Shown here piece after piece: positions 1 through 64,000 of a stretch of DNA of 64,000 bases. The number at the start of each line of letters is the position of its first letter. Positions within the stretch are counted from its first letter, which is position 1. The position numbers and the translations under genes are program-made. The DNA lies in assembly GCA_035765135.1 (NCBI GenBank), contig DASTYE010000118.1, forward strand, positions 13,477-77,476, given 5' to 3'. The DNA comes from Gemmatimonadaceae bacterium (GTDB lineage Bacteria; Gemmatimonadota; Gemmatimonadetes; Gemmatimonadales; Gemmatimonadaceae). The notes under the pieces are model-generated. The model did not search any database and was not told where the DNA came from. It saw nothing but the letters and a program-made list of their open reading frames with translations.

Positions 1-52
1 AGCTCCCATCGGGAACGATGCGGCGTAAAGTCTTCATCGTCCGGTGATCACG

Positions 53-994
53 ATGCGATATACGATTCTCGCTACCTTCGCGAGCCTCGGGGTCCTCGCG
101 CCCTCGGTCTCGCACGCGCAAGGTGGACAGACGAGCGCGCTCGTGCTCGAGCTACCGTCCAGCACGCGCGCCCTCGCGCTCGGGGGCGCGTACGTCGCCG
201 CCGGAGTGGACGACGCGGCGCTCTTCTACAATCCGTCTCAGCTGGCGACGCTCGAGGGACGGGCGGCCAGCATGTCGGTGCAGCCGTACATCGAAGGGTC
301 CACGCTGGGCGCGATTTCCGGCGCGTTCCAGCTCGGACCCGGAACCGTCGGCATCGGAGTACAGGTGCTGAGCTACGGCAGCATCGATGAGTTCGTCTGC
401 GACGAGACGACCGGATGTGAGCGCGGCGACGCGACCGGACGCACCGTGTCCGCCAATGAAGTGGCTGCACTCGTCGGCTACGGAATGACATGGCGGATGC
501 TTCGAATCGGAGGGGCTGCCAAATACGTGCGGCAGTCGCTCGCGGACGCGAGCGGAGGCGCCCCCGCCCTCGATGTCGGCGCGGCCATCGACGTGTGGCG
601 CGGGGCGACCATCGGCGTGAGCATCCAGAACGTCGGACCCGGGCTCAAGACCGCGGGGTCGAGCGCGCCGCTGCCTCGGCTCCTGCGAGTCGGAGCTTCG
701 CTGCCGTGGCGGGGGGTCGGCCCGTTCGATGTGTTAGGCACGGTCGAGGTCGCCCAGCATCGCGATGGCGACCCGCTCCCTCTCGGAGGCGCCGAGGTGA
801 CGTGGACGTCGGCGAACGGATTGGCCTTCAGCGGTCGCGTTGGGGCGCTCGCGCGGGCCGAGAACTCGGCGACATCCCGGATGTCGTTCGGCGGCGGCGT
901 GCGCGCGCGCCATTTCGCGCTCGATTACGCCTACCAGTCCTTCGATGCGCTGGCGCTGACGACGCATCGGTTCGGGCTGCGGTGGTGGCGTTAG
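53..994 (+). CDS. PorV/PorQ-like outer-membrane beta-barrel protein
   Basis: ORF 44..994. The ATG at 53 gives the signal peptide MRYTILATFASLGVLAPSVSHAQG. STRALALGGAYVAAGVDDAALFYNPSQLA resembles the PorV/UPF0164 N-terminal signature. The C-terminus is aromatic (RFGLRWWR). Confidence 0.5.
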   Translation: MRYTILATFASLGVLAPSVSHAQGGQTSALVLELPSSTRALALGGAYVAAGVDDAALFYNPSQLATLEGRAASMSVQPYIEGSTLGAISGAFQLGPGTVGIGVQVLSYGSIDEFVCDETTGCERGDATGRTVSANEVAALVGYGMTWRMLRIGGAAKYVRQSLADASGGAPALDVGAAIDVWRGATIGVSIQNVGPGLKTAGSSAPLPRLLRVGASLPWRGVGPFDVLGTVEVAQHRDGDPLPLGGAEVTWTSANGLAFSGRVGALARAENSATSRMSFGGGVRARHFALDYAYQSFDALALTTHRFGLRWWR

Positions 995-1019
995 GCGAGT
1001 CCGGCCTGGCCGGGAGGCG

Positions 1020-2114
1020 GTGACCGGTTTCATGGCGCGCGTTCGTCGGATCGTGAGGCGGGCGCTGGCGGGACTCACCATCGCGGTGGTGCTGTTCCTG
1101 GCGGTGACGCCGATGGGCTGCTACCTGAGCCGCGCCGGATGGGAGGAGGCGAAGATCCTCGCGGCGCGCAAGGAGATCGCGCGTCTCGTCGCCGATCCCG
1201 ATACCGATAGTATCACGCGGGCGAAGCTGCGCCTCGTGCTCGCGGCGCGATCGTTCGCGCGCGACTCCATCGGACTCGACGTCGGGGAGAGCTTTACCAC
1301 CTTCTCGCAGCTCGCGCGCGACACGCTGGTGCTCGTCCTCTCGGCCGCCCATCGCGACCGGCTCGAGCCGCACACGTGGTGGTTTCCCATCGTCGGGCGC
1401 GTGCCGTACAAGGGCTTCTTCGATTTTGGCGCAGCGGTGGATGCCGCAAGCGATCTTCGCGAGAAGGGGCTCGACACCTACCTGCGGCCTTCGGCGGCGT
1501 TCAGCACGCTCGGGTGGTTCAACGATCCGCTGCTCTCCACCACGCTGCGGTACGACTCGCTCGATCTCGCCAACACGGTGATCCACGAGGTTACCCACAA
1601 CACCTTCTACGCGCCCGGGCAGGCGATCTTCAACGAGTCGTTCGCCACATTCGTTGGAGCGCGCGGCGCCGAGTGGTTCTTTCGTACGGCCGGCGATTCC
1701 GTGCACGCCCGCGAAGCGGTCGATGATTGGGAGGACGACAAGCTGCTCGGTCGCTTCTGGACGCGATTGTGGCGAGAGCTCGACTCAGCGTATCGTGCGA
1801 GCCCCGACGACCGCGATGCGCGCTTGAGAGCGCGGGACACGATTTACGCGCGAGCGCGCCGGACTCTCATCGATTCCGTCGGCCCGCAGCTGCGGCGAAT
1901 CGACCCGGGGGCGTTGCCTCGGGTGCAACTCGACAATGCGGCGCTGCTGGCGCGACGCATCTATCAGACGGATCTGGACGTGTTCGACGCGGTGTACGAG
2001 GCCGAGCGGCGGGACTTGCGGCGTACGATCGAGCGAGTGATCACGCTGGCGAAGCGCGGCAAGGACGATCCGTACGGCGAGCTGCGCGCGTGGGTGAGTC
2101 GCCTGAGTCCGTGA
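1020..2114 (+). CDS. predicted zinc aminopeptidase (COG4324/PF10023-like)
   Basis: HExxH motif in VIHEVTHNT. LGWFNDPLLST and FNESFATFVG match the predicted-aminopeptidase family. N-terminal hydrophobic anchor. An alternative ATG lies at 1032. Confidence 0.65.
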   Translation: MTGFMARVRRIVRRALAGLTIAVVLFLAVTPMGCYLSRAGWEEAKILAARKEIARLVADPDTDSITRAKLRLVLAARSFARDSIGLDVGESFTTFSQLARDTLVLVLSAAHRDRLEPHTWWFPIVGRVPYKGFFDFGAAVDAASDLREKGLDTYLRPSAAFSTLGWFNDPLLSTTLRYDSLDLANTVIHEVTHNTFYAPGQAIFNESFATFVGARGAEWFFRTAGDSVHAREAVDDWEDDKLLGRFWTRLWRELDSAYRASPDDRDARLRARDTIYARARRTLIDSVGPQLRRIDPGALPRVQLDNAALLARRIYQTDLDVFDAVYEAERRDLRRTIERVITLAKRGKDDPYGELRAWVSRLSP

Positions 2115-2120
2115 GCGTCG

Positions 2121-4190
2121 TCAGGTCTTGAACTTTCCGCGCATGAGTGCCCGTAAGTCGATCAACGGCGCGGTCGGGGCCGCCTGCGCGACCACGGTTT
2201 CCTCCCCGGTAGTGACCCGCTGCATCTTCGCGCGTACGCCGCGATCAATGAAGCGCGAGAGCTGATCCATCGAATAGTCCGCGCCCCGCCGCGAGTGATA
2301 GGCGTTGAGCGGATAGACGACCGCGAGATCGTTCCGCGCGCGCGTCATGGCGACGTACATGAGACGGCGCTCCTCCTCGGTGTCCTCCTCGCTGCGGATG
2401 GCGCGCGACGAAGGGAAGAAGCCATCGACCGCCCAGATGAGGAACACCGCGTCCCACTCGCGACCTTTCGCGCTGTGCGCGGTGCTGAGGATGAGCAGAT
2501 CGCGCTCGCGATCGCTCGCTCCGGCGAGATCCTGGGTGGACGACGGCGGCTCGAGCGCCAGCGCCGACAGGAATACAGCGCGTGAGGGAAATCCGGCGGC
2601 GATCACTTCGAGCTGATCGAGATCGGCGAGGCGTGGCTCCGGCCGATCGTACCGCTCTCGCAGAATATCGTCGTAGAGTCGCCGCACGCGCCCGATCTCG
2701 GCGCTGAGGGCACGCCCTTCGAGATCGGCGCTGGTGCGCAGCTCGTCGAGGAGCTCGACGAGTGCCGCGTGCGCCGCGCGGGCCCGTGGCGGTGGCGCGA
2801 ACCGGCCAAACGCGCTGGAGGTCCACGCCATCTGCGCCATGGCGTCCACCGCCGCGCGCGCGGTCGCATCGCCAATTCCCGGCAGGAGCAAGAGCACGCG
2901 GTACCAGCTCACCTCATCGCGCGGGTTCTCGAGAATGCGCAGAAACGCGAGCACATCCTTCACGTGCGCCGCCTCGAGGAACTTGAGTCCGCCCCACTTC
3001 TCGAACGGGATCTTGCGGTTCGTCAGCTCGATCTCGAGGTCGGCCGACATGTAGCCGGCGCGGAAGAGCACCGCCATCTCGCGCAGCGGCGTGCCGGTCT
3101 CGTGCAGCTCGAGAATACGGTCCACGACGAAGCGTGTCTGTGCCGACTCATCGCGCGCCGCGACGAGCCAGGGCGCCTCGCCTCCGGTGCGCTCGGTCCG
3201 CAGCGTCTTCGAGTATCGCTCGCGCGCGCGGGCGATCAGCGTGTTGGTGACGTCGAGAATGGGCTGGGTCGAGCGATAGTTGCGCTCGAGCGTGACGACG
3301 CGGGCGCCCGGAAAGTGCTTTGGAAAGTCGAGGATGTTGCGCACCGTCGCCCCGCGGAACGCGTAGATGCTTTGCGCATCGTCGCCGACGACGGTGATGT
3401 TGCCATGTCCGCGCGCCATGCCGAGGAGGATGCGCGCCTGCAGCAGGTTCGTGTCCTGGTATTCATCGACCAGCACGTGGTCGTACAGCCCTGCAATGCG
3501 CGCCGCGAGCTCGGTCCCGCTCTCCGCCATCGCCGCCCAGAAGAGCAGCAGGTCATCGTAGTCGACGAGGTTTCGCTCTTCCTTGCGACTCGTGTAGTCC
3601 GCGTAGATGCGCGTCAGGTCGTCGCGGTAATCGAGGAATTGCGGATACTCATCGGCGACGATGTCGTCGATCGCGATGCCGGTGTTGACGTGCCGTGAGT
3701 AAACGTGATGCAGCGTCTCCTTCTTGGGAAACCGCGACTTCTTCTGCGCGTATCCGAGCGCGGCGCGCGAAAGACCCATGAGGTCTTCGGCATCACCTTG
3801 ATCGATGATGCTGAAGTCCTTCGCGAGACCCGCCGCTGCACCGTAGGTGCGCAGCAGCCGGTGTCCCGTCGCGTGGAAGGTGCCCCCGTGCACACGCCCA
3901 CTCTGTGGCCCCACGAGTCGCTCGGCGCGGGAGAGCATCTCCTGCGCGGCTCGGCGCGTGAAGGTCAGCAGCAGAATTCGCTCCGGGCGGACGCCCCGCT
4001 CGATGAGATGCGCGACGCGATACACGAGCGTCCGCGTCTTCCCCGTGCCGGCCCCGGCGACGATGAGCAGCGGGCCATCACCGTGGGTGGCGGCGGCCAG
4101 CTGCTCGGGGTTCAGCTCCGCTGAGAAATCGCGCGCGTCCGCGGAGACTTCGCGCACGCGGGGCGGATAGACGCGGGGAGGAAGGGTCAT
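2121..4190 (-). CDS. UvrD/PcrA/Rep-family ATP-dependent DNA helicase
   Basis: LNPEQLAAATH...LLIVAGAGTGKTRTLVYRVAHLI (Walker A), VLVDEYQDTN (motif II) and TAHSAKGREWD (motif VI). The ORF is open to 4253 (GTG). The ATG at 4190 is preferred by comparison of N-terminal length. Confidence 0.85.
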   Translation of the reverse strand: MTLPPRVYPPRVREVSADARDFSAELNPEQLAAATHGDGPLLIVAGAGTGKTRTLVYRVAHLIERGVRPERILLLTFTRRAAQEMLSRAERLVGPQSGRVHGGTFHATGHRLLRTYGAAAGLAKDFSIIDQGDAEDLMGLSRAALGYAQKKSRFPKKETLHHVYSRHVNTGIAIDDIVADEYPQFLDYRDDLTRIYADYTSRKEERNLVDYDDLLLFWAAMAESGTELAARIAGLYDHVLVDEYQDTNLLQARILLGMARGHGNITVVGDDAQSIYAFRGATVRNILDFPKHFPGARVVTLERNYRSTQPILDVTNTLIARARERYSKTLRTERTGGEAPWLVAARDESAQTRFVVDRILELHETGTPLREMAVLFRAGYMSADLEIELTNRKIPFEKWGGLKFLEAAHVKDVLAFLRILENPRDEVSWYRVLLLLPGIGDATARAAVDAMAQMAWTSSAFGRFAPPPRARAAHAALVELLDELRTSADLEGRALSAEIGRVRRLYDDILRERYDRPEPRLADLDQLEVIAAGFPSRAVFLSALALEPPSSTQDLAGASDRERDLLILSTAHSAKGREWDAVFLIWAVDGFFPSSRAIRSEEDTEEERRLMYVAMTRARNDLAVVYPLNAYHSRRGADYSMDQLSRFIDRGVRAKMQRVTTGEETVVAQAAPTAPLIDLRALMRGKFKT

Positions 4191-4335
4191 GCCGAGGTCA
4201 ATATATCGCCCCGCACGCGGGTCACGTGACCCTTCGATGGCGAGGAGGGTCACACTGCTCTGACGACATTTTCTTTACAACTCGACACGATTCGTCCCAG
4301 TTGAAATCGCGTTCGTCACATAGGGCATTTCTTTC

Positions 4336-4364
4336 TTGACACTCTGTGAACCGCGGCATAACGT
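4336..4364 (+). promoter_or_regulatory. candidate sigma70-type promoter for the susC-like gene
   Basis: TTGACA at 4336-4341, a 17-nt spacer, then TAACGT at 4359-4364. It would give a leader of about 220 nt before the ATG at 4588. Confidence 0.3.
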
Positions 4365-4587
4365 CCTGTCAATTCTGCCGGTTGGCGTTTCTCCGGCGGT
4401 CGCGCTGCGGGCCGGCACCACGGTGACGCCCGCGCCTCTCCGCGAGACGGCGGCGCAGTCCGCGTCCGCGGTTCACCATGTCCGCAAGGCCACGCCGTGT
4501 TTGCGGGCACTCACCACAGGAGGGTCATGCATCCCGACTCATGCTGTCCGTTCCGGTACACACACAAGGAATCGGAGGATTGACCGT

Positions 4588-7500
4588 ATGAAGCATTATT
4601 TCCGTGGATTGTTCTTGGGGATTACGGCGCTGGTGAGCTTTACCGCCTGGGCGGGTGCGCAGGAAGGCACCACGATCCAGGGGCGGGTGACGACGGAAGG
4701 CGGCGCGCCGCTTGCGGCCGTCAGCGTGTTCGTCGTCGACTTGAACGTTGGCAGCCTGACGCGTGACGATGGCACGTACACGTTCGCGATTCCCGCCGCT
4801 CGCGTGCAGGGACAGGAAGTCACGCTGACGGCGCGCCTGATCGGGTATACCGCCCAATCGGCTCGCGTCACGCTTCGTCCCGGCACGATCACGCAGGACT
4901 TCGCCATGGTGGCGAATCCCCTTCGCCTCGGCGAAGTCGTGGTCACCGGCGCCGGCACGCTGACGACGGCGGAGAAGCTCGGCAACGTGCGCAACAGCGT
5001 CGACTCGTCCCTCATCACCAAGAGCAACGAGGCGAACGTCGTCCAGGCCCTCGCCGCCAAGGCGCCTAACGTCGAGGTGACGCAACAGTCTGGTGATCCG
5101 GGCGCATCGTCGTACATTCGCATCCGTGGGTCGAAGACGATCCAGGGCACTGGTCAGCCGCTGTTTGTGGTTGACGGAACACCGATCGATAACACGACCT
5201 TTGCGACCGGTCCCCTCACCGGGAGTACGGTGTCTCCCAACCGTGCGGGCGACATCAACCCCGCCGATATCGAGAGCATCGAAATCCTGAAGGGCTCGGC
5301 GGCGGCCGCGATCTATGGGGCGCGCGCGGCACAGGGAGTCGTGCTCATCACCACGAAGGGTGGTCGCGTTGGGCCGACGCGGTACTCGCTCCGGTCGAGC
5401 CTCAGCATCGACGAAGTGACTCAAGGTCCACCGCTGCAGAGACGCTTTGGTCAGGGCTCAGGCGGGACCGCGGCTGTTTGCTCTGCGCCGGGCTGTCGTC
5501 CGGCATCGGTGAGCTATGGCGCGGAGCTGCCGGCTGGAACGCCGACGTACGACCACTTCAACGAAATGTTCGAGACAGGTTGGATGTTGGACAACGTCGT
5601 TACGGCGTCCGGGGGATCGGATCGCACGTCGTTTTACTTCTCCGCGGGCCGGCTCGACCATGACGGCACGATCGTTGGCCCCAATAGCTGGTACGATCGG
5701 TCCAGCTTCCGCGTGAAGGCAACGCATCGGCTGCTCGACCGGCTGACCATCGGCGGAAACGTGTCGTACGTCGACGCGCGCGGGTCGTTCATCCAGAAGG
5801 GATCGAACATCAGCGGTCTCATGCTCGGCGCGCTCCGCACCCCGCCGGAGTTCGACAATCGACGATATCTGGACTCGACAGGATTGCATAGGTCGTATCG
5901 GTATCCTCGTCCGACGGCGCTGGCGGTGACACGTGGCTATGATAACCCGTTCTTCGTTGTCAACGAGCACACGAACGTCGCTGATGCCGGACGCGTATTC
6001 GGAAACGTGAACCTCGACTACGATCCGACAAACTGGTTGAGCATTCGGTACACGTTAGGCGGAGACTATACGGCTGACGAACGGCTCGAGGCGCTGCCGC
6101 CGTCCAGCTCGAACTGGGCTCCGGGCTCACTCACGCGAGGAGATATCGTCAACTACCAGATCGACCACAACCTGATAGCGACGGGACGCTGGACGTACAG
6201 CACGAATCTGGCGGGAAGCGTGACGTTGGGGCACAACCTCAACAGCCGTCGCAACAAGATGATCTTCGTGACGGGCTACGATTACATCGCGCCTGACGTC
6301 GACAACGTCGACAACACCATCGACCACGATCCGTTCGAGGACGAGAGCTACGTCCATAACGAGTCGTTCTTCGGTCAGGCCACGTTCGACTTCTGGGATC
6401 AGCTTTTCCTGACGGCGGGCGTGCGGAACGATGGATCATCCACGTTCGGCAAGGCTGATCGGCGCCACTGGTTCCCGAAAGCGAGCGCGGCGTGGAACTT
6501 CACCGAAGCGCTTGGACCCGAGGGCCTCGCCGGCGTAGTCACCACAGGCAAATTGCGGGTCGCGTACGGCGAAACTGGTCGCGAGCCATTCGCATATCAG
6601 ACGATCGGCGGCTTCTCGATCGCCAATCAGACCGAGGGATGGGGTCCATTCCTGTCACCGACGCAAAAGGGCGGTCTGACCCGGGCAGGCGCGAAGAGCA
6701 ACGATGAGCTGAAGCCCGAGCGGACAACCGAGCTCGAGGCAGGGTTCGACATCGGCTTGTTCAAGGAAAAGGCCGATCTGTCGGTCACATACTACGACTC
6801 GCGCTCGAAGGACGTGATCTTCCAGGCGCCGCTTCCCCCGACGACGGGCTACACCAGCCAGGTGCAGAACGCGGCGATCATCGACAATACGGGTTGGGAG
6901 GCGACGCTGAACCTTCGCCCCTTCACCCGGCCCAATTTTGCCATGGAAACGACGCTGTTGTTCGCCACGAACGACAACCTCGTGGTGGATCTCAGCGGAT
7001 TCGACTATGTCGATATGGCCGGGAGCTTCACAGATCCGGGCGGGGCGGCCGTGAAGGGCTCGCGCGTCGGCGTGCTCCGCAGCGCGGACTTCGCTCGTTG
7101 TCGGTACGACGAGACGAATATGGTTGATGGGATCGACATCAACGCGAGTTGCCGAGCCTCAAACGCACCGCAAGGCGCGCTCTACATCGCCGCGGATGGC
7201 TTCCCGATTCTCGATCCGACGTCGCGCGTCATCGCGGACCCGAATCCGGACTGGACGGGGAGCGTGCGCACCGCAATCACGCTGTTCCGGAAGTGGCAGG
7301 TTTCCGGGTTGCTCGACATCAAGCAGGGCGGCGACAACTGGAACGGGACGAAGGGTGCCCTCTATAACTTCGGGACGCACAAGGACACCGAGATTCGCAA
7401 TACGAACCAGGTGTTCGGGCGTAACGGTTTCCATGAGGGAGCGGTTGCAGGCCCGGGTGCCGGAACTGCGGTGCTGATTGATCAGGACTGGTTCCAGGGA

Positions 7501-7791
7501 TTGGGGAGCGGTTTTGGTCCCGTCGCTGCGCAGTTCATTGAGGACGCGAGCTACGTGAAGCTCCGCGAGATCTCGGTCGCCTACACGTTGGACCAGGCTT
7601 TCCTGAGGCGCTTTGGGATGAGCTCGGTCGACCTGCGGGTGGCTGGGCGCAACCTGAAGACGTGGACCGACTACACGGGCATCGATCCAGAGACCAACCT
7701 GGGCGGCGCCGAGGTCGCGTTGCGCGGCATCGACTACTTCAACAATCCGCAGACCCGCTCGTTCGTGTTCTCCGTGGGTCTGAACTGGTAA
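4588..7791 (+). CDS. SusC/RagA-family TonB-dependent outer-membrane receptor
   Basis: ATG at 4588 preceded by GGAGGA. Signal peptide MKHYFRGLFLGITALVSFTAWAGAQEG. Carboxypeptidase-regulatory-like domain (TIQGRVTTEGGAPLAAVSVFV...DGTYTF). Plug motif IEILKGSAAAAIYGARAAQGVVLITTK. C-terminal F-x-F/W barrel end (SFVFSVGLNW). Confidence 0.85.
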   Translation: MKHYFRGLFLGITALVSFTAWAGAQEGTTIQGRVTTEGGAPLAAVSVFVVDLNVGSLTRDDGTYTFAIPAARVQGQEVTLTARLIGYTAQSARVTLRPGTITQDFAMVANPLRLGEVVVTGAGTLTTAEKLGNVRNSVDSSLITKSNEANVVQALAAKAPNVEVTQQSGDPGASSYIRIRGSKTIQGTGQPLFVVDGTPIDNTTFATGPLTGSTVSPNRAGDINPADIESIEILKGSAAAAIYGARAAQGVVLITTKGGRVGPTRYSLRSSLSIDEVTQGPPLQRRFGQGSGGTAAVCSAPGCRPASVSYGAELPAGTPTYDHFNEMFETGWMLDNVVTASGGSDRTSFYFSAGRLDHDGTIVGPNSWYDRSSFRVKATHRLLDRLTIGGNVSYVDARGSFIQKGSNISGLMLGALRTPPEFDNRRYLDSTGLHRSYRYPRPTALAVTRGYDNPFFVVNEHTNVADAGRVFGNVNLDYDPTNWLSIRYTLGGDYTADERLEALPPSSSNWAPGSLTRGDIVNYQIDHNLIATGRWTYSTNLAGSVTLGHNLNSRRNKMIFVTGYDYIAPDVDNVDNTIDHDPFEDESYVHNESFFGQATFDFWDQLFLTAGVRNDGSSTFGKADRRHWFPKASAAWNFTEALGPEGLAGVVTTGKLRVAYGETGREPFAYQTIGGFSIANQTEGWGPFLSPTQKGGLTRAGAKSNDELKPERTTELEAGFDIGLFKEKADLSVTYYDSRSKDVIFQAPLPPTTGYTSQVQNAAIIDNTGWEATLNLRPFTRPNFAMETTLLFATNDNLVVDLSGFDYVDMAGSFTDPGGAAVKGSRVGVLRSADFARCRYDETNMVDGIDINASCRASNAPQGALYIAADGFPILDPTSRVIADPNPDWTGSVRTAITLFRKWQVSGLLDIKQGGDNWNGTKGALYNFGTHKDTEIRNTNQVFGRNGFHEGAVAGPGAGTAVLIDQDWFQGLGSGFGPVAAQFIEDASYVKLREISVAYTLDQAFLRRFGMSSVDLRVAGRNLKTWTDYTGIDPETNLGGAEVALRGIDYFNNPQTRSFVFSVGLNW

Positions 7792-7809
7792 CCGTCTCGA
7801 GGATTATCC

Positions 7810-9210
7810 ATGCATCGAGTATCGAAAATCTTCGCTGGCGCGATAGTTCCGACCCTGCTTGCCGCAGGGTGTTCGGACTTCCTCAGCGGTGACAAGCTTG
7901 AAAAGAACCCGACGTTGCCGAGCACGGCGACCGTCGACCAGCTGCTGGTTGGCGTCGCCACGGCTCAGGCCGTCGAGCAGGAGGGTGCGCTCGCACGCAT
8001 CGCCACAATGTGGGCGCAGCAGTTTGCCGGTACCGATCGCCAGTACATCGCGATCGATCAGTATGACGTTACCGAGGACGATATCACCGGTGAGTTCAAC
8101 GCGGCCTACGCCGGCGGAGGGCTGATCGACCTGCGCGAGATCCAGGCCGCGACAACCGGTCCTTATCGCGGGATCGCCCGTGTATGGGAAGCCTTGATCA
8201 TTGGCACCCACGCAAGTGTGTGGGGCGACATTCCGTACTCGGAAGCCGTGTCTGATGTCACGGATCCGGCTCTCGACGATCAGGCCGAGGTGTACGCCCG
8301 CGTCCAGGCCGTGCTGGACTCCGCGATCGCCGATCTGCAGGCGACCGGTGATGCGCCAACGCCAAGTGCGGACCTCATCTACGCGGGGAACACCACCAAG
8401 TGGCTGCAGGCGGCGCATACGCTGAAGGCGCGTTACTACCTGCACTGGACCGATCCGCAGGTTCCAGCGGCATTGGCAACAACCGCCTGTGGCGGTAATT
8501 GCGCGCAGAAAGCCCTCGCGGCGACTGCCAATGGAATCAGCGCGTCGGCGAACAACTTCACGTTCACGCACGACGCGCAGGCCGGACAGGAGAACGTCTG
8601 GTATCAGTTCATGTTCGTCCAGCGTGACAGCTACATCCGCGCTGGAAAGTTCCTTGTCGATCTGCTCACGGCACGTAACGACCCGCGGCTGACACAGTGG
8701 TTCGAGCCCGGTGATACGAACATCGTCATTGGAGCCGAACCGGCCGAGCCGCAGAAGGCGTATCATGCGGTGCTGAATCAGTCGTCCCGCGGGAGCCGCA
8801 CGTTCGACCAGCCGATCATTACCGCGGCCGAAAACACCTTGTTGCGGGCCGAAGCGCAGTATCGGACGGGTGATGAGGCGGGGGCATTGCTGACGCTCAA
8901 CGCCTATCGCACGTCGATTGGGATGGGCAACATCGTGGCCGCCGGTCCGGCGTTACTGAAGGCGATCCTCGAAGAGCTGTACCTGGCGTACTTCCAGAAC
9001 ATCGAGGCCTGGACGGTTTATCGGCGGAGCTGCTACCCGAACCTCACCCCGTCCTCGGGTGCATCCGAGGTTGGGGCGCGCCTGCTCTATGGCGTCGACG
9101 AGCGGAACGCGAATTCGAATGTTCCGCTGCCTTCAGAGCAACCGACCCGCAACGATTTCGATCCACCGACGACAAACGCTCCCGACGGGAGCGCATGCAT
9201 CGGGCAGTAG
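7810..9210 (+). CDS. SusD/RagB-family nutrient-binding outer-membrane lipoprotein
   Basis: Lies 18 nt downstream of the susC-like gene. Lipobox LLAAGC. TPR-like segment LLRAEAQYRTGDEAGALLTLNAYR is typical of SusD/RagB. Confidence 0.65.
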   Translation: MHRVSKIFAGAIVPTLLAAGCSDFLSGDKLEKNPTLPSTATVDQLLVGVATAQAVEQEGALARIATMWAQQFAGTDRQYIAIDQYDVTEDDITGEFNAAYAGGGLIDLREIQAATTGPYRGIARVWEALIIGTHASVWGDIPYSEAVSDVTDPALDDQAEVYARVQAVLDSAIADLQATGDAPTPSADLIYAGNTTKWLQAAHTLKARYYLHWTDPQVPAALATTACGGNCAQKALAATANGISASANNFTFTHDAQAGQENVWYQFMFVQRDSYIRAGKFLVDLLTARNDPRLTQWFEPGDTNIVIGAEPAEPQKAYHAVLNQSSRGSRTFDQPIITAAENTLLRAEAQYRTGDEAGALLTLNAYRTSIGMGNIVAAGPALLKAILEELYLAYFQNIEAWTVYRRSCYPNLTPSSGASEVGARLLYGVDERNANSNVPLPSEQPTRNDFDPPTTNAPDGSACIGQ

Positions 9211-9237
9211 ACTGGGGTCGGTATGAGGAGCGCCTTC

Positions 9238-9281
9238 GCCCGGTGCCGGCAGGTCGGCGGCACCGGGCGAGGTGTTTTTTT
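9238..9281 (+). terminator. hairpin plus T-run downstream of the susD-like gene
   Basis: GCCCGGTGCCG / CGGCACCGGGC stem followed after 6-7 nt by a run of seven T (9275-9281). Confidence 0.5.
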
Positions 9282-9374
9282 CGAGGTGGTGATTCGCTTA
9301 CCGCACCGAAATTTGCTGAGAGCATGCACGCGCGCACGCTGGTTCGTTAGGTACTCACGCTTTGGAGCGCCCGG

Positions 9375-9812
9375 ATGCGATTATCCGTTCTTTTGGTTGT
9401 CCTGTTGTCGTGGGGTTGTTATTCGCACGTTCCGGAGACCTCCGTCACTCCGGCCCCGCGCACCCGACTGCGAATCTTCCTGACCGACGCTGGATCGACG
9501 GAGCTCGCCAGGTACATCGGGCCGCGGATCGTGACGATCAATGGTGACGTGATCCAGGCGGACAGTTCCGGCGACCTGAGAATCGCCGTCTCATCGACGG
9601 TCACCGGAGAGGGCAACGAGACGTTCTGGAAAGGAGAGGCGGTGACAGTTCCGAGAGGCTACGTCGCGGTGCTGCAGCGCCGGCAGCTCTCGAAAGCTCG
9701 GACGGTCGCGTTCGTGGGAGGTCTGGCGGCTGCCGCTATTGGGCTGGGGCAAGTTACAGGTGTGGTCGGAGGCGAGGGTGGAAAGGGTGGCCCGCCGCCG
9801 CCGCCACAATAA
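9375..9812 (+). CDS. hypothetical lipoprotein
   Basis: MRLSVLLVVLLSWGC lipobox-like signal. C-terminal hydrophobic segment plus a Gly/Pro tail (GGKGGPPPPPQ). Confidence 0.45.
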   Translation: MRLSVLLVVLLSWGCYSHVPETSVTPAPRTRLRIFLTDAGSTELARYIGPRIVTINGDVIQADSSGDLRIAVSSTVTGEGNETFWKGEAVTVPRGYVAVLQRRQLSKARTVAFVGGLAAAAIGLGQVTGVVGGEGGKGGPPPPPQ

Positions 9813-9827
9813 CGTACCGCACGCGGC

Positions 9828-10205
9828 TCAATAGATACTGATGCTCGTGCGCTGCAGGCTGGAATCGATCGTCCAGACCATGCGTTGCCCAGGTCGGATG
9901 ACGAACCGTTCAGACGCGGCCCTCGCACGTATCCCGACGGGGTCGGCCACAAGCTGAGCCTCGTTCGCGCTTTGGATCAGGCGCGCAGGTACGTCGAACG
10001 AGCCAGCGGACAGCGCGGAGACCGAGCCGAGGCGCAAGCGCTCACCCCGCTGAACGAAAAAGACGGATACGTCGTAGTGACTCCCATTCTCGACGCGGAT
10101 GACGGCTGGGCCGTCGAGCGCGGCTGGTGTGCCGCCTCGGAAGACTGAGCATGCCAGGATCAGCGATGCCAGGATACCGCCCGTGACGCGGCCGGTAATG
10201 CTCAA
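9828..10205 (-). CDS. hypothetical lipoprotein
   Basis: ORF is open to 10310. The TTG at 10205 gives MSITGRVTGGILASLILAC, a lipoprotein signal. Convergent with the previous gene. Confidence 0.35.
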   Translation of the reverse strand: MSITGRVTGGILASLILACSVFRGGTPAALDGPAVIRVENGSHYDVSVFFVQRGERLRLGSVSALSAGSFDVPARLIQSANEAQLVADPVGIRARAASERFVIRPGQRMVWTIDSSLQRTSISIY

Positions 10206-10364
10206 GGATCCTCCCGTCGGAGCGAAGAAATCTGGGACGGGTGGAATCTCAGTCGCGACGCGCTTGAGGTCTAGTCCGCAAGATCGCGTGTCAGGTCGGC
10301 AGCCAGACACCGGATAGCGGTCACTCGAATTACGCCCTCCGACAGGGTTTTCGCCCCGAGGGTT

Positions 10365-10781
10365 CTACTGTACGGTGACCGACGCTGACATCGCGCTTCG
10401 CCCGTGTGCGGTGCAGTAATAGGTGTAGGTGCCTGCATTAGCGAACGTGCGCGCGAATGTACCCTGATTCTGCGCCGAGGCGCTCGGGCCTCCATCGTCG
10501 AAGGTCACGGTATGGAACGCGCACACCTGACCGCCGTATCCATCGCCGCTGCAGCTGTCCCACTGCCAGGTGACCGTGCCACCCTTTGCGATCGACACCT
10601 GATCGGGCGTGTAGGTGTTGTTGCTGACGATGATAGTGTTAGCGGCGCCGGCCCCGCCACCGCCACCACCGCCACCACCGCCAGCGCCGGCCGCCGGCTG
10701 CGGCTCGGTGCCGCCTGACGAGCCACAGGAGGCCACGAAGCACGCCGCGAACAGGACCAGCACCGCACGATGTTGACGCAT
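10365..10781 (-). CDS. cupredoxin-like (plastocyanin/azurin-type) copper-binding lipoprotein
   Basis: ATG at 10781 preceded by GGAGGG. Signal MRQHRAVLVLFAACFVASC. Poly-Gly linker. C-terminal YYCTAHGRSAM matches the C-x2-H-x(n)-M type-1 copper ligand pattern. Confidence 0.6.
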   Translation of the reverse strand: MRQHRAVLVLFAACFVASCGSSGGTEPQPAAGAGGGGGGGGGGAGAANTIIVSNNTYTPDQVSIAKGGTVTWQWDSCSGDGYGGQVCAFHTVTFDDGGPSASAQNQGTFARTFANAGTYTYYCTAHGRSAMSASVTVQ

Positions 10782-10926
10782 CGTCCCTCCTTTGCCCGGA
10801 TCATCGGCGCGCGGGTCGTGCAAATGCGTGCGCCGCCTGACACGAGGTTAGGGGCCGATGTCGCGAGGCTCCAGCGACTGTCGGGGAACCGTGTCTGACC
10901 GCGGGCGAGCGGCCGCCCTAGCGCGG

Positions 10927-11607
10927 TCAGCGCGGCACGGCTTCGAGCAGGGAAGCCGGAGCGCCGCGCAGCTCGAGGCCGAACACCTCGGCGAACGCCG
11001 ACCCTGACAGCGCCGCCATGTCGGCGATCGTCACCTCGCGCCCCGTCTCCCGCGCCACGGAGGTCATCTGCACCTGTGGGATGCCACAGGGGACAATCAG
11101 GTCGAAGAACGACAGGTCGGTGAGCACGTTCAGCGCGAAGCCGTGCCATGTCACCCAATCGCGTGCATGCACGCCTATCGACGCGATTTTCCTGCCCCGT
11201 GTCCATACGCCGGTATACCCGGCATGGCGCTCCGCCTCGATCCCGACGTTCGCGAGGGCGACGATCAGCGCTTCCTCAACCTGACGGAGATACCAGTGCA
11301 GGTCACGACGATGGCGCTTCAAATCGAAGATCGGATACCCCACGAGCTGGCCCGGCCCGTGAAAGGTGACGTCGCCGCCGCGCTCGACCTCGTGAACCTC
11401 GACACCCCGCGCGCGGAGTGCGTCGGGCGACGACACGACATTCGATGCCTTCGCCGTGCGCCCGAGCGTGACGACCGGCGGATGCTCGAGCAGCAACAGG
11501 ATGTCCTCCTCGACCTCCCCCGCGATACGCCGGCGGGCGAGATCGCGCTGAAGCTCCAGGGCCTCCAGGTATGGGACCGTTCCGAGGTGAGCCGTCAGTA
11601 GCAGCAT
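10927..11607 (-). CDS. lipB: lipoyl(octanoyl) transferase
   Basis: MLLLTAHLGTVPYLEALELQRDL...LLLLEHPPVVTLGR...RGGDVTFHGPGQLVGYPI...GVHARDWVTWHGFALNV are classic LipB motifs. Confidence 0.85.
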   Translation of the reverse strand: MLLLTAHLGTVPYLEALELQRDLARRRIAGEVEEDILLLLEHPPVVTLGRTAKASNVVSSPDALRARGVEVHEVERGGDVTFHGPGQLVGYPIFDLKRHRRDLHWYLRQVEEALIVALANVGIEAERHAGYTGVWTRGRKIASIGVHARDWVTWHGFALNVLTDLSFFDLIVPCGIPQVQMTSVARETGREVTIADMAALSGSAFAEVFGLELRGAPASLLEAVPR

Positions 11608-11636
11608 CGCAGCAGCTCCTACAACACGGCAAAGAC

Positions 11637-11711
11637 GACAGAATTCAGAATACAGAATTCAGATGTCAGAGGTGGGGCCTGAATTCTGAATTCTGTATTC
11701 TGAACTCTGTC
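11637..11711. repeat. tandem-repeat palindrome A (7-nt period)
   Basis: Left arm GAATTCA GAATACA GAATTCA G. 16-nt spacer. Right arm CTGAATT CTGAATT CTGTATT CTGAACT CTGTC. Outer GACAG/CTGTC closes the stem. Lies between the lpd stop and the lipB start. Confidence 0.85.
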
Positions 11712-11734
11712 CTCTCTGCCGTTCCCAACGGAAA

Positions 11735-13138
11735 TCATACGTGGATGACGCGCCCCAGCGAGTCGAGTGCCGCCTCCGCCACTGCCTCGGAGAGCGTGGG
11801 GTGGGCGTGCACCGCCAGATCGATCTCCTCGACCGTGTACTCGTTCTCGCGCGCCACCGCCAATTCGTGGATGAGCTCGGTGGCGTGCGGGCCGATGATG
11901 TGCGCACCCAGAATCTCACCGTACTTGGCGTCGCGGATGATCTTCACGAAACCATCGGTCTCGCCGCTGGTGCGGGCGCGCCCGTTGGCTGAGAAGGGGA
12001 ATTTCCCCACCTTGTACTCGAGCTTCTTGTCCTTGCACTGCTGCTCGGTGAGGCCGATCGACGCTACCTCCGGATGGCAGTACGTGGCGTTCGGGATGTT
12101 CCCGTAGTTCACCGGATGCGCGTGCTTGCCCGCCAGCTGCTCGGCGAGGGTAATGCCCTCGCGCGAGCCCTTGTGCGCGAGCATTGGCGGGCCGGCGACA
12201 TCACCGATGGCGAAGATGGTCTTCGCGCTCGTGCGAAACTGCTCGTCGATCTTGATGAACCCCCGCTCGTTGAGCTGGACTCCCGCTTCCTTGAGGCCGA
12301 TGTCCTCGACGACCGGCGCGCGGCCGGCGGCGACGAGCACGACGTCGACCTTGAGGTCGGTCTTCGCGCCGCCCGACTCGACCGACATCGACACCGAGTC
12401 CTTGGCCACCTTCACGTTCCCGATCTTGGCGCCGGCGATCACGTTGATGCCGCGCTTCTTGAACGCGCGCCCCAACGTCGCCGACACTTCGGCGTCCTCC
12501 AGCGGGAGGATGGTCGGCAGCACCTCGAGGAGCGTCACCTCGGTGCCGAAGGCGTTGAAGACATCGGCCAGCTCGCACCCGACGGCACCTGCGCCGATCA
12601 CCGCCATCGACTTCGGCGCCTTCTCGAGCAGCAACGCGTCGTCCGACGAGATCACCGTCTTCTTGTTGAGCTCGAGGCCGATCTGCGGCAGTCCCTTCAC
12701 GCGTGACCCGGTCGCGATCACGACCGCTTTCTTCGCGTCGTGCTTTTCCTCCTTGCCCTCGGCCGTCTTGAGGACGACGGAGCTCCCGCCGCCGAGGCGC
12801 GCGGTTCCCTTCGTCCACGTGATCTTGTTTTTCTTGAAGAGGAACTCGACGCCCTTCACGTTCTGATCGCTCACGGCGCGCGAGCGCTTCATCGCCACGC
12901 CGTAGTCGAACGATACCTCGCCCACGGTGACGCCAAACTCCTTCGCGTGGCGAACGTGATTGGCGAGCGCCGCCGATTCGAGCATCGCTTTCGCGGGAAT
13001 GCACCCGATCACGACGCAGGTGCCGCCGAGCTTTTCCTTCTCGAACACGGCGACACTGAGCCCGAGCTGGGCGCATCGGATGGCGCCCACGTACCCCGCG
13101 GGCCCACCGCCGATGAAGATTACGTCGAACGAAGCCAT
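11735..13138 (-). CDS. lpdA: dihydrolipoyl dehydrogenase (E3)
   Basis: FDVIFIGGGPAGY FAD motif, redox-active GGTCVVIGCIPAK, NAD motif AVIGAGAVGCE and C-terminal HAHPTLSE. Confidence 0.9.
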   Translation of the reverse strand: MASFDVIFIGGGPAGYVGAIRCAQLGLSVAVFEKEKLGGTCVVIGCIPAKAMLESAALANHVRHAKEFGVTVGEVSFDYGVAMKRSRAVSDQNVKGVEFLFKKNKITWTKGTARLGGGSSVVLKTAEGKEEKHDAKKAVVIATGSRVKGLPQIGLELNKKTVISSDDALLLEKAPKSMAVIGAGAVGCELADVFNAFGTEVTLLEVLPTILPLEDAEVSATLGRAFKKRGINVIAGAKIGNVKVAKDSVSMSVESGGAKTDLKVDVVLVAAGRAPVVEDIGLKEAGVQLNERGFIKIDEQFRTSAKTIFAIGDVAGPPMLAHKGSREGITLAEQLAGKHAHPVNYGNIPNATYCHPEVASIGLTEQQCKDKKLEYKVGKFPFSANGRARTSGETDGFVKIIRDAKYGEILGAHIIGPHATELIHELAVARENEYTVEEIDLAVHAHPTLSEAVAEAALDSLGRVIHV

Positions 13139-13163
13139 GGGTTGGTCTCTGAAAGCGAAGTCA

Positions 13164-13254
13164 GAACGAGGAACGAGGACAAAGGACCGAGGAATTCATT
13201 TCGAGGAGAGCTCGTTCAATCGAATTCCTCGGTCCTTCGTCCTCGTTCTTCGTT
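13164..13254. repeat. tandem-repeat palindrome B (7-nt period)
   Basis: Left arm GAACGAG GAACGAG GACAAAG GACCGAG GAATTC. 24-nt spacer. Right arm GAATTC CTCGGTC CTTCGTC CTCGTTC TTCGTT. The arms are near-perfect complements. Lies between the E2 stop and the lpd start. Confidence 0.9.
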
Positions 13255-13258
13255 GGGG

Positions 13259-14629
13259 TTAGTAAACCAGCATCAGCGGATTCTCGAGCATCCTCCGCAG
13301 CGTCTGGAGGAAGCGCGCGCCGGTGGCGCCGTCGATCACGCGGTGGTCGCAGCTCATCGTGACGCGCATGCGCTGGCGGGTGACGAGCTCACCGTTGATA
13401 TCAACCGGCTTCCGTTCCACCGCACCGATCGCGAGGATCCCCGCTTCCGGCGGGTTGATGATCGCGGTGAAATGCTCGATGCCGAACATCCCGAGGTTCG
13501 ACACGGAGAAGGTGGCGCCCATGTACTCTTCCGGCTTGAGACGCCGCTCGCGGGCACGCTTGGCGAGCTCCCGTGCCTCACGAGAGATCTCGCTCATCCG
13601 CTTGCGATCGGCGTCGAATACCACCGGAGTGATGAGGCCGTCTTCCACGGCCACCGCCATGCCCAGGTGAACGCGGTTGAATTGCCGAATCCGGTCGCCG
13701 AGCCAGTGCGCGTTGACTTCAGGGTGCAGCGAGAGCGCCGTGGCGACCGCCTTCATCACGATGTCGTTCACCGACACCTTGAACTCGTCGCCCATCTCGG
13801 TCATCGCGGTTCGCATCTCGACCACGCGCTCCATGTCGAGCTCGCTGGTGAGATAGAACGTCGGAACCGGTCCGATCGACTCGGCGAGCCGCCGCGCGAT
13901 CGTCTTGCGCATCTGCGTGAGCGGAATATCGGCGAAGTCGCCCTCGCGGGCGGGTGCCGGCGCGGCTGCTGCTGCCGCTCGCGGCTGCGCTGCGGCGCCC
14001 GCCGCCGCGGCTTCGATATCTCGCTTGACGATGCGCCCGCCCGGCCCCGACCCACGGACGCCGTCGAGGTTGAGACCACGCTCGTGCGCGAGCCGGCGTG
14101 CGAGCGGGGAGCTCCGCATCCGCCCCTCGCCGTTTCCACCCTCACGAGCCTGCTCCGTCGGCGGCTCGGGGCTCGGGGGAGCCGCCGCCTTCGGAGCCGC
14201 GCTTCCTACTCGATAGGCGGGCACCTTCTGCTGAGGTGGCGTCGAGGCTTCGCCCTGCGCCTGCTCCGGCGCGCGGGGCACCGGGGACGCGCCCGTGGTT
14301 TCCCCTGTCTTGGCGACGACTTCCTCCGCCGGCTTGGCCTCCTTTGCGGGCGGTGCACCGCCTCCGCCGACGAGCGCGTCGATGTTCTCGTCAGGCGCGG
14401 CGATCACCGCGACGAGCTGGCCGATCGGTGCTGTCTCGCCTTCCCCGAGCAGGCGCTTGCGCAGCACGCCCTCACCGCGGGCGACGAGCTCCATCACGGC
14501 CTTGTCCGTCTCCACCTCGGCGAGCGTCTCACCCGAGGAGATCTTGTCGCCTTCGTTCTTCAGCCATTTGACGAGGCGTCCCTCCTCCATCGTTGGAGAG
14601 AGCGCTTCCATCACGACCTTGGTTGCCAT
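13259..14629 (-). CDS. pdhC: dihydrolipoamide acetyltransferase (E2) of the pyruvate dehydrogenase complex
   Basis: Lipoyl domain ETDKAVMEL, Ala/Pro linkers, E3-binding domain SPLARRLAHERGLNLDGVRGSGPGGRIV and catalytic SCDHRVIDGA. Confidence 0.85.
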   Translation of the reverse strand: MATKVVMEALSPTMEEGRLVKWLKNEGDKISSGETLAEVETDKAVMELVARGEGVLRKRLLGEGETAPIGQLVAVIAAPDENIDALVGGGGAPPAKEAKPAEEVVAKTGETTGASPVPRAPEQAQGEASTPPQQKVPAYRVGSAAPKAAAPPSPEPPTEQAREGGNGEGRMRSSPLARRLAHERGLNLDGVRGSGPGGRIVKRDIEAAAAGAAAQPRAAAAAAPAPAREGDFADIPLTQMRKTIARRLAESIGPVPTFYLTSELDMERVVEMRTAMTEMGDEFKVSVNDIVMKAVATALSLHPEVNAHWLGDRIRQFNRVHLGMAVAVEDGLITPVVFDADRKRMSEISREARELAKRARERRLKPEEYMGATFSVSNLGMFGIEHFTAIINPPEAGILAIGAVERKPVDINGELVTRQRMRVTMSCDHRVIDGATGARFLQTLRRMLENPLMLVY

Positions 14630-14646
14630 CGCCCGTTAGGTAGAGT

Positions 14647-14738
14647 GAATGAGGAACGAGGACGAAGGACCGAGGAATCTGATCGGCAGGATGGCCACCC
14701 GATGGAATTCCTCGGTCCTCAATGCTCGTTCCGCGTTC
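14647..14738. repeat. tandem-repeat palindrome C (7-nt period, paralogue of B)
   Basis: Left arm GAATGAG GAACGAG GACGAAG GACCGAG GAAT. Right arm GAATTC CTCGGTC CTCAATG CTCGTTC CGCGTTC. Shares GAGGAACGAGGAC(A/G)AAGGACCGAGGAAT and GAATTCCTCGGTCCT with B. Lies between the pdhB stop and the E2 start. Confidence 0.85.
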
Positions 14739-14745
14739 GTGAAAA

Positions 14746-15732
14746 TCACTGTTCCAGGTAGAGAACCTTTTTCGCCGCCGCCACCGTCTTCTTCGCGTCG
14801 GGCTTGGCCGCGCGCTCGAGGTTCTTGGCGTACGGCATTGGCACCTCCTCCTGATGCACGCGGAGGACCGGCGCGTCGAGATCGTCAAAGCACTCACGCT
14901 GTATGAAGTCGGCGACATGCGCTCCGACGCCCGCGACCGCCCATCCTTCCTCGAGGACCACGGCACGATTGGTCTTCACCACCGAGGTCGCGATCGCTTC
15001 CACATCCATTGGACGGATCGTACGCAGGTCCACGATTTCCGCGGAAATGTTCTCCTTCGCCAGCTGCTCGGCCGCCTGCTGGGCGACGAGGACCATCTTC
15101 CCGTAGGCGATCAACGAGACGTCCGATCCCTCGCGCTTCACCTCGGCCTTCCCGATGGGAACGATCACTTCCTCGTTCTCCGGAACCTCACCTTTCGTGT
15201 TGTACAGCATCTCGCCTTCGAGCACGATCACCGGATTGTCATCGCGTACCGCGCTCTTCAGCAGGCCCTTGGCGTCGTACGGAGTGCCAGGCGCCACGAC
15301 CTTGAGCCCCGGGATGTGCGAGAGCCATGACTCCCACGCCTGCGAATGCTGCGCCGAGAGCTGCAGTGCCGCCCCGTTCGGTCCGCGGAACACCATCGCC
15401 ATCGGGTACTGCCCGCCGGACATGTAGAGCATCTTCGCCGCCGAATTTATGACCTGGTCCAGGGCGAGCAGTGCGAAGTTCCACGTCATGAACTCGATGA
15501 TCGGCCGCAGCCCCACCATGGCCGCGCCCACACCGACGCCCGCGAATCCGAGCTCGGTGATCGGCGTGTCCACGATGCGCATCTCGCCGAACTCCTGGAG
15601 CATTCCCTTCGAGACCTTGTACGCGCCCTGGTAGACGCCGACCTCCTCGCCCATGAGGAAGACACGGTCATCGCGCTGCATCTCCTCGCGGAGAGCCTGG
15701 TTCAAAGCGTCGCGGTAAGTGATGACTGGCAT
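14746..15732 (-). CDS. pdhB: pyruvate dehydrogenase E1 beta subunit
   Basis: MPVITYRDALNQALREEMQRDDRVFLMGEEVGVYQGAYKVSKGMLQEFG is typical of heterotetrameric E1 beta. Sits adjacent to E1 alpha and E2. Confidence 0.85.
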   Translation of the reverse strand: MPVITYRDALNQALREEMQRDDRVFLMGEEVGVYQGAYKVSKGMLQEFGEMRIVDTPITELGFAGVGVGAAMVGLRPIIEFMTWNFALLALDQVINSAAKMLYMSGGQYPMAMVFRGPNGAALQLSAQHSQAWESWLSHIPGLKVVAPGTPYDAKGLLKSAVRDDNPVIVLEGEMLYNTKGEVPENEEVIVPIGKAEVKREGSDVSLIAYGKMVLVAQQAAEQLAKENISAEIVDLRTIRPMDVEAIATSVVKTNRAVVLEEGWAVAGVGAHVADFIQRECFDDLDAPVLRVHQEEVPMPYAKNLERAAKPDAKKTVAAAKKVLYLEQ

Positions 15733-15741
15733 CGTCGTCCC

Positions 15742-16776
15742 TCAGGACACGGTATCGACGAGAACGTCCTCGTACAGCGCTTCGAGCGGTGGCTCGGGGC
15801 TCGCGTCGGCGAAGTCCCAGGCGTCCTGCACTACCGCCTTGATCTCCTCGTCCAGCTTCGACATGTCGCCGTCGGTCCACCCATCCTCCTTCTCCATCGT
15901 GGTGCGGAGCACCACGATCGGGTCGCGCTTCATGTGCTCCTCGAGCTCCTCCTTCGTGCGGTACGTACCGCTCACCGCGTCGGACATCGAGTGGCCCATG
16001 AAGCGATAGGTCCGCACCTCGAGGAGGCTGGGGATCGATTCGCTCCGCGCACGTTGCAGCGCCCGCATCGTCGCCGCGCGCACCGCCACCACGTCCTGCC
16101 CGTCCACGACCTCACTCGGCATGTCGTACGAGCACGCACGCTCCGCGATGTCGTTGATCGCCGACGCGCGCTCGAGCGCCGTCCCCATTCCATAGCGGTT
16201 GTTCTCGATCAGGTAGATCACCGGGAGCTTCCAGAGCGCGGCCATGTTCAGCGCTTCGTGAAACGCGCCGTTGTTGACGGCCGCCTCCCCGAAGAAGCAC
16301 ACGCAAACCTGATCGCCCCCCCGATACTTGATCGCGAAGCCGACACCGGTCGCGATGGGAAGGTGCCCGCCGACGATTCCGTGACCGCCGAGGAAGTTCA
16401 CGTTGCGATCGAAGAGATGCATCGAGCCGCCCTTGCCTTTCGAGCAACCGTCGACGCGACCAAAGAGCTCCGCCATGACTGAGCGCGCGGAGATCCCACG
16501 GGCGAGCGCCTGCCCGTGCTCGCGATAGCTCGTGATCACGTAGTCGTCGTCGCGCAACGTCGAGATCGCGCCGACGCCGACACCCTCCTGCCCGATGTAC
16601 AAGTGGCAGAACCCGCCGATCTTCCCGATCGCGTACGCCTCGGCGCACCGCTCCTCGAAGCGGCGAATCAGGAGCATTTCGCGGAGCAGGTCGCGACGCA
16701 GCGCGGCATCACCGCGCGCGGCGGCATCGATGGAGCCCGCGGCTCCGTTGTGATCGACGGTCTTCTTCTGTGCCAT
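15742..16776 (-). CDS. pdhA: pyruvate dehydrogenase E1 alpha subunit (TPP-dependent)
   Basis: GFCHLYIGQEGVGVG, the TPP-binding region GDQVCVCFFGEAAVNNGAFHEALNMAALWKLPVIYLIENNRYGMGT, and YRFMGHSMSD. The ORF is open to 16860, and the ATG at 16776 (MAQKKT) is preferred. Confidence 0.85.
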   Translation of the reverse strand: MAQKKTVDHNGAAGSIDAAARGDAALRRDLLREMLLIRRFEERCAEAYAIGKIGGFCHLYIGQEGVGVGAISTLRDDDYVITSYREHGQALARGISARSVMAELFGRVDGCSKGKGGSMHLFDRNVNFLGGHGIVGGHLPIATGVGFAIKYRGGDQVCVCFFGEAAVNNGAFHEALNMAALWKLPVIYLIENNRYGMGTALERASAINDIAERACSYDMPSEVVDGQDVVAVRAATMRALQRARSESIPSLLEVRTYRFMGHSMSDAVSGTYRTKEELEEHMKRDPIVVLRTTMEKEDGWTDGDMSKLDEEIKAVVQDAWDFADASPEPPLEALYEDVLVDTVS

Positions 16777-16856
16777 GTCGGTGGTGGAAGGATTCGCTGA
16801 TCCGGCGTCGCCTCCACCGCGAGCGGTGGGGCGCCGGCGCGAACGGCTGACGTCTC

Positions 16857-17774
16857 TCATGGGTTCACCAGGTTCGCGGCCTGAACCTGCTCCCAGGCGT
16901 GGTAGCTGGACCGGACGAGGGGCCCGGACTCGACGTGCTTGAATCCCATCGCGATGCCTTCTTCGCGAAGGTAGCGGAACTCGTCAGGCGTCACGTATCG
17001 ATCGAGCGGGAGGTGATCGGCCGACGGGCGCAGGTACTGGCCAAGAGTGAGGATGTCCACCTCCACCTCGCGCAGCTCGCGCATGGTGACGACAACCTCC
17101 TCGATGGTCTCGCCCATCCCGAGGATGATACCGGTTTTCGTCGGAATGTCGGGCGCGTACGACTTGGCGAAACGGAAGATCTTCATCACGCGCTCGTACC
17201 GCCCGCCCGGACGGCATCGCTTGTAGAGCCGCGGCACCGTCTCGGTGTTGTGGTTGTAGATCTCGGGACGCGCGTCGAGCACGAGGCTGATACTGTCTTC
17301 GTTCCCCTGGAAGTCGGGAACGAGGACCTCGACGGAGCAACCCGGGACGCGGTCGTGAATCTGCCGAATCGTCTCGGCGAAGATATACGCGCCAAAATCC
17401 GGCAGGTCATCTCGATCGACCGACGTGATGACCGCATGGCGGAGCTGCATCTCCGCGATCGCCTGGGCGACGCGTGACGGCTCCTCGATGTCGTATTTCG
17501 GCGGGCGGCCGTGCGCGACCGCGCAGTAGGCGCAGTTCCGCGTGCAGACGTCGCCGAGGATCATGAAAGTGGCGGTGCCGTGCTCCCAGCATTCGCCGAC
17601 GTTGGGGCAGTGGGCTTCCTCGCACACGGTGTGGAGGTCGAGGTCTCGCATCAGGTGCTTGAGGCGCCCGTAATTGGGCCCGCCGGGCGCGCGCACCTTG
17701 AGCCAGGAGGGTTTTCGCTCGGGGAGCGGGTCGGCCCGGCGCCGGCCTAGGATCTGGTAGAGGGTATCCGCCAA
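16857..17774 (-). CDS. lipA: lipoyl synthase (radical SAM)
   Basis: CEEAHCPNVGEC auxiliary cluster motif and the radical-SAM motif CTRNCAYCAV. The ORF is open to 17963, but that stretch runs into repeat D. The TTG at 17774 gives a LipA-like N-terminus (ADTLYQILGRR...RKPSWLKV). The start is uncertain. Confidence 0.8.
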   Translation of the reverse strand: MADTLYQILGRRRADPLPERKPSWLKVRAPGGPNYGRLKHLMRDLDLHTVCEEAHCPNVGECWEHGTATFMILGDVCTRNCAYCAVAHGRPPKYDIEEPSRVAQAIAEMQLRHAVITSVDRDDLPDFGAYIFAETIRQIHDRVPGCSVEVLVPDFQGNEDSISLVLDARPEIYNHNTETVPRLYKRCRPGGRYERVMKIFRFAKSYAPDIPTKTGIILGMGETIEEVVVTMRELREVEVDILTLGQYLRPSADHLPLDRYVTPDEFRYLREEGIAMGFKHVESGPLVRSSYHAWEQVQAANLVNP

Positions 17775-17945
17775 GAGTCGTCCCGGGGTCGCAGATGGTC
17801 GTCGTGCGGTCGATCGCGGGTCCTCGCGGCGAGCGCATTTTGCGTTCTCAGCCCGCGGTTCGGGGTAAGCTATCCTGTTGTGGCTCGCGTTGGTAGGACG
17901 TGGTAACCTTGTTGGCGTTACTTCGAAGGTTAGTCTCTGCGGCAA

Positions 17946-18053
17946 GGGGGTCGAGGGTGTCAAGGGTGTCGAGGGTGTCGAGGTGAATCGCTTTCACCTC
18001 GATCGCCTCGACACCCTTAATCCCTCGACACCCTTAATCCCTCGACACCCTTG
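17946..18053. repeat. tandem-repeat palindrome D (9-nt left arm, 17-nt right arm)
   Basis: Left arm GGGGTCGA GGGTGTCAA GGGTGTCGA GGGTGTCGA GGTGA. 8-nt loop. Right arm TCACC TCGATCGCC TCGACACCC TTAATCCC TCGACACCC TTAATCCC TCGACACCC. Overlaps the 3' end of the upstream oxidase gene. Confidence 0.85.
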
Positions 18054-19140
18054 GGCTCAGGGCCCACACACTCACGTCCAGAGACGCCGCGCCACGCGTG
18101 ATCAGCTCCGCGATCACCACTCCTGTAAGCGGCGCCAGCAGGATTCCGTTCCGCGAGTGGCCACAGGCGTAGAACAGCCCGGGGTGGTCGGGGTCCTCGC
18201 CAACGATCGGAAGGAGGTCCGGCGTAACCGGCCTCAGGCCAGACCATTGCGAGAGGACGCGATGCGATCCGAGCGAGGGTGAGATCTCGGCGGCGCATTG
18301 GCGGAGCTGTAGTACGGCGGCCTCCGTCGTCCCCGGATCGAATCCCACTCGCTCCATCGTGCTCCCGACGACAAGGCGGTCGTTTTGCGGTGCGATGTAG
18401 CCCCGTGGTCCCATCACGACATGGCGAAGGGGCCCCGGCTCGATCGCGAGCATCTGGCCGCGAAAAGGTGTGACGGGGAGGGGGCGCGGCAGGCCGGCGA
18501 TGCTGCTCGCCCATGCGCCTGCCGCGATGACCACGCTGCGCGCCTCCAGCTGTGTGCCGTCGGCAAGATCGAGCCGGATCGGCCGCGACGCGGGATGCAC
18601 TCGGACGACGTGTCCATCGATGCGCGGAGACACCCGGCGATCCCGCACCAAGTCGAGCTCGACGGCGCTCAGCAGCTCGCGAACGTCCACCATTCCGTCG
18701 CGCGAGTGAAGCAGTGCTCCGGCGGTGGGGGACAAAGTTGGCTCGAGGTCATGAACGGCCTCGTTCTCGAGCCACGGCGAATCGGGGCCAGCCAGCGGCC
18801 GCAGAGTCGCCGCATCCGCATCGGTGAAAGCGATCTCCAACAGCCCGCGATGCAGCGCGACGCGCCGTCCGGTTCGCTCGGCCAGGCCATCCAGGTAATC
18901 GGGATACAGCTCCCTGGCGGCGATCCCTAGCGCGCGCGCCGGGTCCGGCGTAACTCCAACCGACGGTGCGAGGAGCCCCGCGGCCGCAGGTGAGGCCGCC
19001 CCATCCTCCCTTGCTGACACGACCATGACACGTGCATTCTCGCGGGCGAGCGCCGTCGCACAACAGAGGCCCACCAGACCGGCGCCCACGATGATCACAT
19101 CTGGCTGAAACCGGGCAGCGGAGTCGCGCGTAATACTCAC
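18034..19140 (-). CDS. FAD-dependent oxidoreductase (glycine oxidase ThiO / D-amino-acid oxidase family)
   Basis: DVIIVGAGLVGLCCATALARENARVMVV dinucleotide fold and C-terminal GHSRNGILLAP, typical of the DAO family. The last about 6 codons and the stop lie inside repeat D. Confidence 0.6.
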   Translation of the reverse strand: MSITRDSAARFQPDVIIVGAGLVGLCCATALARENARVMVVSAREDGAASPAAAGLLAPSVGVTPDPARALGIAARELYPDYLDGLAERTGRRVALHRGLLEIAFTDADAATLRPLAGPDSPWLENEAVHDLEPTLSPTAGALLHSRDGMVDVRELLSAVELDLVRDRRVSPRIDGHVVRVHPASRPIRLDLADGTQLEARSVVIAAGAWASSIAGLPRPLPVTPFRGQMLAIEPGPLRHVVMGPRGYIAPQNDRLVVGSTMERVGFDPGTTEAAVLQLRQCAAEISPSLGSHRVLSQWSGLRPVTPDLLPIVGEDPDHPGLFYACGHSRNGILLAPLTGVVIAELITRGAASLDVSVWALSPRVSRD

Positions 19141-19164
19141 AGCAACCGCCAGGAGCTCAACCCG

Positions 19165-19389
19165 ATGCTTCGCACCATATTCACAATCGGCGCGCTGGCC
19201 GTGCTGGGGCTTTTTCTCCTCAGCTTCGTGTTCGGCATTCTCAAGGGCCTGATCGGCCTCGCGCTCTTCCTTCTCGGCCTCGCGATTCGCATCGCGATCG
19301 TCGGGCTGATCGTATACATCGTCATTCGCATCGTGAGCCCTGAAACGGCTCGTCGGTTACGCGAGCGGTGGAGCGGTCCGACGGTCTAA
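19165..19389 (+). CDS. small integral membrane protein
   Basis: 74 aa, almost entirely hydrophobic (two or three predicted TM helices), with a basic C-terminus. Confidence 0.45.
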   Translation: MLRTIFTIGALAVLGLFLLSFVFGILKGLIGLALFLLGLAIRIAIVGLIVYIVIRIVSPETARRLRERWSGPTV

Positions 19390-19415
19390 GCCGGGCGAAA
19401 AAGACTGAAGGAACG

Positions 19416-19452
19416 AGACGGGCGGAAGATCCACTGGATCTTCCGCCCGTCT
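19416..19452 (+). terminator. perfect 17-bp hairpin downstream of the small membrane protein gene
   Basis: AGACGGGCGGAAGATCC - ACT - GGATCTTCCGCCCGTCT. No clear U-tract follows. Confidence 0.45.
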
Positions 19453-19470
19453 TGCGTGCGTTCTATCTCA

Positions 19471-19992
19471 ATGAGACATGCACCGCACCTCTCACCAATG
19501 ATGGCAATGGATCAAGCGATCGCCCACGTCATGGGCTTGATGGACATCGTAGACAACCTGTACGCGCGAGCGCTCCACGGCCTCGATCCCGATGAGCTGA
19601 CACGTGCGCCATCGGATGACTCGAATCCGATGATCTGGATGGCGGGCCACCTGGCGCAAACCAGAGTGCGTCTGGGTCGCCTGCTCGGAGTGGATCGCGA
19701 AGTGCCGTGGCCCGCGCTGTTCCAGCGTGGCAGCCCGCCTCCCGACAGCGAGAAATACCCCGCGCTGTCGGACATCCGAGGCGTGTGGGAGGATGCCGGC
19801 AAGGCATTGCGCGCGCGGCTTCGCGCGATGACTGAGGAGGAGCTACACTCCCACCTCCAGCTCAAGATCCCCTCGACCGATGGGACGCTCCGTGGCGCCA
19901 TTGTCTTCGCACTGTTCCACGAGGGCTACCATGTGGGGCAGATGGGATACGTGCGGCGCACGTTAGGCAGGGAGGGGATAGCGCAGCTGTAG
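19471..19992 (+). CDS. DinB-family (four-helix bundle, metal-dependent) protein
   Basis: WMAGHLAQTRVRL and LFHEGYHVGQMGYVRR match the His-containing DinB superfamily helices. The ORF is open to 19456, with an ATG at 19471. Confidence 0.55.
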   Translation: MRHAPHLSPMMAMDQAIAHVMGLMDIVDNLYARALHGLDPDELTRAPSDDSNPMIWMAGHLAQTRVRLGRLLGVDREVPWPALFQRGSPPPDSEKYPALSDIRGVWEDAGKALRARLRAMTEEELHSHLQLKIPSTDGTLRGAIVFALFHEGYHVGQMGYVRRTLGREGIAQL

Positions 19993-20163
19993 CTGGGGCT
20001 TTGGCCCAGCTACAGCGGGCCAGGGGCCAAGGGCCAGGGGGTGTGGAAAGGCGCGGCGCCGCTTCGCGGCAGCCGCGCTCATCTGATGAGCAACCGGCCG
20101 CGCAACGCGCCGCCGGTTGCCTTTCAACCCCCTTGGCCCTTGGCCCCTGGCCCTTGGCCCAGC
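19986..20163. repeat. compound palindrome E (12-bp hairpin plus 7-nt-period arms around a structured spacer)
   Basis: GCTGTAGCTGGG/CCCAGCTACAGC hairpin (19986-20016). Left arm GGGCCAG GGGCCAA GGGCCAG GGGG (20017-20041). Spacer of about 86 nt. Right arm CCCC CTTGGCC CTTGGCC CCTGGCC CTTGGCC (20128-20160). Lies between convergent genes. Confidence 0.85.
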
Positions 20164-21098
20164 CTTTCTACCACCGCCCACACCAGCAGCGGCACCATGA
20201 TCTCGTGGTGCCCGGTGATCTCGTATCCCGCGCCGCCTTCCAGGGTCGGACGCTGCACGACGTTCACCCGCGGCCGATAGTGACGAAGCATGTCGAAGTC
20301 GCACGTCGTGAAATGCGTCGGCCGTCCGTCGCCGAGATTGCGGGCGACTGTCAGCGCCTTGAGGAAAACCTCGGGCATGATCACGGCGCTGCCGAGGTTG
20401 AGCACCACTCCACCGTCGTGCAGTGTCGGCATCGCCGCCGCCAATCGGCGAAAGTCGCGATGACTGGTGTCGCCGATCGCCGCGCCATCGGTGGCAGGAT
20501 GCTGGTGGATGATCTCCGCGCCGATCGCCGCATGGACGGTCACGGGAATCCCGAGCTCGTGTGCGCCCAGCAGGAGCGAAAGCTCGGGGTGCACGAGATC
20601 GGAGCGCGAGGCGAGTGCGCGGGCGAGTGCTTCGCCCATCCCCCAGCTCGCGGCGCGCCCTCGCGTGAACGCCTCGTTCATCTCACGCCCCGTCTCCTCC
20701 GCCATCCCGAAGGTCCCATCGCGCAAGCCTGACGCGACGTCCTCCGATGTCCCGCCCCAACGCGCAACCTCGTAATCGTGAATCGCGGCCGAGCCGTTGA
20801 GCGCGAGATGCGTTATGACGCGCTGACGCAAGAGCTCCAGCAGGACCGGCGCGATTCCCGTCTTCACGACGTGACCGCCGGCCATGGCGATCACCGCACG
20901 GCGACGTGCGGCCCGGGCTATCGCGTCCACCACGCTCTTGAAATCACGAGCGGCCAGCACATCGGGGAGTGAACGCAAGAACGCGCCGAATGAGCGGTCG
21001 GCACCTGGCGGCCCGGCAAACTCTTCGGCGCGTACCTTGTTCGGACGTTGCGCGATGGGGACGGTGCGGACCCGCGAGAGGTCCGCCTCGCGCGTCAC
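20124..21098 (-). CDS. deoxyhypusine-synthase-like family protein (function unknown)
   Basis: The architecture resembles the DHS fold: AMAGGHVVKTGIAPVLLELLRQRVITHLALNGSAAIHDYE versus DHS ...SSGIRE..L....VDVLVTTAGGVEED, then later GIPVTV...GAEIIH and VVLNLGSAVIMPE. The GTG start overlaps the upstream stop (GTGA). The C-terminal tail GQGPGAKGQGG is encoded by repeat E. Confidence 0.4.
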   Translation of the reverse strand: MTREADLSRVRTVPIAQRPNKVRAEEFAGPPGADRSFGAFLRSLPDVLAARDFKSVVDAIARAARRRAVIAMAGGHVVKTGIAPVLLELLRQRVITHLALNGSAAIHDYEVARWGGTSEDVASGLRDGTFGMAEETGREMNEAFTRGRAASWGMGEALARALASRSDLVHPELSLLLGAHELGIPVTVHAAIGAEIIHQHPATDGAAIGDTSHRDFRRLAAAMPTLHDGGVVLNLGSAVIMPEVFLKALTVARNLGDGRPTHFTTCDFDMLRHYRPRVNVVQRPTLEGGAGYEITGHHEIMVPLLVWAVVERLGQGPGAKGQGG

Positions 21099-21844
21099 TG
21101 CGTCTCGCTGGCTGTCCCCGGAGTGTACGATTTCAGATAGAGGCTGAGGGTGCCGAACGACAGGCTGGATTTGAGCTGGAGCATCATACGCCGGTCATCA
21201 TCCGACAGCCAGATCTCGGCGCGGCCGTTCTCGGAAAAGATGCCTTTCGACTTGATGATCGGTTGAATGACGATCGCGTCGAAGCGCCCGGCGGGCACCT
21301 TCACCGATTCCTTCCGAAGCACGCGCACACGAACAGGATTGCGGTCGGGCTTGAAGTAACGAGGAAAGTCGTACGTCTGCCCGACCGTGAGCGGCACTGT
21401 ACGGATGAAGTAGAGAAACGATCCATCGTCGAGCGGGTCGCGAACGCTTTCACGCTCCTCGCTGTCATTCTCCGTGTACAGGACGCGGTCGGGATAAATC
21501 TCGAAGCGACGCTCCCGGTCGCGCCGTCCCTCCTGAAGATCCTGGACATGCCGCAGCGACGAGAACGTCTCCGTGTCGATCCAGCTCTCGAGGCGATCGT
21601 TCACCTTGTAGAAGAACGTTCCTCCCTTCACGGTGAACGAGGTATGCCACGCCTGGCGTCCGCGAATCTCCTCGACGCCCACCACTTCCATGCGGCCGCT
21701 GCCCACCTTGAGCATGCCGAACTTCACATCGTACTCGAGCCGCTCTCCGACCGAGAACGGCACCGGCACCTGCGGTGTCAGCTCGGCCGGAGCGGTGAGT
21801 GCGACGACGATCGCGAGGACATCAGCCTGCAGAAAGGTCTTCAT
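21095..21844 (-). CDS. DUF3108-like secreted protein
   Basis: Signal peptide MKTFLQADVLAIVVALTAPA. GERLEYDVKFGMLKVGSGRMEV is typical of DUF3108 beta-barrel-like proteins. ATGA overlap with the upstream GT2 gene. Confidence 0.5.
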   Translation of the reverse strand: MKTFLQADVLAIVVALTAPAELTPQVPVPFSVGERLEYDVKFGMLKVGSGRMEVVGVEEIRGRQAWHTSFTVKGGTFFYKVNDRLESWIDTETFSSLRHVQDLQEGRRDRERRFEIYPDRVLYTENDSEERESVRDPLDDGSFLYFIRTVPLTVGQTYDFPRYFKPDRNPVRVRVLRKESVKVPAGRFDAIVIQPIIKSKGIFSENGRAEIWLSDDDRRMMLQLKSSLSFGTLSLYLKSYTPGTASETQ

Positions 21845-22593
21845 GTCGTTGTGGGTGCGGCTCGGCGAGCGCGATTGGCCCGTCCGAAACGGTAAAGATC
21901 CAGTGCACCGGCAAGAGGCCGAACACGTGTATCCCGGGGACGCAGGTCGTATCGCGGCTCCAGCGACACGACCTCGATTCGCCGTGCGAATCGCGCCGCC
22001 TTCGCCAGAAGCTCTACGTTCGCGGCCCAGCCATCCGCTCTTAGCAGTGCTCCCTCTCCGGCCTCCTTGAGCAGATCACGGACCACGGCAATACGGATGA
22101 GACGGTACGTGCCGAGAGGATCGGTCACTCCTGATACACGTACAAAGGGACGAATGAGCCATCGCCCGAGGCGACGGAGCCGCCTGACGGGAACCGGCGT
22201 GGTAGCCGCCGACGACGCGTACTCGCCGATCACGAGATCGGCGCCCCCTTCGTGACGCTTGATCAGCTCCGGAAGATGTTCCGGCTGATCGGTGAAATCG
22301 GCCTGCATGAGAATCGCCGCGTCCCGACGCGGGTAACGGGTACGCTGCGAAACCGCACGCAACAGCGCTTCCACCGATGCCGCATACCCGCGCCGCTTGT
22401 CGTGGCGCAGGATCGTCAAGGGCAACACCTCGCGGTACGGCGCGAGGGTCTCGGCCGTGGCATCGGTGCTTCCGTCGTCCAGCACGAGGATCTCGTACTC
22501 GCGCGGATAGTTCTCGAACACCTTGCGAATGCGCCAGAGCAGCAACCCAATCGTCGGCGATTCGTCATAGGTGGGAATGCAGACGTAGAGCAT
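21841..22593 (-). CDS. family-2 glycosyltransferase (polyprenol-phosphate sugar transferase-like)
   Basis: MLYVCIPTYDESPTIG...ILVLDDGSTDAT...QADFTDQPE contain the GT-A DxD-type motifs. The ORF is open to 22656, with an ATG at 22593. Confidence 0.75.
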   Translation of the reverse strand: MLYVCIPTYDESPTIGLLLWRIRKVFENYPREYEILVLDDGSTDATAETLAPYREVLPLTILRHDKRRGYAASVEALLRAVSQRTRYPRRDAAILMQADFTDQPEHLPELIKRHEGGADLVIGEYASSAATTPVPVRRLRRLGRWLIRPFVRVSGVTDPLGTYRLIRIAVVRDLLKEAGEGALLRADGWAANVELLAKAARFARRIEVVSLEPRYDLRPRDTRVRPLAGALDLYRFGRANRARRAAPTTT

Positions 22594-22766
22594 TGTCCGT
22601 ACTGATACCTCGCCCGGGGGATGGCGTTCCTGACACGCCAGGGTATGTGGCGCCATGAAACCTGACGCCCTCCGAACGGCTTGGCAAACGGCCCGTGCTT
22701 GCCCGCCTCAGGCGCGATGGTTAGCCTCCCACGTGTCCCCTCAACGACCTTTTTTCCGGAGATGAC

Positions 22767-24353
22767 ATGCGCCGCCTTGCGACGCTGATGTTGCTTGCCG
22801 CCAGTGCCTGCTCGCAGGCGCCCGCGATCGATTCCAGCCCCGTCCCCGCGACAGCTCCGCCCACGTCGGCACCCGCTCCACTGCCCGTACCCCCGATCGA
22901 CGAGTCCGCGCTGCGTGCCGATCTCACGCATTTCGCCTCTGACGAGCTTCTCGGACGGTTGGCCGGCACCCCCTCGGCTCGCCGCGCCGCCGAGTTCATC
23001 GCCGAGCGCCTAACGGGAACTGGTCTGGAGCCCATGGGGGATAGCGGGTTCTTTCAGCGGGTTCCGCTGTCTCGGCAGGTGTTCACGCCGACGACGAAAT
23101 TCCTCGTGACTTCGCGAGGCCGCGCGACAGAGCTCAAGGCGGGCGAGGATCTCGTGCCGCTGCTCCGACTCGGCGAGGGAGTGCCGCTTCCGCAATTGTC
23201 GGCGAGCGGCGACATCGTCTTCGCCGGCTACGCGATGACGTCCCCGCAGCTCGGGCGGGACGATCTCGGCAAGCTCGACCTCGCGGGCAAGGTCGTCGTT
23301 TTCGTCGGCGGCGCGCCGGCGAATGCGGATTCCGCTACGCGGGCACGACTCGAGGCGCCCGAGCAGCTAGGCCAGCGGATGGGCGCGATCCTCATGCGCG
23401 GTCCGGCCGCCATCATCATCGTGGCGACCGGGAAGCTCGAGGACGACTTCGACGCGATGGCCAGCGAGATCATGCACGGGTCGCTCGAGCTCTCGTCGAA
23501 AGAGACGGAGGAGCAGCGTGTGCTGCCGATGGTGATGTTCGCCCGCCCCCGCGCGGGATCACCGCTCCTTCCCGCGCGATGGCCCGCCGACGATCAGGCG
23601 CAGGCGCTGGGGCGGCACCTGACCGCGAAGGTCACGCTCGGTCGGGCACAGGCGGCGAGTCACAACGTGGTCGCCGTGCTTCGCGGCAGCGATCCAGCAC
23701 TCTCGAACACCTACGTCGCGCTCGGCGCGCACCTCGACCACATCGGGGTCCAGGCGGCGGCGGGCGCCGACACGATCGCCAATGGCGCAGACGATGATGG
23801 ATCGGGCTCGATGGCGCTCGTATCCATCGCGCGCGCGCTGGCGAGCTCGCCGGTGCGTCCGCGCCGCTCGGTGCTGTTCGTCTGGCACACCGGCGAGGAG
23901 GCGGGGATGCTCGGTTCCCAGTGGTTCGTGACGAATCCCACCGTTCCAGTCGATTCGATCGTCGCGCAGCTCAACGCCGACATGATCGGGCGTAACGCGC
24001 CGGATTCGCTCATGCTGGTCGGCCCGCGTGCGGCGCCGAACGGTCAGAGCCGGGTACTCGGTGCGCTCGTGGATTCGGTGAACACCGCATTGAGCCGACC
24101 GTTTTCGATCAACCGTGAATGGGACTCACCCGATCACCCGGAGCAGATCTATCTTCGGAGCGACCACTACAGCTACGCGAAGCGCGGCATTCCAATCGTG
24201 TTCTTCACCACGGGACTGCATGCCGACTATCACAAGGTGAGTGACGAGGTGTCGAAGATCGATTTCGACAAGCTCTCGCGTGTGTCGGACCTCATCATGC
24301 GTTCGGCGCTGGCCGTCGCGAATCGTTCGGATCGACCGCGCGCGACGCGGTGA
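22767..24353 (+). CDS. M28-family metallo-aminopeptidase lipoprotein with PA domain
   Basis: Lipobox LLAASAC. HNVVAVLRGSDP, GAHLDHIG, NGADDDGSGSMALVSIARAL and FVWHTGEEAGMLGSQWF are M28 zinc-ligand motifs. Confidence 0.85.
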   Translation: MRRLATLMLLAASACSQAPAIDSSPVPATAPPTSAPAPLPVPPIDESALRADLTHFASDELLGRLAGTPSARRAAEFIAERLTGTGLEPMGDSGFFQRVPLSRQVFTPTTKFLVTSRGRATELKAGEDLVPLLRLGEGVPLPQLSASGDIVFAGYAMTSPQLGRDDLGKLDLAGKVVVFVGGAPANADSATRARLEAPEQLGQRMGAILMRGPAAIIIVATGKLEDDFDAMASEIMHGSLELSSKETEEQRVLPMVMFARPRAGSPLLPARWPADDQAQALGRHLTAKVTLGRAQAASHNVVAVLRGSDPALSNTYVALGAHLDHIGVQAAAGADTIANGADDDGSGSMALVSIARALASSPVRPRRSVLFVWHTGEEAGMLGSQWFVTNPTVPVDSIVAQLNADMIGRNAPDSLMLVGPRAAPNGQSRVLGALVDSVNTALSRPFSINREWDSPDHPEQIYLRSDHYSYAKRGIPIVFFTTGLHADYHKVSDEVSKIDFDKLSRVSDLIMRSALAVANRSDRPRATR

Positions 24354-24376
24354 GAGCGGGGATTGGCACGTCGGAA

Positions 24377-24412
24377 CGCGCGGGCCTTCAGTGACCCGCG
24401 CGTTTTTTTTTT
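24377..24412 (+). terminator. rho-independent terminator after the M28 peptidase gene
   Basis: CGCGCGGG - 10-nt loop - CCCGCGCG followed directly by ten T (24403-24412). Confidence 0.85.
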
Positions 24413-24558
24413 GGCACCCGAGGCTCGCGACTGCTAACACGATGTTTTACCCGGGGTGGCGGTGATCGTCACACGAAGAGACGCCGTCGTGTGCACATCG
24501 TGGCACGTTCGGTGTACCAGTGTGAGACAGCATGTGAGTCCGGTACGGATGGAGGCAC

Positions 24559-25293
24559 GTGATGATCCTCGCGAATGTTCGGGAATCCCTCACGCGCGAT
24601 GATGCGCAGTTGGCGGTGCACCTTCTCGCGCGCGCTGGTGTCGGTCGGCCTGACGACGCCGAAGCGAAGCTGCGTGAAGAAGGCATCGACTCGGTGCTCG
24701 ACGATCCGCGTCTGCTCGGCGCGCTGGTGCAGCAGCCGCTAGGCGGCCGAGCGTCGCTGCCGTTGTTCTGCTACGTCGTCGTGCGTCACGCGCTGCGCGG
24801 TGTGGGCGAGGAAGACCGGACGTTGGCCGACTACGTCGCCGCGATCCTGGTGCATTTCGGGATCAGGGACCGCGCGACGCGAGTGGGTGCCAGCGACGAC
24901 GAGGAGTATGACACGCTGGCATCGTTGCTCGAGGATGCCGAGCGTTCCGATCCGCGGCGGGCGTTCCTGGTGCGTGCGCACCTGGGGAACTATGCGCTGT
25001 GGGTGAGCGGTCTCTTTCCGGATTACATCGAGCATCGCAAATGGCGCCGGGGCGGTCCCGATCTGGATTATTACGCCGAGATGGGCCGCCGAGGGTTCCG
25101 GCTGGCAGCCGATCACCGGCTGGCCCAAGAAAACGGTCTCGCGCAGCTCTATCTCGTGGCGGCGGATCGTTTCGAGCGCCTTCGGGTGGCGCTGAATCAG
25201 ATCAGCGACACGCTGCTCTTTCCGGACGTGCACACCCCCGACCGGTTGATGCGGCAGGTCCGCGACGAGGCACGCTGGCGCCTGCTGAGCTAG
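24559..25293 (+). CDS. hypothetical protein
   Basis: 244-aa ORF with coding-like composition. I recognise no family. Confidence 0.4.
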   Translation: MMILANVRESLTRDDAQLAVHLLARAGVGRPDDAEAKLREEGIDSVLDDPRLLGALVQQPLGGRASLPLFCYVVVRHALRGVGEEDRTLADYVAAILVHFGIRDRATRVGASDDEEYDTLASLLEDAERSDPRRAFLVRAHLGNYALWVSGLFPDYIEHRKWRRGGPDLDYYAEMGRRGFRLAADHRLAQENGLAQLYLVAADRFERLRVALNQISDTLLFPDVHTPDRLMRQVRDEARWRLLS

Positions 25294-25366
25294 GCGAAAC
25301 ACCGGCGCTTGCGCGTCGACGGTCGCCGAGTATCGTACACGGGCGACCATCGGACCCGAGGGTGTT

Positions 25367-25531
25367 ATGCCAAGTTATGACTACCAATGCCGGAAGTGCG
25401 GTCAGCACTTCACCACGCGCGAAAAGATCTCGGAGCACAACGCGCGCACGGCGACCTGTCCCCAGTGCAAGTCCCAGGAAGTCGAGCGCGTGATGTCGAG
25501 CTTCTACGCGAAGACTCCCCGCAAGTCGTGA
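25367..25531 (+). CDS. FmdB-family zinc-ribbon protein (CxxC...CxxC)
   Basis: Not in the supplied ORF track because it is 54 aa. Hand translation gives MPSYDYQCRKCGQHFTTREKISEHNARTATCPQCKSQEVERVMSSFYAKTPRKS. The Y-x-Y-x-C-x2-C-G-x-F start and second CPxC are the FmdB/CxxC_CxxC_SSSS signature. Confidence 0.75.
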   Translation: MPSYDYQCRKCGQHFTTREKISEHNARTATCPQCKSQEVERVMSSFYAKTPRKS

Positions 25532-25559
25532 CGTCGCGCTCCCCGTCACCGGCGCCGCG

Positions 25560-26099
25560 ATGTTCGAGCGGTTGAAGGAGACGCTGCGCGACGCCCTGAG
25601 CCGCGCGTCCTCTCCCCAGGGGCGCGCGGCTCTTGCACAAATGCGTGACGCGCTCGTCCAGGCCAAGGTCGGGCTCGCCGACCTGCGCCAGGGCATCGAC
25701 CGCACGCGCTCGCGGCTCGAGGCCGAGCGGGCCGAGCTCGAGACGGTGCGGCGGCGCGGGAAGCTTGCGACCGACATCGACGATCGGGAGACGGTTCGCA
25801 TCGCGGAGCAGTACGAGCGCAAGCACGGCGAGCGTGTAGCCGTGCTCGAGAAGAAGCTGGCCGCACAGGAGGAGGAGCTCGCGCTCGCCGAACACGAGAT
25901 CGATGAGATGACCGCTCAGCTGAAGGCCGCGAACGCCGGTGTCATGCCGCCGGAGGCGGCCCCAACCCCGGCGATGCCGGACCCCCTCGACGAGGAGCGC
26001 GCCGAGGCTGACGCGCTGCGCCGGGACATTGACCGCGCCGCGCGCGACGCCAATGCCCAGCGGCAGTTGGAAGAGCTCAAGCGCCGGATGGGGAAATAG
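25560..26099 (+). CDS. coiled-coil protein, PspA/IM30-like (weak)
   Basis: 179 aa, highly charged with heptad-like E/R/L-rich sequence. Its length and the N-terminal MFERLKETLRDAL resemble PspA/IM30. No strong motif. Confidence 0.35.
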   Translation: MFERLKETLRDALSRASSPQGRAALAQMRDALVQAKVGLADLRQGIDRTRSRLEAERAELETVRRRGKLATDIDDRETVRIAEQYERKHGERVAVLEKKLAAQEEELALAEHEIDEMTAQLKAANAGVMPPEAAPTPAMPDPLDEERAEADALRRDIDRAARDANAQRQLEELKRRMGK

Positions 26100-26102
26100 C
26101 GG

Positions 26103-27779
26103 GTGCGGATCGCGCGCTGGTGGAGTCTGCCGGTCGTCATGCTGCTCGCCGCGCAGGCTCGAGCGCAGACCATGCGGTGCAACGGCGAGATCATCTCCGA
26201 CATCTCGATCGTCGCGCATCCGCCTTACGAGGAGCTCGGGACGCGCTGGTGGGAAGGCCCGCTCCGATTCGCCACGGAGCTTCACGTCACCACGAAGCCG
26301 GGCGTCGTCCGGCGGTTTCTGATCGTCAAGCCGGGACGCCCCTGCATCGAGCTGGAGCGTGCCGAATCCGAGCGTATTCTGCGCGCCCAGCCGTTTTTCG
26401 CCGACGCGAGCATTGCCGTCATTCCGGACACGGCGGGAACCGTCGCCCTGCTGGTCGAGACGCGCGATGAGCTCACTCCCGTCATCGGCGGCTCTACCTC
26501 CGGCGCGCGCCTCACCGCGATCAAGCTCGGTGAAGCGAATTTTCTGGGGAGCGGCACGTTCATCGTCGGCGAGTGGCAGGACGGCAACACGCGTGACACG
26601 TACGCGGTGCGGGGTACCGATCACCAGTTCCTCGGACGGCACTATGTGTTCGCCGCGTCGGCTGCGCGGCGGGATCACGGGATGAGCGACTGGACGACGG
26701 ACCTGTCGCACCCGTTCCTGACGGATCAGCAGCGCTTCGCGTGGCGCGCCTCGGCCGGCGGAATCCGCGAGCTGTTCGAGTTTCATCGTGTGGAAGGGGA
26801 ACGCGTCCCGTTCGCGTTCCAGCGGGAGTTTCTCGACGTTGGCGCCGTCGTTCGCATTGGAGTGCCGGGGCGCCTCAGTCTGTTCGGCGTGTCGTTCTCC
26901 CAGGAAGAGGACACGCCATTCCTTCCGCCCGAGCCACTTCCCGGTGTCCCGTACGATTCGTTGGTTTCGCGGCATGGAGCGCGGCGCAATTCGCGGGTGA
27001 ACGCGCTCTGGGGACTGCGCAACGTTCGATTCCGCCGCGTCGAGCGCTTCGACGGGCTCACCGCGGCTCAGGACATTCGCCTCGGCTTTCAGCTCGGCAC
27101 GTTGATTGGGCGCAGTCTCTCGATTCTCAACACGACGGACGATGACTACCTGCTCGCCGCGGACCTCTACGCAGGGGTCGGTGGGGAGAGTGGCATTGTG
27201 ACGCTCAGTGCCCGGGGCGAAGGCCGCCAGAATTACGACACGAACAAGTGGGACGGAATTCTGGGGAGCATGCGACTCGCGGTGACACAGCGAGTGATGT
27301 CGACGCATACGACGACCGCATCGCTCGAGTGGTCCGGCGGGTGGCGTCAGCGCATCCCGTTCCAGGTGCGCTTAGGCGGCCGCAGTGGCATGCGCGGCTT
27401 TCGGCGTTCCGAGGAGGCGGGCTCGCAACGTGCCGTCGTCAGGCTCGACCATCGCTGGTACATGGGACAGCTGCTGCGCCAGGCCGATGTCGGCATCGCG
27501 CTGTTCGGTGATGCCGGGCGCGTCTGGAAAGGGGACGCGCCTTACGGGGTCGACACTCCGCTCCGGTACGCGGCGGGCGTGAGCCTGCTCGCGGCCGTGC
27601 CGCCACGCTCCAAGCGCACCTGGCGCCTCGACGTCGCGATGCCCATCGGTGGACAGCCGAACTCGAGCTGGGAGATTCGGCTCTCGCACAACGTGGCAGG
27701 GCGCGACTGGCGCGAGCCGAATGACGTGAGCCGCAGTCGCGAGCGGTCCGTGCCAGCCAGTGTGTTCACCTGGCCGTGA
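26103..27779 (+). CDS. POTRA-domain / Omp85-superfamily outer-membrane protein
   Basis: Signal MRIARWWSLPVVMLLAAQARAQT. POTRA-like segment (ISDISIV...TKPGVVRRFLIVKPGRPCIELERAESERILRAQPFFADASIAVIPD..VALLVETRDE). A long beta-rich C-terminal part ends in an aromatic residue (SVFTWP). Confidence 0.5.
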   Translation: MRIARWWSLPVVMLLAAQARAQTMRCNGEIISDISIVAHPPYEELGTRWWEGPLRFATELHVTTKPGVVRRFLIVKPGRPCIELERAESERILRAQPFFADASIAVIPDTAGTVALLVETRDELTPVIGGSTSGARLTAIKLGEANFLGSGTFIVGEWQDGNTRDTYAVRGTDHQFLGRHYVFAASAARRDHGMSDWTTDLSHPFLTDQQRFAWRASAGGIRELFEFHRVEGERVPFAFQREFLDVGAVVRIGVPGRLSLFGVSFSQEEDTPFLPPEPLPGVPYDSLVSRHGARRNSRVNALWGLRNVRFRRVERFDGLTAAQDIRLGFQLGTLIGRSLSILNTTDDDYLLAADLYAGVGGESGIVTLSARGEGRQNYDTNKWDGILGSMRLAVTQRVMSTHTTTASLEWSGGWRQRIPFQVRLGGRSGMRGFRRSEEAGSQRAVVRLDHRWYMGQLLRQADVGIALFGDAGRVWKGDAPYGVDTPLRYAAGVSLLAAVPPRSKRTWRLDVAMPIGGQPNSSWEIRLSHNVAGRDWREPNDVSRSRERSVPASVFTWP

Positions 27780-27787
27780 GGCCGCGC

Positions 27788-28441
27788 CTAACGCCAGATG
27801 AACAGCTTGCCGATCACCTGGCCCAGTGCCTTGCCGACGACGCCCAGTGGGCCGAGCACGATCCGCCGGTTCAGCGTGACCGACAGCTGAGAGAGCGCGA
27901 CGGAGCTCTGTAGCGCCTTGAGCTGACCCTCGAGGCTGTCGAGCTCCGCCTGAACGCGAGTGAGCTCGGCCTGCGCCGCGACCGCGTCAGCGACGGTGGT
28001 CGCCCGGCTCAACAGCTCCCGAAGCTTGTCGCGCGCCGCGCGAAAGCTCGTGACGCGTGCCTCCAGATCCACCGATTGCTCGGTGACGTCCTGCGCGGAC
28101 AGGCTGCGGCTCGTGACTTTCCCGAGCAGCGCGATCGAATCGAGCGCCTCATCGAGCCTGGCGGAGGGGACTCGCAGTATCACTTGTGCGGACCTGTCCC
28201 CCCGCGTCGTCGCGTTTTCGACGTAGCCCTCGAACACATCGGCGAGGCGTGTGGCCCGCTCTACGGCAGGGGCAATCGTCTCTACCTCCAGCTCCATCGA
28301 CGCTCGTCGAACGACCACTCGCGGCTGCTGCTGCGTCCGTGCGACGGCCTCGCTGGCCGTGACAGCCTGCAATGAAACACCCTGCCGTGCGGAGGAGCAG
28401 GCCAACCCGAGGGCGAGCGTACAGATGAGGAGATAACGCAT
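27788..28441 (-). CDS. DUF4349-like lipoprotein
   Basis: Lipobox LGLAC. The MELEVE...RLADVFEGYVE...ILRVPSARLDEALDSIALLGKV...DVTEQSVDLEARV pattern is typical of DUF4349. C-terminal hydrophobic anchor. Confidence 0.55.
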   Translation of the reverse strand: MRYLLICTLALGLACSSARQGVSLQAVTASEAVARTQQQPRVVVRRASMELEVETIAPAVERATRLADVFEGYVENATTRGDRSAQVILRVPSARLDEALDSIALLGKVTSRSLSAQDVTEQSVDLEARVTSFRAARDKLRELLSRATTVADAVAAQAELTRVQAELDSLEGQLKALQSSVALSQLSVTLNRRIVLGPLGVVGKALGQVIGKLFIWR

Positions 28442-28445
28442 TCGG

Positions 28446-30011
28446 TTACCGGGTAGGTGCGCCGGTGGTCGCGATCATCCGGCGAATAGGGATCACGAGG
28501 AGCGCCAGCACCGCGGCCGCCACCATGAGCCCAACCGTCGTCATGATGAACAGCCTCGGTATCTGGTCGAGCTGCTCGGGGTCAATGTGTCCGCCAGCAA
28601 GGCCAGCGATCAGGTTGCCGACCGCCGTCGCCAGGAACCAAATGCCCATCATCTGGCCCACGTACTTCCTCGGCGACAGCTTCGTCATCGATGACAGCCC
28701 GACGGGGCTCAGGAGCAGCTCTCCAAGTGTCTGGAAGAAGTAGCTGCCGACGAGCCACCAGGGAGACACGAGCGTGCCGGCTCCGCCGGCGAGGATGATC
28801 TTCGCGGGCCAGATCATCATCAGAAAACCCACGCCGGCGAGGAAGAGCCCCAGGGCGAATTTCGCCGGACTGGAAAAGTCAAACCCTCGCCGTGCGAGCG
28901 TCATCCACATCGCCGCGAACACCGGCGCCAGCAGCACGATGAAGGCGGAGTTGATCGACTGGAACCAGGTCGACGGCACCTCGAACCCGCCGATCTGGCG
29001 ATCGGTGAAGTCTCTCGCGAACAAGTTGAGCGACGTCGGCGCCTGCTCGAACGCCGCCCAGAAGACGGCGGCGCCGAGGAACAGCACGAAGATGACGACG
29101 ACACGTTTCTTCTCGTCGCTCGTGAGGCCGCCGCCGATGAAGATGTAGGAGAAGTACAGCACTGCGGTTCCCACGAGGACGTAGGTCATCGATTCCGCGA
29201 TCGCCGACGCGCTCACCACCACTACACCCGTCGCCACGAGTAGGATCGCGAGTGCGAGGATACCAACGCCAACCGCAAGCGTGAGCTTGACGTTCCGCTC
29301 CTGGCGTGCCTGGCGAGCCTCATCGGGATCCCGGGTGGGGTGCACGCCAATCGAGCCCAGTGTCTTCGGTGCGCGTAGCGTGTACACGATGAGTCCGAGC
29401 AGCATCCCGACGCCCGCCGCGCCGAATCCCCAGTGCCAGCCGACCTTCTCGCCTAACACACCGGTGACGATCTGTCCGACGGTAGCGCCGACGTTGATAC
29501 CCATGTAGAAGATCGCGAATCCGGCGTCCCGTCGCGCACCGCCTTCCGGATACAGATCGCCGACGATCGCCGAAATGTTCGGCTTCAGCAGCCCCGTTCC
29601 CAGCACGATCAAGATGAGGCCGAGGAAGAAGGGAAGCTGCGTGCGTGCGAAGGCCGACGTCGCGATGGCGATATGTCCGGCGGAGATGAGCGCCGCGCCC
29701 CATTGAATCGCGCGGCGCAATCCGAGCAGGCGGTCGGCGACCCACCCACCGGGCAGTGACGCGAGATACACGCTGGCGGCGTAAATCCCGACGATGGCCG
29801 ACGCGGTCGTGCGGTCGAATCCGAATCCGCCGGTGGTGAGCGCCGCCGTCATGAACAGCACGAGGAGTGGGCGCAGCCCGTAGTACGAGAAGCGCTCCCA
29901 CATCTCCGTGAAGAAGAGCGTCGACAACCCTTTGGGGTGTCCGAAGAAGCTGCGATCGCCCGAGGGTGGCAGATCGAGCGTGGTCGCGCGCTCGTTGACG
30001 GATGACGTCAC
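28446..30011 (-). CDS. POT/PTR2-family di/tripeptide:proton symporter
   Basis: FFGHPKGLSTLFFTEMWERFSYYGLRPLLVLFM is the PTR2 signature, with multiple TM helices. The ORF is open to 30104. The GTG at 30011 avoids overlap with the upstream ATPase gene. Confidence 0.8.
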   Translation of the reverse strand: MTSSVNERATTLDLPPSGDRSFFGHPKGLSTLFFTEMWERFSYYGLRPLLVLFMTAALTTGGFGFDRTTASAIVGIYAASVYLASLPGGWVADRLLGLRRAIQWGAALISAGHIAIATSAFARTQLPFFLGLILIVLGTGLLKPNISAIVGDLYPEGGARRDAGFAIFYMGINVGATVGQIVTGVLGEKVGWHWGFGAAGVGMLLGLIVYTLRAPKTLGSIGVHPTRDPDEARQARQERNVKLTLAVGVGILALAILLVATGVVVVSASAIAESMTYVLVGTAVLYFSYIFIGGGLTSDEKKRVVVIFVLFLGAAVFWAAFEQAPTSLNLFARDFTDRQIGGFEVPSTWFQSINSAFIVLLAPVFAAMWMTLARRGFDFSSPAKFALGLFLAGVGFLMMIWPAKIILAGGAGTLVSPWWLVGSYFFQTLGELLLSPVGLSSMTKLSPRKYVGQMMGIWFLATAVGNLIAGLAGGHIDPEQLDQIPRLFIMTTVGLMVAAAVLALLVIPIRRMIATTGAPTR

Positions 30012-30036
30012 GGGAAGTCCTCGGCTCGGGTCAGGG

Positions 30037-31104
30037 TCAGCTGCGCGGGGTGGCGAGCGCCAACGGAACGTAACGATCGGGCGCGTTCGTCGCGCCGGCG
30101 GCACGCTGCTCGTCCCAGCCGATGCGCGTCGGCAGCTGCTTGATGCACGCGACGAGATGGCCCTCGGCCTTCATCTCCAGCGGCGGCCTGATCCGCGTGC
30201 AGGCGATGTCCTTCGCGGGATGATGACACCTCGGATGAAACGGGCAGCCCGGTGGGGGGTCGGCGGGTGAAGGCACGTCTCCGGTCAGCACGATACGCGT
30301 CTTGCGCTTGCGCGGATCGGGAATGGGAACCGCCGAGAGCAGCGCCTGCGTGTAGGGCATGAGGGGCTCGGCGTACAAGTCGTCGCCTGACGCGAGCTCG
30401 ACGATATGTCCGAGGTACATCACCGCGACGCGGTTGGCGATGTGCTCGACGACCGACAGATCGTGCGCGATGAAGAGGTAGGTCAGCCCGCGATCCCGCT
30501 GCAGATCCTGGAGCAGGTTGATCACCTGCGCCTGAACGGACACGTCGAGCGCGGACACCGGCTCATCACAGACGATGAAACGCGGCTGCACCGCGAGCGC
30601 GCGGGCGATGCCGATGCGCTGGCGCTGGCCTCCGGAGAATTCGTGAGGATAGCGGGTCGCGTATTCCGCGCGAAGGCCGACTTCCTCGAGGAGCTGCTTG
30701 ACGCGTGCCTGCGCGGCTGCGCCCTCGGCGAGCCGATGGATCGTCAATCCCTCGCGCACGATCGCCCCGACGGTCATCCGCGGATTGAGCGATGAGAAGG
30801 GATCCTGAAACACGATCTGCATCTGGCGTCGCAGCGCGCGCAGTCGCGCGGCATCGAGGGCGAGCACGTCGGTCCCGTCGAACGTGACCTGGCCAGACGT
30901 CGGCTCGATCAGGCGAAGGATGGCGCGTCCCGCCGTCGTCTTGCCGCACCCCGATTCGCCGACGAGCCCAAGCGTCTCACCGCTCTTCACATCGAAGGAG
31001 ATGCCGTCCACCGCGCGCACCTGCCCGACGGTGCGTCCAAACACACCGCGGGTGATCGGGAAATGCTTGACGAGGTCGCGAACGGACAGCAGGGAAGCGC
31101 TCAC
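30037..31104 (-). CDS. oligopeptide/dipeptide ABC transporter ATP-binding protein (OppF/DppF-like)
   Basis: Walker [10 protein letters not shown], signature [15 protein letters not shown], Walker [13 protein letters not shown], and a C-terminal oligopeptide-type extension with Cys/His. GTGA overlap with the upstream gene. Confidence 0.85.
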
Positions 31105-32144
31105 CGCCGTTCTCCGACGCGATCCTCTGATCCCGTGATCACGCGGCGATGCTCCGGCTCCTCAGCGAGAAAACAGCGCGACCAGTGCGATGGGCCGACC
31201 TCGAACAGCGGAGGGTGCTCGCGCTCCGGGCGCTCCCAGGCGTAGGGGCACCGGTCGTGAAATCGGCATCCGGGGGGCCAGTGCGTGGGCGCCGGTACCG
31301 TCCCCGGAATGACGGCGAGACGGGTTCGCGCGGCGCCGAGTGTGGGCATCGCGGCGAGCAGGCCTTCGGTGTACGGGTGGTGAGGGTGCGCGAACAGATC
31401 GCCCACCGATGCCTGCTCGACGATCTCACCCGCGTACATGACGAGCACGCGCTGCGCCACCTCGGCGATGACACCGAGATCGTGGGTGATGAGGATGATC
31501 GACATCGCGAACCGCTCCTGAATGTTCTGGAGCAGCTCGAGGATTTGCGCCTGGATCGTGACATCGAGCGCCGTGGTCGGCTCGTCGGCGATGAGCAGCG
31601 ATGGATTCATCATGAGCGCCATCGCGATCATGACTCGCTGGCGCATCCCACCGGACAGCTGGTGCGGATACTCCTTCGCGCGCTCCGCGGGCGAGGGAAT
31701 CCCGGTGAGCTGAAGCATCTCGACGGCGCGGTCCCATGCCTCACGACGCGACGCGTTCGCGTGCACGCGCGCGACTTCGGCGATCTGCTCGCCGACCGTG
31801 AACACCGGGTTGAGCGACGTCATCGGCTCCTGGAAGATCATCGCGACTCGATTCCCCCGTATGCGACGCATTTCGTGCTCGGGAAGCTCGAGCAGGTTGC
31901 GTCCTTCGAGCTCGACACGGCTGCCGGCCTCGATCACTCCGGGCGCTCGGATGAGCCGCATGATCGAGAGCGACGTCACCGACTTGCCGCACCCCGACTC
32001 ACCGACGATCCCAATGGTTTCGCGCGGCATCACATCGAACGAGACCCCATCGACCGCGCGGGCGATACCGGCGTCGGTGTGGAAGTACGTCCTGAGATCG
32101 CGAACGGAGAGGAGGGCCTGGGGCCGTGTGTCGGGGGCCGTCAT
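31101..32144 (-). CDS. oligopeptide/dipeptide ABC transporter ATP-binding protein (OppD/DppD-like)
   Basis: Walker [10 protein letters not shown], signature [15 protein letters not shown] and Walker [13 protein letters not shown]. The true start is [14 protein letters not shown] at 32144 (ATGA overlap with the permease stop). The longer ORF to 32585 is an out-of-frame overlap artefact. Confidence 0.85.
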
Positions 32145-33085
32145 GCGGGCTGAATCTCCCTCGGGTCGAGCGCATCCCGCAAGGCATCGCCCACGATGTT
32201 GCACGCCATCACCGTCGCCACGATGGCGAGCCCCGGGAAAAGGGAGATCCACCACAGTCCGGCGTAGTCGGCGGATGCATCCGAGATGATGTTGCCCCAG
32301 CTCGCGGTCGGCTGCCGAACGCCGACGCCCAGAAACGAGAGCCCGGCCTCGAGGGTGATGACGTTGCCGATGCCGAGGGTCGCCGCGACGACGATGGTCG
32401 ACGTCACCCCGGGGAGAATGTGTCGCAGGAGTATTCGCCGGCCCCGCGCGCCGAGCGCGTGTGCGGCGAGCACCATGTCCTCGGCCTTCAGCGCCAGCAC
32501 CTGTGCGCGTACGAGGCGGCTCGTGCCGAACCACCCGGTGAGACCGAGGATGAGCACGAGCGCGCCGAGTGAGACGCGCCCCCACAGCGCGAGGATCGCC
32601 AGAAGAATGAGAATGCGGGGGATCGACAGCAGCGCGTCGATAATGCGCATCATGACCGCGTCTGCGCGCCCTCCGATGTATCCGGCGATCGCGCCATACG
32701 TGGTGCCGACGGTGATCGACACGGCGACCGCCAGCAGGGCGATCGAGAGCGAGATGCGTGCGCCATAGACGACGCGACTGAGGACATCGCGGCTATAAAT
32801 GTCGGTCCCGAACGGATAGGCCAGGCTGGGCGGACGCGACGCGAGCGCAATGATGTCGAGCTGGTCGTTTGGATCGAATGGGGCGAGCCAGCGGGCGAGC
32901 AGGGCGACGGCGGCCACGAACAGGATGAACCCCAGACCGAGCATTCCGCCTCGGTTCCGTCGGAGTCGATTGAACGCGGTGCCCCACGGGCCTCCGCTCG
33001 TCCCGGCGCTCGCCCACACTCGGGAGATGGCCGCCGTCGCGAGGATCGCGACCGCGAGGGGGACCAGCCAGCTCGCCAGCGTCAT
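32141..33085 (-). CDS. peptide ABC transporter permease (OppC/DppC-like)
   Basis: Six-TM BPD-type permease with an EAA-like loop ([28 protein letters not shown]). Confidence 0.8.
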
Positions 33086-33089
33086 GCGC

Positions 33090-34067
33090 TCATCGCGCGT
33101 GATCCCTGAGGCGCGGGTCAGCCACCATGTACAGCAGGTCGGCCATGAGGCTGCCTAACGTCACGAGGACGCTTCCGAGCACCACGATCGCCATCACCAG
33201 CGCGTGATCGCGCGCCGCGATCGCCCCGACCACGAGCCGCCCCATCCCCGGCCAGGCGAACACCTGCTCGATGAACACCGTCCCGCCCACGAGGTGCGGC
33301 AACGAGAGGCCAAGGAGCGTGATCACCGGGAGCAGGGCGTTCCGCAGGATGTGCCGCCAGAGCACTGCACGCTCCGGGAGCCCCTTCGCTCGCGCGGTCC
33401 GCACGAAGTCCTGCGTCGCGACGTCGAGGAGCGCGGCGCGCTGATAGCGCGCGATGATCGCTGCCGTCAGCAGGACGAGAGTGGCTGTCGGGAGGATGAG
33501 ATGTGCGAGGCGGTCGCGCACCTTGCCGGCGAGGGACATGTAGTCGTACAGCACCGGGGTCGTCATCCCGGACGTCGGGAAGATCGGCAGCCAGTACGCG
33601 AAGACCAGCATCGCCATGATGGCGAGCCAGAACTCGGGCATCGAGTAGAAGAACAGGGTCCCCGCGCCTAACGCGCGATCCGCGACCGATCCCCGTCGTC
33701 CTGCGCGTACGACTCCGGTGGCGATGCCGAGGAGGAACGCGCCGAGCAGGCCGACCCCCATGAGGAGCAGCGTGCGCGGCACCGCCTCGGCGATGGCGTC
33801 GATCACCGGACGGCTCTGCGAGAACGACCACCCGAGGTCCCCGCGCGCGACATTGCGCAGGTAGAGCACGTACTGCTCGTGCATTGGACGGTCGAGCCCC
33901 CAGCGCGCTCGCCACCGCTCGCGCACCTCCGGCGGGATGCGCGGGTTGTCGATCATGTTGCTAAACGGGTCACCCGGCGCCAGCTGCACCAGCAGGAACG
34001 TGGCCGTCGCCGAGATCGCGACGATGACGACGGCCTGGAGCAGCCGGCGGGCGACCAGGGCCCGCAT
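33090..34067 (-). CDS. peptide ABC transporter permease (OppB/DppB-like)
   Basis: MRALVARRLLQAVVIVAISATATFLLVQLAPGDP N-terminus and the DFVRTARAKGLPERAVLWRHILRNALLPVIT EAA loop. Confidence 0.8.
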   Translation of the reverse strand: MRALVARRLLQAVVIVAISATATFLLVQLAPGDPFSNMIDNPRIPPEVRERWRARWGLDRPMHEQYVLYLRNVARGDLGWSFSQSRPVIDAIAEAVPRTLLLMGVGLLGAFLLGIATGVVRAGRRGSVADRALGAGTLFFYSMPEFWLAIMAMLVFAYWLPIFPTSGMTTPVLYDYMSLAGKVRDRLAHLILPTATLVLLTAAIIARYQRAALLDVATQDFVRTARAKGLPERAVLWRHILRNALLPVITLLGLSLPHLVGGTVFIEQVFAWPGMGRLVVGAIAARDHALVMAIVVLGSVLVTLGSLMADLLYMVADPRLRDHAR

Positions 34068-34070
34068 GCG

Positions 34071-35741
34071 TTACTGGGCTGAGGCTGGGCGCAGCCCGAT
34101 ATTGTCCCGCGGGATGCGCTCGTTCCGCGGGATGTGCCACTCGTGGATGCGCGTCCACCAGGCGTCCGGTCGCATGGTCGCGACCTTGATCCGCCGGTGG
34201 TGCCCCGCTGCGTTCACCGGCTCATAGAGCCAGATCGCCGGCGCGTCAGCGATGATCGTCTCGTAGGCGCGGTGGTAGTGCTGATTCGCGCGCTGCGCGT
34301 CCATCGATGAGGCTGCGCTGTCGACGTACGCGTCGAAGGCCGGATTTTCGTACGACCCGAAGTTCACGCCGTCCTTCACGGAGGCGATCCCCCACGTCTG
34401 GATGATGCTCGACGGCGTCGGATCCGTGCGCCACGCCTGCATCGCGGCATCCCAGCGCTTGCGCGCCAGCAGCTCCTGGAACGCGCGAAGCTCCATGTGG
34501 TCGAGCTCGACGCGAGCGCCGACGTCGCGGAGCATCGCCTGCAGCACGACCGAGAACTGCATTCGCGTCTGACTCGACGTCGGCGCCGCAAGCGAGAACC
34601 GGAGCTGCCGGCCGCCTTTCTCCCGAATGCCATCGTTGTTCGTGTCGCGCCATCCGAGTGAGTCGAGCAGGCGTTTGGCACCTTCAGGATCGTAGCCGAT
34701 CGACGTCAGCCTCGAGGTGTCGCCGAAGAGATGCGCTCTCGGCAGCGGTCCTACGGCGACGAACCCGAATTCACCGAGCACGTTCCTGACTGCCTTCTCT
34801 CGATCGACGGCCATCGACAGTGCGCGCCGCACACCCGCATCGCCGAAGATCGGGTGGGGACGCGCGCTGTTCCGCGGGTCACGCAGGTTGAACCACATGA
34901 ATCCGTAGTCGAGCGATCCATAGCGCGCGATGGTGAGCTCGGGGCGGCTCTTGATCGTCTCGATGTTCTCCGGACGGAGATACTCAATGAAATCCGCCTC
35001 CCCCGCGAACAGGCGCGCCGCCGACGTGTTGAAATCCGGAGCAATCGTCCAGAGGATGCGGTCGAGGTTGGGGCGGCCGCGATAGTGCGCGGTGTTGGCA
35101 ACGACCTCGACGAGAGAACCCGGCTCCCAGCGGACGAACTTGAAGCGCCCACTCCCCACCGGCGATCGGACCACGGGCGACGTCGTGTACTCCGAGCGCT
35201 TCACCTGGCCGAGCCAATGCTCCGGGTGAATGCGGACCTGGAACGCGGCGTCGAGAAACTGCTCGGGGTAGCGCTGCTTGTACCACACGACCGCGGTGAG
35301 CGAGTCGCGAACCGTCACCGAGTCGATTCGCGCGAGCAGCGGCGCCACCGACGATCCGACTTCGGGATCCTTGTGAATGTCGAAGCTGAACGCCACGTCA
35401 CGCGCGGTCACCGGCTTGCCGTCGTGCCACCTCGCATCCGGATGGATCTTGAACGCGATCGAGAGTGAATCGGGCGACCACGTCCAGCTCTCGGCCAGCT
35501 CCGGGACGAACCCGGCGTCGCCCCGCGTGTTCATTTCATCACCGGGCTCGGCGAGACGCTCGAAGATGATGTCGGCCACCTGATTTCCCGCGACGCTCGT
35601 CGTCGTGATCGGCAGCAGCGCGTCGGGCTCGGCGCCGACGCTGATGATCATGGTGCCGCCGGCGTCGCCGCCTCGCCGATCACCGGGGCGGCACGCGACG
35701 AAGGTGCAGAGGACGAGGGCGAGGAGGGCGCGGGAGAGCAT
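34071..35741 (-). CDS. ABC transporter substrate-binding protein, family 5 (peptide/nickel)
   Basis: ATG at 35741 gives the signal/lipobox MLSRALLALVLCTFVAC. The SBP_bac_5-like body begins LAESWTWSPDSLSIAFKIHPDARWHDGKPVTARDVAFS. The ORF is open to 35951. Confidence 0.8.
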   Translation of the reverse strand: MLSRALLALVLCTFVACRPGDRRGGDAGGTMIISVGAEPDALLPITTTSVAGNQVADIIFERLAEPGDEMNTRGDAGFVPELAESWTWSPDSLSIAFKIHPDARWHDGKPVTARDVAFSFDIHKDPEVGSSVAPLLARIDSVTVRDSLTAVVWYKQRYPEQFLDAAFQVRIHPEHWLGQVKRSEYTTSPVVRSPVGSGRFKFVRWEPGSLVEVVANTAHYRGRPNLDRILWTIAPDFNTSAARLFAGEADFIEYLRPENIETIKSRPELTIARYGSLDYGFMWFNLRDPRNSARPHPIFGDAGVRRALSMAVDREKAVRNVLGEFGFVAVGPLPRAHLFGDTSRLTSIGYDPEGAKRLLDSLGWRDTNNDGIREKGGRQLRFSLAAPTSSQTRMQFSVVLQAMLRDVGARVELDHMELRAFQELLARKRWDAAMQAWRTDPTPSSIIQTWGIASVKDGVNFGSYENPAFDAYVDSAASSMDAQRANQHYHRAYETIIADAPAIWLYEPVNAAGHHRRIKVATMRPDAWWTRIHEWHIPRNERIPRDNIGLRPASAQ

Positions 35742-35814
35742 GGGCGGGTGGGTGATGGAAACGCGGCAACGATGGGTGGCGTCGCGACGCGACGTCAAGG
35801 CAGGAACGACTGCG

Positions 35815-36642
35815 TCACCGCCGCCACGTCCAGTCGGCGACGGCGTATCGGGTACGAATGAGTGATTGGACGTCGCTGAGCAACCCCTGGTCCGGCTCCA
35901 GTGGCGTCGGCGCGATTCCACCGTGGGTGCGCAGGGCCTGAGCAAGAGCATTCGCGAAATCGTTGATCGTCACCGCGCGGCCGGTAAGGCCGCGCAGAGA
36001 CGCTGGCGGAGGTGACGTCTCGCGGTCGTGGAGAAGCTCGTTGAGCAGATGCTGATCATCGTCGACCAGGATGGAGCCGTGTTGCAGGAACGCATCTCCG
36101 TCACGCACCTGTGCGCTTCCAACGAGCTTGCGTCCCCCGGCAACGAGCTCGCCAGCCACGGGCGATTCGAAGCACGGCGCCACACCAGGACTCGGCGCGC
36201 GACCGGCTGCGGGCGCCTCGTGCGCGTCGACCCCCAGGGTACGCAATGCCTCCAGCAGCAGACGATTGATCCTGCGATACGATTCGCCGAGGGAGCCGAA
36301 GCCCGAGACCGGACCCGCGACTGCGTACGTGATCTCGCGATGATGGAGGATAGCCCGCCCGCCGGTGGGTCGCCGGACGAACGCGATTCCGCGCGACTCG
36401 GCGAGATCGAGGTCGTACCACCCTCGCGCCGCCTGATTCCGTCCCAGGGAAACGGTGGGACGCGACCACCCATATACTCGGTAGATCGTGGTTCCCGTTC
36501 GCCCGGCGCGGAGCAGCAGTGCTTCGTCGAGCGCCATGTTGGTCGCGCCATCGGCCGGCGGCGAGATTAATATCGACGCGCCCAAAGGCGCCGTCGATTC
36601 GCGCGAGCGTGCGAGGGAAGCGAGGCCGGTCGTGGATTCCAT
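35815..36642 (-). CDS. lipoate-protein ligase A / octanoyltransferase family (BPL_LplA_LipB) protein
   Basis: [24 protein letters not shown]...[17 protein letters not shown] aligns with the LplA N-terminus (LLISDSYDPWFNLAVEE...). RKLVGSAQ contains the catalytic Lys. The start is uncertain (ATG 36642 or TTG 36585). Confidence 0.65.
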
Positions 36643-36665
36643 TGAGGTGCCGGGAAGGTAAATTC

Positions 36666-39584
36666 ATGAGCATGTCAACCGCCACGACCCCCGTCCTCGC
36701 CCCCGATCCCTTCGTCGCACGGCACATCGGGCCGACTGACGAGGAGGTAAAGGAGATGCTCGCCGCGCTGGGCTACGGCTCGCTCGATGAGCTCATCGAC
36801 GCGACCGTTCCCGCGGCCATTCGGCTGAACCGCCTGCTCGATCTGCCAGCCGCCCAATCGGAGCACGAAGCCCTGGCCGGCATGCGCGCCCTGGCGCGCA
36901 AGAATCGGCTGACCCGCTCCTTCCTCGGACTCGGCTTCAACGAGACGATCACGCCGCCGGCCATCCAGCGAAACGTGCTCGAGAACCCGGGCTGGTACAC
37001 GGCGTACACGCCCTATCAGGCCGAGATCGCGCAGGGCCGCCTCGAGGCGCTGCTGAACTTCCAGACGGTCGTAATCGACCTCACTGGTCTCGAGATCGCG
37101 AATGCCTCGCTGCTCGACGAGGCCACCGCAGCGGCCGAGGCGATGACGCTCGCGTACGCGGTGCGTGGAAAGCCGGGCAAGGAGACATTCTTCGTGTCGG
37201 AGCTGTGCCATCCGCAGACGATCGACGTCGTGAAGACACGCGCGCACGTTCGCGGCATCGACGTCGTCGTTGGGGATCACCGGACGGCGGCGCTCGGCGA
37301 TGACGTGTTCGGCGCGCTCGTGCAGTATCCAGGCACCGATGGCGTCATCTACGACTACCGCGAGTTCACCGGGAAGGCGCACGCGGCGGGCGCGCTCGTC
37401 GTGGCGGATGCGGACCTGCTCGCTCTCACGCTATTGACGCCGCCCGGCGAATGGGGCGCCGACATCGCTATCGGGAACACGCAGCGGTTCGGCGTCCCGC
37501 TCGGATACGGAGGGCCGCACGCCGCGTATCTCTCCACTCGTGACGAGTTCAAGCGTCAGCTTCCAGGGCGGATCATTGGGGTATCGCGTGATTCCGAGGG
37601 ACGGCCGGCACTCCGTATGGCGCTTCAGACGCGAGAGCAGCACATCCGGCGCGAGAAGGCAACGAGCAACGTCTGCACGGCGCAGGTGCTCCTCGCGGTG
37701 ATCGCGGGGATGTACGCCGTCTATCACGGCCCCGAAGGGCTTCGACGCATCGCACGGAACGTTCACCGGCTGGCGGCGCTGTTCGCGGCGGGGGTGCGCC
37801 GGCTCGGCTTCGAGGTGACGAGCGGCCCCTTCTTCGACACGGTGCGAGTCGAATGCGGCCAGGGCGCTCCGCGAGCTGCACAAACGATTGCCGACATTGC
37901 GGCGAAGAACGGAATGAATGTGCGCGTCGTCGGTGACGCTGCGATTACCGTCTCGTTCGGCGAGCCCCACTCTCTCCAGGACGTCGGCGACCTGCTGACC
38001 GCGTTCAACGGCGGCGCGAAACCGAGCTTCGATGTCGCGTCACTCGCGCGAGAGGCGGATGAGAAGTTCCAGACGCCACATGCGCGCACGACGCCGTATC
38101 TCCTGCACCCGGTGTTCAACTCGCATCACTCGGAAACCGAGCTGATGCGGTATCTCCGCAGGCTCGAGTCGCGTGATCTTTCACTCGTGCACTCGATGAT
38201 TCCGCTCGGCTCGTGCACGATGAAGCTCAATGCGGCGGCCGAGATGTATCCGATCACGTGGCCCGAGATCGGAGGACTGCATCCGTTCGCCCCGCGCTCG
38301 CAGGCTGAGGGCTACGCGGACATGTTCCGGCAGCTCGAGCGCGACCTCGCCGAGATCACCGGCTTCGCCGCGACCTCGCTGCAACCGAACGCCGGGTCTC
38401 AGGGCGAGTATACGGGGCTGCTGGTGATTCACGCGTATCATGCGTCCCGAGGTGAGACGCATCGCGACGTGTGCCTCATTCCCCAGTCGGCGCATGGAAC
38501 GAATCCGGCGAGCGCGGTAATGGCGGGGATGAAGGTCGTCGTCGTGAAGACGGACGAGGATGGCAACATCGATGTCGACGACCTTCGCGCGAAGGCGAAG
38601 GAGCACTCGGCCAGGCTCGCCGCGCTGATGGTCACGTATCCGTCGACGCACGGCGTCTTCGAGGAATCGATTCGCACGGTGTGCGAGATCGTTCACGAGC
38701 ACGGCGGGCAGGTGTACCTCGATGGCGCCAACATGAACGCGATGGTCGGCGTCGCGCGACCCGGCGACATCGGCGCTGACGTCTGTCACCTCAACCTGCA
38801 CAAGACGTTCTGCATCCCGCACGGGGGCGGCGGTCCCGGGATGGGACCGATCTGCGTCGCCGCGCACCTGGCGCCATTCCTTCCCGGGCATCCGGTGGTT
38901 CCCGTCGGCGGGAGGAAGGCGACCGGTGCGGTGAGCGCGGCACCCTGGGGCAGCGCGAGCATCCTTCCCATCTCGTACCTGTACATCCGCATGATGGGCG
39001 GCGAGGGACTGACGAAGGCGACGAAAGTGGCGATTCTGAACGCGAACTACATCGCGAAACGGCTCGAGGGGCACTTCGAAGTGCTGTACAAGGGTCGCAA
39101 CGGTACCGTCGCACACGAGTGCATTCTCGACACGCGCCCGCTCAAGCAGTTGGCGGGCGTTGACGTCGAGGACATCGCCAAGCGCCTGATGGATTACGGC
39201 TTCCACGCCCCGACGGTGTCGTTTCCGGTCGCGGGGACGCTCATGGTCGAGCCGACCGAGAGCGAATCGAAGGAGGAGCTCGATCGCTTCTGCGATGCGC
39301 TCATTTCCATTCGTGAGGAGGCGCGGGAGATCGAGCTCGGCATCATGGACCGGCAGAACAACCCGCTGAAGAACGCGCCGCACACGATGCACCGCGTGAT
39401 CGCCGCGGACTGGGACCGACCTTATTCACGCGAGCGCGCGGCATTCCCCGCGCCCTGGACGCGGGACTTCAAGTTCTGGCCGTCGGTTGGGCGAGTGGAA
39501 AGTGCCTACGGCGACCGGAACCTGGTGTGCTCCTGTCCGCCGACGGACGCCTATGCGGACGTCATTGCGAAGGCGGGGGACTAG
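36666..39584 (+). CDS. gcvP: glycine dehydrogenase (decarboxylating), single-chain P protein
   Basis: [50 protein letters not shown] and the PLP-lysine region [18 protein letters not shown]. About 970 aa from the ATG at 36666. Confidence 0.9.
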
Positions 39585-39599
39585 CTCGTTGGGCTCGGG

Positions 39600-39989
39600 C
39601 TACTGTCCGATGTGCTTCGCGTAGGCCGCCGCGTCGAGCAGCTGCTTCCGCTCTCCCTCGTTCTTCACCCGCACGCGGAGCATCCAGCCTTCGCCGTATG
39701 GGTCCGTGTTGACGAGCGCGGGCTCCTTGTCGAGCCGCGTGTTGATGGCGACCACCTCGCCGCTCAACGGGGAGAAGAGCTCGGACACCGCCTTCACCGC
39801 TTCGATCGTGCCGAACACATCCATGCGGTTGAAGGTGGTCCCGACCTGCGGAAGCTCGATGTACACGACGTCGCCAAGCTCACTCTGCGCGTAGTCGGTG
39901 ATACCGATCTGAACGACCCCGGATTCGCCGGTCCCCTTCACGTACTCGTGCTCCTCCGTGTAGAGGAGATCCTTGGGAATGTCGGCCAC
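39600..39989 (-). CDS. gcvH: glycine cleavage system H protein
   Basis: YTEEHEYV...GITDYAQSELGDVVYIELP...GTIEAVKAVSELFSPLSGEV contains the lipoyl-lysine motif. The GTG at 39989 has GGAG 8 nt upstream. The ORF is open to a TTG at 40022. Confidence 0.85.
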   Translation of the reverse strand: MADIPKDLLYTEEHEYVKGTGESGVVQIGITDYAQSELGDVVYIELPQVGTTFNRMDVFGTIEAVKAVSELFSPLSGEVVAINTRLDKEPALVNTDPYGEGWMLRVRVKNEGERKQLLDAAAYAKHIGQ

Positions 39990-40062
39990 GCGCGGTGCTC
40001 CGTGAGGGGGAAACGGCGCCAAGTCTAGACGGGCTTGGGAGCGGAGTCAAGCAGCCGTTTCC

Positions 40063-40677
40063 CTAAGAAGCCGCGGGCCTTGCATCCCTCTCCAACGCGT
40101 CCCAGATCTCCCGCGCACGTTGCGTCAGCTCCGCCATTGTTCCGGCGTTGTCGATGATGTAATCCGCGCGCGCTCGCTTCAGCTCGGCCGGCATCTGCGA
40201 GGCGATCATCCTCATCGCTTCAGTCATCTCCAGGCCGCGGGCGTGGACGAGTCGGTCCATGCGTACGGGGCGCGGAGCATCCACGAGCACGATCCGGTCG
40301 AACTGCTCGGCGAGTCGGCGCTCGAAGAGCAACGGAACGTCGCAGACGACGATACGGTCTCCGCGACGGCGCGCCTCATCCACGAGCTGGTCGCGCAACC
40401 GCTGCACCTCCGGATGCACGATCGCGTTGAGCGCCTCGAGCTGCTCGCTGTCGGAAAATACACGCTGCCGCAGCTCGCGACGGTCGATGGGACCGTCCGG
40501 AGCGGTGACCTCCTCTCCCCAGCGCTCGACGATCGCCTGATACGCCGGCGTGCCGACCTCCACCGCTTGCCGAGCGAGCACGTCGGCGTCGATCAGCGTG
40601 GCGCCCCAGCCTGAGAACAGCTGGGCGACGCTCGACTTCCCGCTGGCAATGTTGCCGGTGAGCCCGACGAGCAGCAT
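40063..40677 (-). CDS. coaE: dephospho-CoA kinase
   Basis: MLLVGLTGNIASGKSSV P-loop, IVHPEV, and VCDVPLLFE. Confidence 0.85.
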   Translation of the reverse strand: MLLVGLTGNIASGKSSVAQLFSGWGATLIDADVLARQAVEVGTPAYQAIVERWGEEVTAPDGPIDRRELRQRVFSDSEQLEALNAIVHPEVQRLRDQLVDEARRRGDRIVVCDVPLLFERRLAEQFDRIVLVDAPRPVRMDRLVHARGLEMTEAMRMIASQMPAELKRARADYIIDNAGTMAELTQRAREIWDALERDARPAAS

Positions 40678-40749
40678 GCGAGTCTCCAGAACGTCAGGGA
40701 ACGTGCGCGCAAGCTATGGTGCGCCGGATGCGAGAGTCAACAGTGGCGG

Positions 40750-41355
40750 TCACAACAGGGGCACCTGGTTTTCGTCGGCGCGCGGCACCTGATGACAATG
40801 GCGACACCGTGCCTCGTACGACTCGCGTCCTCCCACCATGATCGTCGGCGAGTCGTACGTCGCGGGGCGCCCGTCGATGATCCGCTGGTTCCGGCTCGCC
40901 GGCCCACCACAGATCACGCAGATCGCGTGCAACTTGTCCACCAGCTCCGCGTCGGCCATGAGCTGCGGCATCGCGCCGAACGGCTCTCCGCGGAAATCCG
41001 TGTCCGTCCCGGCGATGATCACCCGCAACCCGCGCATCGCGAACGATCTGACCAGCGGGACGATCCCCGCGTCCAGAAACTGCGCCTCGTCGATGGCGAT
41101 GACATCGGCCAGTGCGTTGAGCTGTTGAGCGATCTGCATCGACGAATCGATGGGGATCGCCTCCACGGACCGGCCATCGTGGCTGGAAACCGCGTACAGC
41201 CCCTGATAGCGCTCGTCGAGGTGCGACTTGAAAACCTGCACTTTCTTCTTCGCGATCATCGCACGACGAACGCGGCGAATGAGCTCCTCGCTCTTGCCGC
41301 TGAACATGACCCCCGCGATGACCTCGATCCAGCCGCCGCGCGCGCCGTAGAGCAT
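40750..41355 (-). CDS. tdk: thymidine kinase
   Basis: [15 protein letters not shown]-loop, IDEAQFL, and the C-terminal zinc motifs C-x2-C (ICVICG) and RCRHCH. Confidence 0.85.
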
Positions 41356-41364
41356 GCCGTGCGT

Positions 41365-43035
41365 CTACTCGCCTTCGGTTGCCGGTGGGCGACGGCGCTC
41401 GACGTCGCCGCGAGGTCGCCGCGGCCCCCGCTCGCTACGCTCGCCTCGTTCACCGCGATCGCGCGGCCCGCGCTCGCTACGGCCCGCGCGGTCACCACGA
41501 AACCCGGGTCCGGCGCGCTCGCTGCGACCTGCACCCTCGCGCCCCTTGTCCACACGAGCGACGAGGCGGCGACCGCGGAGCGTCGTGCCGGTCAACGCGC
41601 TGGCCACACGCTCCGCCTCGCCACTGGAGATCTCGACAAGGGAATGGTTCTCGCGAAGCTCGATCTTTCCGATGTGCTCGCGCGTGACACCGGCCTCCCC
41701 CGTGATGGCGCCCACCAGATCCCCAGGCCCCACCCGGTCGCGTGTTCCAGCGCCGACGAAGATGCGCGTCCAGCCCCCAGGCGCGGCCGCCGCCGCTGCA
41801 GGCGCGTGGGCTGGCGCAACCGCACGCGCGACGTCGCGAGTGCGCTCGCGCTCGCGCTCCAGGAGATGGAGGGCCGCCGACGCGATCTCGACGCCATCGT
41901 ACTCCTCGAGAAGCGGCTCGAGGGCGAGCATCTCATGCGTTGGAATGCCGCGCGTGAGGACCTCCCGGAGTTGCGTTCGCAACGATGCCATTCGCTTCCG
42001 GGCGCTGGCCGGCGCCGGCGACGCCGGCAGCGGTGTCACGGGCCCGCCACCACTCAACGCTCGTAAGGCATCGAGCTGCCGTGGCTGAACGATCGCGACG
42101 ACGCTCGGCGTCGCCCCACCCATGACGGCGCGAAGCTCATCACGACTGGGGAGGTCGAGCAATACCAGCGTGTCGGCCTCGATCACTGGACCGCCTCGCG
42201 TGACCCGGACGCCGCCGTCCTCGGCGGGGTGCCCGAGCGACTCGATGAGTGCGCGAACCTCGTGCTCCGTCGCCTCCGATCGCGTGAACACGGCGGCGAC
42301 CTCCGGGTCGAGCTCGTCGAGCACACGCTGCAGCGCCGCGAGTTTTCCCCACGATGACGTCGCCACGTAGCGTATGGGTACCGCGCCGCCCTCGCTGGCC
42401 GTTTCGCCGGAGCGGCGAGCGCGTCTGGCATAACGCTCGATGAGCTGCTCCAGCTCGGGGGTTTGTCGTGAGGCAATGATCGTTCGCGCCGCCTCTTTCG
42501 GGACCTCGGCGAGCAACGACTCGAGCGCTTCCGTCGACGCAGCGTCGTCCACGATCTCGTCCACCCAGGCCAGCGTGAGCGCGCGAACACGCTCGAGCTT
42601 GAGCACGGAGGTACGCACGAGCTCGAGAAGCTCCGCGGGCGCGCCGATGACACCGTGAACGGGCGGAACACGGAGCAGGCGCGTCGCGCGTCGCGGGCTC
42701 GACGCGGGGACGATGCGAAGCCCGGCGGCCTCAGGGAGCGTCGAGACCGCCCGCGCGAACGTAATGGCGGTGTCGGGATCGGGCACCACGAGGAGAAGCT
42801 GCAGCTCGGGAACACCGCGATCGATACGCTCGAGCATCGCCGCGAGCACGCCAGCCGCCGATGTCATGTCATGCGGAAGGATGTGGACGGCGTTCTGGCT
42901 GCGTCCAACGCTCGCCGGCTCGCGCTCGTCGTGTTCGGTGATTCGCCCGTGCTGCTCCACTGGTGCCTCCGTTGTCAATGGCGTCCCCACGACCCGGGGT
43001 GTTAAAGTATACTCGCACACCCCATTTCCCTCCAC
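41365..43035 (-). CDS. degenerate DEAD-box-helicase-like protein with DbpA-type RNA-binding domain and RG-rich tail
   Basis: The C-terminal WTRIFVGAGTRDRVGPGDLVGAITGEAGVTREHIGKIELRENHSLVEI...RGRRLVARV matches a DbpA/GUCT domain. The N-terminal two-RecA-like region lacks GxGKT (SAAGV instead), has VDEI for DEAD and ASR for SAT. The tail is an RSERG/RGD-rich low-complexity stretch. Confidence 0.55.
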   Translation of the reverse strand: MEGNGVCEYTLTPRVVGTPLTTEAPVEQHGRITEHDEREPASVGRSQNAVHILPHDMTSAAGVLAAMLERIDRGVPELQLLLVVPDPDTAITFARAVSTLPEAAGLRIVPASSPRRATRLLRVPPVHGVIGAPAELLELVRTSVLKLERVRALTLAWVDEIVDDAASTEALESLLAEVPKEAARTIIASRQTPELEQLIERYARRARRSGETASEGGAVPIRYVATSSWGKLAALQRVLDELDPEVAAVFTRSEATEHEVRALIESLGHPAEDGGVRVTRGGPVIEADTLVLLDLPSRDELRAVMGGATPSVVAIVQPRQLDALRALSGGGPVTPLPASPAPASARKRMASLRTQLREVLTRGIPTHEMLALEPLLEEYDGVEIASAALHLLERERERTRDVARAVAPAHAPAAAAAAPGGWTRIFVGAGTRDRVGPGDLVGAITGEAGVTREHIGKIELRENHSLVEISSGEAERVASALTGTTLRGRRLVARVDKGREGAGRSERAGPGFRGDRAGRSERGPRDRGERGERSERGPRRPRGDVERRRPPATEGE

Positions 43036-43044
43036 CGCCTCCGC

Positions 43045-44265
43045 ATGTCCCTGCTCGCTGGCACTCGCAGCAATCGCGCCTTCGTGCCCTCAGGAAACAT
43101 CGCGCAGCTGCGCGAATCCGCGACGATCGCCGTCTCGGCACGCGCCAAGGCGCTCCGGGCGGCCGGCCGCGCGATCATCGACCTTGGCGCCGGCGAGCCG
43201 GATTTCGACACGCCGGAGTTCATTCGACGCGCCGCGCAGCGCGCCATCGATGCCGGCGCGACGCGTTACACCGCCACCGAAGGGATTCTCCCCCTTCGCG
43301 AGGCGATCGCCCGACAGGCGAGCGAGGCGGGCGCCAGTATTTCCCATGGGAATGTCGTCGTGTCCACGGGCTCCAAGCAGTCACTCTTCAACGCGTGCTT
43401 CTGCTTGTTCGGCGAAGGCGATGACGTGCTCATTCCGACGCCGAGCTGGACGAGCTATTACGAGATGGTCTCGCTGTCGCGCGCGAACGCCGTGCCGGTG
43501 TTCGGCGATCCAGCGAGCGGATGGAAGGTCACGCCGTCGATGCTGGAGACCGCGTCCACCTCCCGGACAAAGGGCGTAATGCTCAACTCGCCCTGCAACC
43601 CGACCGGCGCGGTGTATTCGCGTGACGAGCTGACCGCGCTGCTCGAGTTTGCGCAGGAGCGTGGATGGTGGGTGATCAGCGACGAGATATACCGCGTCAT
43701 TTCGTACCGCGAGGCGATCGCGACGTCCGCGCTCGAGGTCGCGTCGTCGCTCGATCGGCTCGTCATCGTCGATGGCGTGGCGAAAGCCTACGCAATGACA
43801 GGATGGCGAATCGGCTGGGCGATCGCGCCACGCGAGCTCGCGTCGGCAATGACCGCGCTTCAGTCGCACACCACCTCGAACGCCGCGGCGCCTTCGCAGC
43901 ACGCTGCGCTTGCGGCGCTCACCAGTCGCGAGGAAGCGAGCGCCTCGGTCGCATCGATGGTCGCCGAGTTTCGGCGGAGGCGCGACGCGGTGATCGCGAT
44001 CGTGCGCGGCGAGCCGGGACTCGAGGTCATCGAGCCGGAAGGCGCGTTCTATCTGTTCGCGCGAGTCGGTGGCGACGATCCAGAGCGCGACGACGGTGCG
44101 GAGTTCGCGCGACGTCTGCTCGAGGAGCATGAGGTGGCGGTCGTGCCGGGGTCGGCCTTTCTGACCCCGGGCTGGGTGCGAATGTCATACGCCGCTCCCA
44201 TCACCAGCGTCGTCGAGGGCACGCGCCGACTGGTGAAGCTATGGCGCGAAATCAACGGTCGATGA
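43045..44265 (+). CDS. class I/II pyridoxal-phosphate-dependent aminotransferase (aspartate aminotransferase-like)
   Basis: GEPDFDTP, NSPCNPTGAVYSRDEL, the PLP lysine in DGVAKAYAMTGWRIGW, and C-terminal RMSYA. Confidence 0.85.
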   Translation: MSLLAGTRSNRAFVPSGNIAQLRESATIAVSARAKALRAAGRAIIDLGAGEPDFDTPEFIRRAAQRAIDAGATRYTATEGILPLREAIARQASEAGASISHGNVVVSTGSKQSLFNACFCLFGEGDDVLIPTPSWTSYYEMVSLSRANAVPVFGDPASGWKVTPSMLETASTSRTKGVMLNSPCNPTGAVYSRDELTALLEFAQERGWWVISDEIYRVISYREAIATSALEVASSLDRLVIVDGVAKAYAMTGWRIGWAIAPRELASAMTALQSHTTSNAAAPSQHAALAALTSREEASASVASMVAEFRRRRDAVIAIVRGEPGLEVIEPEGAFYLFARVGGDDPERDDGAEFARRLLEEHEVAVVPGSAFLTPGWVRMSYAAPITSVVEGTRRLVKLWREINGR

Positions 44266-44417
44266 ACGCTCTGGCGCCTCGCGCCGGGGCCCGTATCTTG
44301 GCAACGAAGGCCGCCGATGTCGTGCCCTCCGCAACGCCGCGCCACGCGTGGCACGCGTTCGGCCTCGCCATTCCGTGACGCGTCCAGAATACTGAAGGCC
44401 CCCAACGGAGTGCTCTC

Positions 44418-44918
44418 GTGAACATCGCCGTGCAAGTCGAGCCGATCAGCGCGCTGTCCGACGTCGAGTATCGTTGGGATCCCGACACCGACATCCTCAC
44501 GGCGAGCCTCCGCAATGGTGCGACCGGCAAGGGAATGAGCGGATCGGTCGAGCTCACGGGGAGTGATGGCTCATGGGTCGTGCTCGATGTCGAGGCAGGT
44601 CGCATTCACGGCGTCGAGGTCGCCGTGTGGCCCGACGTGCGCAAGGTCGCGACCCTCGTGCCGCCCGCCGACGCACAGAACGCCAGCATCGTCGTCCCAT
44701 CTCGCGGATCGCAGCCTGAGGTGGCCGCCGTCGAAGTGGATACATCGCTCATCGCCGAAGCGGATCAGTCCGAGCGCACCATCCACTTCAAGCTCGGCGT
44801 CAAACGTCCCGCGCGCGCCGTGCGCTTCGCGCGCGACCTGGTGATCGAGCTCGACGATCGCGATCGCATCGCGGGGCTGTGGCTGCTCAACGTGCCCCCG
44901 TTTCCCGAGGACGAATGA
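44418..44918 (+). CDS. hypothetical protein with two DUF2283-like modules
   Basis: YRWDPDTDILTASL...VVLDVEAGRIHGVEVAVWP, and a second copy HFKLG...LVIELDDRDRIAGLWLLNVP, resemble the YDxExDxL...D.d..G.ivGiEi pattern. GTG start. Confidence 0.35.
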   Translation: MNIAVQVEPISALSDVEYRWDPDTDILTASLRNGATGKGMSGSVELTGSDGSWVVLDVEAGRIHGVEVAVWPDVRKVATLVPPADAQNASIVVPSRGSQPEVAAVEVDTSLIAEADQSERTIHFKLGVKRPARAVRFARDLVIELDDRDRIAGLWLLNVPPFPEDE

Positions 44919-45193
44919 TCACGACCATCGTGCTCATTCGTGCGGACCCCAAGGTCATCCCGCAGGTCGCGCAGCGCCTGGCCGGCATCGACGGGGTGAC
45001 CGATGTCTACTCCGTCTCCGGCGAATGGGACCTCGTCGCGATCGTCAAGGTGGCCGAGTACGATCGAATCGCGCAGGTCGTGACGGAGGAGTTCGTCAAG
45101 GTGCCCGGCATCGAGCGGACGCAGACACTGACCGCGTTTCGCGCCTACTCGAAGAAAGACCTCGAGCAGGCGTGGGACCTCGGTGTTGAATAG
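44915..45193 (+). CDS. stand-alone Lrp/AsnC ligand-binding (RAM) domain protein
   Basis: MITTIVLIRADPKVIPQVAQRLAGIDGVTDVYSVSGEWDLVAIVKV matches the AsnC_trans_reg fold without an HTH. ATGA overlap with the upstream gene. Confidence 0.6.
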   Translation: MITTIVLIRADPKVIPQVAQRLAGIDGVTDVYSVSGEWDLVAIVKVAEYDRIAQVVTEEFVKVPGIERTQTLTAFRAYSKKDLEQAWDLGVE

Positions 45194-45223
45194 GGCTGTA
45201 ACGCCACCCCGGAACAACGCCCC

Positions 45224-45853
45224 GTGAGCGATCGCGTCGACGAGTACATCACCTCGCTCTTCGCGCGCGATGACGACGTCCTCGCGGCGCTCCGTGAGGC
45301 CGCCGACCGCGAGGGTCTTCCCCCGATCTCGATCGGCGCCGTCACCGGGCGTCTCCTCCAGGTTCTCATCTCCGCCGTGCGCGCCGAGCGTGTGCTCGAG
45401 GTCGGCACGCTCGGCGGATACTCGGCGATCTGGATGGCGCGTGCGCTGCCGCGCTCAGGTCGCCTCGTTACGATCGAGATCGACGAGCGACACGCGGACT
45501 TCGCGCGACGCTACTTCACGCGCGCGGGACTCGACGATCGCATCGAGGTACGCGTTGGTCGGGCGCTGGACGTCCTTCCAGCGTTCGACGGTGAGCGATT
45601 CGACGTGGTGTTTCTCGATGCGGACAAGGAGCCGCTCCCCACCTATCTGGACTGGTCGCTTCGCCTCTTGCGGCCGGGCGGCCTGCTCGTCGCCGACAAC
45701 GCGCTGTGGGGCGGACGTGTGCTCGATCCGGCGACCGAGGACGAGGGGACGCGCGGTGTTCGCGAGTTCAACCGGCGTCTGGCGACCGACGAGCGCCTCC
45801 GGGGGACGATCATTCCGGTCGGCGATGGACTCGCGGTCGCGGTGGTGGGGTAG
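45224..45853 (+). CDS. class I SAM-dependent O-methyltransferase (caffeoyl-CoA OMT family)
   Basis: VLEVGTLGGYSAIWMARAL (motif I), VVFLDADKEPLPTYLDW and LLVADNALWGGRV. Confidence 0.75.
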   Translation: MSDRVDEYITSLFARDDDVLAALREAADREGLPPISIGAVTGRLLQVLISAVRAERVLEVGTLGGYSAIWMARALPRSGRLVTIEIDERHADFARRYFTRAGLDDRIEVRVGRALDVLPAFDGERFDVVFLDADKEPLPTYLDWSLRLLRPGGLLVADNALWGGRVLDPATEDEGTRGVREFNRRLATDERLRGTIIPVGDGLAVAVVG

Positions 45854-45865
45854 GGCGGCGGCCTG

Positions 45866-46843
45866 CTATTTCCCCTCATCGAGACACCAGCTCGACCGCC
45901 CTCGGAAAACCTCCCGCCAGCGCCCGTTCATCCACGCCAGCACGACCAGCGACGATTCCTGTCCGATGCCCCACTCCTCGGCCACGATCTCGTCGATACC
46001 GTCGCCGGTGACGTCGAGATGGTCGAAGAATCGGCGGTACACGGCGTTCGAGATCGGCCCGTTCACGACGTGGGCCATTGTCGGCGCATAGCCCTCGCCG
46101 TCGCGGTCGGCGATGACGAAGAGATGGACCGTGTTCGTCGTTGGCGAGCTCGCATCGGCCGCCGTCGGGTCGATGTAGGAGGCGACGATCGTCGGCGAGT
46201 CAGTAGCGCCGGTATTGATCGCCACCGCCCGGTAGTCGAGCGCATCGAGCATCTTCCAGTCGATGTTCTCGGGCGCGCCCGCCTCAATGGCGACGTCGCG
46301 GCCAGCCTTCCGGAGCTCGCCGCCCGAGAGGGACTTGGCGCTGTGGGACTGCTGGCGGGTGAACGAGCCGGCGAGCGCCTCGACGGTGTAGGAGGATTTC
46401 GTCAGTCCGGCGACGCTGACGGCCGCGAGCGGTGTCAGGGCCTGACAGCCGGGCAGGGTGTAGAGGGGATTCTCCTGACGCTCCCACATTCCCTGGCGGA
46501 CGGTGGCCGTGCCCTGCGCGCGGCCGCCCTGATAGACCTTGTACGCCTTGCCGCGGCGCATGTACATCGCGTCGAACTGGTGCCACCCGGTTTGCGACAG
46601 AACGATCTTCTTGAGCTGTCCGCCCTCGACGGCCGCGATCGGGATCATTCGCGGGTCCTCTCTCTCTCCGAAAACCTGGAAGAGGATGTCGGGGCGCGCG
46701 GCGAGATTCAGCGCCTCGCTGGGGGCGACCTGCGGAGGAGCCGGCTGCTCTCCTCCGATGAACCCTTTCGCCTTGTCACACCCAGTGACCACCGTTACGA
46801 TGCTCACCAGTGTGGCGATTCGCTTGATGACGGACGCGCGCAT
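45866..46843 (-). CDS. hypothetical lipoprotein
   Basis: ATG at 46843 gives MRASVIKRIATLVSIVTVVTGC (lipobox). The ORF is open to 47077. I recognise no family. Confidence 0.45.
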   Translation of the reverse strand: MRASVIKRIATLVSIVTVVTGCDKAKGFIGGEQPAPPQVAPSEALNLAARPDILFQVFGEREDPRMIPIAAVEGGQLKKIVLSQTGWHQFDAMYMRRGKAYKVYQGGRAQGTATVRQGMWERQENPLYTLPGCQALTPLAAVSVAGLTKSSYTVEALAGSFTRQQSHSAKSLSGGELRKAGRDVAIEAGAPENIDWKMLDALDYRAVAINTGATDSPTIVASYIDPTAADASSPTTNTVHLFVIADRDGEGYAPTMAHVVNGPISNAVYRRFFDHLDVTGDGIDEIVAEEWGIGQESSLVVLAWMNGRWREVFRGRSSWCLDEGK

Positions 46844-46907
46844 CAACTCGCGGAAGTGAAGACGAGAGCACGGTCGCTGAACGCGGCCGATCGGCGGGAC
46901 TGAGACG

Positions 46908-47906
46908 GTGGCAGTGGAGCAGAGGCAGCGGGACTCGAACTCCCCCTCCATACCCGTGGCGAGCTTCCACGATGCGGTGCGCTTCATCGCGCACCGCATG
47001 CCCGGCGTTGCCACCGTCAGCAGCACGGCACCTTCGCTCGAGCGGTCCGAGGGTACCCACGAATCACCCCGGGTCATAGACGCGCAAGTCGTTGAAAGTG
47101 CAACGACAGCGCGCCCGGTCGATGGCCCGGTGACGGCGACCTTTGCCGCCTTTCTCGACGGTGTTCAGGAGAGCCGCGTCGTCAATATTCTCCGGGGCGT
47201 GCCTCTCGTTTGGGGGCGCATCGCGGCCGCCGTGCGCCGCCGGATCGATCGCCGGCTCCGGACGTGGGAGAGCCCCGTCGTCGAATGCCGGCTCTATGCG
47301 CCACTCTCCCTCCTCGACGGCACCACCCGCGCTTTCCTGGCCGACACCCCCATCGTCGACACGACCCGGGCGGAGGAGGACGCATCCGCCTCGCGACATC
47401 CCGCGCACATCATCGAGCAGGCGCTGCACGCCGTGCAGCGCGACCGCGAGCGCGCCGAGCGGGCCCTCGCCGAGCGGTGGTGTCGCACGGTCGGCGAGCC
47501 GTTGCTCGTGGATGGGAGCATTTCCGCGAGCGACATCGTCGCTCGACACACCTGTGCCGTCGGGGTGATCAAGACCCACCGCCAGCTCTATGCGTCGGGC
47601 GACATGCTGGACGTGATCCTCGGGCTCTCCGAAGGAGAGCGGACACCGGTCGTCCGTATTGCGCCGCGGAACCGAACGCCGGTCCACTCCTGGTACCTGC
47701 GTTTGCGTGATGGAGCGCCTCACGATGCGTTGTGGGGAATCGTGCGCGTCGAGGTGGCCGAGTCGAACGACCCCACGACACGCGCCGATGATGTTTCTCG
47801 CTGGGTGATGGCCGAGCGCGCACCGCTGGCGCTTCCGGATTTCCGGTGGGATCGAATGGCGTACCCTGTTCGTGAGTGCGAGGAGTTCCTGCGTGCGATT
47901 TCCTGA
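46908..47906 (+). CDS. NurA-like nuclease (putative)
   Basis: Lies immediately upstream of the herA-like gene. Two xDG motifs sit at the positions expected for NurA catalytic aspartates (AAFLDGVQES and PLLVDGSISASD), with an acidic helix between them and a C-terminal YP...E motif. The start is uncertain (46908 is the upper bound, ATG at 46998). Confidence 0.45.
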   Translation: MAVEQRQRDSNSPSIPVASFHDAVRFIAHRMPGVATVSSTAPSLERSEGTHESPRVIDAQVVESATTARPVDGPVTATFAAFLDGVQESRVVNILRGVPLVWGRIAAAVRRRIDRRLRTWESPVVECRLYAPLSLLDGTTRAFLADTPIVDTTRAEEDASASRHPAHIIEQALHAVQRDRERAERALAERWCRTVGEPLLVDGSISASDIVARHTCAVGVIKTHRQLYASGDMLDVILGLSEGERTPVVRIAPRNRTPVHSWYLRLRDGAPHDALWGIVRVEVAESNDPTTRADDVSRWVMAERAPLALPDFRWDRMAYPVRECEEFLRAIS

Positions 47907-47916
47907 TGGCGGAGCC

Positions 47917-48028
47917 GTCAGCGGTCAGCAAATGCGGAACGCTGAATGCGGATTGCGTGAGAGAGCCTCCGCTGGGCAATCTCATCGGCAATCCGGATTC
48001 CGCATTCCGCATTTGCTGACCTCCTGAC
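47917..48028. repeat. tandem-repeat palindrome F (7-nt period)
   Basis: Left arm GTCAGCG GTCAGCA AATGCGG AACGCTG AATGCGG ATTGC. 31-nt spacer. Right arm GCAATCC GGATTCC GCATTCC GCATTTG CTGACCT CCTGACG. Lies between the nurA-like stop (47906) and the herA-like ATG (48055). Confidence 0.85.
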
Positions 48029-48054
48029 GTCTCTGCCCTTCTAACCGAGATCAC

Positions 48055-50025
48055 ATGCCCGATCCAGCCCGGCCTCGCACGTTAGGCCGTGTCGTCGCAA
48101 CGGAGCGCCGACCCAACACGCCTCACGAGTTCCATTTCTGGACGGCGGTGGATTCGCCCGTCGGCATCGGAACGATCGTGCGCGTGGAGGGCACGCGGGC
48201 CGTGGACGGACACATCCCGCGCGTGTACGGAGTCGTCGTCGACGGGTTCAGCTTCACCGATCTCCTCTCGCCCCTGCACGACGTGCTCGGTCACGATGGC
48301 GATCCCGCATCGTCGGCGATCGCGCCCACGGAGCGTCCCGAAGTGCGGCTCTACACGGCCGCCGTGCTGCGGCAGATCCCGGAGGAACCGCTTCAGCCCG
48401 TTCCCATGGGCGAGGTGTTTCTGGCGACTGATGAGGATGTGAGTCTCGCGCTGCGGATGGACACGTACACGCGGGAAGGCGCGCGGACGGCGATTCCGAT
48501 CGGACTCTACCGGGCCGGCGGCATGGACTCGCCGATCTATCTCGACGCCGATTTCCTCGTCGGTCCCGAGGCGGCTCATCTCAACATCACCGGCGTTTCG
48601 GGACTGGCGACGAAAACGAGTGCCGTCGAATTCATCCTCGCCTCGCTGTTCGCGCATTTTCCGGAGAGCAAGGGCTCCGTCGCGGCGGTCTGCTTCAACG
48701 TGAAGGGCCCCGATCTCTGCTACCTGGATCAGCCGGGCGACCTCGACGCGAACGACCTCGCCATTTACGACCGCCTTCGCGTGCCGGCACGGCCGTTCGA
48801 CCGCGTGCGGTACTTCGCGCCCTACAAGGCGAACCTGACATCGCTGAACACGCTGCGCTCCAACGAGGAGCTGATGCATAACGTCACCCCGCTCACGTGG
48901 GGACTCCGCGAGGTGCTTCAGTTCGCCGAGGTCATGCTTAACCGCGATGACGTGGACGCGAAGGCGGACGCGCTCATCGACTTCATCAAGGAGCGTCTGC
49001 TCGATCGCGAGTACACCGATGCCGCGCTTCTCGCGGGCAAGCGCTATCGCGTGCAGTCGTTCGCGGACCTGGAGGCCTGGTTCCGCGACGTCATCATGGC
49101 GCTCGAGCAGAAGGGGAGTGAGGGGTACCGGACGCACCACATCGCGACGATTCGAAAGGTCCGCAACCGTCTCTCGAACATCTCGCTGCGGTGCGCGGGG
49201 CTCGTCACCGACGACGGCTCGGTGAGCGACCTTCCCTGGGGGACCTTCGAAGACCGGTCGGTGTATGTGATCGACGTCGCGGGTGCGGAAGAGGATGCGC
49301 AGGACCTCATCTTCGCGCGCATCGTGTCGAAGCTGCGCGAGCACCTCGAGCGACGCGACCTCGGTGTCAGCCACGTCGTCGTGTTCGTCGACGAGCTGAA
49401 CAAATACGCGCCCGCGGACGGTCCCGATACATACGTCCGGAAGATGCTGCTCGACATCGCCGAGCGAGGGCGATACCTCGGCCTCGTGCTGTTCGGCGCG
49501 GAGCAGTTCCGGTCGCAGGTCCACCGTCGCGTGGTCGGCAACAGCGGGACCGCGCTCTTCGGCCGCATGGATGGGGACGAGCTGGCCACGCCGGGCTACG
49601 CCGTGCTGAGCCCCGCGACGCGCACGAAGCTGGCGACGCTCGCCAAGGGAGAATTGATGGTGCGGCACCCGCACTTTACACAGCCGATTTTTCTCAAGTT
49701 TCCGCGCCCCGCCGTGCTGCGTGGGCGCGATGGTGTCGAGCGCTTCCCGCAGGCGACCGAGGCCTCCTTCGAGACATCGCTCTTCCGTACACTGCGCCAG
49801 CTGGACCCGAGCATCCCGCTCGTCTGGGTTCAGGACATGGTGGCACTGTACGATGAGCCGGATCTCATTCGGGCCCGCAACGCGACTATGCAGGCGCGTC
49901 CCGCGGACGTGAAGGCGTTCTTCGCGTCGCGACTGCGCAACATCATCCCCGCGCAGCCGGTGACCGCGCCTGTTACCGCGTCGCCGTTGCGGTCCCTGCC
50001 CGCCGATGATCCGTACGGGTCGTGA
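48055..50025 (+). CDS. HerA-like hexameric ATPase/translocase (DUF87 family)
   Basis: N-terminal HAS-barrel-like segment (GRVVATERRPNTPHEFHFW...IGTIVRVEG). P-loop-like NITGVSGLATKTS. Walker B HVVVFVDELNKYAP. LVLFGAEQFRSQVHRRVVGNSGTALFGRM is typical of the HerA C-terminal region. Confidence 0.6.
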   Translation: MPDPARPRTLGRVVATERRPNTPHEFHFWTAVDSPVGIGTIVRVEGTRAVDGHIPRVYGVVVDGFSFTDLLSPLHDVLGHDGDPASSAIAPTERPEVRLYTAAVLRQIPEEPLQPVPMGEVFLATDEDVSLALRMDTYTREGARTAIPIGLYRAGGMDSPIYLDADFLVGPEAAHLNITGVSGLATKTSAVEFILASLFAHFPESKGSVAAVCFNVKGPDLCYLDQPGDLDANDLAIYDRLRVPARPFDRVRYFAPYKANLTSLNTLRSNEELMHNVTPLTWGLREVLQFAEVMLNRDDVDAKADALIDFIKERLLDREYTDAALLAGKRYRVQSFADLEAWFRDVIMALEQKGSEGYRTHHIATIRKVRNRLSNISLRCAGLVTDDGSVSDLPWGTFEDRSVYVIDVAGAEEDAQDLIFARIVSKLREHLERRDLGVSHVVVFVDELNKYAPADGPDTYVRKMLLDIAERGRYLGLVLFGAEQFRSQVHRRVVGNSGTALFGRMDGDELATPGYAVLSPATRTKLATLAKGELMVRHPHFTQPIFLKFPRPAVLRGRDGVERFPQATEASFETSLFRTLRQLDPSIPLVWVQDMVALYDEPDLIRARNATMQARPADVKAFFASRLRNIIPAQPVTAPVTASPLRSLPADDPYGS

Positions 50026-50863
50026 TCGCGTGAACCTCCTCGCCAGGCGCTTCGCGCGCGCGTTCGCGGTCGTGAGCGGAGCATCGGGGCTTCTCGCCGC
50101 GCAGAGCGTCACGCTCCAGATCAAGCCAAAGGTCGGTGACACGTTGCGGCTGCGCATCGAGCAGGAGATGGAGATTACGGCCGTCGGTCGGATGCGCGAC
50201 GTCGATACGACGATGACGATGCGCTCCTCCATGCTGATGCTCTCGCGGTCGATCGTCGTGCTCTCGGATGATGACGGGACGACCGTTCGCTCCATTACCG
50301 ACTCCATAGCCGTCAATCCCGGCGCGCTCGATCCGCGCCTTGACCAGGTGCGCCGCGCGCTGCAGGGGAAGGAGGTCCGCGTTCGCTTCTCTCGCGAGGG
50401 GTCCGCGACGCTCGTGGAGGCGGATCCCGAGCTCCCGCGCGATCTGCGCTCGGTTTTCTCCCAGCTCCCGGCCACATTCCCGCGGCACCAGGTTTCCGTT
50501 GGAAGCACCTGGAAGCAGCGCATTCCAATCCCGGACGCCGCCCAGGGTCAGATCGCCGGGACGCTCCAGGCAGTGTTTCGGCTCGACTCGCTGACGAGTC
50601 GGGGGAAGCGGGCGTTCATCTCGATGCGGGGTACGCTGACTCGAGATTCGACGGCGAGCGCGATGGCCGATGGCGGGCGAATGACGATGACCGGGACCGT
50701 CACCGGGTTCATGATTCTCGACCGTGTCCGCGGATGGGTCATCGACGCGCTCACCGAGATGTCCGTGCAATCGCACATCGAGCCGGCCGCGGGGAAGGCC
50801 CTGCCCCCCGTCAAAATGCGAATGCGGCTGATTCAGAGGCAGCGCACTATGGACAAGGACTGA
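50006..50863 (+). CDS. hypothetical secreted protein embedded in the repair cluster
   Basis: N-terminal basic region plus hydrophobic core and AQS cleavage-like site (RRFARAFAVVSGASGLLAAQS). Beta-rich sequence with no recognisable family. ATG at 50006 overlaps herA by 20 nt. An alternative GTG lies at 50030. Confidence 0.45.
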   Translation: MIRTGRDRVNLLARRFARAFAVVSGASGLLAAQSVTLQIKPKVGDTLRLRIEQEMEITAVGRMRDVDTTMTMRSSMLMLSRSIVVLSDDDGTTVRSITDSIAVNPGALDPRLDQVRRALQGKEVRVRFSREGSATLVEADPELPRDLRSVFSQLPATFPRHQVSVGSTWKQRIPIPDAAQGQIAGTLQAVFRLDSLTSRGKRAFISMRGTLTRDSTASAMADGGRMTMTGTVTGFMILDRVRGWVIDALTEMSVQSHIEPAAGKALPPVKMRMRLIQRQRTMDKD

Positions 50864-50921
50864 GCGAACCCGCTATCCTCTTAGGAGTATTACAGTTAGC
50901 CGAATTTCTCCCGAGGATGGC

Positions 50922-52121
50922 GTGCGGCTGGTACACATCTCCGACCTGCATCTCGGCTTCCGCCAGTATCATCGCCTGACCCAGTCGGGCATAAACCAGC
51001 GGGAGGCTGACGTCGCGAACGCGTTCCGTGGCGCGATCGATCGCATCATCGCGCTCGAGCCCGACGTCGTGGTATTCGCCGGGGACATTTTCCACACCGT
51101 TCGCCCAATGAACCCGGCGATCATTCACGCCTTCAACCAGCTGGCGCGGCTCACGCGGGCGCTGCCCAACACGCTCGTCGTGATGGTAGCGGGCAATCAC
51201 GATCGCCCGCGCGCTACGGAAACGGGGTGCATCCTCCGCCTCTTCACGATTCTCGGCGTCCATGTGGTCGACGCGGAGCCGCGACGGCTGATGTTCCCCG
51301 AGCGCGATTTGGCCATCCTCGCGGTCCCGGACGTCATTGGTGACTACCCGGCTCTGCTGCCCGATCCCGCCGTTAGGCACAACGTGCTGCTGCTGCATGG
51401 CGAGGTGGAGGGAATGCTGCCGCCGAGCGCCGTCCGGCTCGATCGCGCCGCGATGGAGATTCCACTCGACGCCATCGGCGCGCCGCGCTGGACGTACGTC
51501 GCGCTCGGTCACTATCACGTGCACCGCCAGATCGCGCCGAACGCGTATTACTCCGGGTCGATCGATTACACGAGCACCAACCCCTGGGGCGAGCTGGTCG
51601 AGGAGCAGCAAGCCGGTCTTCCGGGGAAGGGGTTCATCGAGTACGACCTCGAGACCGGCGCGCACACTTTTCATGCGCTCGAGCCGTCGCGTCGCCTCAT
51701 CGATCTCCCCGGCGTCGTCGCCCGCGGGCTCACGGCGGCCGAGGTGGACGTCGCGATTCACGACGCGGTAGCCGGGTGCGTCGACGGCATCGAGGACAAG
51801 ATCGTGCGACTCGTCGTCCGTGATGTGCCACGACACATCGCGCGCGAGCTCGATCAGAAGGCGCTGCGCGACTACCGGCGCCGTGCACTGTATTTCCATC
51901 TCGACACGCGTCGCCCCGAGGTGATGCGAATCGCCGCGAGCGGCGCGCCTGGTCGGCGACCCACGCTTCGCGAGACCGTCGAGTCGTACCTCGGCAAACG
52001 GTCCCTCCCGTCCGGCGTGGAGCGCGACCAGCTGGTGCAGCTCGGCACCTATTACCTGACCGAAGCGGACGCGGCGGCCAATGTCGCCTCAGCCGGTACG
52101 CCATCTCCGTTAGGCGGCTAG
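50922..52121 (+). CDS. Mre11/SbcD-family DNA repair exonuclease (calcineurin-like phosphoesterase)
   Basis: MRLVHISDLHLG (motif I), VVFAGDIFH (motif II), VMVAGNHD (motif III), LLLHG and ALGHYH. GTG start with AGGA upstream. Confidence 0.85.
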   Translation: MRLVHISDLHLGFRQYHRLTQSGINQREADVANAFRGAIDRIIALEPDVVVFAGDIFHTVRPMNPAIIHAFNQLARLTRALPNTLVVMVAGNHDRPRATETGCILRLFTILGVHVVDAEPRRLMFPERDLAILAVPDVIGDYPALLPDPAVRHNVLLLHGEVEGMLPPSAVRLDRAAMEIPLDAIGAPRWTYVALGHYHVHRQIAPNAYYSGSIDYTSTNPWGELVEEQQAGLPGKGFIEYDLETGAHTFHALEPSRRLIDLPGVVARGLTAAEVDVAIHDAVAGCVDGIEDKIVRLVVRDVPRHIARELDQKALRDYRRRALYFHLDTRRPEVMRIAASGAPGRRPTLRETVESYLGKRSLPSGVERDQLVQLGTYYLTEADAAANVASAGTPSPLGG

Positions 52122-54592
52122 TGCTGCTCAACCGCCTCGTCCTCCAGAATTTCCGCCAGCACGCGGACAGCCGGATCGAATTCGGCCCGGGAGTGACGGG
52201 CATCATTGGTCCGAACGGGGCGGGGAAGACCACGATCCTCGAGGCGATCGCCTGGGCGATCTACGGAAATCCCGCCGCGCGGGGCACCCGTGATTCCATC
52301 CGCTTCAACCGCGCCGGCGCGCGCTCCGGCGTGCGAGTGGAGCTCGACTTCGATCTCGGCGGACACAACTACCGCGTCGTTCGCGGGCTGACGAACGCCG
52401 AGCTGTATCTCGACGGTCCCCACAACAAGATCGCCGACTCGATCACCGGTGTCACCGACGTGCTCATGCGCCGCCTGGGGATGACGCGTGAGGAGTTCTT
52501 CAACACGTACTTCACCGGCCAGAAAGAGATCAGCGTGATGGCGGCGATGAGTCCCACGGAGCGCGCGCAGTTTCTGTCGCGCGTGCTCGGGTACGAGCGT
52601 TTGCGCGCCGCGCAGGAGCTCGCGCGCGACCGCCGTCGCGCGATCGTCGCCGAGATCGCCGGGCTCAGGCAGGGAATGGGCGACGCGGACGCCATCGCGA
52701 GACAGGTCTCCGATGCGGAAACGCGGCTCGGACAGGCCCGCGACCGCGCTCGATTTGCCGAACGCCGGCGGGATGCGTCGCAGGCCGCGCTCGAGGAAGC
52801 CCGTCCGCGGTGGGAGGCCGCGCAGCGCGCGCGCGAGGCGCATCAGGCGCTCCTCGCCGATTTACGCGTCGCCGAGCAGCAGGAGGCAGCCGAGGATCGC
52901 GAAGTGCAGCGCGTCGAGCGCGACCTCGGCGACGCCGCGAATGCACGTGCCGAGCTGGAGCGACTTCGCGTCGAGCTGGAGCCGTTTCAGCTCATTGCCT
53001 CGGAGTTTCAGCGCCTCGACGTGCTGGCGCGGGAGGAAGGTCGGCGGCGCGCGCTTCTCGAAACGCAGGCTGCCATCGCCGACGACCTGGTTCGACTGCG
53101 CGACCGTCGCGCGAAGCTCGAGAACGCTCCGGCGCTCGAGACCGAGATCGATGCTGCGCTCGTCGCGAAGCGCGCCGAGTTCGAGGCGACCGACGGGCTG
53201 CTCGAGGCGCGGCGCACCGAGTGGGTGCGCGATCGTCAGGAGGCGGAGACGAAGCGACAGGCCCTCCGCGAGCAGTACACCGAGCTGAAGGAACAACGCG
53301 ATCGCATCGTCAGCCTCGGCGCCGAGGGAGCCTGTCCGACGTGCGCGCGCCCACTGGGCGAAACGTATCGCGCGGTGCTCGATCTTCTCGATGAGCAGCT
53401 CGAGACGGTTCGTGTCGACGGCAACTACTACAAGGCGCGCTTCGAGCAGCTCATGGAGATGCCGGAAGACGTGCAGGCGCTCGATGAGCAGCGTCGCGCA
53501 TTGTCGCTCGAGGTATCGACGCTCGAGCGCCGCCTCACGAAGATCCAGCTCGCGGTGCAGGAGCTGGCGCACGTGGAATCGGACGTCACCGGCAAGAGCG
53601 AGCGGGCCGCCCAGGTCGCGGCGGAGCTGGAGGCGATTCCACCCGGATACGACGCCGCGCGTCATGACAAGCTGCGCGCCGAGATCGAGCGCCTCACGCC
53701 GCTCGACGCGCGCGCGGCGCGCCTGAGTGCGCAGCTCGAGCGCGTGCCGCAGCTCGAGCGCGAGCGTGCGTCAGCGGTCGAACGGTTGGGCGCCGTTCGC
53801 GCGCGATTGCGGGCGCTTCAGGCGCGACGCGAGGAGACGACGATCCCCGAGGCGGATCACGAAGCACTACGGGCCGAGTACGAGCGCGTGCGAGGCGAGG
53901 CCCACGCCGCCGACCTGGCGCTGGTACAGGCGCAAGGCGAGGAGCTGAGCGCGCAATCCGCGCTCGAGCGTGCGAGATCGATCGCGGCGGAGCTCGCCGC
54001 GCGTCAGCGAATGCTCGGTGAGCTCACCGCCAAGAAGCTGCTGCACGACGAGCTGGACCGCGCCTTCACCGACTTGCGGACCGATCTCAACTTCCAGCTG
54101 CGCCCCGAGCTCTCGGAGCTGGCGAGCGGCTTCCTGAGCGATCTCACCGACGGTCGCTACGGCGAGCTCGAGCTCGACGACTCCTACAACATCGTAGTGC
54201 TGGAAGACGGCGTGCCGAAGCCAGTCATCTCCGGCGGCGAGGAGGATCTCGCGAATCTCGTCCTGCGCCTCGCGATCTCGCAGATGATCGCGGAACGCGC
54301 CGGACAGCCGCTCTCGCTGCTCATCCTCGACGAGATCTTCGGGTCGCTCGACGAGGCGCGGCGCGCGAACGTGCTCGACCTGTTGCGGCGGCTGCAAGGA
54401 CGGTTCGAGCAGGTCATCCTCATTACGCACATCGAGCAGGTCCGCGAGTGTGTCGATCGCGTCATCTCGGTCCGATACGACCAGGAAAGCGGGAGCTCGG
54501 TGGTCGAGCAGACGACGCCCGAGTTTCCCGACCTCACCACACCGCCGGTTGCGGGGGATGAGGTGTACGAGGCGGCGGGAGCCGGCGACTGA
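52121..54592 (+). CDS. Rad50/SbcC-family SMC-like ATPase
   Basis: LVLQNFRQH...GIIGPNGAGKTTILEAI Walker A, a long coiled coil with the CPTC zinc hook (GAEGACPTCARPLG), signature SGGEEDLANLVLRLAIS and Walker B LLILDEIFGSLD. The start overlaps the mre11 stop (TAGTG). Confidence 0.9.
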   Translation: MLLNRLVLQNFRQHADSRIEFGPGVTGIIGPNGAGKTTILEAIAWAIYGNPAARGTRDSIRFNRAGARSGVRVELDFDLGGHNYRVVRGLTNAELYLDGPHNKIADSITGVTDVLMRRLGMTREEFFNTYFTGQKEISVMAAMSPTERAQFLSRVLGYERLRAAQELARDRRRAIVAEIAGLRQGMGDADAIARQVSDAETRLGQARDRARFAERRRDASQAALEEARPRWEAAQRAREAHQALLADLRVAEQQEAAEDREVQRVERDLGDAANARAELERLRVELEPFQLIASEFQRLDVLAREEGRRRALLETQAAIADDLVRLRDRRAKLENAPALETEIDAALVAKRAEFEATDGLLEARRTEWVRDRQEAETKRQALREQYTELKEQRDRIVSLGAEGACPTCARPLGETYRAVLDLLDEQLETVRVDGNYYKARFEQLMEMPEDVQALDEQRRALSLEVSTLERRLTKIQLAVQELAHVESDVTGKSERAAQVAAELEAIPPGYDAARHDKLRAEIERLTPLDARAARLSAQLERVPQLERERASAVERLGAVRARLRALQARREETTIPEADHEALRAEYERVRGEAHAADLALVQAQGEELSAQSALERARSIAAELAARQRMLGELTAKKLLHDELDRAFTDLRTDLNFQLRPELSELASGFLSDLTDGRYGELELDDSYNIVVLEDGVPKPVISGGEEDLANLVLRLAISQMIAERAGQPLSLLILDEIFGSLDEARRANVLDLLRRLQGRFEQVILITHIEQVRECVDRVISVRYDQESGSSVVEQTTPEFPDLTTPPVAGDEVYEAAGAGD

Positions 54593-55566
54593 TGGCGACG
54601 GCGCGCACGTGGCGCTCTCATCATCAGGCCGAAGGCCCCCAACCCGCGCGCCTGGATGACATCGCGGGGCTGAACCAGGTCTTCAGCGATGCGTTCAGCG
54701 AACGCTACCGTCGCGATGGAATGGTCGGGGTGCGCGTTCCCTTCCTCAATCCCGCGATCTGGCGATACGCGATCGAAGATGCCAGCGGCGGCGCGCTGGT
54801 CTGGCGCGATGACCGCGAGGAGATCGTGGCGTTCAACATCGCGCATCGGTCGGGCGTCGAAGGCTGGATGGGCCCGCTGGCCGTCAGACCGGACTGGCAG
54901 GGCGCCGGGCTGGGCAAGGAAATCGTTCGTGGCGGCATTGAATGGCTGCGCGCCGCGGGTGCGGCGACGATCGGGCTCGAGACGATGCCGCGCACGATGG
55001 ACAACATCGGCTTCTACTCCGGGATGGGATTTCTCCCCGGGCGCCTGACAATCACCCTGACGCTCGACGCGGGGCTGCTCGGCAACGGGCCGAACCTGCT
55101 CGGTCGTCTCCCCGCCCGCGACAAGGACGACGCGATCGATGAATGTCGAGCGCTCACGGACACGCTCGCGCCCGGGCTCGACTTCACGAGGGAGCTTGCC
55201 CTCACCGACCAGCTGGCGTTAGGCGATACGGTGCTGCTCCGCGAGCGGGGGCGGGTGGTGGGGTTCGCGCTCTGCCATACCGCGCCGCTCGTCGAGGGAC
55301 GCGTGCGCGAGGAGATGCGTGTGCTCAAGCTCGTGCTCGAGCGCGAACAGGACCTCACTCGTCTCGGCGAGGTGCTGGTTGACTATGCACGCCGGAGCGG
55401 CACGCGTCGCGTCGCGCTCCGCGTGCAGACGGAGTTCCTCGGTGCGTATCAGACGCTGATCGGCATGGGCGCGCGCGTTCGCTGGACCGATCTGCGGATG
55501 ACCCTCGCGGACATGCCGGAGCGCCTGCCGAAGCGCGGCGTCGTCTGGTCGAATTGGGAGATTTGA
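54592..55566 (+). CDS. GNAT-family N-acetyltransferase (two-domain)
   Basis: LAVRPDWQGAGLGKEIVRGGIEWLRAAGAATIGLET matches acetyl-CoA binding motif A (Q/R-x-x-G-x-G/A). The start overlaps the rad50 stop (TGATG). Confidence 0.7.
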   Translation: MATARTWRSHHQAEGPQPARLDDIAGLNQVFSDAFSERYRRDGMVGVRVPFLNPAIWRYAIEDASGGALVWRDDREEIVAFNIAHRSGVEGWMGPLAVRPDWQGAGLGKEIVRGGIEWLRAAGAATIGLETMPRTMDNIGFYSGMGFLPGRLTITLTLDAGLLGNGPNLLGRLPARDKDDAIDECRALTDTLAPGLDFTRELALTDQLALGDTVLLRERGRVVGFALCHTAPLVEGRVREEMRVLKLVLEREQDLTRLGEVLVDYARRSGTRRVALRVQTEFLGAYQTLIGMGARVRWTDLRMTLADMPERLPKRGVVWSNWEI

Positions 55567-55588
55567 GGAGGCGGAGGCTCGCGGGCCG

Positions 55589-55885
55589 TTAGCCCGCTGA
55601 ATTCCTCAGCCGTTCGTTCTCGTTTCGCTTTCCCGGATCCCAACGGACCTGAACGGCGCGACCGCACCAGTTCACCATCAGGTCGGGGCTCGCCGCTTCC
55701 CACTCCGTCGGAATCGGGGCGAGTCGACGGCGCTCGGTGTCCGACTCGAACGTCAGCCACCCTTCGGCGAATGTTGGGGAGACGGAGCGGAGCGCGTTCG
55801 CCGATACCGGACGCGTGTCCCAGACCCGCCAGATCCGTCCTGCATCGTCCTCGAACTCCCTGTACCCCACGCCAGCCTCCGACAC
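55589..55885 (-). CDS. hypothetical small protein
   Basis: 98-aa ORF with coding-like composition (WRVWDT...GWLTFES...RRRLAPIP). No family recognised. Confidence 0.35.
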   Translation of the reverse strand: MSEAGVGYREFEDDAGRIWRVWDTRPVSANALRSVSPTFAEGWLTFESDTERRRLAPIPTEWEAASPDLMVNWCGRAVQVRWDPGKRNENERLRNSAG

Positions 55886-56090
55886 GTCTTCGTGTCACGC
55901 GCTACTGCCGCGCGGGACCCGTCCGCGCGCGCGATCGTGGCCCTCTGCACGCTTAGTGCCGCTGTGTGCGTTCGATCACAATTTGTTCGCGGGAAGAACG
56001 GCAAGGCCGACCGATGGCGTGCTCGGGCCTAACGTTGCTGCGTGGCAGACATCCTGCATTCCGTCGAGCGATTCCCACACCCAAGGCGAG

Positions 56091-56594
56091 ATGGCTGTCG
56101 AAGAAGGTCTCGAGAACGGATTGCTGCTTCGCACCCTGACGGATCCCGACACGGGGCTGCCGAGCGCGCTGTATTTTCGGCTCGTGCGCGAGTGGGAGGA
56201 GCGTCGCGCGGCGCGGCACGGCGGCCGCGTGCGAACGATCCGCATCTCGGTGCGTGGCGGCGACGATACGTCATGCCGCCGCTTCACGTTCGGGCTGTGT
56301 CGCGAATTCAGGAAAACGGATCTCATCGCGTCGTCCGGGCGCGCGCAGTATCGCCTGCTGCTGGTGGGGCGGGATGCCGACCAGGCGGATGCCATCCGCG
56401 ACCGCATCGAGCGGCTCAGAGACGACACCAACGCCCGCTCGGCCTCGGACGGGACGATCGAAGTGCAGGTCGCTCTCGACGAGGTGCACCCGGTTCGGGA
56501 GCGAGACGCGCACGAGCCACCGGATCTCAGGCAGATCGAGGACAGTGGATTCCAGCGTCGGTTCGACCCGGAGGGGCCGCAGCCTAACGCGTGA
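56091..56594 (+). CDS. degenerate GGDEF-like domain protein
   Basis: The ATG at 56091 gives 167 aa. DPDTGLPSALYFRLVREWE mimics the start of a GGDEF domain (D.LTGL.NRR.F). The position of R-GGDEF-xLL is occupied by ASSGRAQYRLLLV, so the active site is absent. Confidence 0.4.
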   Translation: MAVEEGLENGLLLRTLTDPDTGLPSALYFRLVREWEERRAARHGGRVRTIRISVRGGDDTSCRRFTFGLCREFRKTDLIASSGRAQYRLLLVGRDADQADAIRDRIERLRDDTNARSASDGTIEVQVALDEVHPVRERDAHEPPDLRQIEDSGFQRRFDPEGPQPNA

Positions 56595-56958
56595 CGAGCG
56601 CCCCGGCCGAAGAACGCGCGTGGCGCCAGTCCTCGACGACGGTCTGCAGCGCGGCCAGCGTTCGCAGCGCATAAAACGCGATTCCCTCGCGCTCCTGACG
56701 GGAGTGCGCCGTCTGGTCTCGCACCAGGCTCGCGAGCCTGTCACGGTTTTCGGTGTCACGAAGCTGGCTATCGACGCGCGGATCGCGAAGGCCGAGACGC
56801 TCCCAGAGACCGCCGATCGCGAGCACGTAGTCGAACAGCGCGGCGAGATCGTCCGCACGGGCCGCGGCGGCGTCCACCAGCGCGGAGAATCGATCGAGAT
56901 GCACGTCCTGCAGGACAGTCACCATCGCGCAGACCCGCCCGGCGTAAACCGCGGGCAC
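56584..56958 (-). CDS. hypothetical protein
   Basis: 124-aa ORF, helical-looking, with an 11-nt convergent overlap with the previous gene. No family recognised. Confidence 0.3.
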   Translation of the reverse strand: MPAVYAGRVCAMVTVLQDVHLDRFSALVDAAAARADDLAALFDYVLAIGGLWERLGLRDPRVDSQLRDTENRDRLASLVRDQTAHSRQEREGIAFYALRTLAALQTVVEDWRHARSSAGALVTR

Positions 56959-57015
56959 GATCTACGTCATCGCAGTTCGTCGCCCATGGCTCAGCGGTAG
57001 CACATCCCGCACCAC

Positions 57016-58032
57016 TTAGCGGCCGAGCAGCGATCTGAACGCATCGCCGGCACTGATGGCGCGCAGGTATTCCAGCTCCTCGGGCGCGAAGGGAGTGGGT
57101 ACGATCCCGAACGCGTCGCGCAGCGCGTTCCCCTCCACCACGTTGTCGACGGCGAGCAGATCCAGCAGATCGGTCGTCACCGGAGGGTTCGGCAGAATGC
57201 GCTGAAACAGAGCAATGACAGGGCGGAGCACGGCTGTTGGCACGGGGACGAGGATCCTGCGCGCTTCCATCGCCAGGAGAACGCGCTCGACCATCTGGCG
57301 GAGCGTCAGCTGCGCGGGCCCGCCAAGCGGGTACGCGCGACCAACCGTCCCGGCACGGCCGAGCGCGACGGCGACGACGCGGGCGACGTCGTCAACGGAT
57401 ATGGGTTGAAATCGCGCTGAGCCGCCACCGGGCACGGGGTAAATCACCGGCGACAGACGGACGAGCCGCGCCAGCACGTTCACGAATTCATCCTGCGGTC
57501 CGAAGATCACTGACGGGCAGAGCACGGTCCACTCGGCCTGGCTCGCGCGCACCGCATCCTCCGCCATGCCCTTGCTGCGGAGGAACCGGTAGGGTGACGT
57601 GCTCGAGGCGAAATTCTGCGACATGTGCACGAGACGCCGCACGCCGGCGGCGCGCATCGCGGCGAGCACTCGCTCGGTGCCGCGTGCGTTGACCTCATCG
57701 TAGGTTTGCCCCGGGCGCTCGATCGCGATCGCCGCGAGATGGACGACGGAGGTGCAGCCGCGCATGGCGCGCCCGAGTGACGTCGCGTCACGGATGTCGC
57801 CGACGTGCAGCTCAATGGGGAACTCCGCGAGCCGTTCGGCTGCTTTCGCCACCGAGCGCACGAGCCCTCGCACGCGTGCCCCGCTTCGGGCGAGCTCGCG
57901 ACACACGCGTGTGCCCACGAAGCCGGTGGCGCCGGTGACGAGCACCGTGTGATCGCGAAGTCGTCCCTCGGCCTCGGGCTGTTCGGCGACGGCCGTCGCG
58001 GGTCGCGATGCGGTGCCCGCCGCGTCGCTCAT
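57016..58032 (-). CDS. NAD(P)-binding epimerase/dehydratase-family (NDUFA9/atypical SDR-like) protein
   Basis: VLVTGATGFVGTRVCRELARSGARVRGLVR Rossmann motif. Confidence 0.7.
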   Translation of the reverse strand: MSDAAGTASRPATAVAEQPEAEGRLRDHTVLVTGATGFVGTRVCRELARSGARVRGLVRSVAKAAERLAEFPIELHVGDIRDATSLGRAMRGCTSVVHLAAIAIERPGQTYDEVNARGTERVLAAMRAAGVRRLVHMSQNFASSTSPYRFLRSKGMAEDAVRASQAEWTVLCPSVIFGPQDEFVNVLARLVRLSPVIYPVPGGGSARFQPISVDDVARVVAVALGRAGTVGRAYPLGGPAQLTLRQMVERVLLAMEARRILVPVPTAVLRPVIALFQRILPNPPVTTDLLDLLAVDNVVEGNALRDAFGIVPTPFAPEELEYLRAISAGDAFRSLLGR

Positions 58033-58205
58033 CGACGATCGCGGCGAGATGACTCGTCAGGCGCGGCGCGCGACACGATCCGCCAAATGAGCATCGACAC
58101 GCCGGCGGTGAGCAGCAGATGAATCCAGCCCGGTCCGGCGAACGCGAACGTGCCGACGGCCCAGACAACCAACATCGCGATTGCGGCAATTATCCAGACG
58201 TCCAT
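58029..58205 (-). CDS. lmo0937-like small membrane protein
   Basis: Not in the ORF track because it is 58 aa. Hand translation gives MDVWIIAAIAMLVVWAVGTFAFAGPGWIHLLLTAGVSMLIWRIVSRAAPDESSRRDRR. IHLLL in helix 2 is the family hallmark. ATGA overlap with the downstream epimerase-like gene. Confidence 0.55.
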   Translation of the reverse strand: MDVWIIAAIAMLVVWAVGTFAFAGPGWIHLLLTAGVSMLIWRIVSRAAPDESSRRDRR

Positions 58206-58455
58206 GTGATTGACTGACCTCTGAGTCGTCTCTAGATTGGCAAATGACCATCGGAACGCGCTGTTGCGAGAACGGGCGGTGCGTCGTCGGTGGTCTCGAA
58301 AGGGACGGAGAGCTCTAATTTTTGAGCCAACAAGTCCACTCGGGTGGGTTCGACATCTATGCGGACGTCATGCCCCAGTGCGGGGAAGGCGGAAGTGTGG
58401 TGAGGGCCTCATACATTCGGATGGGCTTCAAAAATCCTCTTCGTTCCCCACTGTG

Positions 58456-58488
58456 CGAGCCCCGTCGAAAGGCGGGGCTCGTTCTTTC
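58456..58488. terminator. 9-bp GC hairpin abutting the stop of the CaCA-like gene
   Basis: CGAGCCCCG - 8-nt loop - CGGGGCTCG. TTCTTTC follows on the plus strand. On the minus strand the hairpin sits 5 nt after the TGA of the transporter gene. Confidence 0.5.
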
Positions 58489-59695
58489 AGGTCTGCCCTC
58501 GCCGCCCTCTCACCATCTGGAAGAACACGCGCGGCGCGGCCGGCGGGCGCACGATGAACCAGAGCAGCAAACCAACGGCCCATGCGGCATACACCAGTGT
58601 AATCTCCTCACGCCACTCGGCGCGAAGGAACTGGACGAGCCAGAGAAAGAACAGCAGCGACGCGTTCCACCACTCGAAGCGCATGTTCGCGAGCAGCAGC
58701 ACGGCGACGACACTCTGCATGATCGTCAGCAGGATCTCCATGCGCTGCTCGCCATCGAAGGGAAGCGCCGAGGGCTCCCCGCGCGCGATCGAAAAGACGA
58801 TCGGGATCATCGCCGCGAGCACCGTCCACTGATTGACGTTGCTCGACAGCATGTTCATCAGCCCCATTGGGGCATGCGTGACACGCCGCGCCCACGCGAA
58901 CGCGGACACCTTCTCGGGAAACTCGCTGAGGAACGGAGCGACCCATTGCACGAACACGAACTGGCTGATGCCGAGGGACACCGCCAGCGCGAGCATCGAG
59001 TTCAGAAAGGGGTGCGCCGTGAAGTACAGCAGCACGCCGCCGACGACAAAGAAGGACACGATGGTCGCGTGGCGCCAGGCGCCCGGTCGCGTGTAGGCCC
59101 ACCGCGCTGGCGCCGGCGCGTCGGCGAGATTCTCCTGATCCTGCGGCGGGAAACGCCAGAGAATGCCCAGGTAAACCACGTACATGGCAATCAGGACGCC
59201 GGCGTCGACGAGACTCAGCGAGCCCTTGTACCACACCCAGAAGAAGTAAAGGACCGGCGGTATCGTCGCGAGCACCTCCACCGAGTGCTCGTCCTCGAGC
59301 TGGATCGCGCGCAAGGCCTTTCCCGCCTTTCGGCGATAGAAGGCGGCCACGAAGTAGATCATCGGCCACCCGAGGCCAATGAGCAGCCGGATTGCCCCGG
59401 TGTAATTCGCGATCGCGAGGTGGGAGTGACAGCCGATGGGAGGGTTGGCGACGAAACACTGCACGGGGTCGTTGCCCGCCTCCCACGCGATCACCGCCTC
59501 GACGGCGAATTCCGGCAGCGTCTGGAGCCACGCCAGGATCGCGAGCGCGAGCCCCTGTGAGATCATGAACTGCGCCGCCTCCGCCCCCCACGCGATCATG
59601 AACGCGCTGAACAGGATGCTGGGAAACGTCCACAGGGCCGACCATGCGGATGACGCGCCCTGCAGGATGGCGAGCAGCAGCAACTTGACTTTCAA
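58487..59695 (-). CDS. CaCA (Ca2+/cation antiporter)-like integral membrane protein
   Basis: About 10 TM segments. Two alpha-repeat-like motifs with a P-E-F/K core ([17 protein letters not shown] and [14 protein letters not shown]). Confidence 0.45.
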
Positions 59696-59916
59696 ATGGG
59701 CGCCATCCAGATAGGGGTGATCCCGGCGGTGAAAAGTTGCGTCAAGTTAGACGCGCACCGCGAGCGACTCAAGCTGGACGGGTGCGCGTGGCTGCGCGCC
59801 ATACGTTCGCGAACCAATACTCGCCCCATCGCTTCGTGACTCAACGACGAAACTCGCGCCCGCGCGCCGCCGCGCGCCGCGCGAAAGCCCCACCCGCGCC
59901 CCTCTCCGACCGCCGC

Positions 59917-60555
59917 GTGGACACGGACTCGCTCGAGCTCGCCGAGTTCGATGCCGGTCTCGACCTCGATCCGGGGCCGGCGCACAACGCCGAATTCGAA
60001 GGTCTCGTCCGACGCATCCTCGAGCTGATCGGCGAAGAGCCGTCGCGCGAGGGGCTGCTTCGCACACCGACGCGCGTCGCGAACGCGCTCAGCTGGCTCA
60101 CGCGCGGCTATGCTCTCGATGTGGAGGAGGTCGTCGGCGACGCCGTGTTCGCCGAGGCGCACGAGAGCATGGTGATGGTCCGCGACATCGAGCTCTACTC
60201 GCTCTGCGAGCACCATCTGCTCCCGTTCTTCGGCAAGGCTCACATCGCCTACATTCCCGACGGACACATCGTCGGACTCTCGAAGCTGCCGCGCATCGTC
60301 GATGTCTTCGCGCGCCGGCTCCAGGTGCAGGAGCGTCTTACCGAGCAGATCGCACAGGCCATTCAGGACGTGCTCGCGCCGAGGGGCGTCGGTGTCGTGA
60401 TCGAGGCGTACCACCTGTGCATGATGATGCGGGGTGTCGAGAAGCAGAACTCGAAGACCATCACCAGCGCGCTTCGTGGCTCGTTCCGCTCCGACGCGCG
60501 AACGCGAGACGAGTTTCTCCAGCTCGCGCACGGCAGCTCGACACCCTTGCGGTGA
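59917..60555 (+). CDS. folE: GTP cyclohydrolase I
   Basis: [57 protein letters not shown] and MMMRGV. The ORF is open to 59737. The GTG at 59917 fits the usual length. Confidence 0.85.
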
Positions 60556-61268
60556 CAGGGACGCTCGACGGACAAACGGCCGTGGTTACCGGCGGCTCGC
60601 GCGGCATCGGACGCGCGACTGCCGCGCGGCTGGCCGCGGCTGGCGCGCGGGTGGCGTTGCTCGCGCGAGGGCAGTCGCAGCTCGAGGAGGCCGCACTGGC
60701 CATTGGGAAGGATGCGGTCGCGATTTCCTGTGACGTGACGCGACGCGCGTCGATCACCCGTGCGGCCGCCCGGATCGTCGACGAGTGGGGGGGCGCGCCG
60801 GATCTCCTCATCAACGCCGCCGGCGCCTTCGATCTCGCCCGGGTGGATGAGACGACGCCCGCACAGTTTTCGACGATGATCGAGGCAAATCTGGTTGCGC
60901 CGTTCGTCGTGACACGCACCTTCCTCCCCGAGATGCGTTCTCGCGGGCGGGGGCACGTCGTGTCGGTCGGCTCGGCCGCCGATCGCGAGATTTATCCGGG
61001 AAACGGAGCGTACTCCGCGAGCAAGTTCGGTTTGCGCGCACTGCACGAGGTGCTCCGCGTGGAGCTGCGGGGGAGTGGGGTACGGTCCACGCTGGTGTCC
61101 CCAGGCCCAACCGATACCGCGCTCTGGGAGGCGGTGCGGACCGACGGTGGCGACACCGTCTCGCGCGACCGCATGCTCGACGCCGATGCCGTTGCCGACG
61201 CGATCCTCTTCGCGGTGACGCGCCCCGCCGACGTGAACATCGATGAGCTTCGCCTCTCTCCTGCCTGA
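60552..61268 (+). CDS. SDR-family oxidoreductase
   Basis: [16 protein letters not shown] (TGxxxGxG), NAAG, and the catalytic [11 protein letters not shown] (YxxxK). The GTG start overlaps the folE stop (GTGA). Confidence 0.8.
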
Positions 61269-61277
61269 CGAATAGCC

Positions 61278-61922
61278 ATGTTCATCGAGCTGGTCGAGTC
61301 GCTCCGCTGCCCCCGCCCGCACGACTTCACCTGGCTGGTGGCCTCCACGCTCGAGATGGCGGGGCGCGACATTCGGCGCGGGCTGCTTGGCTGTCCCGCG
61401 TGCAGCGCGCGCTACCCGATTCGGGATGGAATCGTCGATTTTCGGACGCGGGATGGCACGACACCGATTCCCGATTCCCCGCCGCTTGCCAGTGCGCCCA
61501 GGGACCCCGATCTCGCGACGCGTGCGGCCGCGCTCCTCGACCTAACGAGTCCCGGCGGGTTCGTCCTGCTCGCCGGCTCGTGGAGCCTGGCCGCGCCAGC
61601 GCTGCGCGACCTCATCGAGGGGGTTGAGCTCCTGGTTCTGAATCCGACGATCGCGCTCGCCAGCGGCGACGGTATCTCGCTCGCGCGTACCGATGGCTCG
61701 ATCCCGATTCGACCGGCCGCGGCGCGAGGGATTGCGCTCGATGGGGGTCACGCCGCGCACGTGGACGGCGCGGCCACCGCCCTTCGTCAGTTCGGCCGTC
61801 TGGTGGCGCCCCTCAGGGCGACGCTGCCGTCGGGTCTCGAGGAGCTCGCTCGCGACAAGTCCGACTGGGTCGCGACCAAGCGGGTGGCGACATCGGAAGC
61901 CGTGCCGCTGAGGAGAGGCTGA
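61278..61922 (+). CDS. Trm112-like zinc-ribbon N-terminus fused to an unknown domain
   Basis: LRCPRPH...LLGCPACSARYPIRDGIVDFR matches the Trm112/DUF343 pattern (C-P..C...Y.I.DGI). The remainder is not recognised. Confidence 0.35.
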   Translation: MFIELVESLRCPRPHDFTWLVASTLEMAGRDIRRGLLGCPACSARYPIRDGIVDFRTRDGTTPIPDSPPLASAPRDPDLATRAAALLDLTSPGGFVLLAGSWSLAAPALRDLIEGVELLVLNPTIALASGDGISLARTDGSIPIRPAAARGIALDGGHAAHVDGAATALRQFGRLVAPLRATLPSGLEELARDKSDWVATKRVATSEAVPLRRG

Positions 61923-62013
61923 GGTAGTCGAGGTCGTCAAGGTCGTCGAGGTGCTCGAAGTGAAGCTTGTTCACCTCGATACCCTGGACGACCTCGGCGA
62001 CCTCGACGACCTC
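61921..62013. repeat. tandem-repeat palindrome G (9-nt period, homologue of D)
   Basis: Left arm GAGGTAGTC GAGGTCGTC AAGGTCGTC GAGGTG. 18-nt spacer. Right arm CACCTCGAT ACCCTGGAC GACCTCGGC GACCTCGAC GACCTC. Shares the GTCGAGG..GTCAAGG..GTCGAGGTG...TTCACCTCGAT core with D. Lies between convergent genes. Confidence 0.85.
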
Positions 62014-62016
62014 GAA

Positions 62017-62538
62017 CTACAGCGAGTCCGTCCCCGCCGTTCTCGCCGGAACGGGCACCTGTCCCGCTTCGCGAGCCTTGTCTATGCGGTGCCACACCGA
62101 GCTCGGCGTCGGCGCCATGCCAGCCGGCGGCGCAAACACCATCGTGTTGTCGGCCGCGCTCGCCAGAACCTGAATCGTTTCCCCCGCGAGGAGCGGCGGC
62201 CGACCTCCCGACGCGGTCGTCGTCACATTCTCGGGCGTGAGCGTGAGCAAGCCACTCGGCGTGATCGTAGCACCCCCCGTGGCGACGAACTGATCCCCCG
62301 CCGGGTAGACCGCTACCATGCGGAAGGTGCTCGGGGTGAGGCTCAACTGCACGCGTCGAGCGCCGGCGAACGCGGTCTGATTCGGGTCGGTAAAGAGCAC
62401 CCACTCGCCAAACGGGCTCGAACTCTGAGCGGGGGTGTGCGCCGGCGTCGAATCCGTCAGCTTCGCCTTACGGAACCAGCTGCACGCGGGAAGCGCCGCG
62501 AGCAGCGCCAGTGCCAACACCGTCCTGCGCATGTTCAA
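62017..62538 (-). CDS. hypothetical lipoprotein
   Basis: MNMRRTVLALALLAALPAC lipobox. No family recognised. Confidence 0.45.
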   Translation of the reverse strand: MNMRRTVLALALLAALPACSWFRKAKLTDSTPAHTPAQSSSPFGEWVLFTDPNQTAFAGARRVQLSLTPSTFRMVAVYPAGDQFVATGGATITPSGLLTLTPENVTTTASGGRPPLLAGETIQVLASAADNTMVFAPPAGMAPTPSSVWHRIDKAREAGQVPVPARTAGTDSL

Positions 62539-62617
62539 CTCCGGTTATGGTCTGCCATCCCCGTCCGGAAGTGCACCAACTATGCCGGGGCGGCCGCCCG
62601 TCGCGCGGGCAGTCAAC

Positions 62618-64000
62618 CTAGGCGGCGGTCTCCCTATCCTCCTCGTAAAGGCGATTGATCCGGTCGGCGTACCGCTTCTCGATGACACGCCGCCTCACCT
62701 TGTGGGACGGGGTCAACTCCCCGCTCTCGATCGTGAAATCCGTTTCGAGAAGGGCCACTTTCTTCGGGGTCTCGAACGACGCCAGGCCGGTGAGCTTCCG
62801 CAGGACCTCCTTCTCCATCTTCGCCAGAACGAGCGGCAGGTTGATGAGCTGCCGGCGGTCGGTCCAGATCAGGTTCTTGATCTTCGCCCACTTCTCGAGG
62901 TGCTCGAAGTTCGGCACGACGAGCACGATCGGGAACTTGCGCTTGTCGCCAAGCACGACGGCCTGCGAAACGTATTTGTTCGTCTTGATCATGTTCTCGA
63001 TCGGCTGGGGCGCAATGTTCTTCCCCCCGGCCGTGACGATGATGTCCTTTTTCCGATCGGTGATCGCGAGAAAACCGTCGTCGAGTACGCCGATGTCCCC
63101 GGTATGGAACCAGCCCTCGCCGTCGATCGCCTCACGAGTGGCGTCGGGCTTGTTGAAGTATCCCTTCATCACATGCGGGCCGCGCGTCAGGATCTCGCCA
63201 TCCGCGGCGATCGTGACCTCGACGCCCGGGATCGGCCGGCCGACGGTGCCGATCCGAAAGTGCCGGGGGGTGTTGACGGCGATGACCGGCGACGTCTCGG
63301 TGAGCCCGTAACCCTCGAGAATCGTGAGGCCGGCGGCGTAGAAGAACTTGTTGATCTCCGGCGCCAGGGGTGCCCCGCCGGAGACGAAGTAGCGCATGCG
63401 CCCGCCCGTACGCGCCTTGAGCTTGGAGAACACGAGCAGCTGCGACAGTCGATAGGCAAGCGCCAGCGGCCCACGCGGCGTGCGCCCGGCCAGGGTCTCG
63501 TCCGCCCATTTGTCGGCGACGTGTCGCGCCCAGAAGAAGATACGCTTCTTCACCGCGCCGCCCGCCAGCGCGTTCTCGAAGATGCGCGCGTAAATCTTCT
63601 CGTACAGCCGCGGGACCGCCATCATGACCGTCGGCCGCACCTCCTGCATGTTCACCGGCACCGTGTCGATCGACTCGGCGTACGCGATCGAGACGCCGCA
63701 GGCCATCATCAGGTAGTCGCCCATCCGCTCGAAGACGTGCGAGAGCGGGAGAAAGCTCAGCGCGACGTCATCCCGGAACGGAAGAATCTCGGTGCACACC
63801 TTCACGTTCGAATGAAAGTTGTCGTGCGTGAGCATGACACCCTTGGGCTCGCCGGTCGTCCCCGAGGTGTAGATCAGCGTCGCGACGTCGTCCGGCTTCG
63901 CGGTCATTGCCTCCTGGCGATACCTGGACTCCGGGTAGCCCGGCACGCCCTTGCCCCGCGTTTCGAGCGCCTCGAAGGTGAGATCGACACCGGGCCAGGT
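62618..64000 (-). CDS. long-chain acyl-CoA synthetase (AMP-forming), N-terminus beyond the window edge
   Basis: AMP-binding signature IYTSGTTGEPKGVMLTH, GYGLTETSP, and WFHTGDIG...ITDRKKDII. The frame stays open from 63946 to base 64000, so the gene is partial. Confidence 0.85.
   Translation of the reverse strand, partial: TWPGVDLTFEALETRGKGVPGYPESRYRQEAMTAKPDDVATLIYTSGTTGEPKGVMLTHDNFHSNVKVCTEILPFRDDVALSFLPLSHVFERMGDYLMMACGVSIAYAESIDTVPVNMQEVRPTVMMAVPRLYEKIYARIFENALAGGAVKKRIFFWARHVADKWADETLAGRTPRGPLALAYRLSQLLVFSKLKARTGGRMRYFVSGGAPLAPEINKFFYAAGLTILEGYGLTETSPVIAVNTPRHFRIGTVGRPIPGVEVTIAADGEILTRGPHVMKGYFNKPDATREAIDGEGWFHTGDIGVLDDGFLAITDRKKDIIVTAGGKNIAPQPIENMIKTNKYVSQAVVLGDKRKFPIVLVVPNFEHLEKWAKIKNLIWTDRRQLINLPLVLAKMEKEVLRKLTGLASFETPKKVALLETDFTIESGELTPSHKVRRRVIEKRYADRINRLYEEDRETAA

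Follow-up and report, generated by a model that had tools for sequence, protein, structure and literature searches.

The window analysed here is the whole 64,000 nt stretch at positions 13,477-77,476 of the forward strand of contig DASTYE010000118.1, from a Gemmatimonadaceae bacterium (GCA_035765135.1). It holds seven long hairpins, A to G, three of which (A, B and C) lie inside an E1/E2/E3/lipB operon. Each element consists of two short tandem arrays in inverted orientation, mostly of 7-nt units, sometimes of 8 or 9. An earlier reading of the sequence alone (the sequence-only reading) had reported the seven palindromes, and all are present where it placed them. It had also put them in gene gaps, some clipping gene 3' ends. 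This is borne out: A, B, C and F lie 12, 4, 7 and 1 nt past a stop codon, while D and E overlap gene ends.

The window was compared with 141 Gemmatimonadota-like loci (1.44 Mb), all centred on one operon and including some near-duplicates, for example L041 and L045. The closest relatives of the window genome are only about 85% identical in E2.

In hairpin A (11626-11722), a 9-nt loop separates two 44-nt arms built from CAGAATT/CAGAATA. The arms are 89% complementary and both have period 7 (TRF). It is flanked by the E3/lpd stop codon at 11735, on the minus strand, and by the lipB start at 11607. Its MFE is -59.9 and -68.6 kcal/mol (z -11 and -12). L001 has no hairpin in the orthologous gap, which measures 31 nt. 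Hairpin B (13165-13254, period 7, z about -9.5) is built from GAACGAG/GACAAAG/GACCGAG/GAATTC. It lies between E2 and E3, stopping 26 nt short of the E3 start codon; in L081 and L090 the E2|E3 gap also holds a hairpin with units of this family. Hairpin C (14647-14738) lies past the E1-beta stop codon and ahead of the E2 start codon. It is a degenerate copy of the B family with 78% complementary arms (z about -6.9).

Hairpin D (17944-18053, z about -9.4) lies upstream of lipA and runs into the final codons of a DAO-like gene (stop codon 18034). Its left arm is 4.3 copies of AGGGTGTCG, with period 9. The right arm had been read as 9-mers, but is actually three perfect 17-nt copies of CCTCGACACCCTTAATC.

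Hairpin E had been described as a single locus at 19986-20163. The heptamer stem stands, but the locus is a composite. The stem (20017-20160, z -10 and -11) has GGGCCAG/GGGCCAA arms at 20017-20048 and 20122-20160, both with period 7, and these enclose three small hairpins (20049-20121). A separate 12-bp stem in the MFE structure, E0, occupies 19986-20016. The final codons and TAG stop codon of a DinB-like gene make up its 5' arm, and an inverted copy of these makes up its 3' arm; comparison with L001 confirms where this gene ends. E lies between convergent genes and overlaps about the last 12 codons of gene 20124-21098. The right arm encodes the C-terminal GQGPGAKGQG of that product, where L001 has ESNQPASRHG. 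In L001 the two flanking genes stand 8 nt apart, with no E hairpin.

Hairpin F (47908-48037, z -10.7 and -11.4) has outer units GTCAGCG/GTCAGCA and inner units AATGCGG/AACGCTG; the arms are 91% complementary, and the right arm has period 7 (TRF). It begins directly after a plus-strand gene (46908-47906, GC3 frame check), upstream of gene 48055/48148-50025. Its unit family GGAATGC is also found in hairpins of L001 and L081 at the E1b|E2 and E2|E3 gaps. The stems of A and F had earlier been given ends that were too short. Hairpin G (61921-62015, z -7.5 and -8.5), with units GAGGTCGTC/GAGGTAGTC and period 9 in both arms, occupies the 94-nt gap between convergent stop codons at 61922 and 62017.

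Among the checks that the sequence-only reading had proposed were comparison with shuffled sequence and folding on both strands. Stems were scored by Watson-Crick-only alignment, with 40 dinucleotide shuffles of the window as the null. A to G are the seven longest inverted repeats of the window, and make up seven of its eight stems that score at least 17.5; the eighth, at 18, is outside the set. Shuffled windows average 0.33 such stems, with a maximum score of 20. A, B, D, E, F and G score 24-34, above that maximum, and C scores 17.5, below it. When folded as RNA on both strands against shuffles, the hairpins have z-scores from -6.8 to -12.3, and no shuffle folds as well.

TRF finds period-7 or period-9 arrays in the arms at all seven loci. 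Against shuffled arms, periodicity is strong in A, E and G (both arms P<0.0005), in D (left arm P<0.0005) and in F (right arm P<0.0005, left arm P=0.03). It is moderate in B (left arm P=0.006) and weak in C, where on its own it is not significant (P=0.1-0.2). The stem scores, folding and TRF arrays together establish that the combination of dyad symmetry and periodicity is real. The claims that the elements are not CRISPR, lack coding capacity and carry no obvious target-site duplication are also supported.

Metagenome assemblers can create or collapse repeats, so chance similarity or an assembly artefact has to be considered. This is effectively refuted, by the six stems above the shuffle maximum and by the recurrence of the architecture, also on megabase-scale contigs and in orthologous gaps, in dozens of assemblies made independently by different projects. 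The architecture is common in Gemmatimonadota, and recurs across the 141 related loci.

The seven loci had been thought to share an architecture rather than a sequence. This did not hold up. Over 25-28 nt, B matches C at 96-100% identity, and D, G and a copy at L001:20701-20794 have 72% column identity. B and C are paralogs, as are D and G. The proteins flanking the L001 copy are unrelated, and the site is not orthologous.

Such families bring to mind REPINs, extragenic REP doublets that form hairpins (Bertels and Rainey 2011, PMC3116915). The likeness is broad: both are extragenic, about 100 nt long and made of two inverted arms and a spacer, with several families per genome, presence/absence variation and frequent placement past stop codons. 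REPs are also the classic stabilisers of mRNA 3' ends, as in malE-malF. The elements here might then be REPIN- or MITE-like non-autonomous mobile elements in several genome-specific families, copied by a transposase elsewhere (e.g. RAYT or the IS200-IS605-type Y1). In favour are the B/C and D/G families within 64 kb, the D/G copy in L001, F-type units at other gaps in L001 and L081, and the absence of A and E from L001.

However, the arm of a REPIN is itself a short palindrome, conserved, present in hundreds of copies and associated with a RAYT transposase. The arms of A to G are non-palindromic, purine-rich tandem arrays that fold alone at only about -3 to -13 kcal/mol (F -20), whereas the complete elements reach -54 to -122. 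A to G show neither a consistent GTAG or CGTC tag at their ends nor any target-site duplication; the ends are ragged, and copies differ in unit number. The highest family similarity is between adjacent gaps 1.4 kb apart, which fits conversion equally well, and nhmmer found no additional D/G copies in 1.78 Mb of related loci. Mobility is an unlikely explanation. The L001 copy of the D/G family could nevertheless reflect true transposition rather than local conversion.

Relatives were also compared for arm pairing and unit number, another of the proposed checks. In some 50 genomes, the gaps of the operon that holds A, B and C measure anything between 2 and about 280 nt, and E1b|E2 is shorter than 20 nt in 30 of 46; periodic hairpins are optional at any given gap. 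At E2|E3 the units are GAACGAG/GACCGAG in the window, GAACGAG/GAGTGAG in L081, GAAGGAG in L090 and GAATGCG in L001. While the units change, the arms within an element stay mostly 0.77-1.0 complementary (0.62 in one element), and unit variants are mirrored in both arms. Positional orthologs of B have identities of only 0.33 and 0.64, versus 0.79 for the paralogs B and C in the window and 0.76 for their counterparts B' and C' in L001. Neighbouring hairpins within a genome are more alike than positional orthologs, which amounts to homogenisation.

The placement of periodic hairpins was counted over the 141 loci with a crude in-house gene caller, on which all genic and intergenic figures here depend. 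There are 78 outside genes and 47 inside, with 87% of bases genic, an enrichment of about 11-fold. Under a stricter criterion on the first 61 loci, 23 are outside genes and 2 inside. Co-directional, convergent and divergent gaps hold 46, 18 and 6, where gap bases predict 39.8, 10.9 and 19.3 (chi-square P=6e-4); the divergent gaps are depleted. Overall, the hairpins are nearly confined to non-coding DNA, directly past stop codons, in co-directional and convergent gaps. Within co-directional gaps, the median distance is 4 nt from the stop codon to the hairpin and 18 nt from the hairpin to the next start codon; the hairpin is nearer the stop in 36 cases and nearer the start in 9. In 62 of 75 hairpins the purine-rich arm precedes the other (62 versus 13).

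Periods are 7 in 46 hairpins of the related loci, 9 in 10 and 8 in 5. Intergenic tandem arrays likewise peak at period 7 (122, with 33 at period 14), and genic arrays at multiples of 3. Of the arrays with periods 7-10 and 14 in co-directional gaps, 88 of 146 are inside hairpins.

This placement raises the question of whether these are dedicated cis-acting RNA elements, kept by selection on the folded transcript, with the periodicity a by-product. Candidate roles are RNase III processing sites, exonuclease blocks that fix the E1/E2/E3/LipB stoichiometry, and U-tract-independent bidirectional terminators. The stems are very stable, sit tightly after stop codons and are rare in divergent gaps. 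Their arm pairing survives sequence change, and at E2|E3 a hairpin of one unit family persists down to 68% E2 identity.

As had been noted from the sequence, none of the seven loci is followed by a T-tract. This is not distinctive, because ordinary non-periodic gene-end hairpins in these genomes lack T-tracts too. Canonical terminators are not enriched in the window genome either, and U-tract-free hairpins may therefore be the local termination signal.

Against selection on RNA, no hairpin is conserved at any single gap, as the short E1b|E2 gaps illustrate. The sense transcript has no folding advantage: among 25 co-directional cases, 8 fold better in sense and 17 in antisense. The ratio of co-directional to convergent gaps is 46:18 for periodic hairpins versus 53:58 for ordinary ones (Fisher P=0.0025), so the periodic ones are relatively commoner in operons, an odd site for a terminator. 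Unpartnered, one-sided arrays are also found in the same kinds of gap. We regard selected RNA elements as a possible but rather unlikely explanation.

The sequence-only reading knew of no described element class with this design. Two turn out to share both design and gene position. In Xanthomonas, GGGAATC heptamers occur in tandem, in 2 to about 26 copies, with 70-75 convergent inverted array pairs per genome that can form a stem-loop (Rehm et al. 2015, PMC4692102). About 90% of these repeats are intergenic, lying 28 nt from the upstream ORF versus 160 nt from the downstream one; they are under-represented between divergent ORFs, and their length and sequence vary among close species (PMC4692102). 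The paired heptamers, the closeness to the upstream ORF, the scarcity in divergent gaps and the G-rich array coming first all resemble the hairpins here. However, essentially a single consensus unit is used throughout a Xanthomonas genome; it has a G3 tract and has been interpreted as forming G-quadruplexes (PMC4692102). The Gemmatimonadota hairpins have their own unit per locus or family, dozens across the phylum, most of which cannot form a G-quadruplex, and they use 8- and 9-nt registers too.

In cyanobacteria, 7-bp short tandemly repeated repetitive sequences (STRRs) form a hairpin between the cistrons of an operon, as between hupS and hupL, or just past a gene's 3' end, with proposed roles in transcript stability, translational coupling or termination (PMC2670836). 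Hairpins A, B and C, inside their operon, are placed like the hupS-hupL one, although in another phylum. STRRs are defined as a few abundant unit types (STRR1-3). The GGGGAYT arrays of Nostoc are mostly unpaired, whereas at least 60% of the Gemmatimonadota arrays are hairpin arms.

G-quadruplex repeats have been proposed for the GGGNATC units of Xanthomonas and Nostoc, and the sequence-only reading had suggested arrays bound by a periodic DNA- or RNA-binding protein. Short, regularly spaced motifs would suit either, and certain units turn up in more than one genome, and even in different phyla (GGGAATC in L003, GGGGATT in L013, CAGAAKT in the window and in Pyrinomonadaceae). The purine-first polarity also suggests some polar constraint. 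However, a binding protein would have to cope with dozens of unrelated heptamers and with periods of 7, 8, 9 and 10 side by side, and its motifs would be buried in the duplex of the paired hairpin. A G3 tract is missing from most units, those of A, B, C, F and G among them, which therefore cannot form a G-quadruplex. Both variants are very improbable.

The best reading is that A to G are the Gemmatimonadota version of the heptamer-repeat hairpins of cyanobacteria and Xanthomonas. With moderate confidence, we take them to be palindromic microsatellite elements that grow by slippage, have their arms kept paired by template switching or conversion, and are tolerated only at gene 3' ends. Growth by slippage, as first suggested from the sequence, fits because orthologs differ in unit number and composition, D has expanded its 17-mer in one arm, and period 7 dominates the intergenic arrays. 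In work on long simple-sequence repeats of prokaryotes (Mrazek et al. 2007, cited by PMC4692102 and PMC4679880), period 7 was over-represented in non-coding DNA, which was put down to slippage of the polymerase. The arrays here peak at the same period; the arrays in that work, as cited, are direct ones, and hairpin pairing and polarity are not its subject.

On the slippage reading, arrays would gain and lose units by slipped-strand mispairing, with 7 nt as the favoured period in these genomes. Arm complementarity would be kept mainly at the DNA level rather than by the sense RNA, because A to G fold equally well on both strands and the sense transcript shows no advantage. Intrastrand template switching (quasi-palindrome correction) and conversion of short tracts are the likely means, the latter also copying elements between nearby gaps. 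Purifying selection would purge elements from coding sequence, promoter regions and ribosome-binding sites, so that they pile up between a stop codon and the next ribosome-binding site. The purine-first polarity counts against this reading, as a neutral slippage model does not predict it.

When transcribed, the elements would fold into stems of 25-45 bp, and at gene 3' ends they would probably act as transcript-end stem-loops. A stem may hold the upstream stop codon and the downstream start codon near each other, and hence be tolerated inside operons. It would most likely hinder 3'-to-5' exonucleases and make RNA polymerase pause or terminate weakly, independently of a U-tract, modulating expression rather than being required for it. 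High-GC bacteria also have 'I-shaped' intrinsic terminators, GC-containing hairpins directly past a gene with no T-run and stems of 5-15 bp. The T-run-free position directly downstream of a gene is the same, as it is for the ordinary hairpins here. The stems of the A to G type differ in being 25-45 bp long, internally periodic and relatively more often inside operons than the ordinary gene-end hairpins of these genomes.

The seven hairpins, named A (11626-11722), B (13165-13254), C (14647-14738), D (17944-18053), E (20017-20160), F (47908-48037) and G (61921-62015), are the seven longest inverted repeats of the whole window. The hairpin finding is real and statistically solid. Reading the sequence at all seven loci bears out their earlier description: two inverted arms, 25-55 nt long, surround a spacer, and the arms consist of short head-to-tail units. 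Tandem Repeats Finder (TRF) assigns a period of 9 to the arrays of D and G and of 7 to those of the other five loci.

Stems were detected with our own vectorised alignment, which counts Watson-Crick pairs only. It was used instead of a BLAST minus-strand self-search and an RNAfold-window detector, which missed most loci. Eight stems in the window score at least 17.5, and seven of these are A to G, six of them at 24-34 and C at 17.5. Forty dinucleotide shuffles of the window yield a mean of 0.33 stems at or above 17.5, with a maximum of 20. Folded as RNA on both strands, the elements reach -54 to -154 kcal/mol (z -6.8 to -12.3), and no shuffle equals this. That A to G are the product of chance or artefact is almost inconceivable.

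Periodicity was scored per arm against shuffled arms. For A, E and G, both arms are periodic at P<0.0005. The same holds for the left arm of D and the right arm of F, while the left arm of F reaches P=0.03 and the left arm of B P=0.006. The right arm of D consists of three perfect 17-mers opposite the 9-mers, a recent expansion of one arm. The periodicity of C is not significant by itself, and C qualifies only weakly as a heptamer array.

Gene ends were determined with a gene caller of our own, based on codon bias, together with checks of GC3. The placement in gene gaps stands: every element overlaps a stop codon or begins 0-12 nt past one. A to D are part of a minus-strand operon, which by Pfam reads DAO-like oxidase, hairpin D, lipA, E1-alpha, E1-beta, hairpin C, E2, hairpin B, E3, hairpin A, lipB. 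G takes up precisely the whole gap between two convergent stop codons. E also lies between convergent genes, and its right arm (20124-20160) encodes the last residues of a 324-aa protein (gene 20124-21098) which is 86% identical to its ortholog in L001, the closest genome compared. The tail reads GQGPGAKGQG in the window in place of ESNQPASRHG in L001, at the same protein length. The heptamer array of E has overprinted the 3' end of this gene, with protein length kept. Such hairpins affect operon annotation in Gemmatimonadota MAGs, where repeats overprint some gene 3' ends.

Two further hairpins lie near E. At 19986-20016, directly beside it, the 5' arm is made of the last codons and TAG stop of a DinB-like gene and the 3' arm is their inverted copy, which looks like a fold-back duplication of the gene end. 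At 19416-19452, between a small plus-strand ORF (19165-19389) and the DinB-like gene, there is a perfect 18-bp non-periodic hairpin. L001 has kept it (about 5243-5290), and three of its base pairs are preserved through changes on both sides. Of the window's 19 GAATTC sites, 7 fall inside A, B and C (11641-14710), which together span some 300 nt.

No run of T's follows any of A to G, as had been noted. A canonical intrinsic (Rho-independent) terminator, a GC-rich hairpin with a directly adjoining U-tract, is thereby rejected, and none of the terminator-like sites found in a scan of 9000-22000 coincides with A to E. A search of the window against Rfam 15 at the gathering threshold gave no match. 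In E-value mode there were sub-threshold matches, nearly all to eukaryotic miRNA-precursor models, which here act as generic long hairpins.

Other identities were discarded on anatomy. The elements are indeed not CRISPR: the units abut without spacers and the two arrays are inverted. MITEs have terminal inverted repeats around a non-palindromic core, whereas here the whole element is the palindrome. Visual inspection found no target-site duplication flanking A to G, nor at A and E when compared with the empty sites in L001. Retrons and riboswitches were rejected on the same grounds of anatomy. The order DAO-lipA-E1a-E1b-E2-E3-lipB is kept across the phylum, so the hairpin-flanked genes are not integron cassettes, and attC sites are excluded.

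REPINs are hairpins of about 100 nt in which two REPs face each other in inverted orientation, and RAYT transposases mobilise them (PMC3116915). A single-copy RAYT gene would be unlikely to fall in a stretch of 64 kb. That the elements are similarly moved by a transposase is unlikely. Two REPIN features are lacking. REP arms are themselves palindromic, but the arms here fold alone at about -3 to -13 kcal/mol (F at -20), against -54 to -122 for whole elements. There is also no consistent terminal GTAG/CGTC tag at the ends of A to G, which read ACGGCA, AACGAG, GAATGAG, AAGGGG, GGGCCAG, GGCGGAG and GAGGTAG; GTAG is present in G alone, within its first unit.

The survey drew on genomes and metagenomes and covered 160 loci that surround E2 homologs, of which 141 (1.44 Mb) are Gemmatimonadota-like. 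The window itself is Gemmatimonadaceae DNA. The best match to its E2, in a MAG of this family, is 85% identical, and nothing closer than 85-86% turned up in the genome and metagenome scans. Hairpins with tandem arms are common in the 141 loci and use many different units, for example GGGGATT, GGCTATT, TAGGGGA, GCGAATT, CGGTTAT and GTGAACG, the 8-mers TGGACCGG and AGGACGAG, and the 9-mer CACAGAGGA. Paired-array hairpins are abundant in a poorly studied soil phylum, and the finding is wider than the sequence-only reading supposed: it is phylum-wide, and its rules are common across phyla.

Periodic hairpins, those with at least one arm that is a tandem array, number 78 outside and 47 inside genes in the 141 loci, where 87% of bases are genic. 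This is a roughly 11-fold intergenic enrichment, in counts that come from crude gene calls, from loci all around one operon and in part from near-duplicate contigs. Under a stricter criterion, the first 61 loci have 23 outside genes and 2 inside. Co-directional, convergent and divergent gaps hold 46, 18 and 6, with 39.8, 10.9 and 19.3 expected from gap bases (P=6e-4). The ratio of co-directional to convergent is 46:18 for periodic versus 53:58 for ordinary, non-periodic hairpins (P=0.0025). Within co-directional gaps, the median distance is 4 nt from the stop codon to the hairpin and 18 nt from the hairpin to the start codon that follows; 36 hairpins are nearer the stop and 9 nearer the start.

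The period is 7 in 46 hairpins, 9 in 10 and 8 in 5. Period 7 is also the commonest among intergenic tandem arrays as a whole (122 arrays, with a further 33 of period 14), and genic ones peak at multiples of three. Co-directional gaps hold 146 arrays of period 7-10 and 14, and hairpins contain 88 of these. A T-tract after the stem is absent in these genomes for periodic and ordinary hairpins alike: the 10 nt past periodic stems contain a mean of 2.7 T, and 9% have at least five. Terminator prediction is affected where genomes have no such U-tracts.

The elements have a strong intrinsic polarity. Of the 75 periodic intergenic hairpins in the 141 Gemmatimonadota-like loci, 62 have a purine- or G-rich 5' arm (P=8e-9), as do 90 of 120 ordinary intergenic ones and all seven loci in the window (for C by reading the sequence). 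Stems inside genes have no such bias (176:168), nor do unpaired arrays on the sense strand (24 vs 30). As the element is palindromic, both strands have this polarity. In co-directional gaps, the sense strand folds no better than the antisense (sense better in 8, antisense in 17), and there is no sign of selection specific to the mRNA strand. That the hairpins are dedicated RNA elements, kept by selection on the transcript, is unlikely.

Heptamer repeats of the STRR type have been known from bacterial intergenic DNA since about 1990. The present hairpins offer a useful comparative handle on the old question of where such repeats come from and what they do. They are not a categorically new system, and the suggestion that no described element class has this design does not hold, because there is precedent in Xanthomonas and in cyanobacteria.

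Xanthomonas genomes each carry 70-75 convergent pairs of GGGAATC heptamer arrays which could form a stem-loop (Rehm et al. 2015, PMC4692102). About 90% of these arrays are intergenic, with 28 nt to the ORF upstream and 160 nt to the one downstream. Few occur between divergent ORFs, their length differs among species, and no function was found (PMC4692102). In filamentous cyanobacteria, hairpins of 7-bp STRRs lie between hupS and hupL and also past gene 3' ends, with proposed roles in transcript stability, translational coupling or termination (PMC2670836).

The present elements resemble both. The arms here are tandem arrays of short units in at least two to three copies. The arrays converge, with the G- or purine-rich one first on each strand, and can form a stem-loop. 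They are intergenic, nearer to the upstream stop than to the downstream start, and rare in divergent gaps. Unit number and sequence in the same gap (E2-E3) differ among related genomes. What is different is the lack of one dominant, G4-capable G-tract unit such as GGGAATC or GGGGAYT. The 64 kb alone contain at least five unrelated units, of which only those of D and E include GGG, and the surveyed loci have dozens. The elements are thus a variant of the Xanthomonas/STRR hairpins, with which they are filed because structure and position agree even though the single G-tract unit does not, and their units are diverse and mostly unable to form G4. The paired-array form is independent of any particular unit or of G-quadruplex potential, and that the elements serve as protein-binding or G4 arrays is very improbable.

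A search of the literature on Gemmatimonas, Gemmatimonadetes and Gemmatimonadota found no description of such elements. Four heptamer hairpins, all purine-first, are present in outgroup Pyrinomonadaceae (Acidobacteriota), at L049 15319-15477, L065 21-78, L149 3654-3746 and L155 4559-4680; the L149 unit CAGAAGT resembles that of A (nhmmer E=1e-5). The remaining outgroup loci, roughly 200 kb, have no such hairpin. The positional rules are alike in several phyla: just past stop codons, away from divergent gaps, purine-rich arm first. The same rules with varied units point to a general mutational and selective process and not to a lineage-specific motif.

Hairpins are optional at any given gap. 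Operon gaps in roughly 50 genomes range from 2 to about 280 nt. In L001 the E3-lipB gap is 31 nt and without a hairpin, and 8 nt separate the two convergent genes between which E lies in the window. Where a hairpin is retained in the same gap, unit number and sequence vary while pairing is kept. After the E2 stop, the window has GAACGAG GAACGAG GACAAAG GACCGAG GAATTC, the related locus L081 has GAACGAG GAGTGAG GAACGAG GAAGT, L090 (8838-8920) has GAAGGAG repeats, and L001 has GATTGCG GAATGCG GAACGCG GAATC. In all four, unit variants are mirrored in the opposite arm. The hairpins could serve as hypervariable markers. In L090 the GAAGGAG units amount to repeated Shine-Dalgarno-like GGAGG opposite CCTCC, and the E3 start codon lies 5 nt past the stem, which leaves no room for a separate ribosome-binding site.

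Arm complementarity within elements is mostly 0.77-1.0 (0.62 in one element), while positional orthologs of B have identities of only 0.33 and 0.64. Paralogs in the same genome resemble each other more than orthologs do, at 0.79 for B and C in the window and 0.76 for their counterparts in L001. In L081 the hairpin after E2 is of the GAACGAG type and the one before E2 of the GATTGCG type, which suggests that in both of the other lineages one type has taken the place of the other.

The seven loci had been described as sharing an architecture rather than a sequence. This needs correction, since their sequences are in part related: B and C are paralogs, D and G form one family, and the F unit is found elsewhere, in hairpins of L001 and L081. 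The D/G family includes L001:20701-20794, at 72% column identity; this copy sits at a non-orthologous site and adjoins an unrelated gene. A REP is conserved in 100 or more copies per genome; within the 64-kb window, the present families have at most two members. An nhmmer search of 1.78 Mb of related loci, with one profile for each family (B/C, D/G, F, A and E), matched only positional orthologs of B (L081, L090 and, weakly, L008), copies already known from L001 and L081, and a Pyrinomonadaceae hairpin that resembles A at low complexity.

The preferred account, held with modest confidence, combines growth by slippage, arm pairing at the DNA level and confinement at gene 3' ends; we infer each of these steps. 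Slippage would grow and shrink the arrays, with 7 nt favoured. Arm complementarity would be kept mainly by template switching or short-tract conversion in the DNA, which may also homogenise neighbouring hairpins. Selection would then confine elements to the stretch from a stop codon to the next ribosome-binding site, or to between convergent stops. The RNA stem would hold stop and start codons adjacent, so that an element is tolerated in operons, and it probably slows 3' exonucleases or RNA polymerase.

A more ambitious reading joins Gemmatimonadota, Pyrinomonadaceae, Xanthomonas and cyanobacteria in one cross-phylum class of self-templating palindromic microsatellites. The near-obligatory purine-first polarity would then reflect a specific polar mechanism, and these lineages would use the hairpins as their main transcript-end signals, bidirectional and U-tract-independent. 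Options for the mechanism are fold-back synthesis by a particular polymerase, or selection against C-rich RNA exposed to Rho before the stem closes. This reading is unlikely.

Some arrays in the survey depart from the usual form. In another Gemmatimonadaceae MAG (L069 10072-10258), about 25 tandem copies of AGGCCAA/AGGTCAA fill the E3-lipB gap with no inverted partner. Another locus, L056, has arrays of the 8-mer TGGACCGG at three sites within 6 kb (1266-1303, 2076-2363 and 6724-6767). One of them is an inverted pair, in which 9 copies face 8 across a spacer of about 154 nt; it is among the few cases in a divergent gap.

Follow-up and report, generated by a model that had tools for sequence, protein, structure and literature searches.

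Six open reading frames, all on the + strand, occupy positions 46908-55566 of the 64-kb window (the whole stretch of DNA analysed in this work) and encode, in this order, NurA, HerA, a DUF6263 protein, Mre11, Rad50 and a GNAT acetyltransferase. The original prediction had proposed six plus-strand genes of these families, and all six assignments hold. The last three genes are joined, as had also been predicted, by 1-nt stop/start overlaps (TAGTG at 52119-52123 for mre11/rad50; TGATG at 54590-54594 for rad50/GNAT). In a close relative (HerA 91% identical, 1.02-Mb contig), an independent gene caller reported six genes matching those of the window, with products of 332, 654, 281, 399, 823 and 324 aa. 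The GC content of the cluster is that of its flanks. The host is a high-GC soil Gemmatimonadaceae bacterium, represented by environmental metagenome-assembled genomes.

NurA and HerA are of the bacterial type

The nurA gene (46908..47906, + strand, GTG start) encodes a bacterial-type NurA nuclease, RNase H-like, of 332 aa, and herA (48055..50025, + strand) encodes a predicted bacterial-type HerA hexameric translocase ATPase of 656 aa. The Pfam NurA search that had been suggested (PF09376) gave no match; Pfam and NCBIfam were blank for both proteins, even at E=1, and the identification was consequently made by sequence and profile searches against the PDB and by fold comparison. NurA matched D. 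radiodurans NurA (7f6d_H) with an E-value of 0.022 in phmmer and 5.6e-6 with the family profile. Its AlphaFold (AF2) model (pLDDT 76, pTM 0.76) matched drNurA (7f6d_G, E=2e-13) and Thermotoga TM1739 (1zup, E=5e-12) in Foldseek with probability 1.00, at TM-scores of only 0.49-0.57. Argonaute PIWI domains ranked after these two, which were the only significant matches among solved structures (E<0.001) and are both bacterial. Eleven sequences from Gemmatimonadota, Thermotoga, Fimbriimonadales and KSB1 all carry D84, E184, D202-G203, E282 and E325; by analogy, D84, E184, D202, E282 and E325 are the conserved acidic catalytic residues of a putative active site. As the database homologues of this family also lack Pfam annotation, the protein appears to represent a bacterial NurA subtype too divergent for the curated Pfam model.

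HerA matched drHerA (7f6d_B) at 1.4e-44 in phmmer and at 6e-121 with the family profile, which reached only 8.7e-6 against Sulfolobus HerA (4d2i). The alignment to drHerA spans residues 9-565 and so takes in the N-terminal region, where HerA proteins have their HAS barrel; a further stretch of about 90 aa at the C-terminus falls outside this alignment and is conserved in Gemmatimonadota. The other significant PDB matches of the profile (E<0.001) were all HerA-family or HerA-like ATPases, and neither FtsK nor VirB4 was among its PDB matches up to E=10. The P-loop GVSGLATKTS (nt 48592-48621) follows the pattern GxSGxATKTS, common to the window HerA and the bacterial HerA clade. K187/T188, D220 and the Walker B pair D446/E447 align with K175/T176, D220 and D487/E488 of drHerA, residues that the published structural study describes as catalytic and shows to be needed (PMC9960219), and these five residues of the window protein vary hardly or not at all among 31 diverse homologues. 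The original prediction had named two outcomes that would speak against it, a nuclease outside the NurA/RNase H-like fold and an ATPase of the FtsK/VirB4 kind; instead, Foldseek puts 46908-47906 in the NurA fold and the profile searches place 48055-50025 in HerA.

A 64-nt divergent intergenic region (46844..46907), presumed to hold the promoter, separates nurA from a minus-strand lipoprotein gene (45866-46843), the start of which was inferred from the conserved part of orthologue alignments and from the lipobox-like N-terminus MRASVIKRIATLVSIVTVVTGC. A search for LexA boxes of the E. coli, Gram-positive, alpha-proteobacterial and cyanobacterial types in 62 orthologous regions upstream of nurA had no match. 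Nor did these 62 regions yield a common motif, because the gene upstream of nurA varies between lineages. Scans with promoter and terminator consensus sequences stayed at chance level.

The nurA-herA spacer (47907-48054) is filled by an imperfect hairpin of about 130 nt (47908..48037, + strand) with AATGCGG-type heptads. Its 34-nt arms are 91% complementary and are accompanied by outer arms (dG -92.5 kcal/mol, z=-10.8). Since nurA and herA abut or overlap in most relatives, the hairpin is a lineage-specific insertion. Similar repeat-built hairpins lie at six other sites within the 64-kb window and another variant occupies the spacer of the closest relative, so that a cluster-specific regulatory RNA was rejected; Rfam gave no match anywhere in the window. 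Such a very stable hairpin between nurA and herA might uncouple their expression in this lineage.

The remaining four genes of the cluster

The mre11/sbcD nuclease gene (50922..52121, + strand, 399 aa) matched Metallophos (E=2e-10), NCBIfam sbcd (1.8e-20) and Mre11_Sulfo (3e-19), and scored slightly below the cut-off of TIGR00619 (73.9 vs. 77.65 bits). All five phosphoesterase motifs are present: DLHLG (residue 8), GDIFH (54), GNHD (91), LLLHG (156) and GHYH (196). The best solved relatives are those of M. jannaschii (2.7e-15), then P. furiosus and then T. maritima (3e-6). The adjoining rad50/sbcC (52121..54592, + strand, 823 aa) encodes an ABC-type ATPase with Pfam matches to AAA_23, SMC_N and SbcC_Walker_B. 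The NCBIfam model of archaeal Rad50 (PRK03918) scored 1.8e-63 vs. 1.9e-28 for sbcc, and the PDB matches were M. jannaschii (1e-31), P. furiosus (1e-27) and T. maritima (3e-26). The head retains Walker A (GPNGAGKT, 30), the signature (SGGE, 704), Walker B (LILDE, 734) and the H-loop (ITH, 768). The sole CxxC of the protein is the zinc hook CPTC at residues 405-408 of 823 (codons 53333..53344, + strand, translation confirmed); a CP[TI]C hook is present in 62/62 orthologues covering the region.

Between herA and mre11 lies the gene of a predicted exported DUF6263 protein (50030..50863, + strand). Its reading frame opens at ATG 50006; the probable real start is GTG 50030, 4 nt past the herA stop, the distance at which the gene call of the close relative also begins. 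The product matched Pfam PF19777 with 38.6 bits (cut-off 26.7, E=1e-9), covering only the C-terminal half of the model, and the relative's product matches the same family. A common signal peptide is recognisable in the orthologues, with a basic stretch, a hydrophobic stretch and an A-x-A|Q site.

The GNAT acetyltransferase gene (54592..55566, + strand) encodes a two-part protein of 324 aa, with the GNAT domain at approximately residues 57-147 and a conserved C-terminal half ending in SNWEI. The domain matched Acetyltransf_1 (E=2e-14, 54.2 bits vs. a cut-off of 20.7), as did 26/26 orthologues, and the best solved relatives of its profile were RimI (1.5e-7) and Naa30. Alignment of the N- and C-terminal halves with hhalign gave only a 14-column match with a probability of 1.3%, so that a second, degenerate GNAT domain is no more than a possibility.

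The cluster is conserved in the surveyed Gemmatimonadota

We analysed the neighbourhood, as the original prediction had proposed, in the best 80 Gemmatimonadota species genomes by HerA similarity (HerA identity 61-91%). These genomes were retrieved via their HerA homologue, and the survey therefore measures how the locus is built where herA is present. The four-gene locus was present in 80/80 of these genomes, and the gene order was kept in essentially all of them. Each junction was counted only in the loci informative for it (73, 65, 54 and 71, among the best 80). nurA adjoins herA in 70/73 and mre11-rad50 lies downstream of herA in 65/65, with mre11 at most 1.2 kb from herA in 61 of these 65 loci and at most 6.4 kb away in the remaining four. 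The typical mre11/rad50 spacing is -4 or -1, and the maintenance of overlapping stop and start codons among the surveyed loci is indirect evidence for the co-transcription of a predicted operon. The GNAT gene is located directly 3' of rad50 in 53/54 informative loci, mostly from Gemmatimonadales and usually overlapping. The DUF6263 gene was detected in 49/71 loci (41, plus 8 divergent copies detected by HMM). The original prediction had set both genes apart as additions to the four; the GNAT gene proved as conserved as the core, while the gene of the exported protein is dispensable.

The flanking genes encode a DbpA helicase, an aminotransferase, an Lrp regulator, an O-methyltransferase, an epimerase and a GTP cyclohydrolase, and the neighbourhood of the close relative adds glycine cleavage genes, CoaE and thymidine kinase. 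The locus lies in a similar chromosomal neighbourhood across the surveyed Gemmatimonadota, and identities track taxonomy. Flank synteny is nevertheless partial (25-52 of the best 80 loci), far less than the conservation of the cluster junctions, which are kept in 53-70 informative loci, down to 61% HerA identity. With housekeeping genes on either side, the adjacency of the cluster genes is not fortuitous.

Comparison with known systems

The cluster links the same four families as the archaeal herA-mre11-rad50-nurA operon (Constantinesco et al. 2004, as cited in PMC9960219 and PMC5448004), with the catalytic motifs and the Rad50 zinc hook intact. Here too the four genes are linked and conserved as a unit, and by analogy the tasks are presumably shared out in the same way: end recognition and short-range processing by Mre11-Rad50, long-range 5' resection by HerA-NurA. 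The host, however, is a bacterium, and judged by sequence its HerA and NurA are not archaeal-type, forming a divergent bacterial subtype that Pfam misses. The order is nurA-herA-(DUF6263)-mre11-rad50, in contrast to the archaeal one, and the GNAT gene and usually also the exported protein are added.

D. radiodurans NurA-HerA (DR_0836/DR_0837; PDB 7F6D; PMC9960219) is the closest solved homologue of both window proteins. It shares the deviant P-loop, Walker B and D220, and nurA likewise lies upstream of herA in one operon. The context figure of PMC5448004 draws the Deinococcus pair without linkage to sbcCD, unlike the window. In Oceanithermus profundus, SbcD and SbcC homologues follow directly downstream of herA (nurA-hepA-sbcD-sbcC; Blesa et al. 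2017, PMC5448004), and the authors describe this as an archaeal-like architecture for double-strand-break repair, assembled in bacteria by recruitment. Oceanithermus is just one genus of thermophiles within the Thermales, whereas the cluster described here is kept across a phylum and contains GNAT and DUF6263 genes, neither of which is mentioned where PMC5448004 describes the Oceanithermus cluster.

Outside the phylum, gene neighbourhoods were sampled protein by protein and in a plasmid collection. The same four families were also found tightly linked on plasmids or in mobile contexts of Sphaerospermopsis, Aulosira and Ca. Chlorohelix (Cyanobacteriota, Chloroflexota) as nurA-herA-sbcD-sbcC, and in the Actinomycetota Streptomyces (plasmid) and Nonomuraea as herA-sbcD-sbcC-nurA. 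Three of these clusters thus share the gene order of the window; an ImmA/IrrE protease gene lies upstream of two of the clusters. Their HerA is only 26-31% identical to the window HerA, their SbcC is of a long type (about 1000-1100 aa) distant from the window Rad50 (E 1e-8 to 1e-11), and they lack the GNAT and DUF6263 genes that the window has. The linkage that the original prediction regarded as exceptional for a bacterium is real, but less exceptional than stated, being shared with Oceanithermus and with replicons of Cyanobacteriota, Chloroflexota and Actinomycetota.

A probable end-resection machine

For this cluster it is directly established which families the proteins belong to, that their catalytic motifs are intact, that the genes are tightly packed and that the linkage is kept phylum-wide. 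On these grounds, the locus is most likely a chromosomal, vertically inherited operon for a complete double-strand-break end-processing machine, a reading that we hold with fair confidence. By analogy with characterised homologues, an Mre11 dimer with Rad50 (ABC heads, coiled coil and zinc hook) would bind, tether and clean the DNA ends. A HerA hexamer would next pump duplex DNA into a NurA dimer, which would degrade the 5' strand and so provide RecA with a 3' tail. Among characterised homologues the nearest is drNurA-HerA, which carries out ATP-driven 5' end resection (PMC9960219). The linkage of the four genes probably arose within bacteria, when a bacterial-type nurA-herA pair was joined to an mre11-rad50 pair, and not through a recent import of the archaeal operon.

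Several observations fit this reading less well. With no LexA box of the types sought and with promoter and terminator scans at chance level, damage induction and joint transcription of the genes are at most presumptive, and the hairpin may uncouple nurA from herA in this lineage. An exported protein has no ready explanation within a DNA-repair operon; it is more tentatively read as an optional passenger of the cluster. Moreover, bacterial HerA-NurA relatives in other phyla sit on plasmids or adjoin defence-like genes (methyltransferase, toxin-antitoxin and DruA/Wadjet-like genes), which indicates that the family is not exclusively devoted to housekeeping repair. Thermus nurA and herA mutants are reportedly more, not less, UV resistant; if this is correct, what bacterial NurA-HerA does in vivo is not a settled matter.

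The new element of the cluster is the GNAT gene, translationally coupled to rad50 in nearly every surveyed relative. Its product is probably a dedicated accessory of the repair machine, perhaps one that acetylates proteins, be it a part of the machine or the machine's substrate. More tentatively, and with the odds against it, the enzyme, whose nearest solved relatives are RimI and Naa30, could be a dedicated fifth component that acetylates one of the four proteins or a factor bound to DNA ends, and so switches resection on or off.

Defence, import and chance as alternatives

The cluster might be, or double as, an anti-phage or anti-plasmid module in which HerA-NurA and an SbcCD-like complex degrade linear or unprotected invading DNA. 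Several relatives are found in settings of this kind: in Thermotoga petrophila, where GmrSD is close by, and in Fimbriimonadales an MmeI-type methyltransferase gene precedes nurA and herA, toxin-antitoxin genes adjoin a family HerA in KSB1, and a DruA-domain gene lies beside one family member. On plasmids of cyanobacteria, Chloroflexota and Streptomyces, four-gene clusters stand beside TIR, IS and Wadjet-like genes, a HerA is encoded in Marinitoga camini virus 1, and genome protection has been raised as a possibility for archaeal HerA-NurA (PMC3326311). The window cluster itself contains no methyltransferase, Sir2, DUF4297 or other self/non-self determinant, and none adjoins it. Defence systems are typically patchy and located in variable islands, whereas this locus occurs in all of the best 80 genomes (HerA-retrieved), in a housekeeping neighbourhood and with identities that follow taxonomy.

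Searches against defence and phage models agree with this. PADLOC gave no match for NurA, matched HerA only to mad8 at 1e-9, and matched Rad50 to mad3/LmuB as a generic SMC-type protein; PHROG had no matches for NurA or HerA. A MADS-like system was considered from the mad8 and mad3 matches and rejected: the other mad genes are absent, and the mad8 model also matches Rad50, so that its match to HerA reflects generic ATPase similarity. The original prediction had pointed to the Sir2-HerA and DUF4297-HerA systems, in which a HerA-family hexameric ATPase is likewise paired with an effector nuclease or NADase. Their structures (8xau, 8yho and others) are distant matches of the HerA profile (E 1e-7 to 4e-7), far weaker than drHerA, and the window differs from them in its NurA partner, its core-chromosomal location and the lack of a match to their PADLOC models. 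A defence module is thus unlikely here, given a core, vertically inherited locus with housekeeping flanks and only generic ATPase matches in PADLOC.

That a thermophilic archaeon supplied all four genes at once, as a finished operon of unchanged function, is more doubtful still. The four-gene linkage is an archaeal hallmark, Rad50 scores best with archaeal models, and the structures nearest to Mre11 and Rad50 are those from M. jannaschii and P. furiosus. However, T. maritima Rad50 scores nearly as high as the archaeal ones, the gene order is that of bacterial plasmid clusters, and the profile similarity of HerA to drHerA far exceeds that to Sulfolobus HerA. HerA and NurA belong by sequence to a Deinococcus/Thermotoga-type bacterial clade, which argues against archaea having recently passed on the whole unit. 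Four out-group HerA lineages (41-48% identity) were looked up: two have nurA-herA and one herA alone, these three (43-48%) being without adjacent mre11-rad50, and only the 41%-identity lineage has mre11-rad50 downstream. The suggestion that the cluster was acquired as a unit from archaea is therefore at odds with the bacterial clade of HerA and NurA, the bacterial P-loop and a GC content equal to that of the flanks.

Chance adjacency or general synteny of functionally unrelated genes has a negligible probability and is effectively refuted: partial flank synteny means that some conservation of gene order could reflect relatedness alone, but the cluster is much better kept than its flanks, stop/start overlaps are maintained across loci, and independent linkage of these four families is seen in other phyla, on plasmids and in Oceanithermus (PMC5448004). 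The original prediction had taken absence of the linkage from all relatives as the sign of such fortuity; it is conserved across the surveyed Gemmatimonadota.

Significance

Reviews still name RecBCD, AddAB or AdnAB as the long-range end-resection systems of bacteria and HerA-NurA as that of archaea (PMC7752040). The phylum survey and the plasmid linkages suggest that an end-resection machine of the kind proposed here is a fourth, under-appreciated bacterial route and not an archaeal curiosity. Set against its relatives on plasmids and in defence islands, the core-chromosomal Gemmatimonadota locus offers a natural system for studying interconversion between repair and action against foreign DNA. 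The rad50-coupled GNAT provides a concrete, testable handle on the regulation of such machines and, if its proposed role as a fifth component is true, it would place the processing of double-strand breaks in a bacterium under acetylation control encoded by the operon itself. Dry soils harbour abundant Gemmatimonadota, and drying out breaks DNA; if this background holds, the operon is a candidate factor in their life in such soils.

Organisation of the cluster

The six ORFs of the original prediction (nurA, herA, a DUF6263 gene, mre11, rad50 and a GNAT gene) were present head to tail on the plus strand at 46908-55566. The DNA reading placed the end of nurA at 47906, the herA start at 48055 and the herA stop codon at 50023-50025 (all on the plus strand). 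The DUF6263 ORF opens with an ATG at 50006 (plus strand; an alternative GTG lies at 50030, 4 nt past the herA stop), and mre11 starts at 50922 on the same strand after a 58-nt gap. The predicted 1-nt overlaps joining the last three genes were also read from the DNA (TAGTG for mre11/rad50 and TGATG for rad50/GNAT). An independent gene caller found the same six genes (332, 654, 281, 399, 823 and 324 aa) in a close relative with a 91% identical HerA (contig of 1.02 Mb); herA and the DUF6263 gene are 4 nt apart there, and rad50 again shares 1 nt with the GNAT gene. The G+C content was 64-69% across the whole window, with no compositional break at the cluster.

HerA and NurA are of the Deinococcus type

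Neither the HerA nor the NurA candidate matched any Pfam or NCBIfam model, and the original assignments therefore needed testing. The window HerA aligned with Deinococcus radiodurans HerA (drHerA, PDB 7F6D) over residues 9-565 (E=1.4e-44), including an unusual P-loop common to both (NITGVSGLATKTS in the window HerA and NISGISGVATKTS in drHerA) and the Walker B region DELNKYAP. With a profile built from 31 diverse homologues, the drHerA match reached E=6e-121. Other significant matches of the profile (E<0.001) were solely HerA-family or HerA-like: a 'DNA helicase' entry, defence-system HerAs and Sulfolobus HerA (8.7e-6). FtsK, VirB4 and TrwB were not among the profile matches up to E=10, so the ATPase was identified as HerA and not as an FtsK/VirB4 protein. 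The catalytic residues are intact: K187/T188, D220 and D446/E447 were invariant or nearly so in the 31 homologues, and the aligned drHerA residues bind nucleotide and metal (PMC9960219).

The P-loop form G-x-S-G-x-A-T-K-T-S (window 48592-48621, HerA residues 180-189) was invariant in the 31 homologues, is also present in drHerA and belongs to the whole bacterial HerA family; a threonine takes the place of the glycine normally found before the lysine of GxxxxGK[ST]. Past the drHerA-aligned region, HerA carries a C-terminal extension of about 90 aa (residues ~571-656, window 49765-50022), which is kept across the Gemmatimonadota orthologues (tblastn alignments reach residue 654-656) and might be a docking region.

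The single NurA sequence matched D. radiodurans NurA (drNurA) weakly (E=0.022), and a 31-sequence profile matched it at E=5.6e-6. An AlphaFold model built from the 31-sequence alignment (pLDDT 76, pTM 0.76) gave strong structural matches only to drNurA (E=2e-13) and to TM1739, a Thermotoga member of the NurA family (E=5e-12), followed in rank by Argonaute PIWI domains, which also have the RNase H-like fold. These matches place the nuclease within the NurA fold, as had been proposed. Residues D84, E184, D202-G203, E282 and E325 were invariant in an alignment including Thermotoga, Fimbriimonadales and KSB1 relatives.

Mre11, Rad50 and the two additional proteins

All five phosphoesterase motifs are present in Mre11, and Rad50 has its Walker A, signature, Walker B and H-loop motifs. 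The single CxxC of Rad50 is CPTC (residues 405-408 of 823), and the zinc hook CP[TI]C was found in 62/62 Rad50 orthologues. Rad50 scored highest with archaeal Rad50 models (PRK03918, 1.8e-63, vs. sbcc, 1.9e-28). The structures nearest to Mre11 and Rad50 were those of M. jannaschii and P. furiosus, with T. maritima Rad50 nearly as close.

The 285-aa protein encoded between herA and mre11 scored above the DUF6263 threshold. Its orthologues have a common N-terminus (basic, then hydrophobic, then A-x-A|Q), and on this pattern the protein is predicted to be exported. In the product of the last gene a GNAT domain was found, whose nearest solved relatives by profile were the protein N-acetyltransferases RimI and Naa30; the C-terminal half, ending in an invariant SNWEI, matched nothing in the searches.

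The cluster is conserved across Gemmatimonadota

Homologues of HerA and NurA bear Gemmatimonadaceae names. Linkage was surveyed in the best 80 loci found by HerA similarity, with one genome per species, and gene order was read by tblastn with the six window proteins. All 80 loci were from Gemmatimonadota (HerA identity 61-91%). nurA immediately preceded herA in 70 of the 73 loci having enough upstream DNA. mre11 lay within 1.2 kb downstream in 61/65 and within 6.4 kb in the remaining four, where insertions intervene. Between mre11 and rad50 an overlap of 4 or 1 nt was usual. In 53/54 loci rad50 was followed, usually with an overlap, by the GNAT gene, the sole exception being a Longimicrobiales genome. 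In 41 loci a DUF6263-like gene separated herA from mre11, HMM detection of divergent copies added 8 loci, and in about 22 loci mre11 came directly after herA with no gene between.

The flanks are housekeeping genes (DbpA-type helicase, aminotransferase, Lrp regulator, O-methyltransferase, epimerase, Na/Ca exchanger and GTP cyclohydrolase I, to which the close relative adds glycine cleavage genes, CoaE and thymidine kinase) and are only partly syntenic (25-52 of the 80 loci). Conserved gene order between such flanks indicates that the cluster belongs to the core chromosome and is conserved as a unit; it is neither a fortuitous adjacency nor part of a variable island.

In the four genomes with insertions, extra genes of 2.5-6.4 kb split the cluster between herA or the DUF6263 gene and mre11 (in the coordinates of each locus record, L030 12743-16296, L052 12743-15475, L053 12755-18302 and L060 1915-4446); by eye, one ORF of the L030 insertion resembles a zinc-type alcohol dehydrogenase or quinone oxidoreductase. 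A 64-nt spacer separates nurA from a divergent upstream gene (45866-46843, minus strand, start ~46843) for a conserved lipoprotein that has no Pfam assignment (N-terminus MRASVIKRIATLVSIVTVVTGC). The lipoprotein gene was found in 25 of the 80 loci; in many others nurA directly follows an Lrp/AsnC-family gene.

Repeat-built hairpins

An approximately 130-nt hairpin made of AATGCGG-type heptads (dG -92.5 kcal/mol, z=-10.8) takes up most of the 148-nt nurA-herA spacer; in most relatives nurA and herA abut or overlap. In the closest relative the same spacer holds a hairpin built of another repeat, CAGAATT/CAGAATA (locus record L001, 6430-6525). Besides the long imperfect hairpin between nurA and herA (47923-48021), the window holds six more, at 11626-11722, 13165-13254, 14647-14738, 17962-18018, 20017-20153 and 61921-62013, of which one belongs to the CAGAATT type. 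Their tandem repeat units are of 7-9 nt (CAGAATT/CAGAATA, ACGAGGA, GGGCCAG, AATGCGG and GAGGTCGTC), and none matched an Rfam family. The six similar hairpins and the other type in the relative's spacer led us to reject a cluster-specific signal; they point to a genome-wide family of intergenic elements, which look like REP- or MITE-like elements of Gemmatimonadaceae. The nurA-herA hairpin may affect the co-expression of the two genes.

Relatives outside the phylum

The bacterial HerA family comprised 1382 clusters at 50% identity (E<1e-3), taking in Thermotoga, KSB1, Fimbriimonadales and Gammaproteobacteria, and the neighbourhoods sampled outside the phylum differed from one another. In Thermotoga petrophila RKU-10 (L082, 4621-9683) and one Fimbriimonadales genome (L084, 2921-9725), a gene for an MmeI-type N6-adenine methyltransferase runs directly into a NurA-like gene, their ends overlapping, with herA next in line. 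The arrangement resembles a restriction-modification-like defence operon in which NurA-HerA would serve as the nuclease module, and no published description of it was found in the literature searched. GmrSD lies near these genes in Thermotoga. Elsewhere NurA-HerA stood amid toxin-antitoxin genes, was followed by a DruA-domain protein, or stood by itself (where identity to the window HerA was 43-48%). One locus (L088, 5821-8471; HerA 46% identical) has CorC/CNNM upstream and an SSB gene after herA, with NurA not adjacent. In a 41%-identical lineage, NurA-HerA is followed by two small genes, a Metallophos gene (404 aa) and a large gene that is truncated where the contig stops.

Only six records of a plasmid collection carried a relative. 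The five inspected had a linked nurA/herA/sbcD/sbcC cluster, of which the unannotated Nonomuraea record showed only herA, a Rad50-like ORF and nurA; they span three phyla other than Gemmatimonadota. The order was nurA-herA-sbcD-sbcC on the plasmids of Sphaerospermopsis (L094), Aulosira (L095) and Ca. Chlorohelix (L092), and herA-sbcD-SMC-nurA on a Streptomyces linear plasmid (L091), with a similar arrangement in Nonomuraea (L093). The order of these Actinomycetota clusters (herA-sbcD-sbcC-nurA) resembles the archaeal one. NurA was verified by HMM in each inspected record (E 3e-11 to 3e-26), and GNAT and DUF6263 were absent from all of these clusters. Shortly before both the Streptomyces and the Chlorohelix clusters comes a gene for an ImmA/IrrE-family protease, and the Streptomyces copy adjoins Wadjet-like genes (TIGR02680, TIGR02678 and DUF2397). 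Two phage records encode a bacterial-type HerA relative (24-29% identity, >80% coverage): Marinitoga camini virus 1 (KP836355.1, 38516-40147) and MT836743.1 (5674-7326); the annotation of one of the two reads bipolar DNA helicase HerA.

Discussion

The six-gene cluster was confirmed as a whole, whereas its interpretation was supported in part: the family identities and the linkage have held. To call linkage of the four genes an archaeal hallmark absent from bacteria would be too strong, because the plasmid clusters belong to other bacterial phyla and Oceanithermus profundus has sbcD and sbcC downstream of its herA homologue, a linkage read as recruitment in bacteria (Blesa et al. 2017, PMC5448004). 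Clade membership and the out-group lineages without mre11-rad50 support a bacterial origin of the nurA-herA half, which is of the Deinococcus type. The cluster is a bacterial variant of the known four-gene end-resection module.

The other proposal, a HerA-nuclease defence module, is still plausible elsewhere in the bacterial HerA-NurA family. It is unlikely for this locus, which is core-chromosomal, universal among the sampled genomes (retrieved by HerA similarity) and without a self/non-self gene in the cluster.

For the end-resection module, we infer the activities, complexes and co-transcription of the products. If they work like their homologues in D. radiodurans and archaea (PMC9960219, PMC3326311), Mre11-Rad50 would recognise and clean DNA ends, and a HerA hexamer would feed duplex DNA into a NurA dimer, with removal of the 5' strand. 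The near-perfect coupling of the GNAT gene to rad50 argues for a functional tie between them. Of the few other contexts examined, none outside Gemmatimonadota showed this coupling; distant two-part GNAT homologues occur in unrelated metabolic contexts, e.g. in Gloeothece.

The locus is not categorically new. What is new is its phylum-wide conservation in Gemmatimonadota, the presumably dedicated GNAT, which offers a testable candidate for a regulatory component, and the frequent exported passenger (the DUF6263 protein). It adds to the evidence for HerA-NurA/Mre11-Rad50 resection modules as a widespread bacterial feature.
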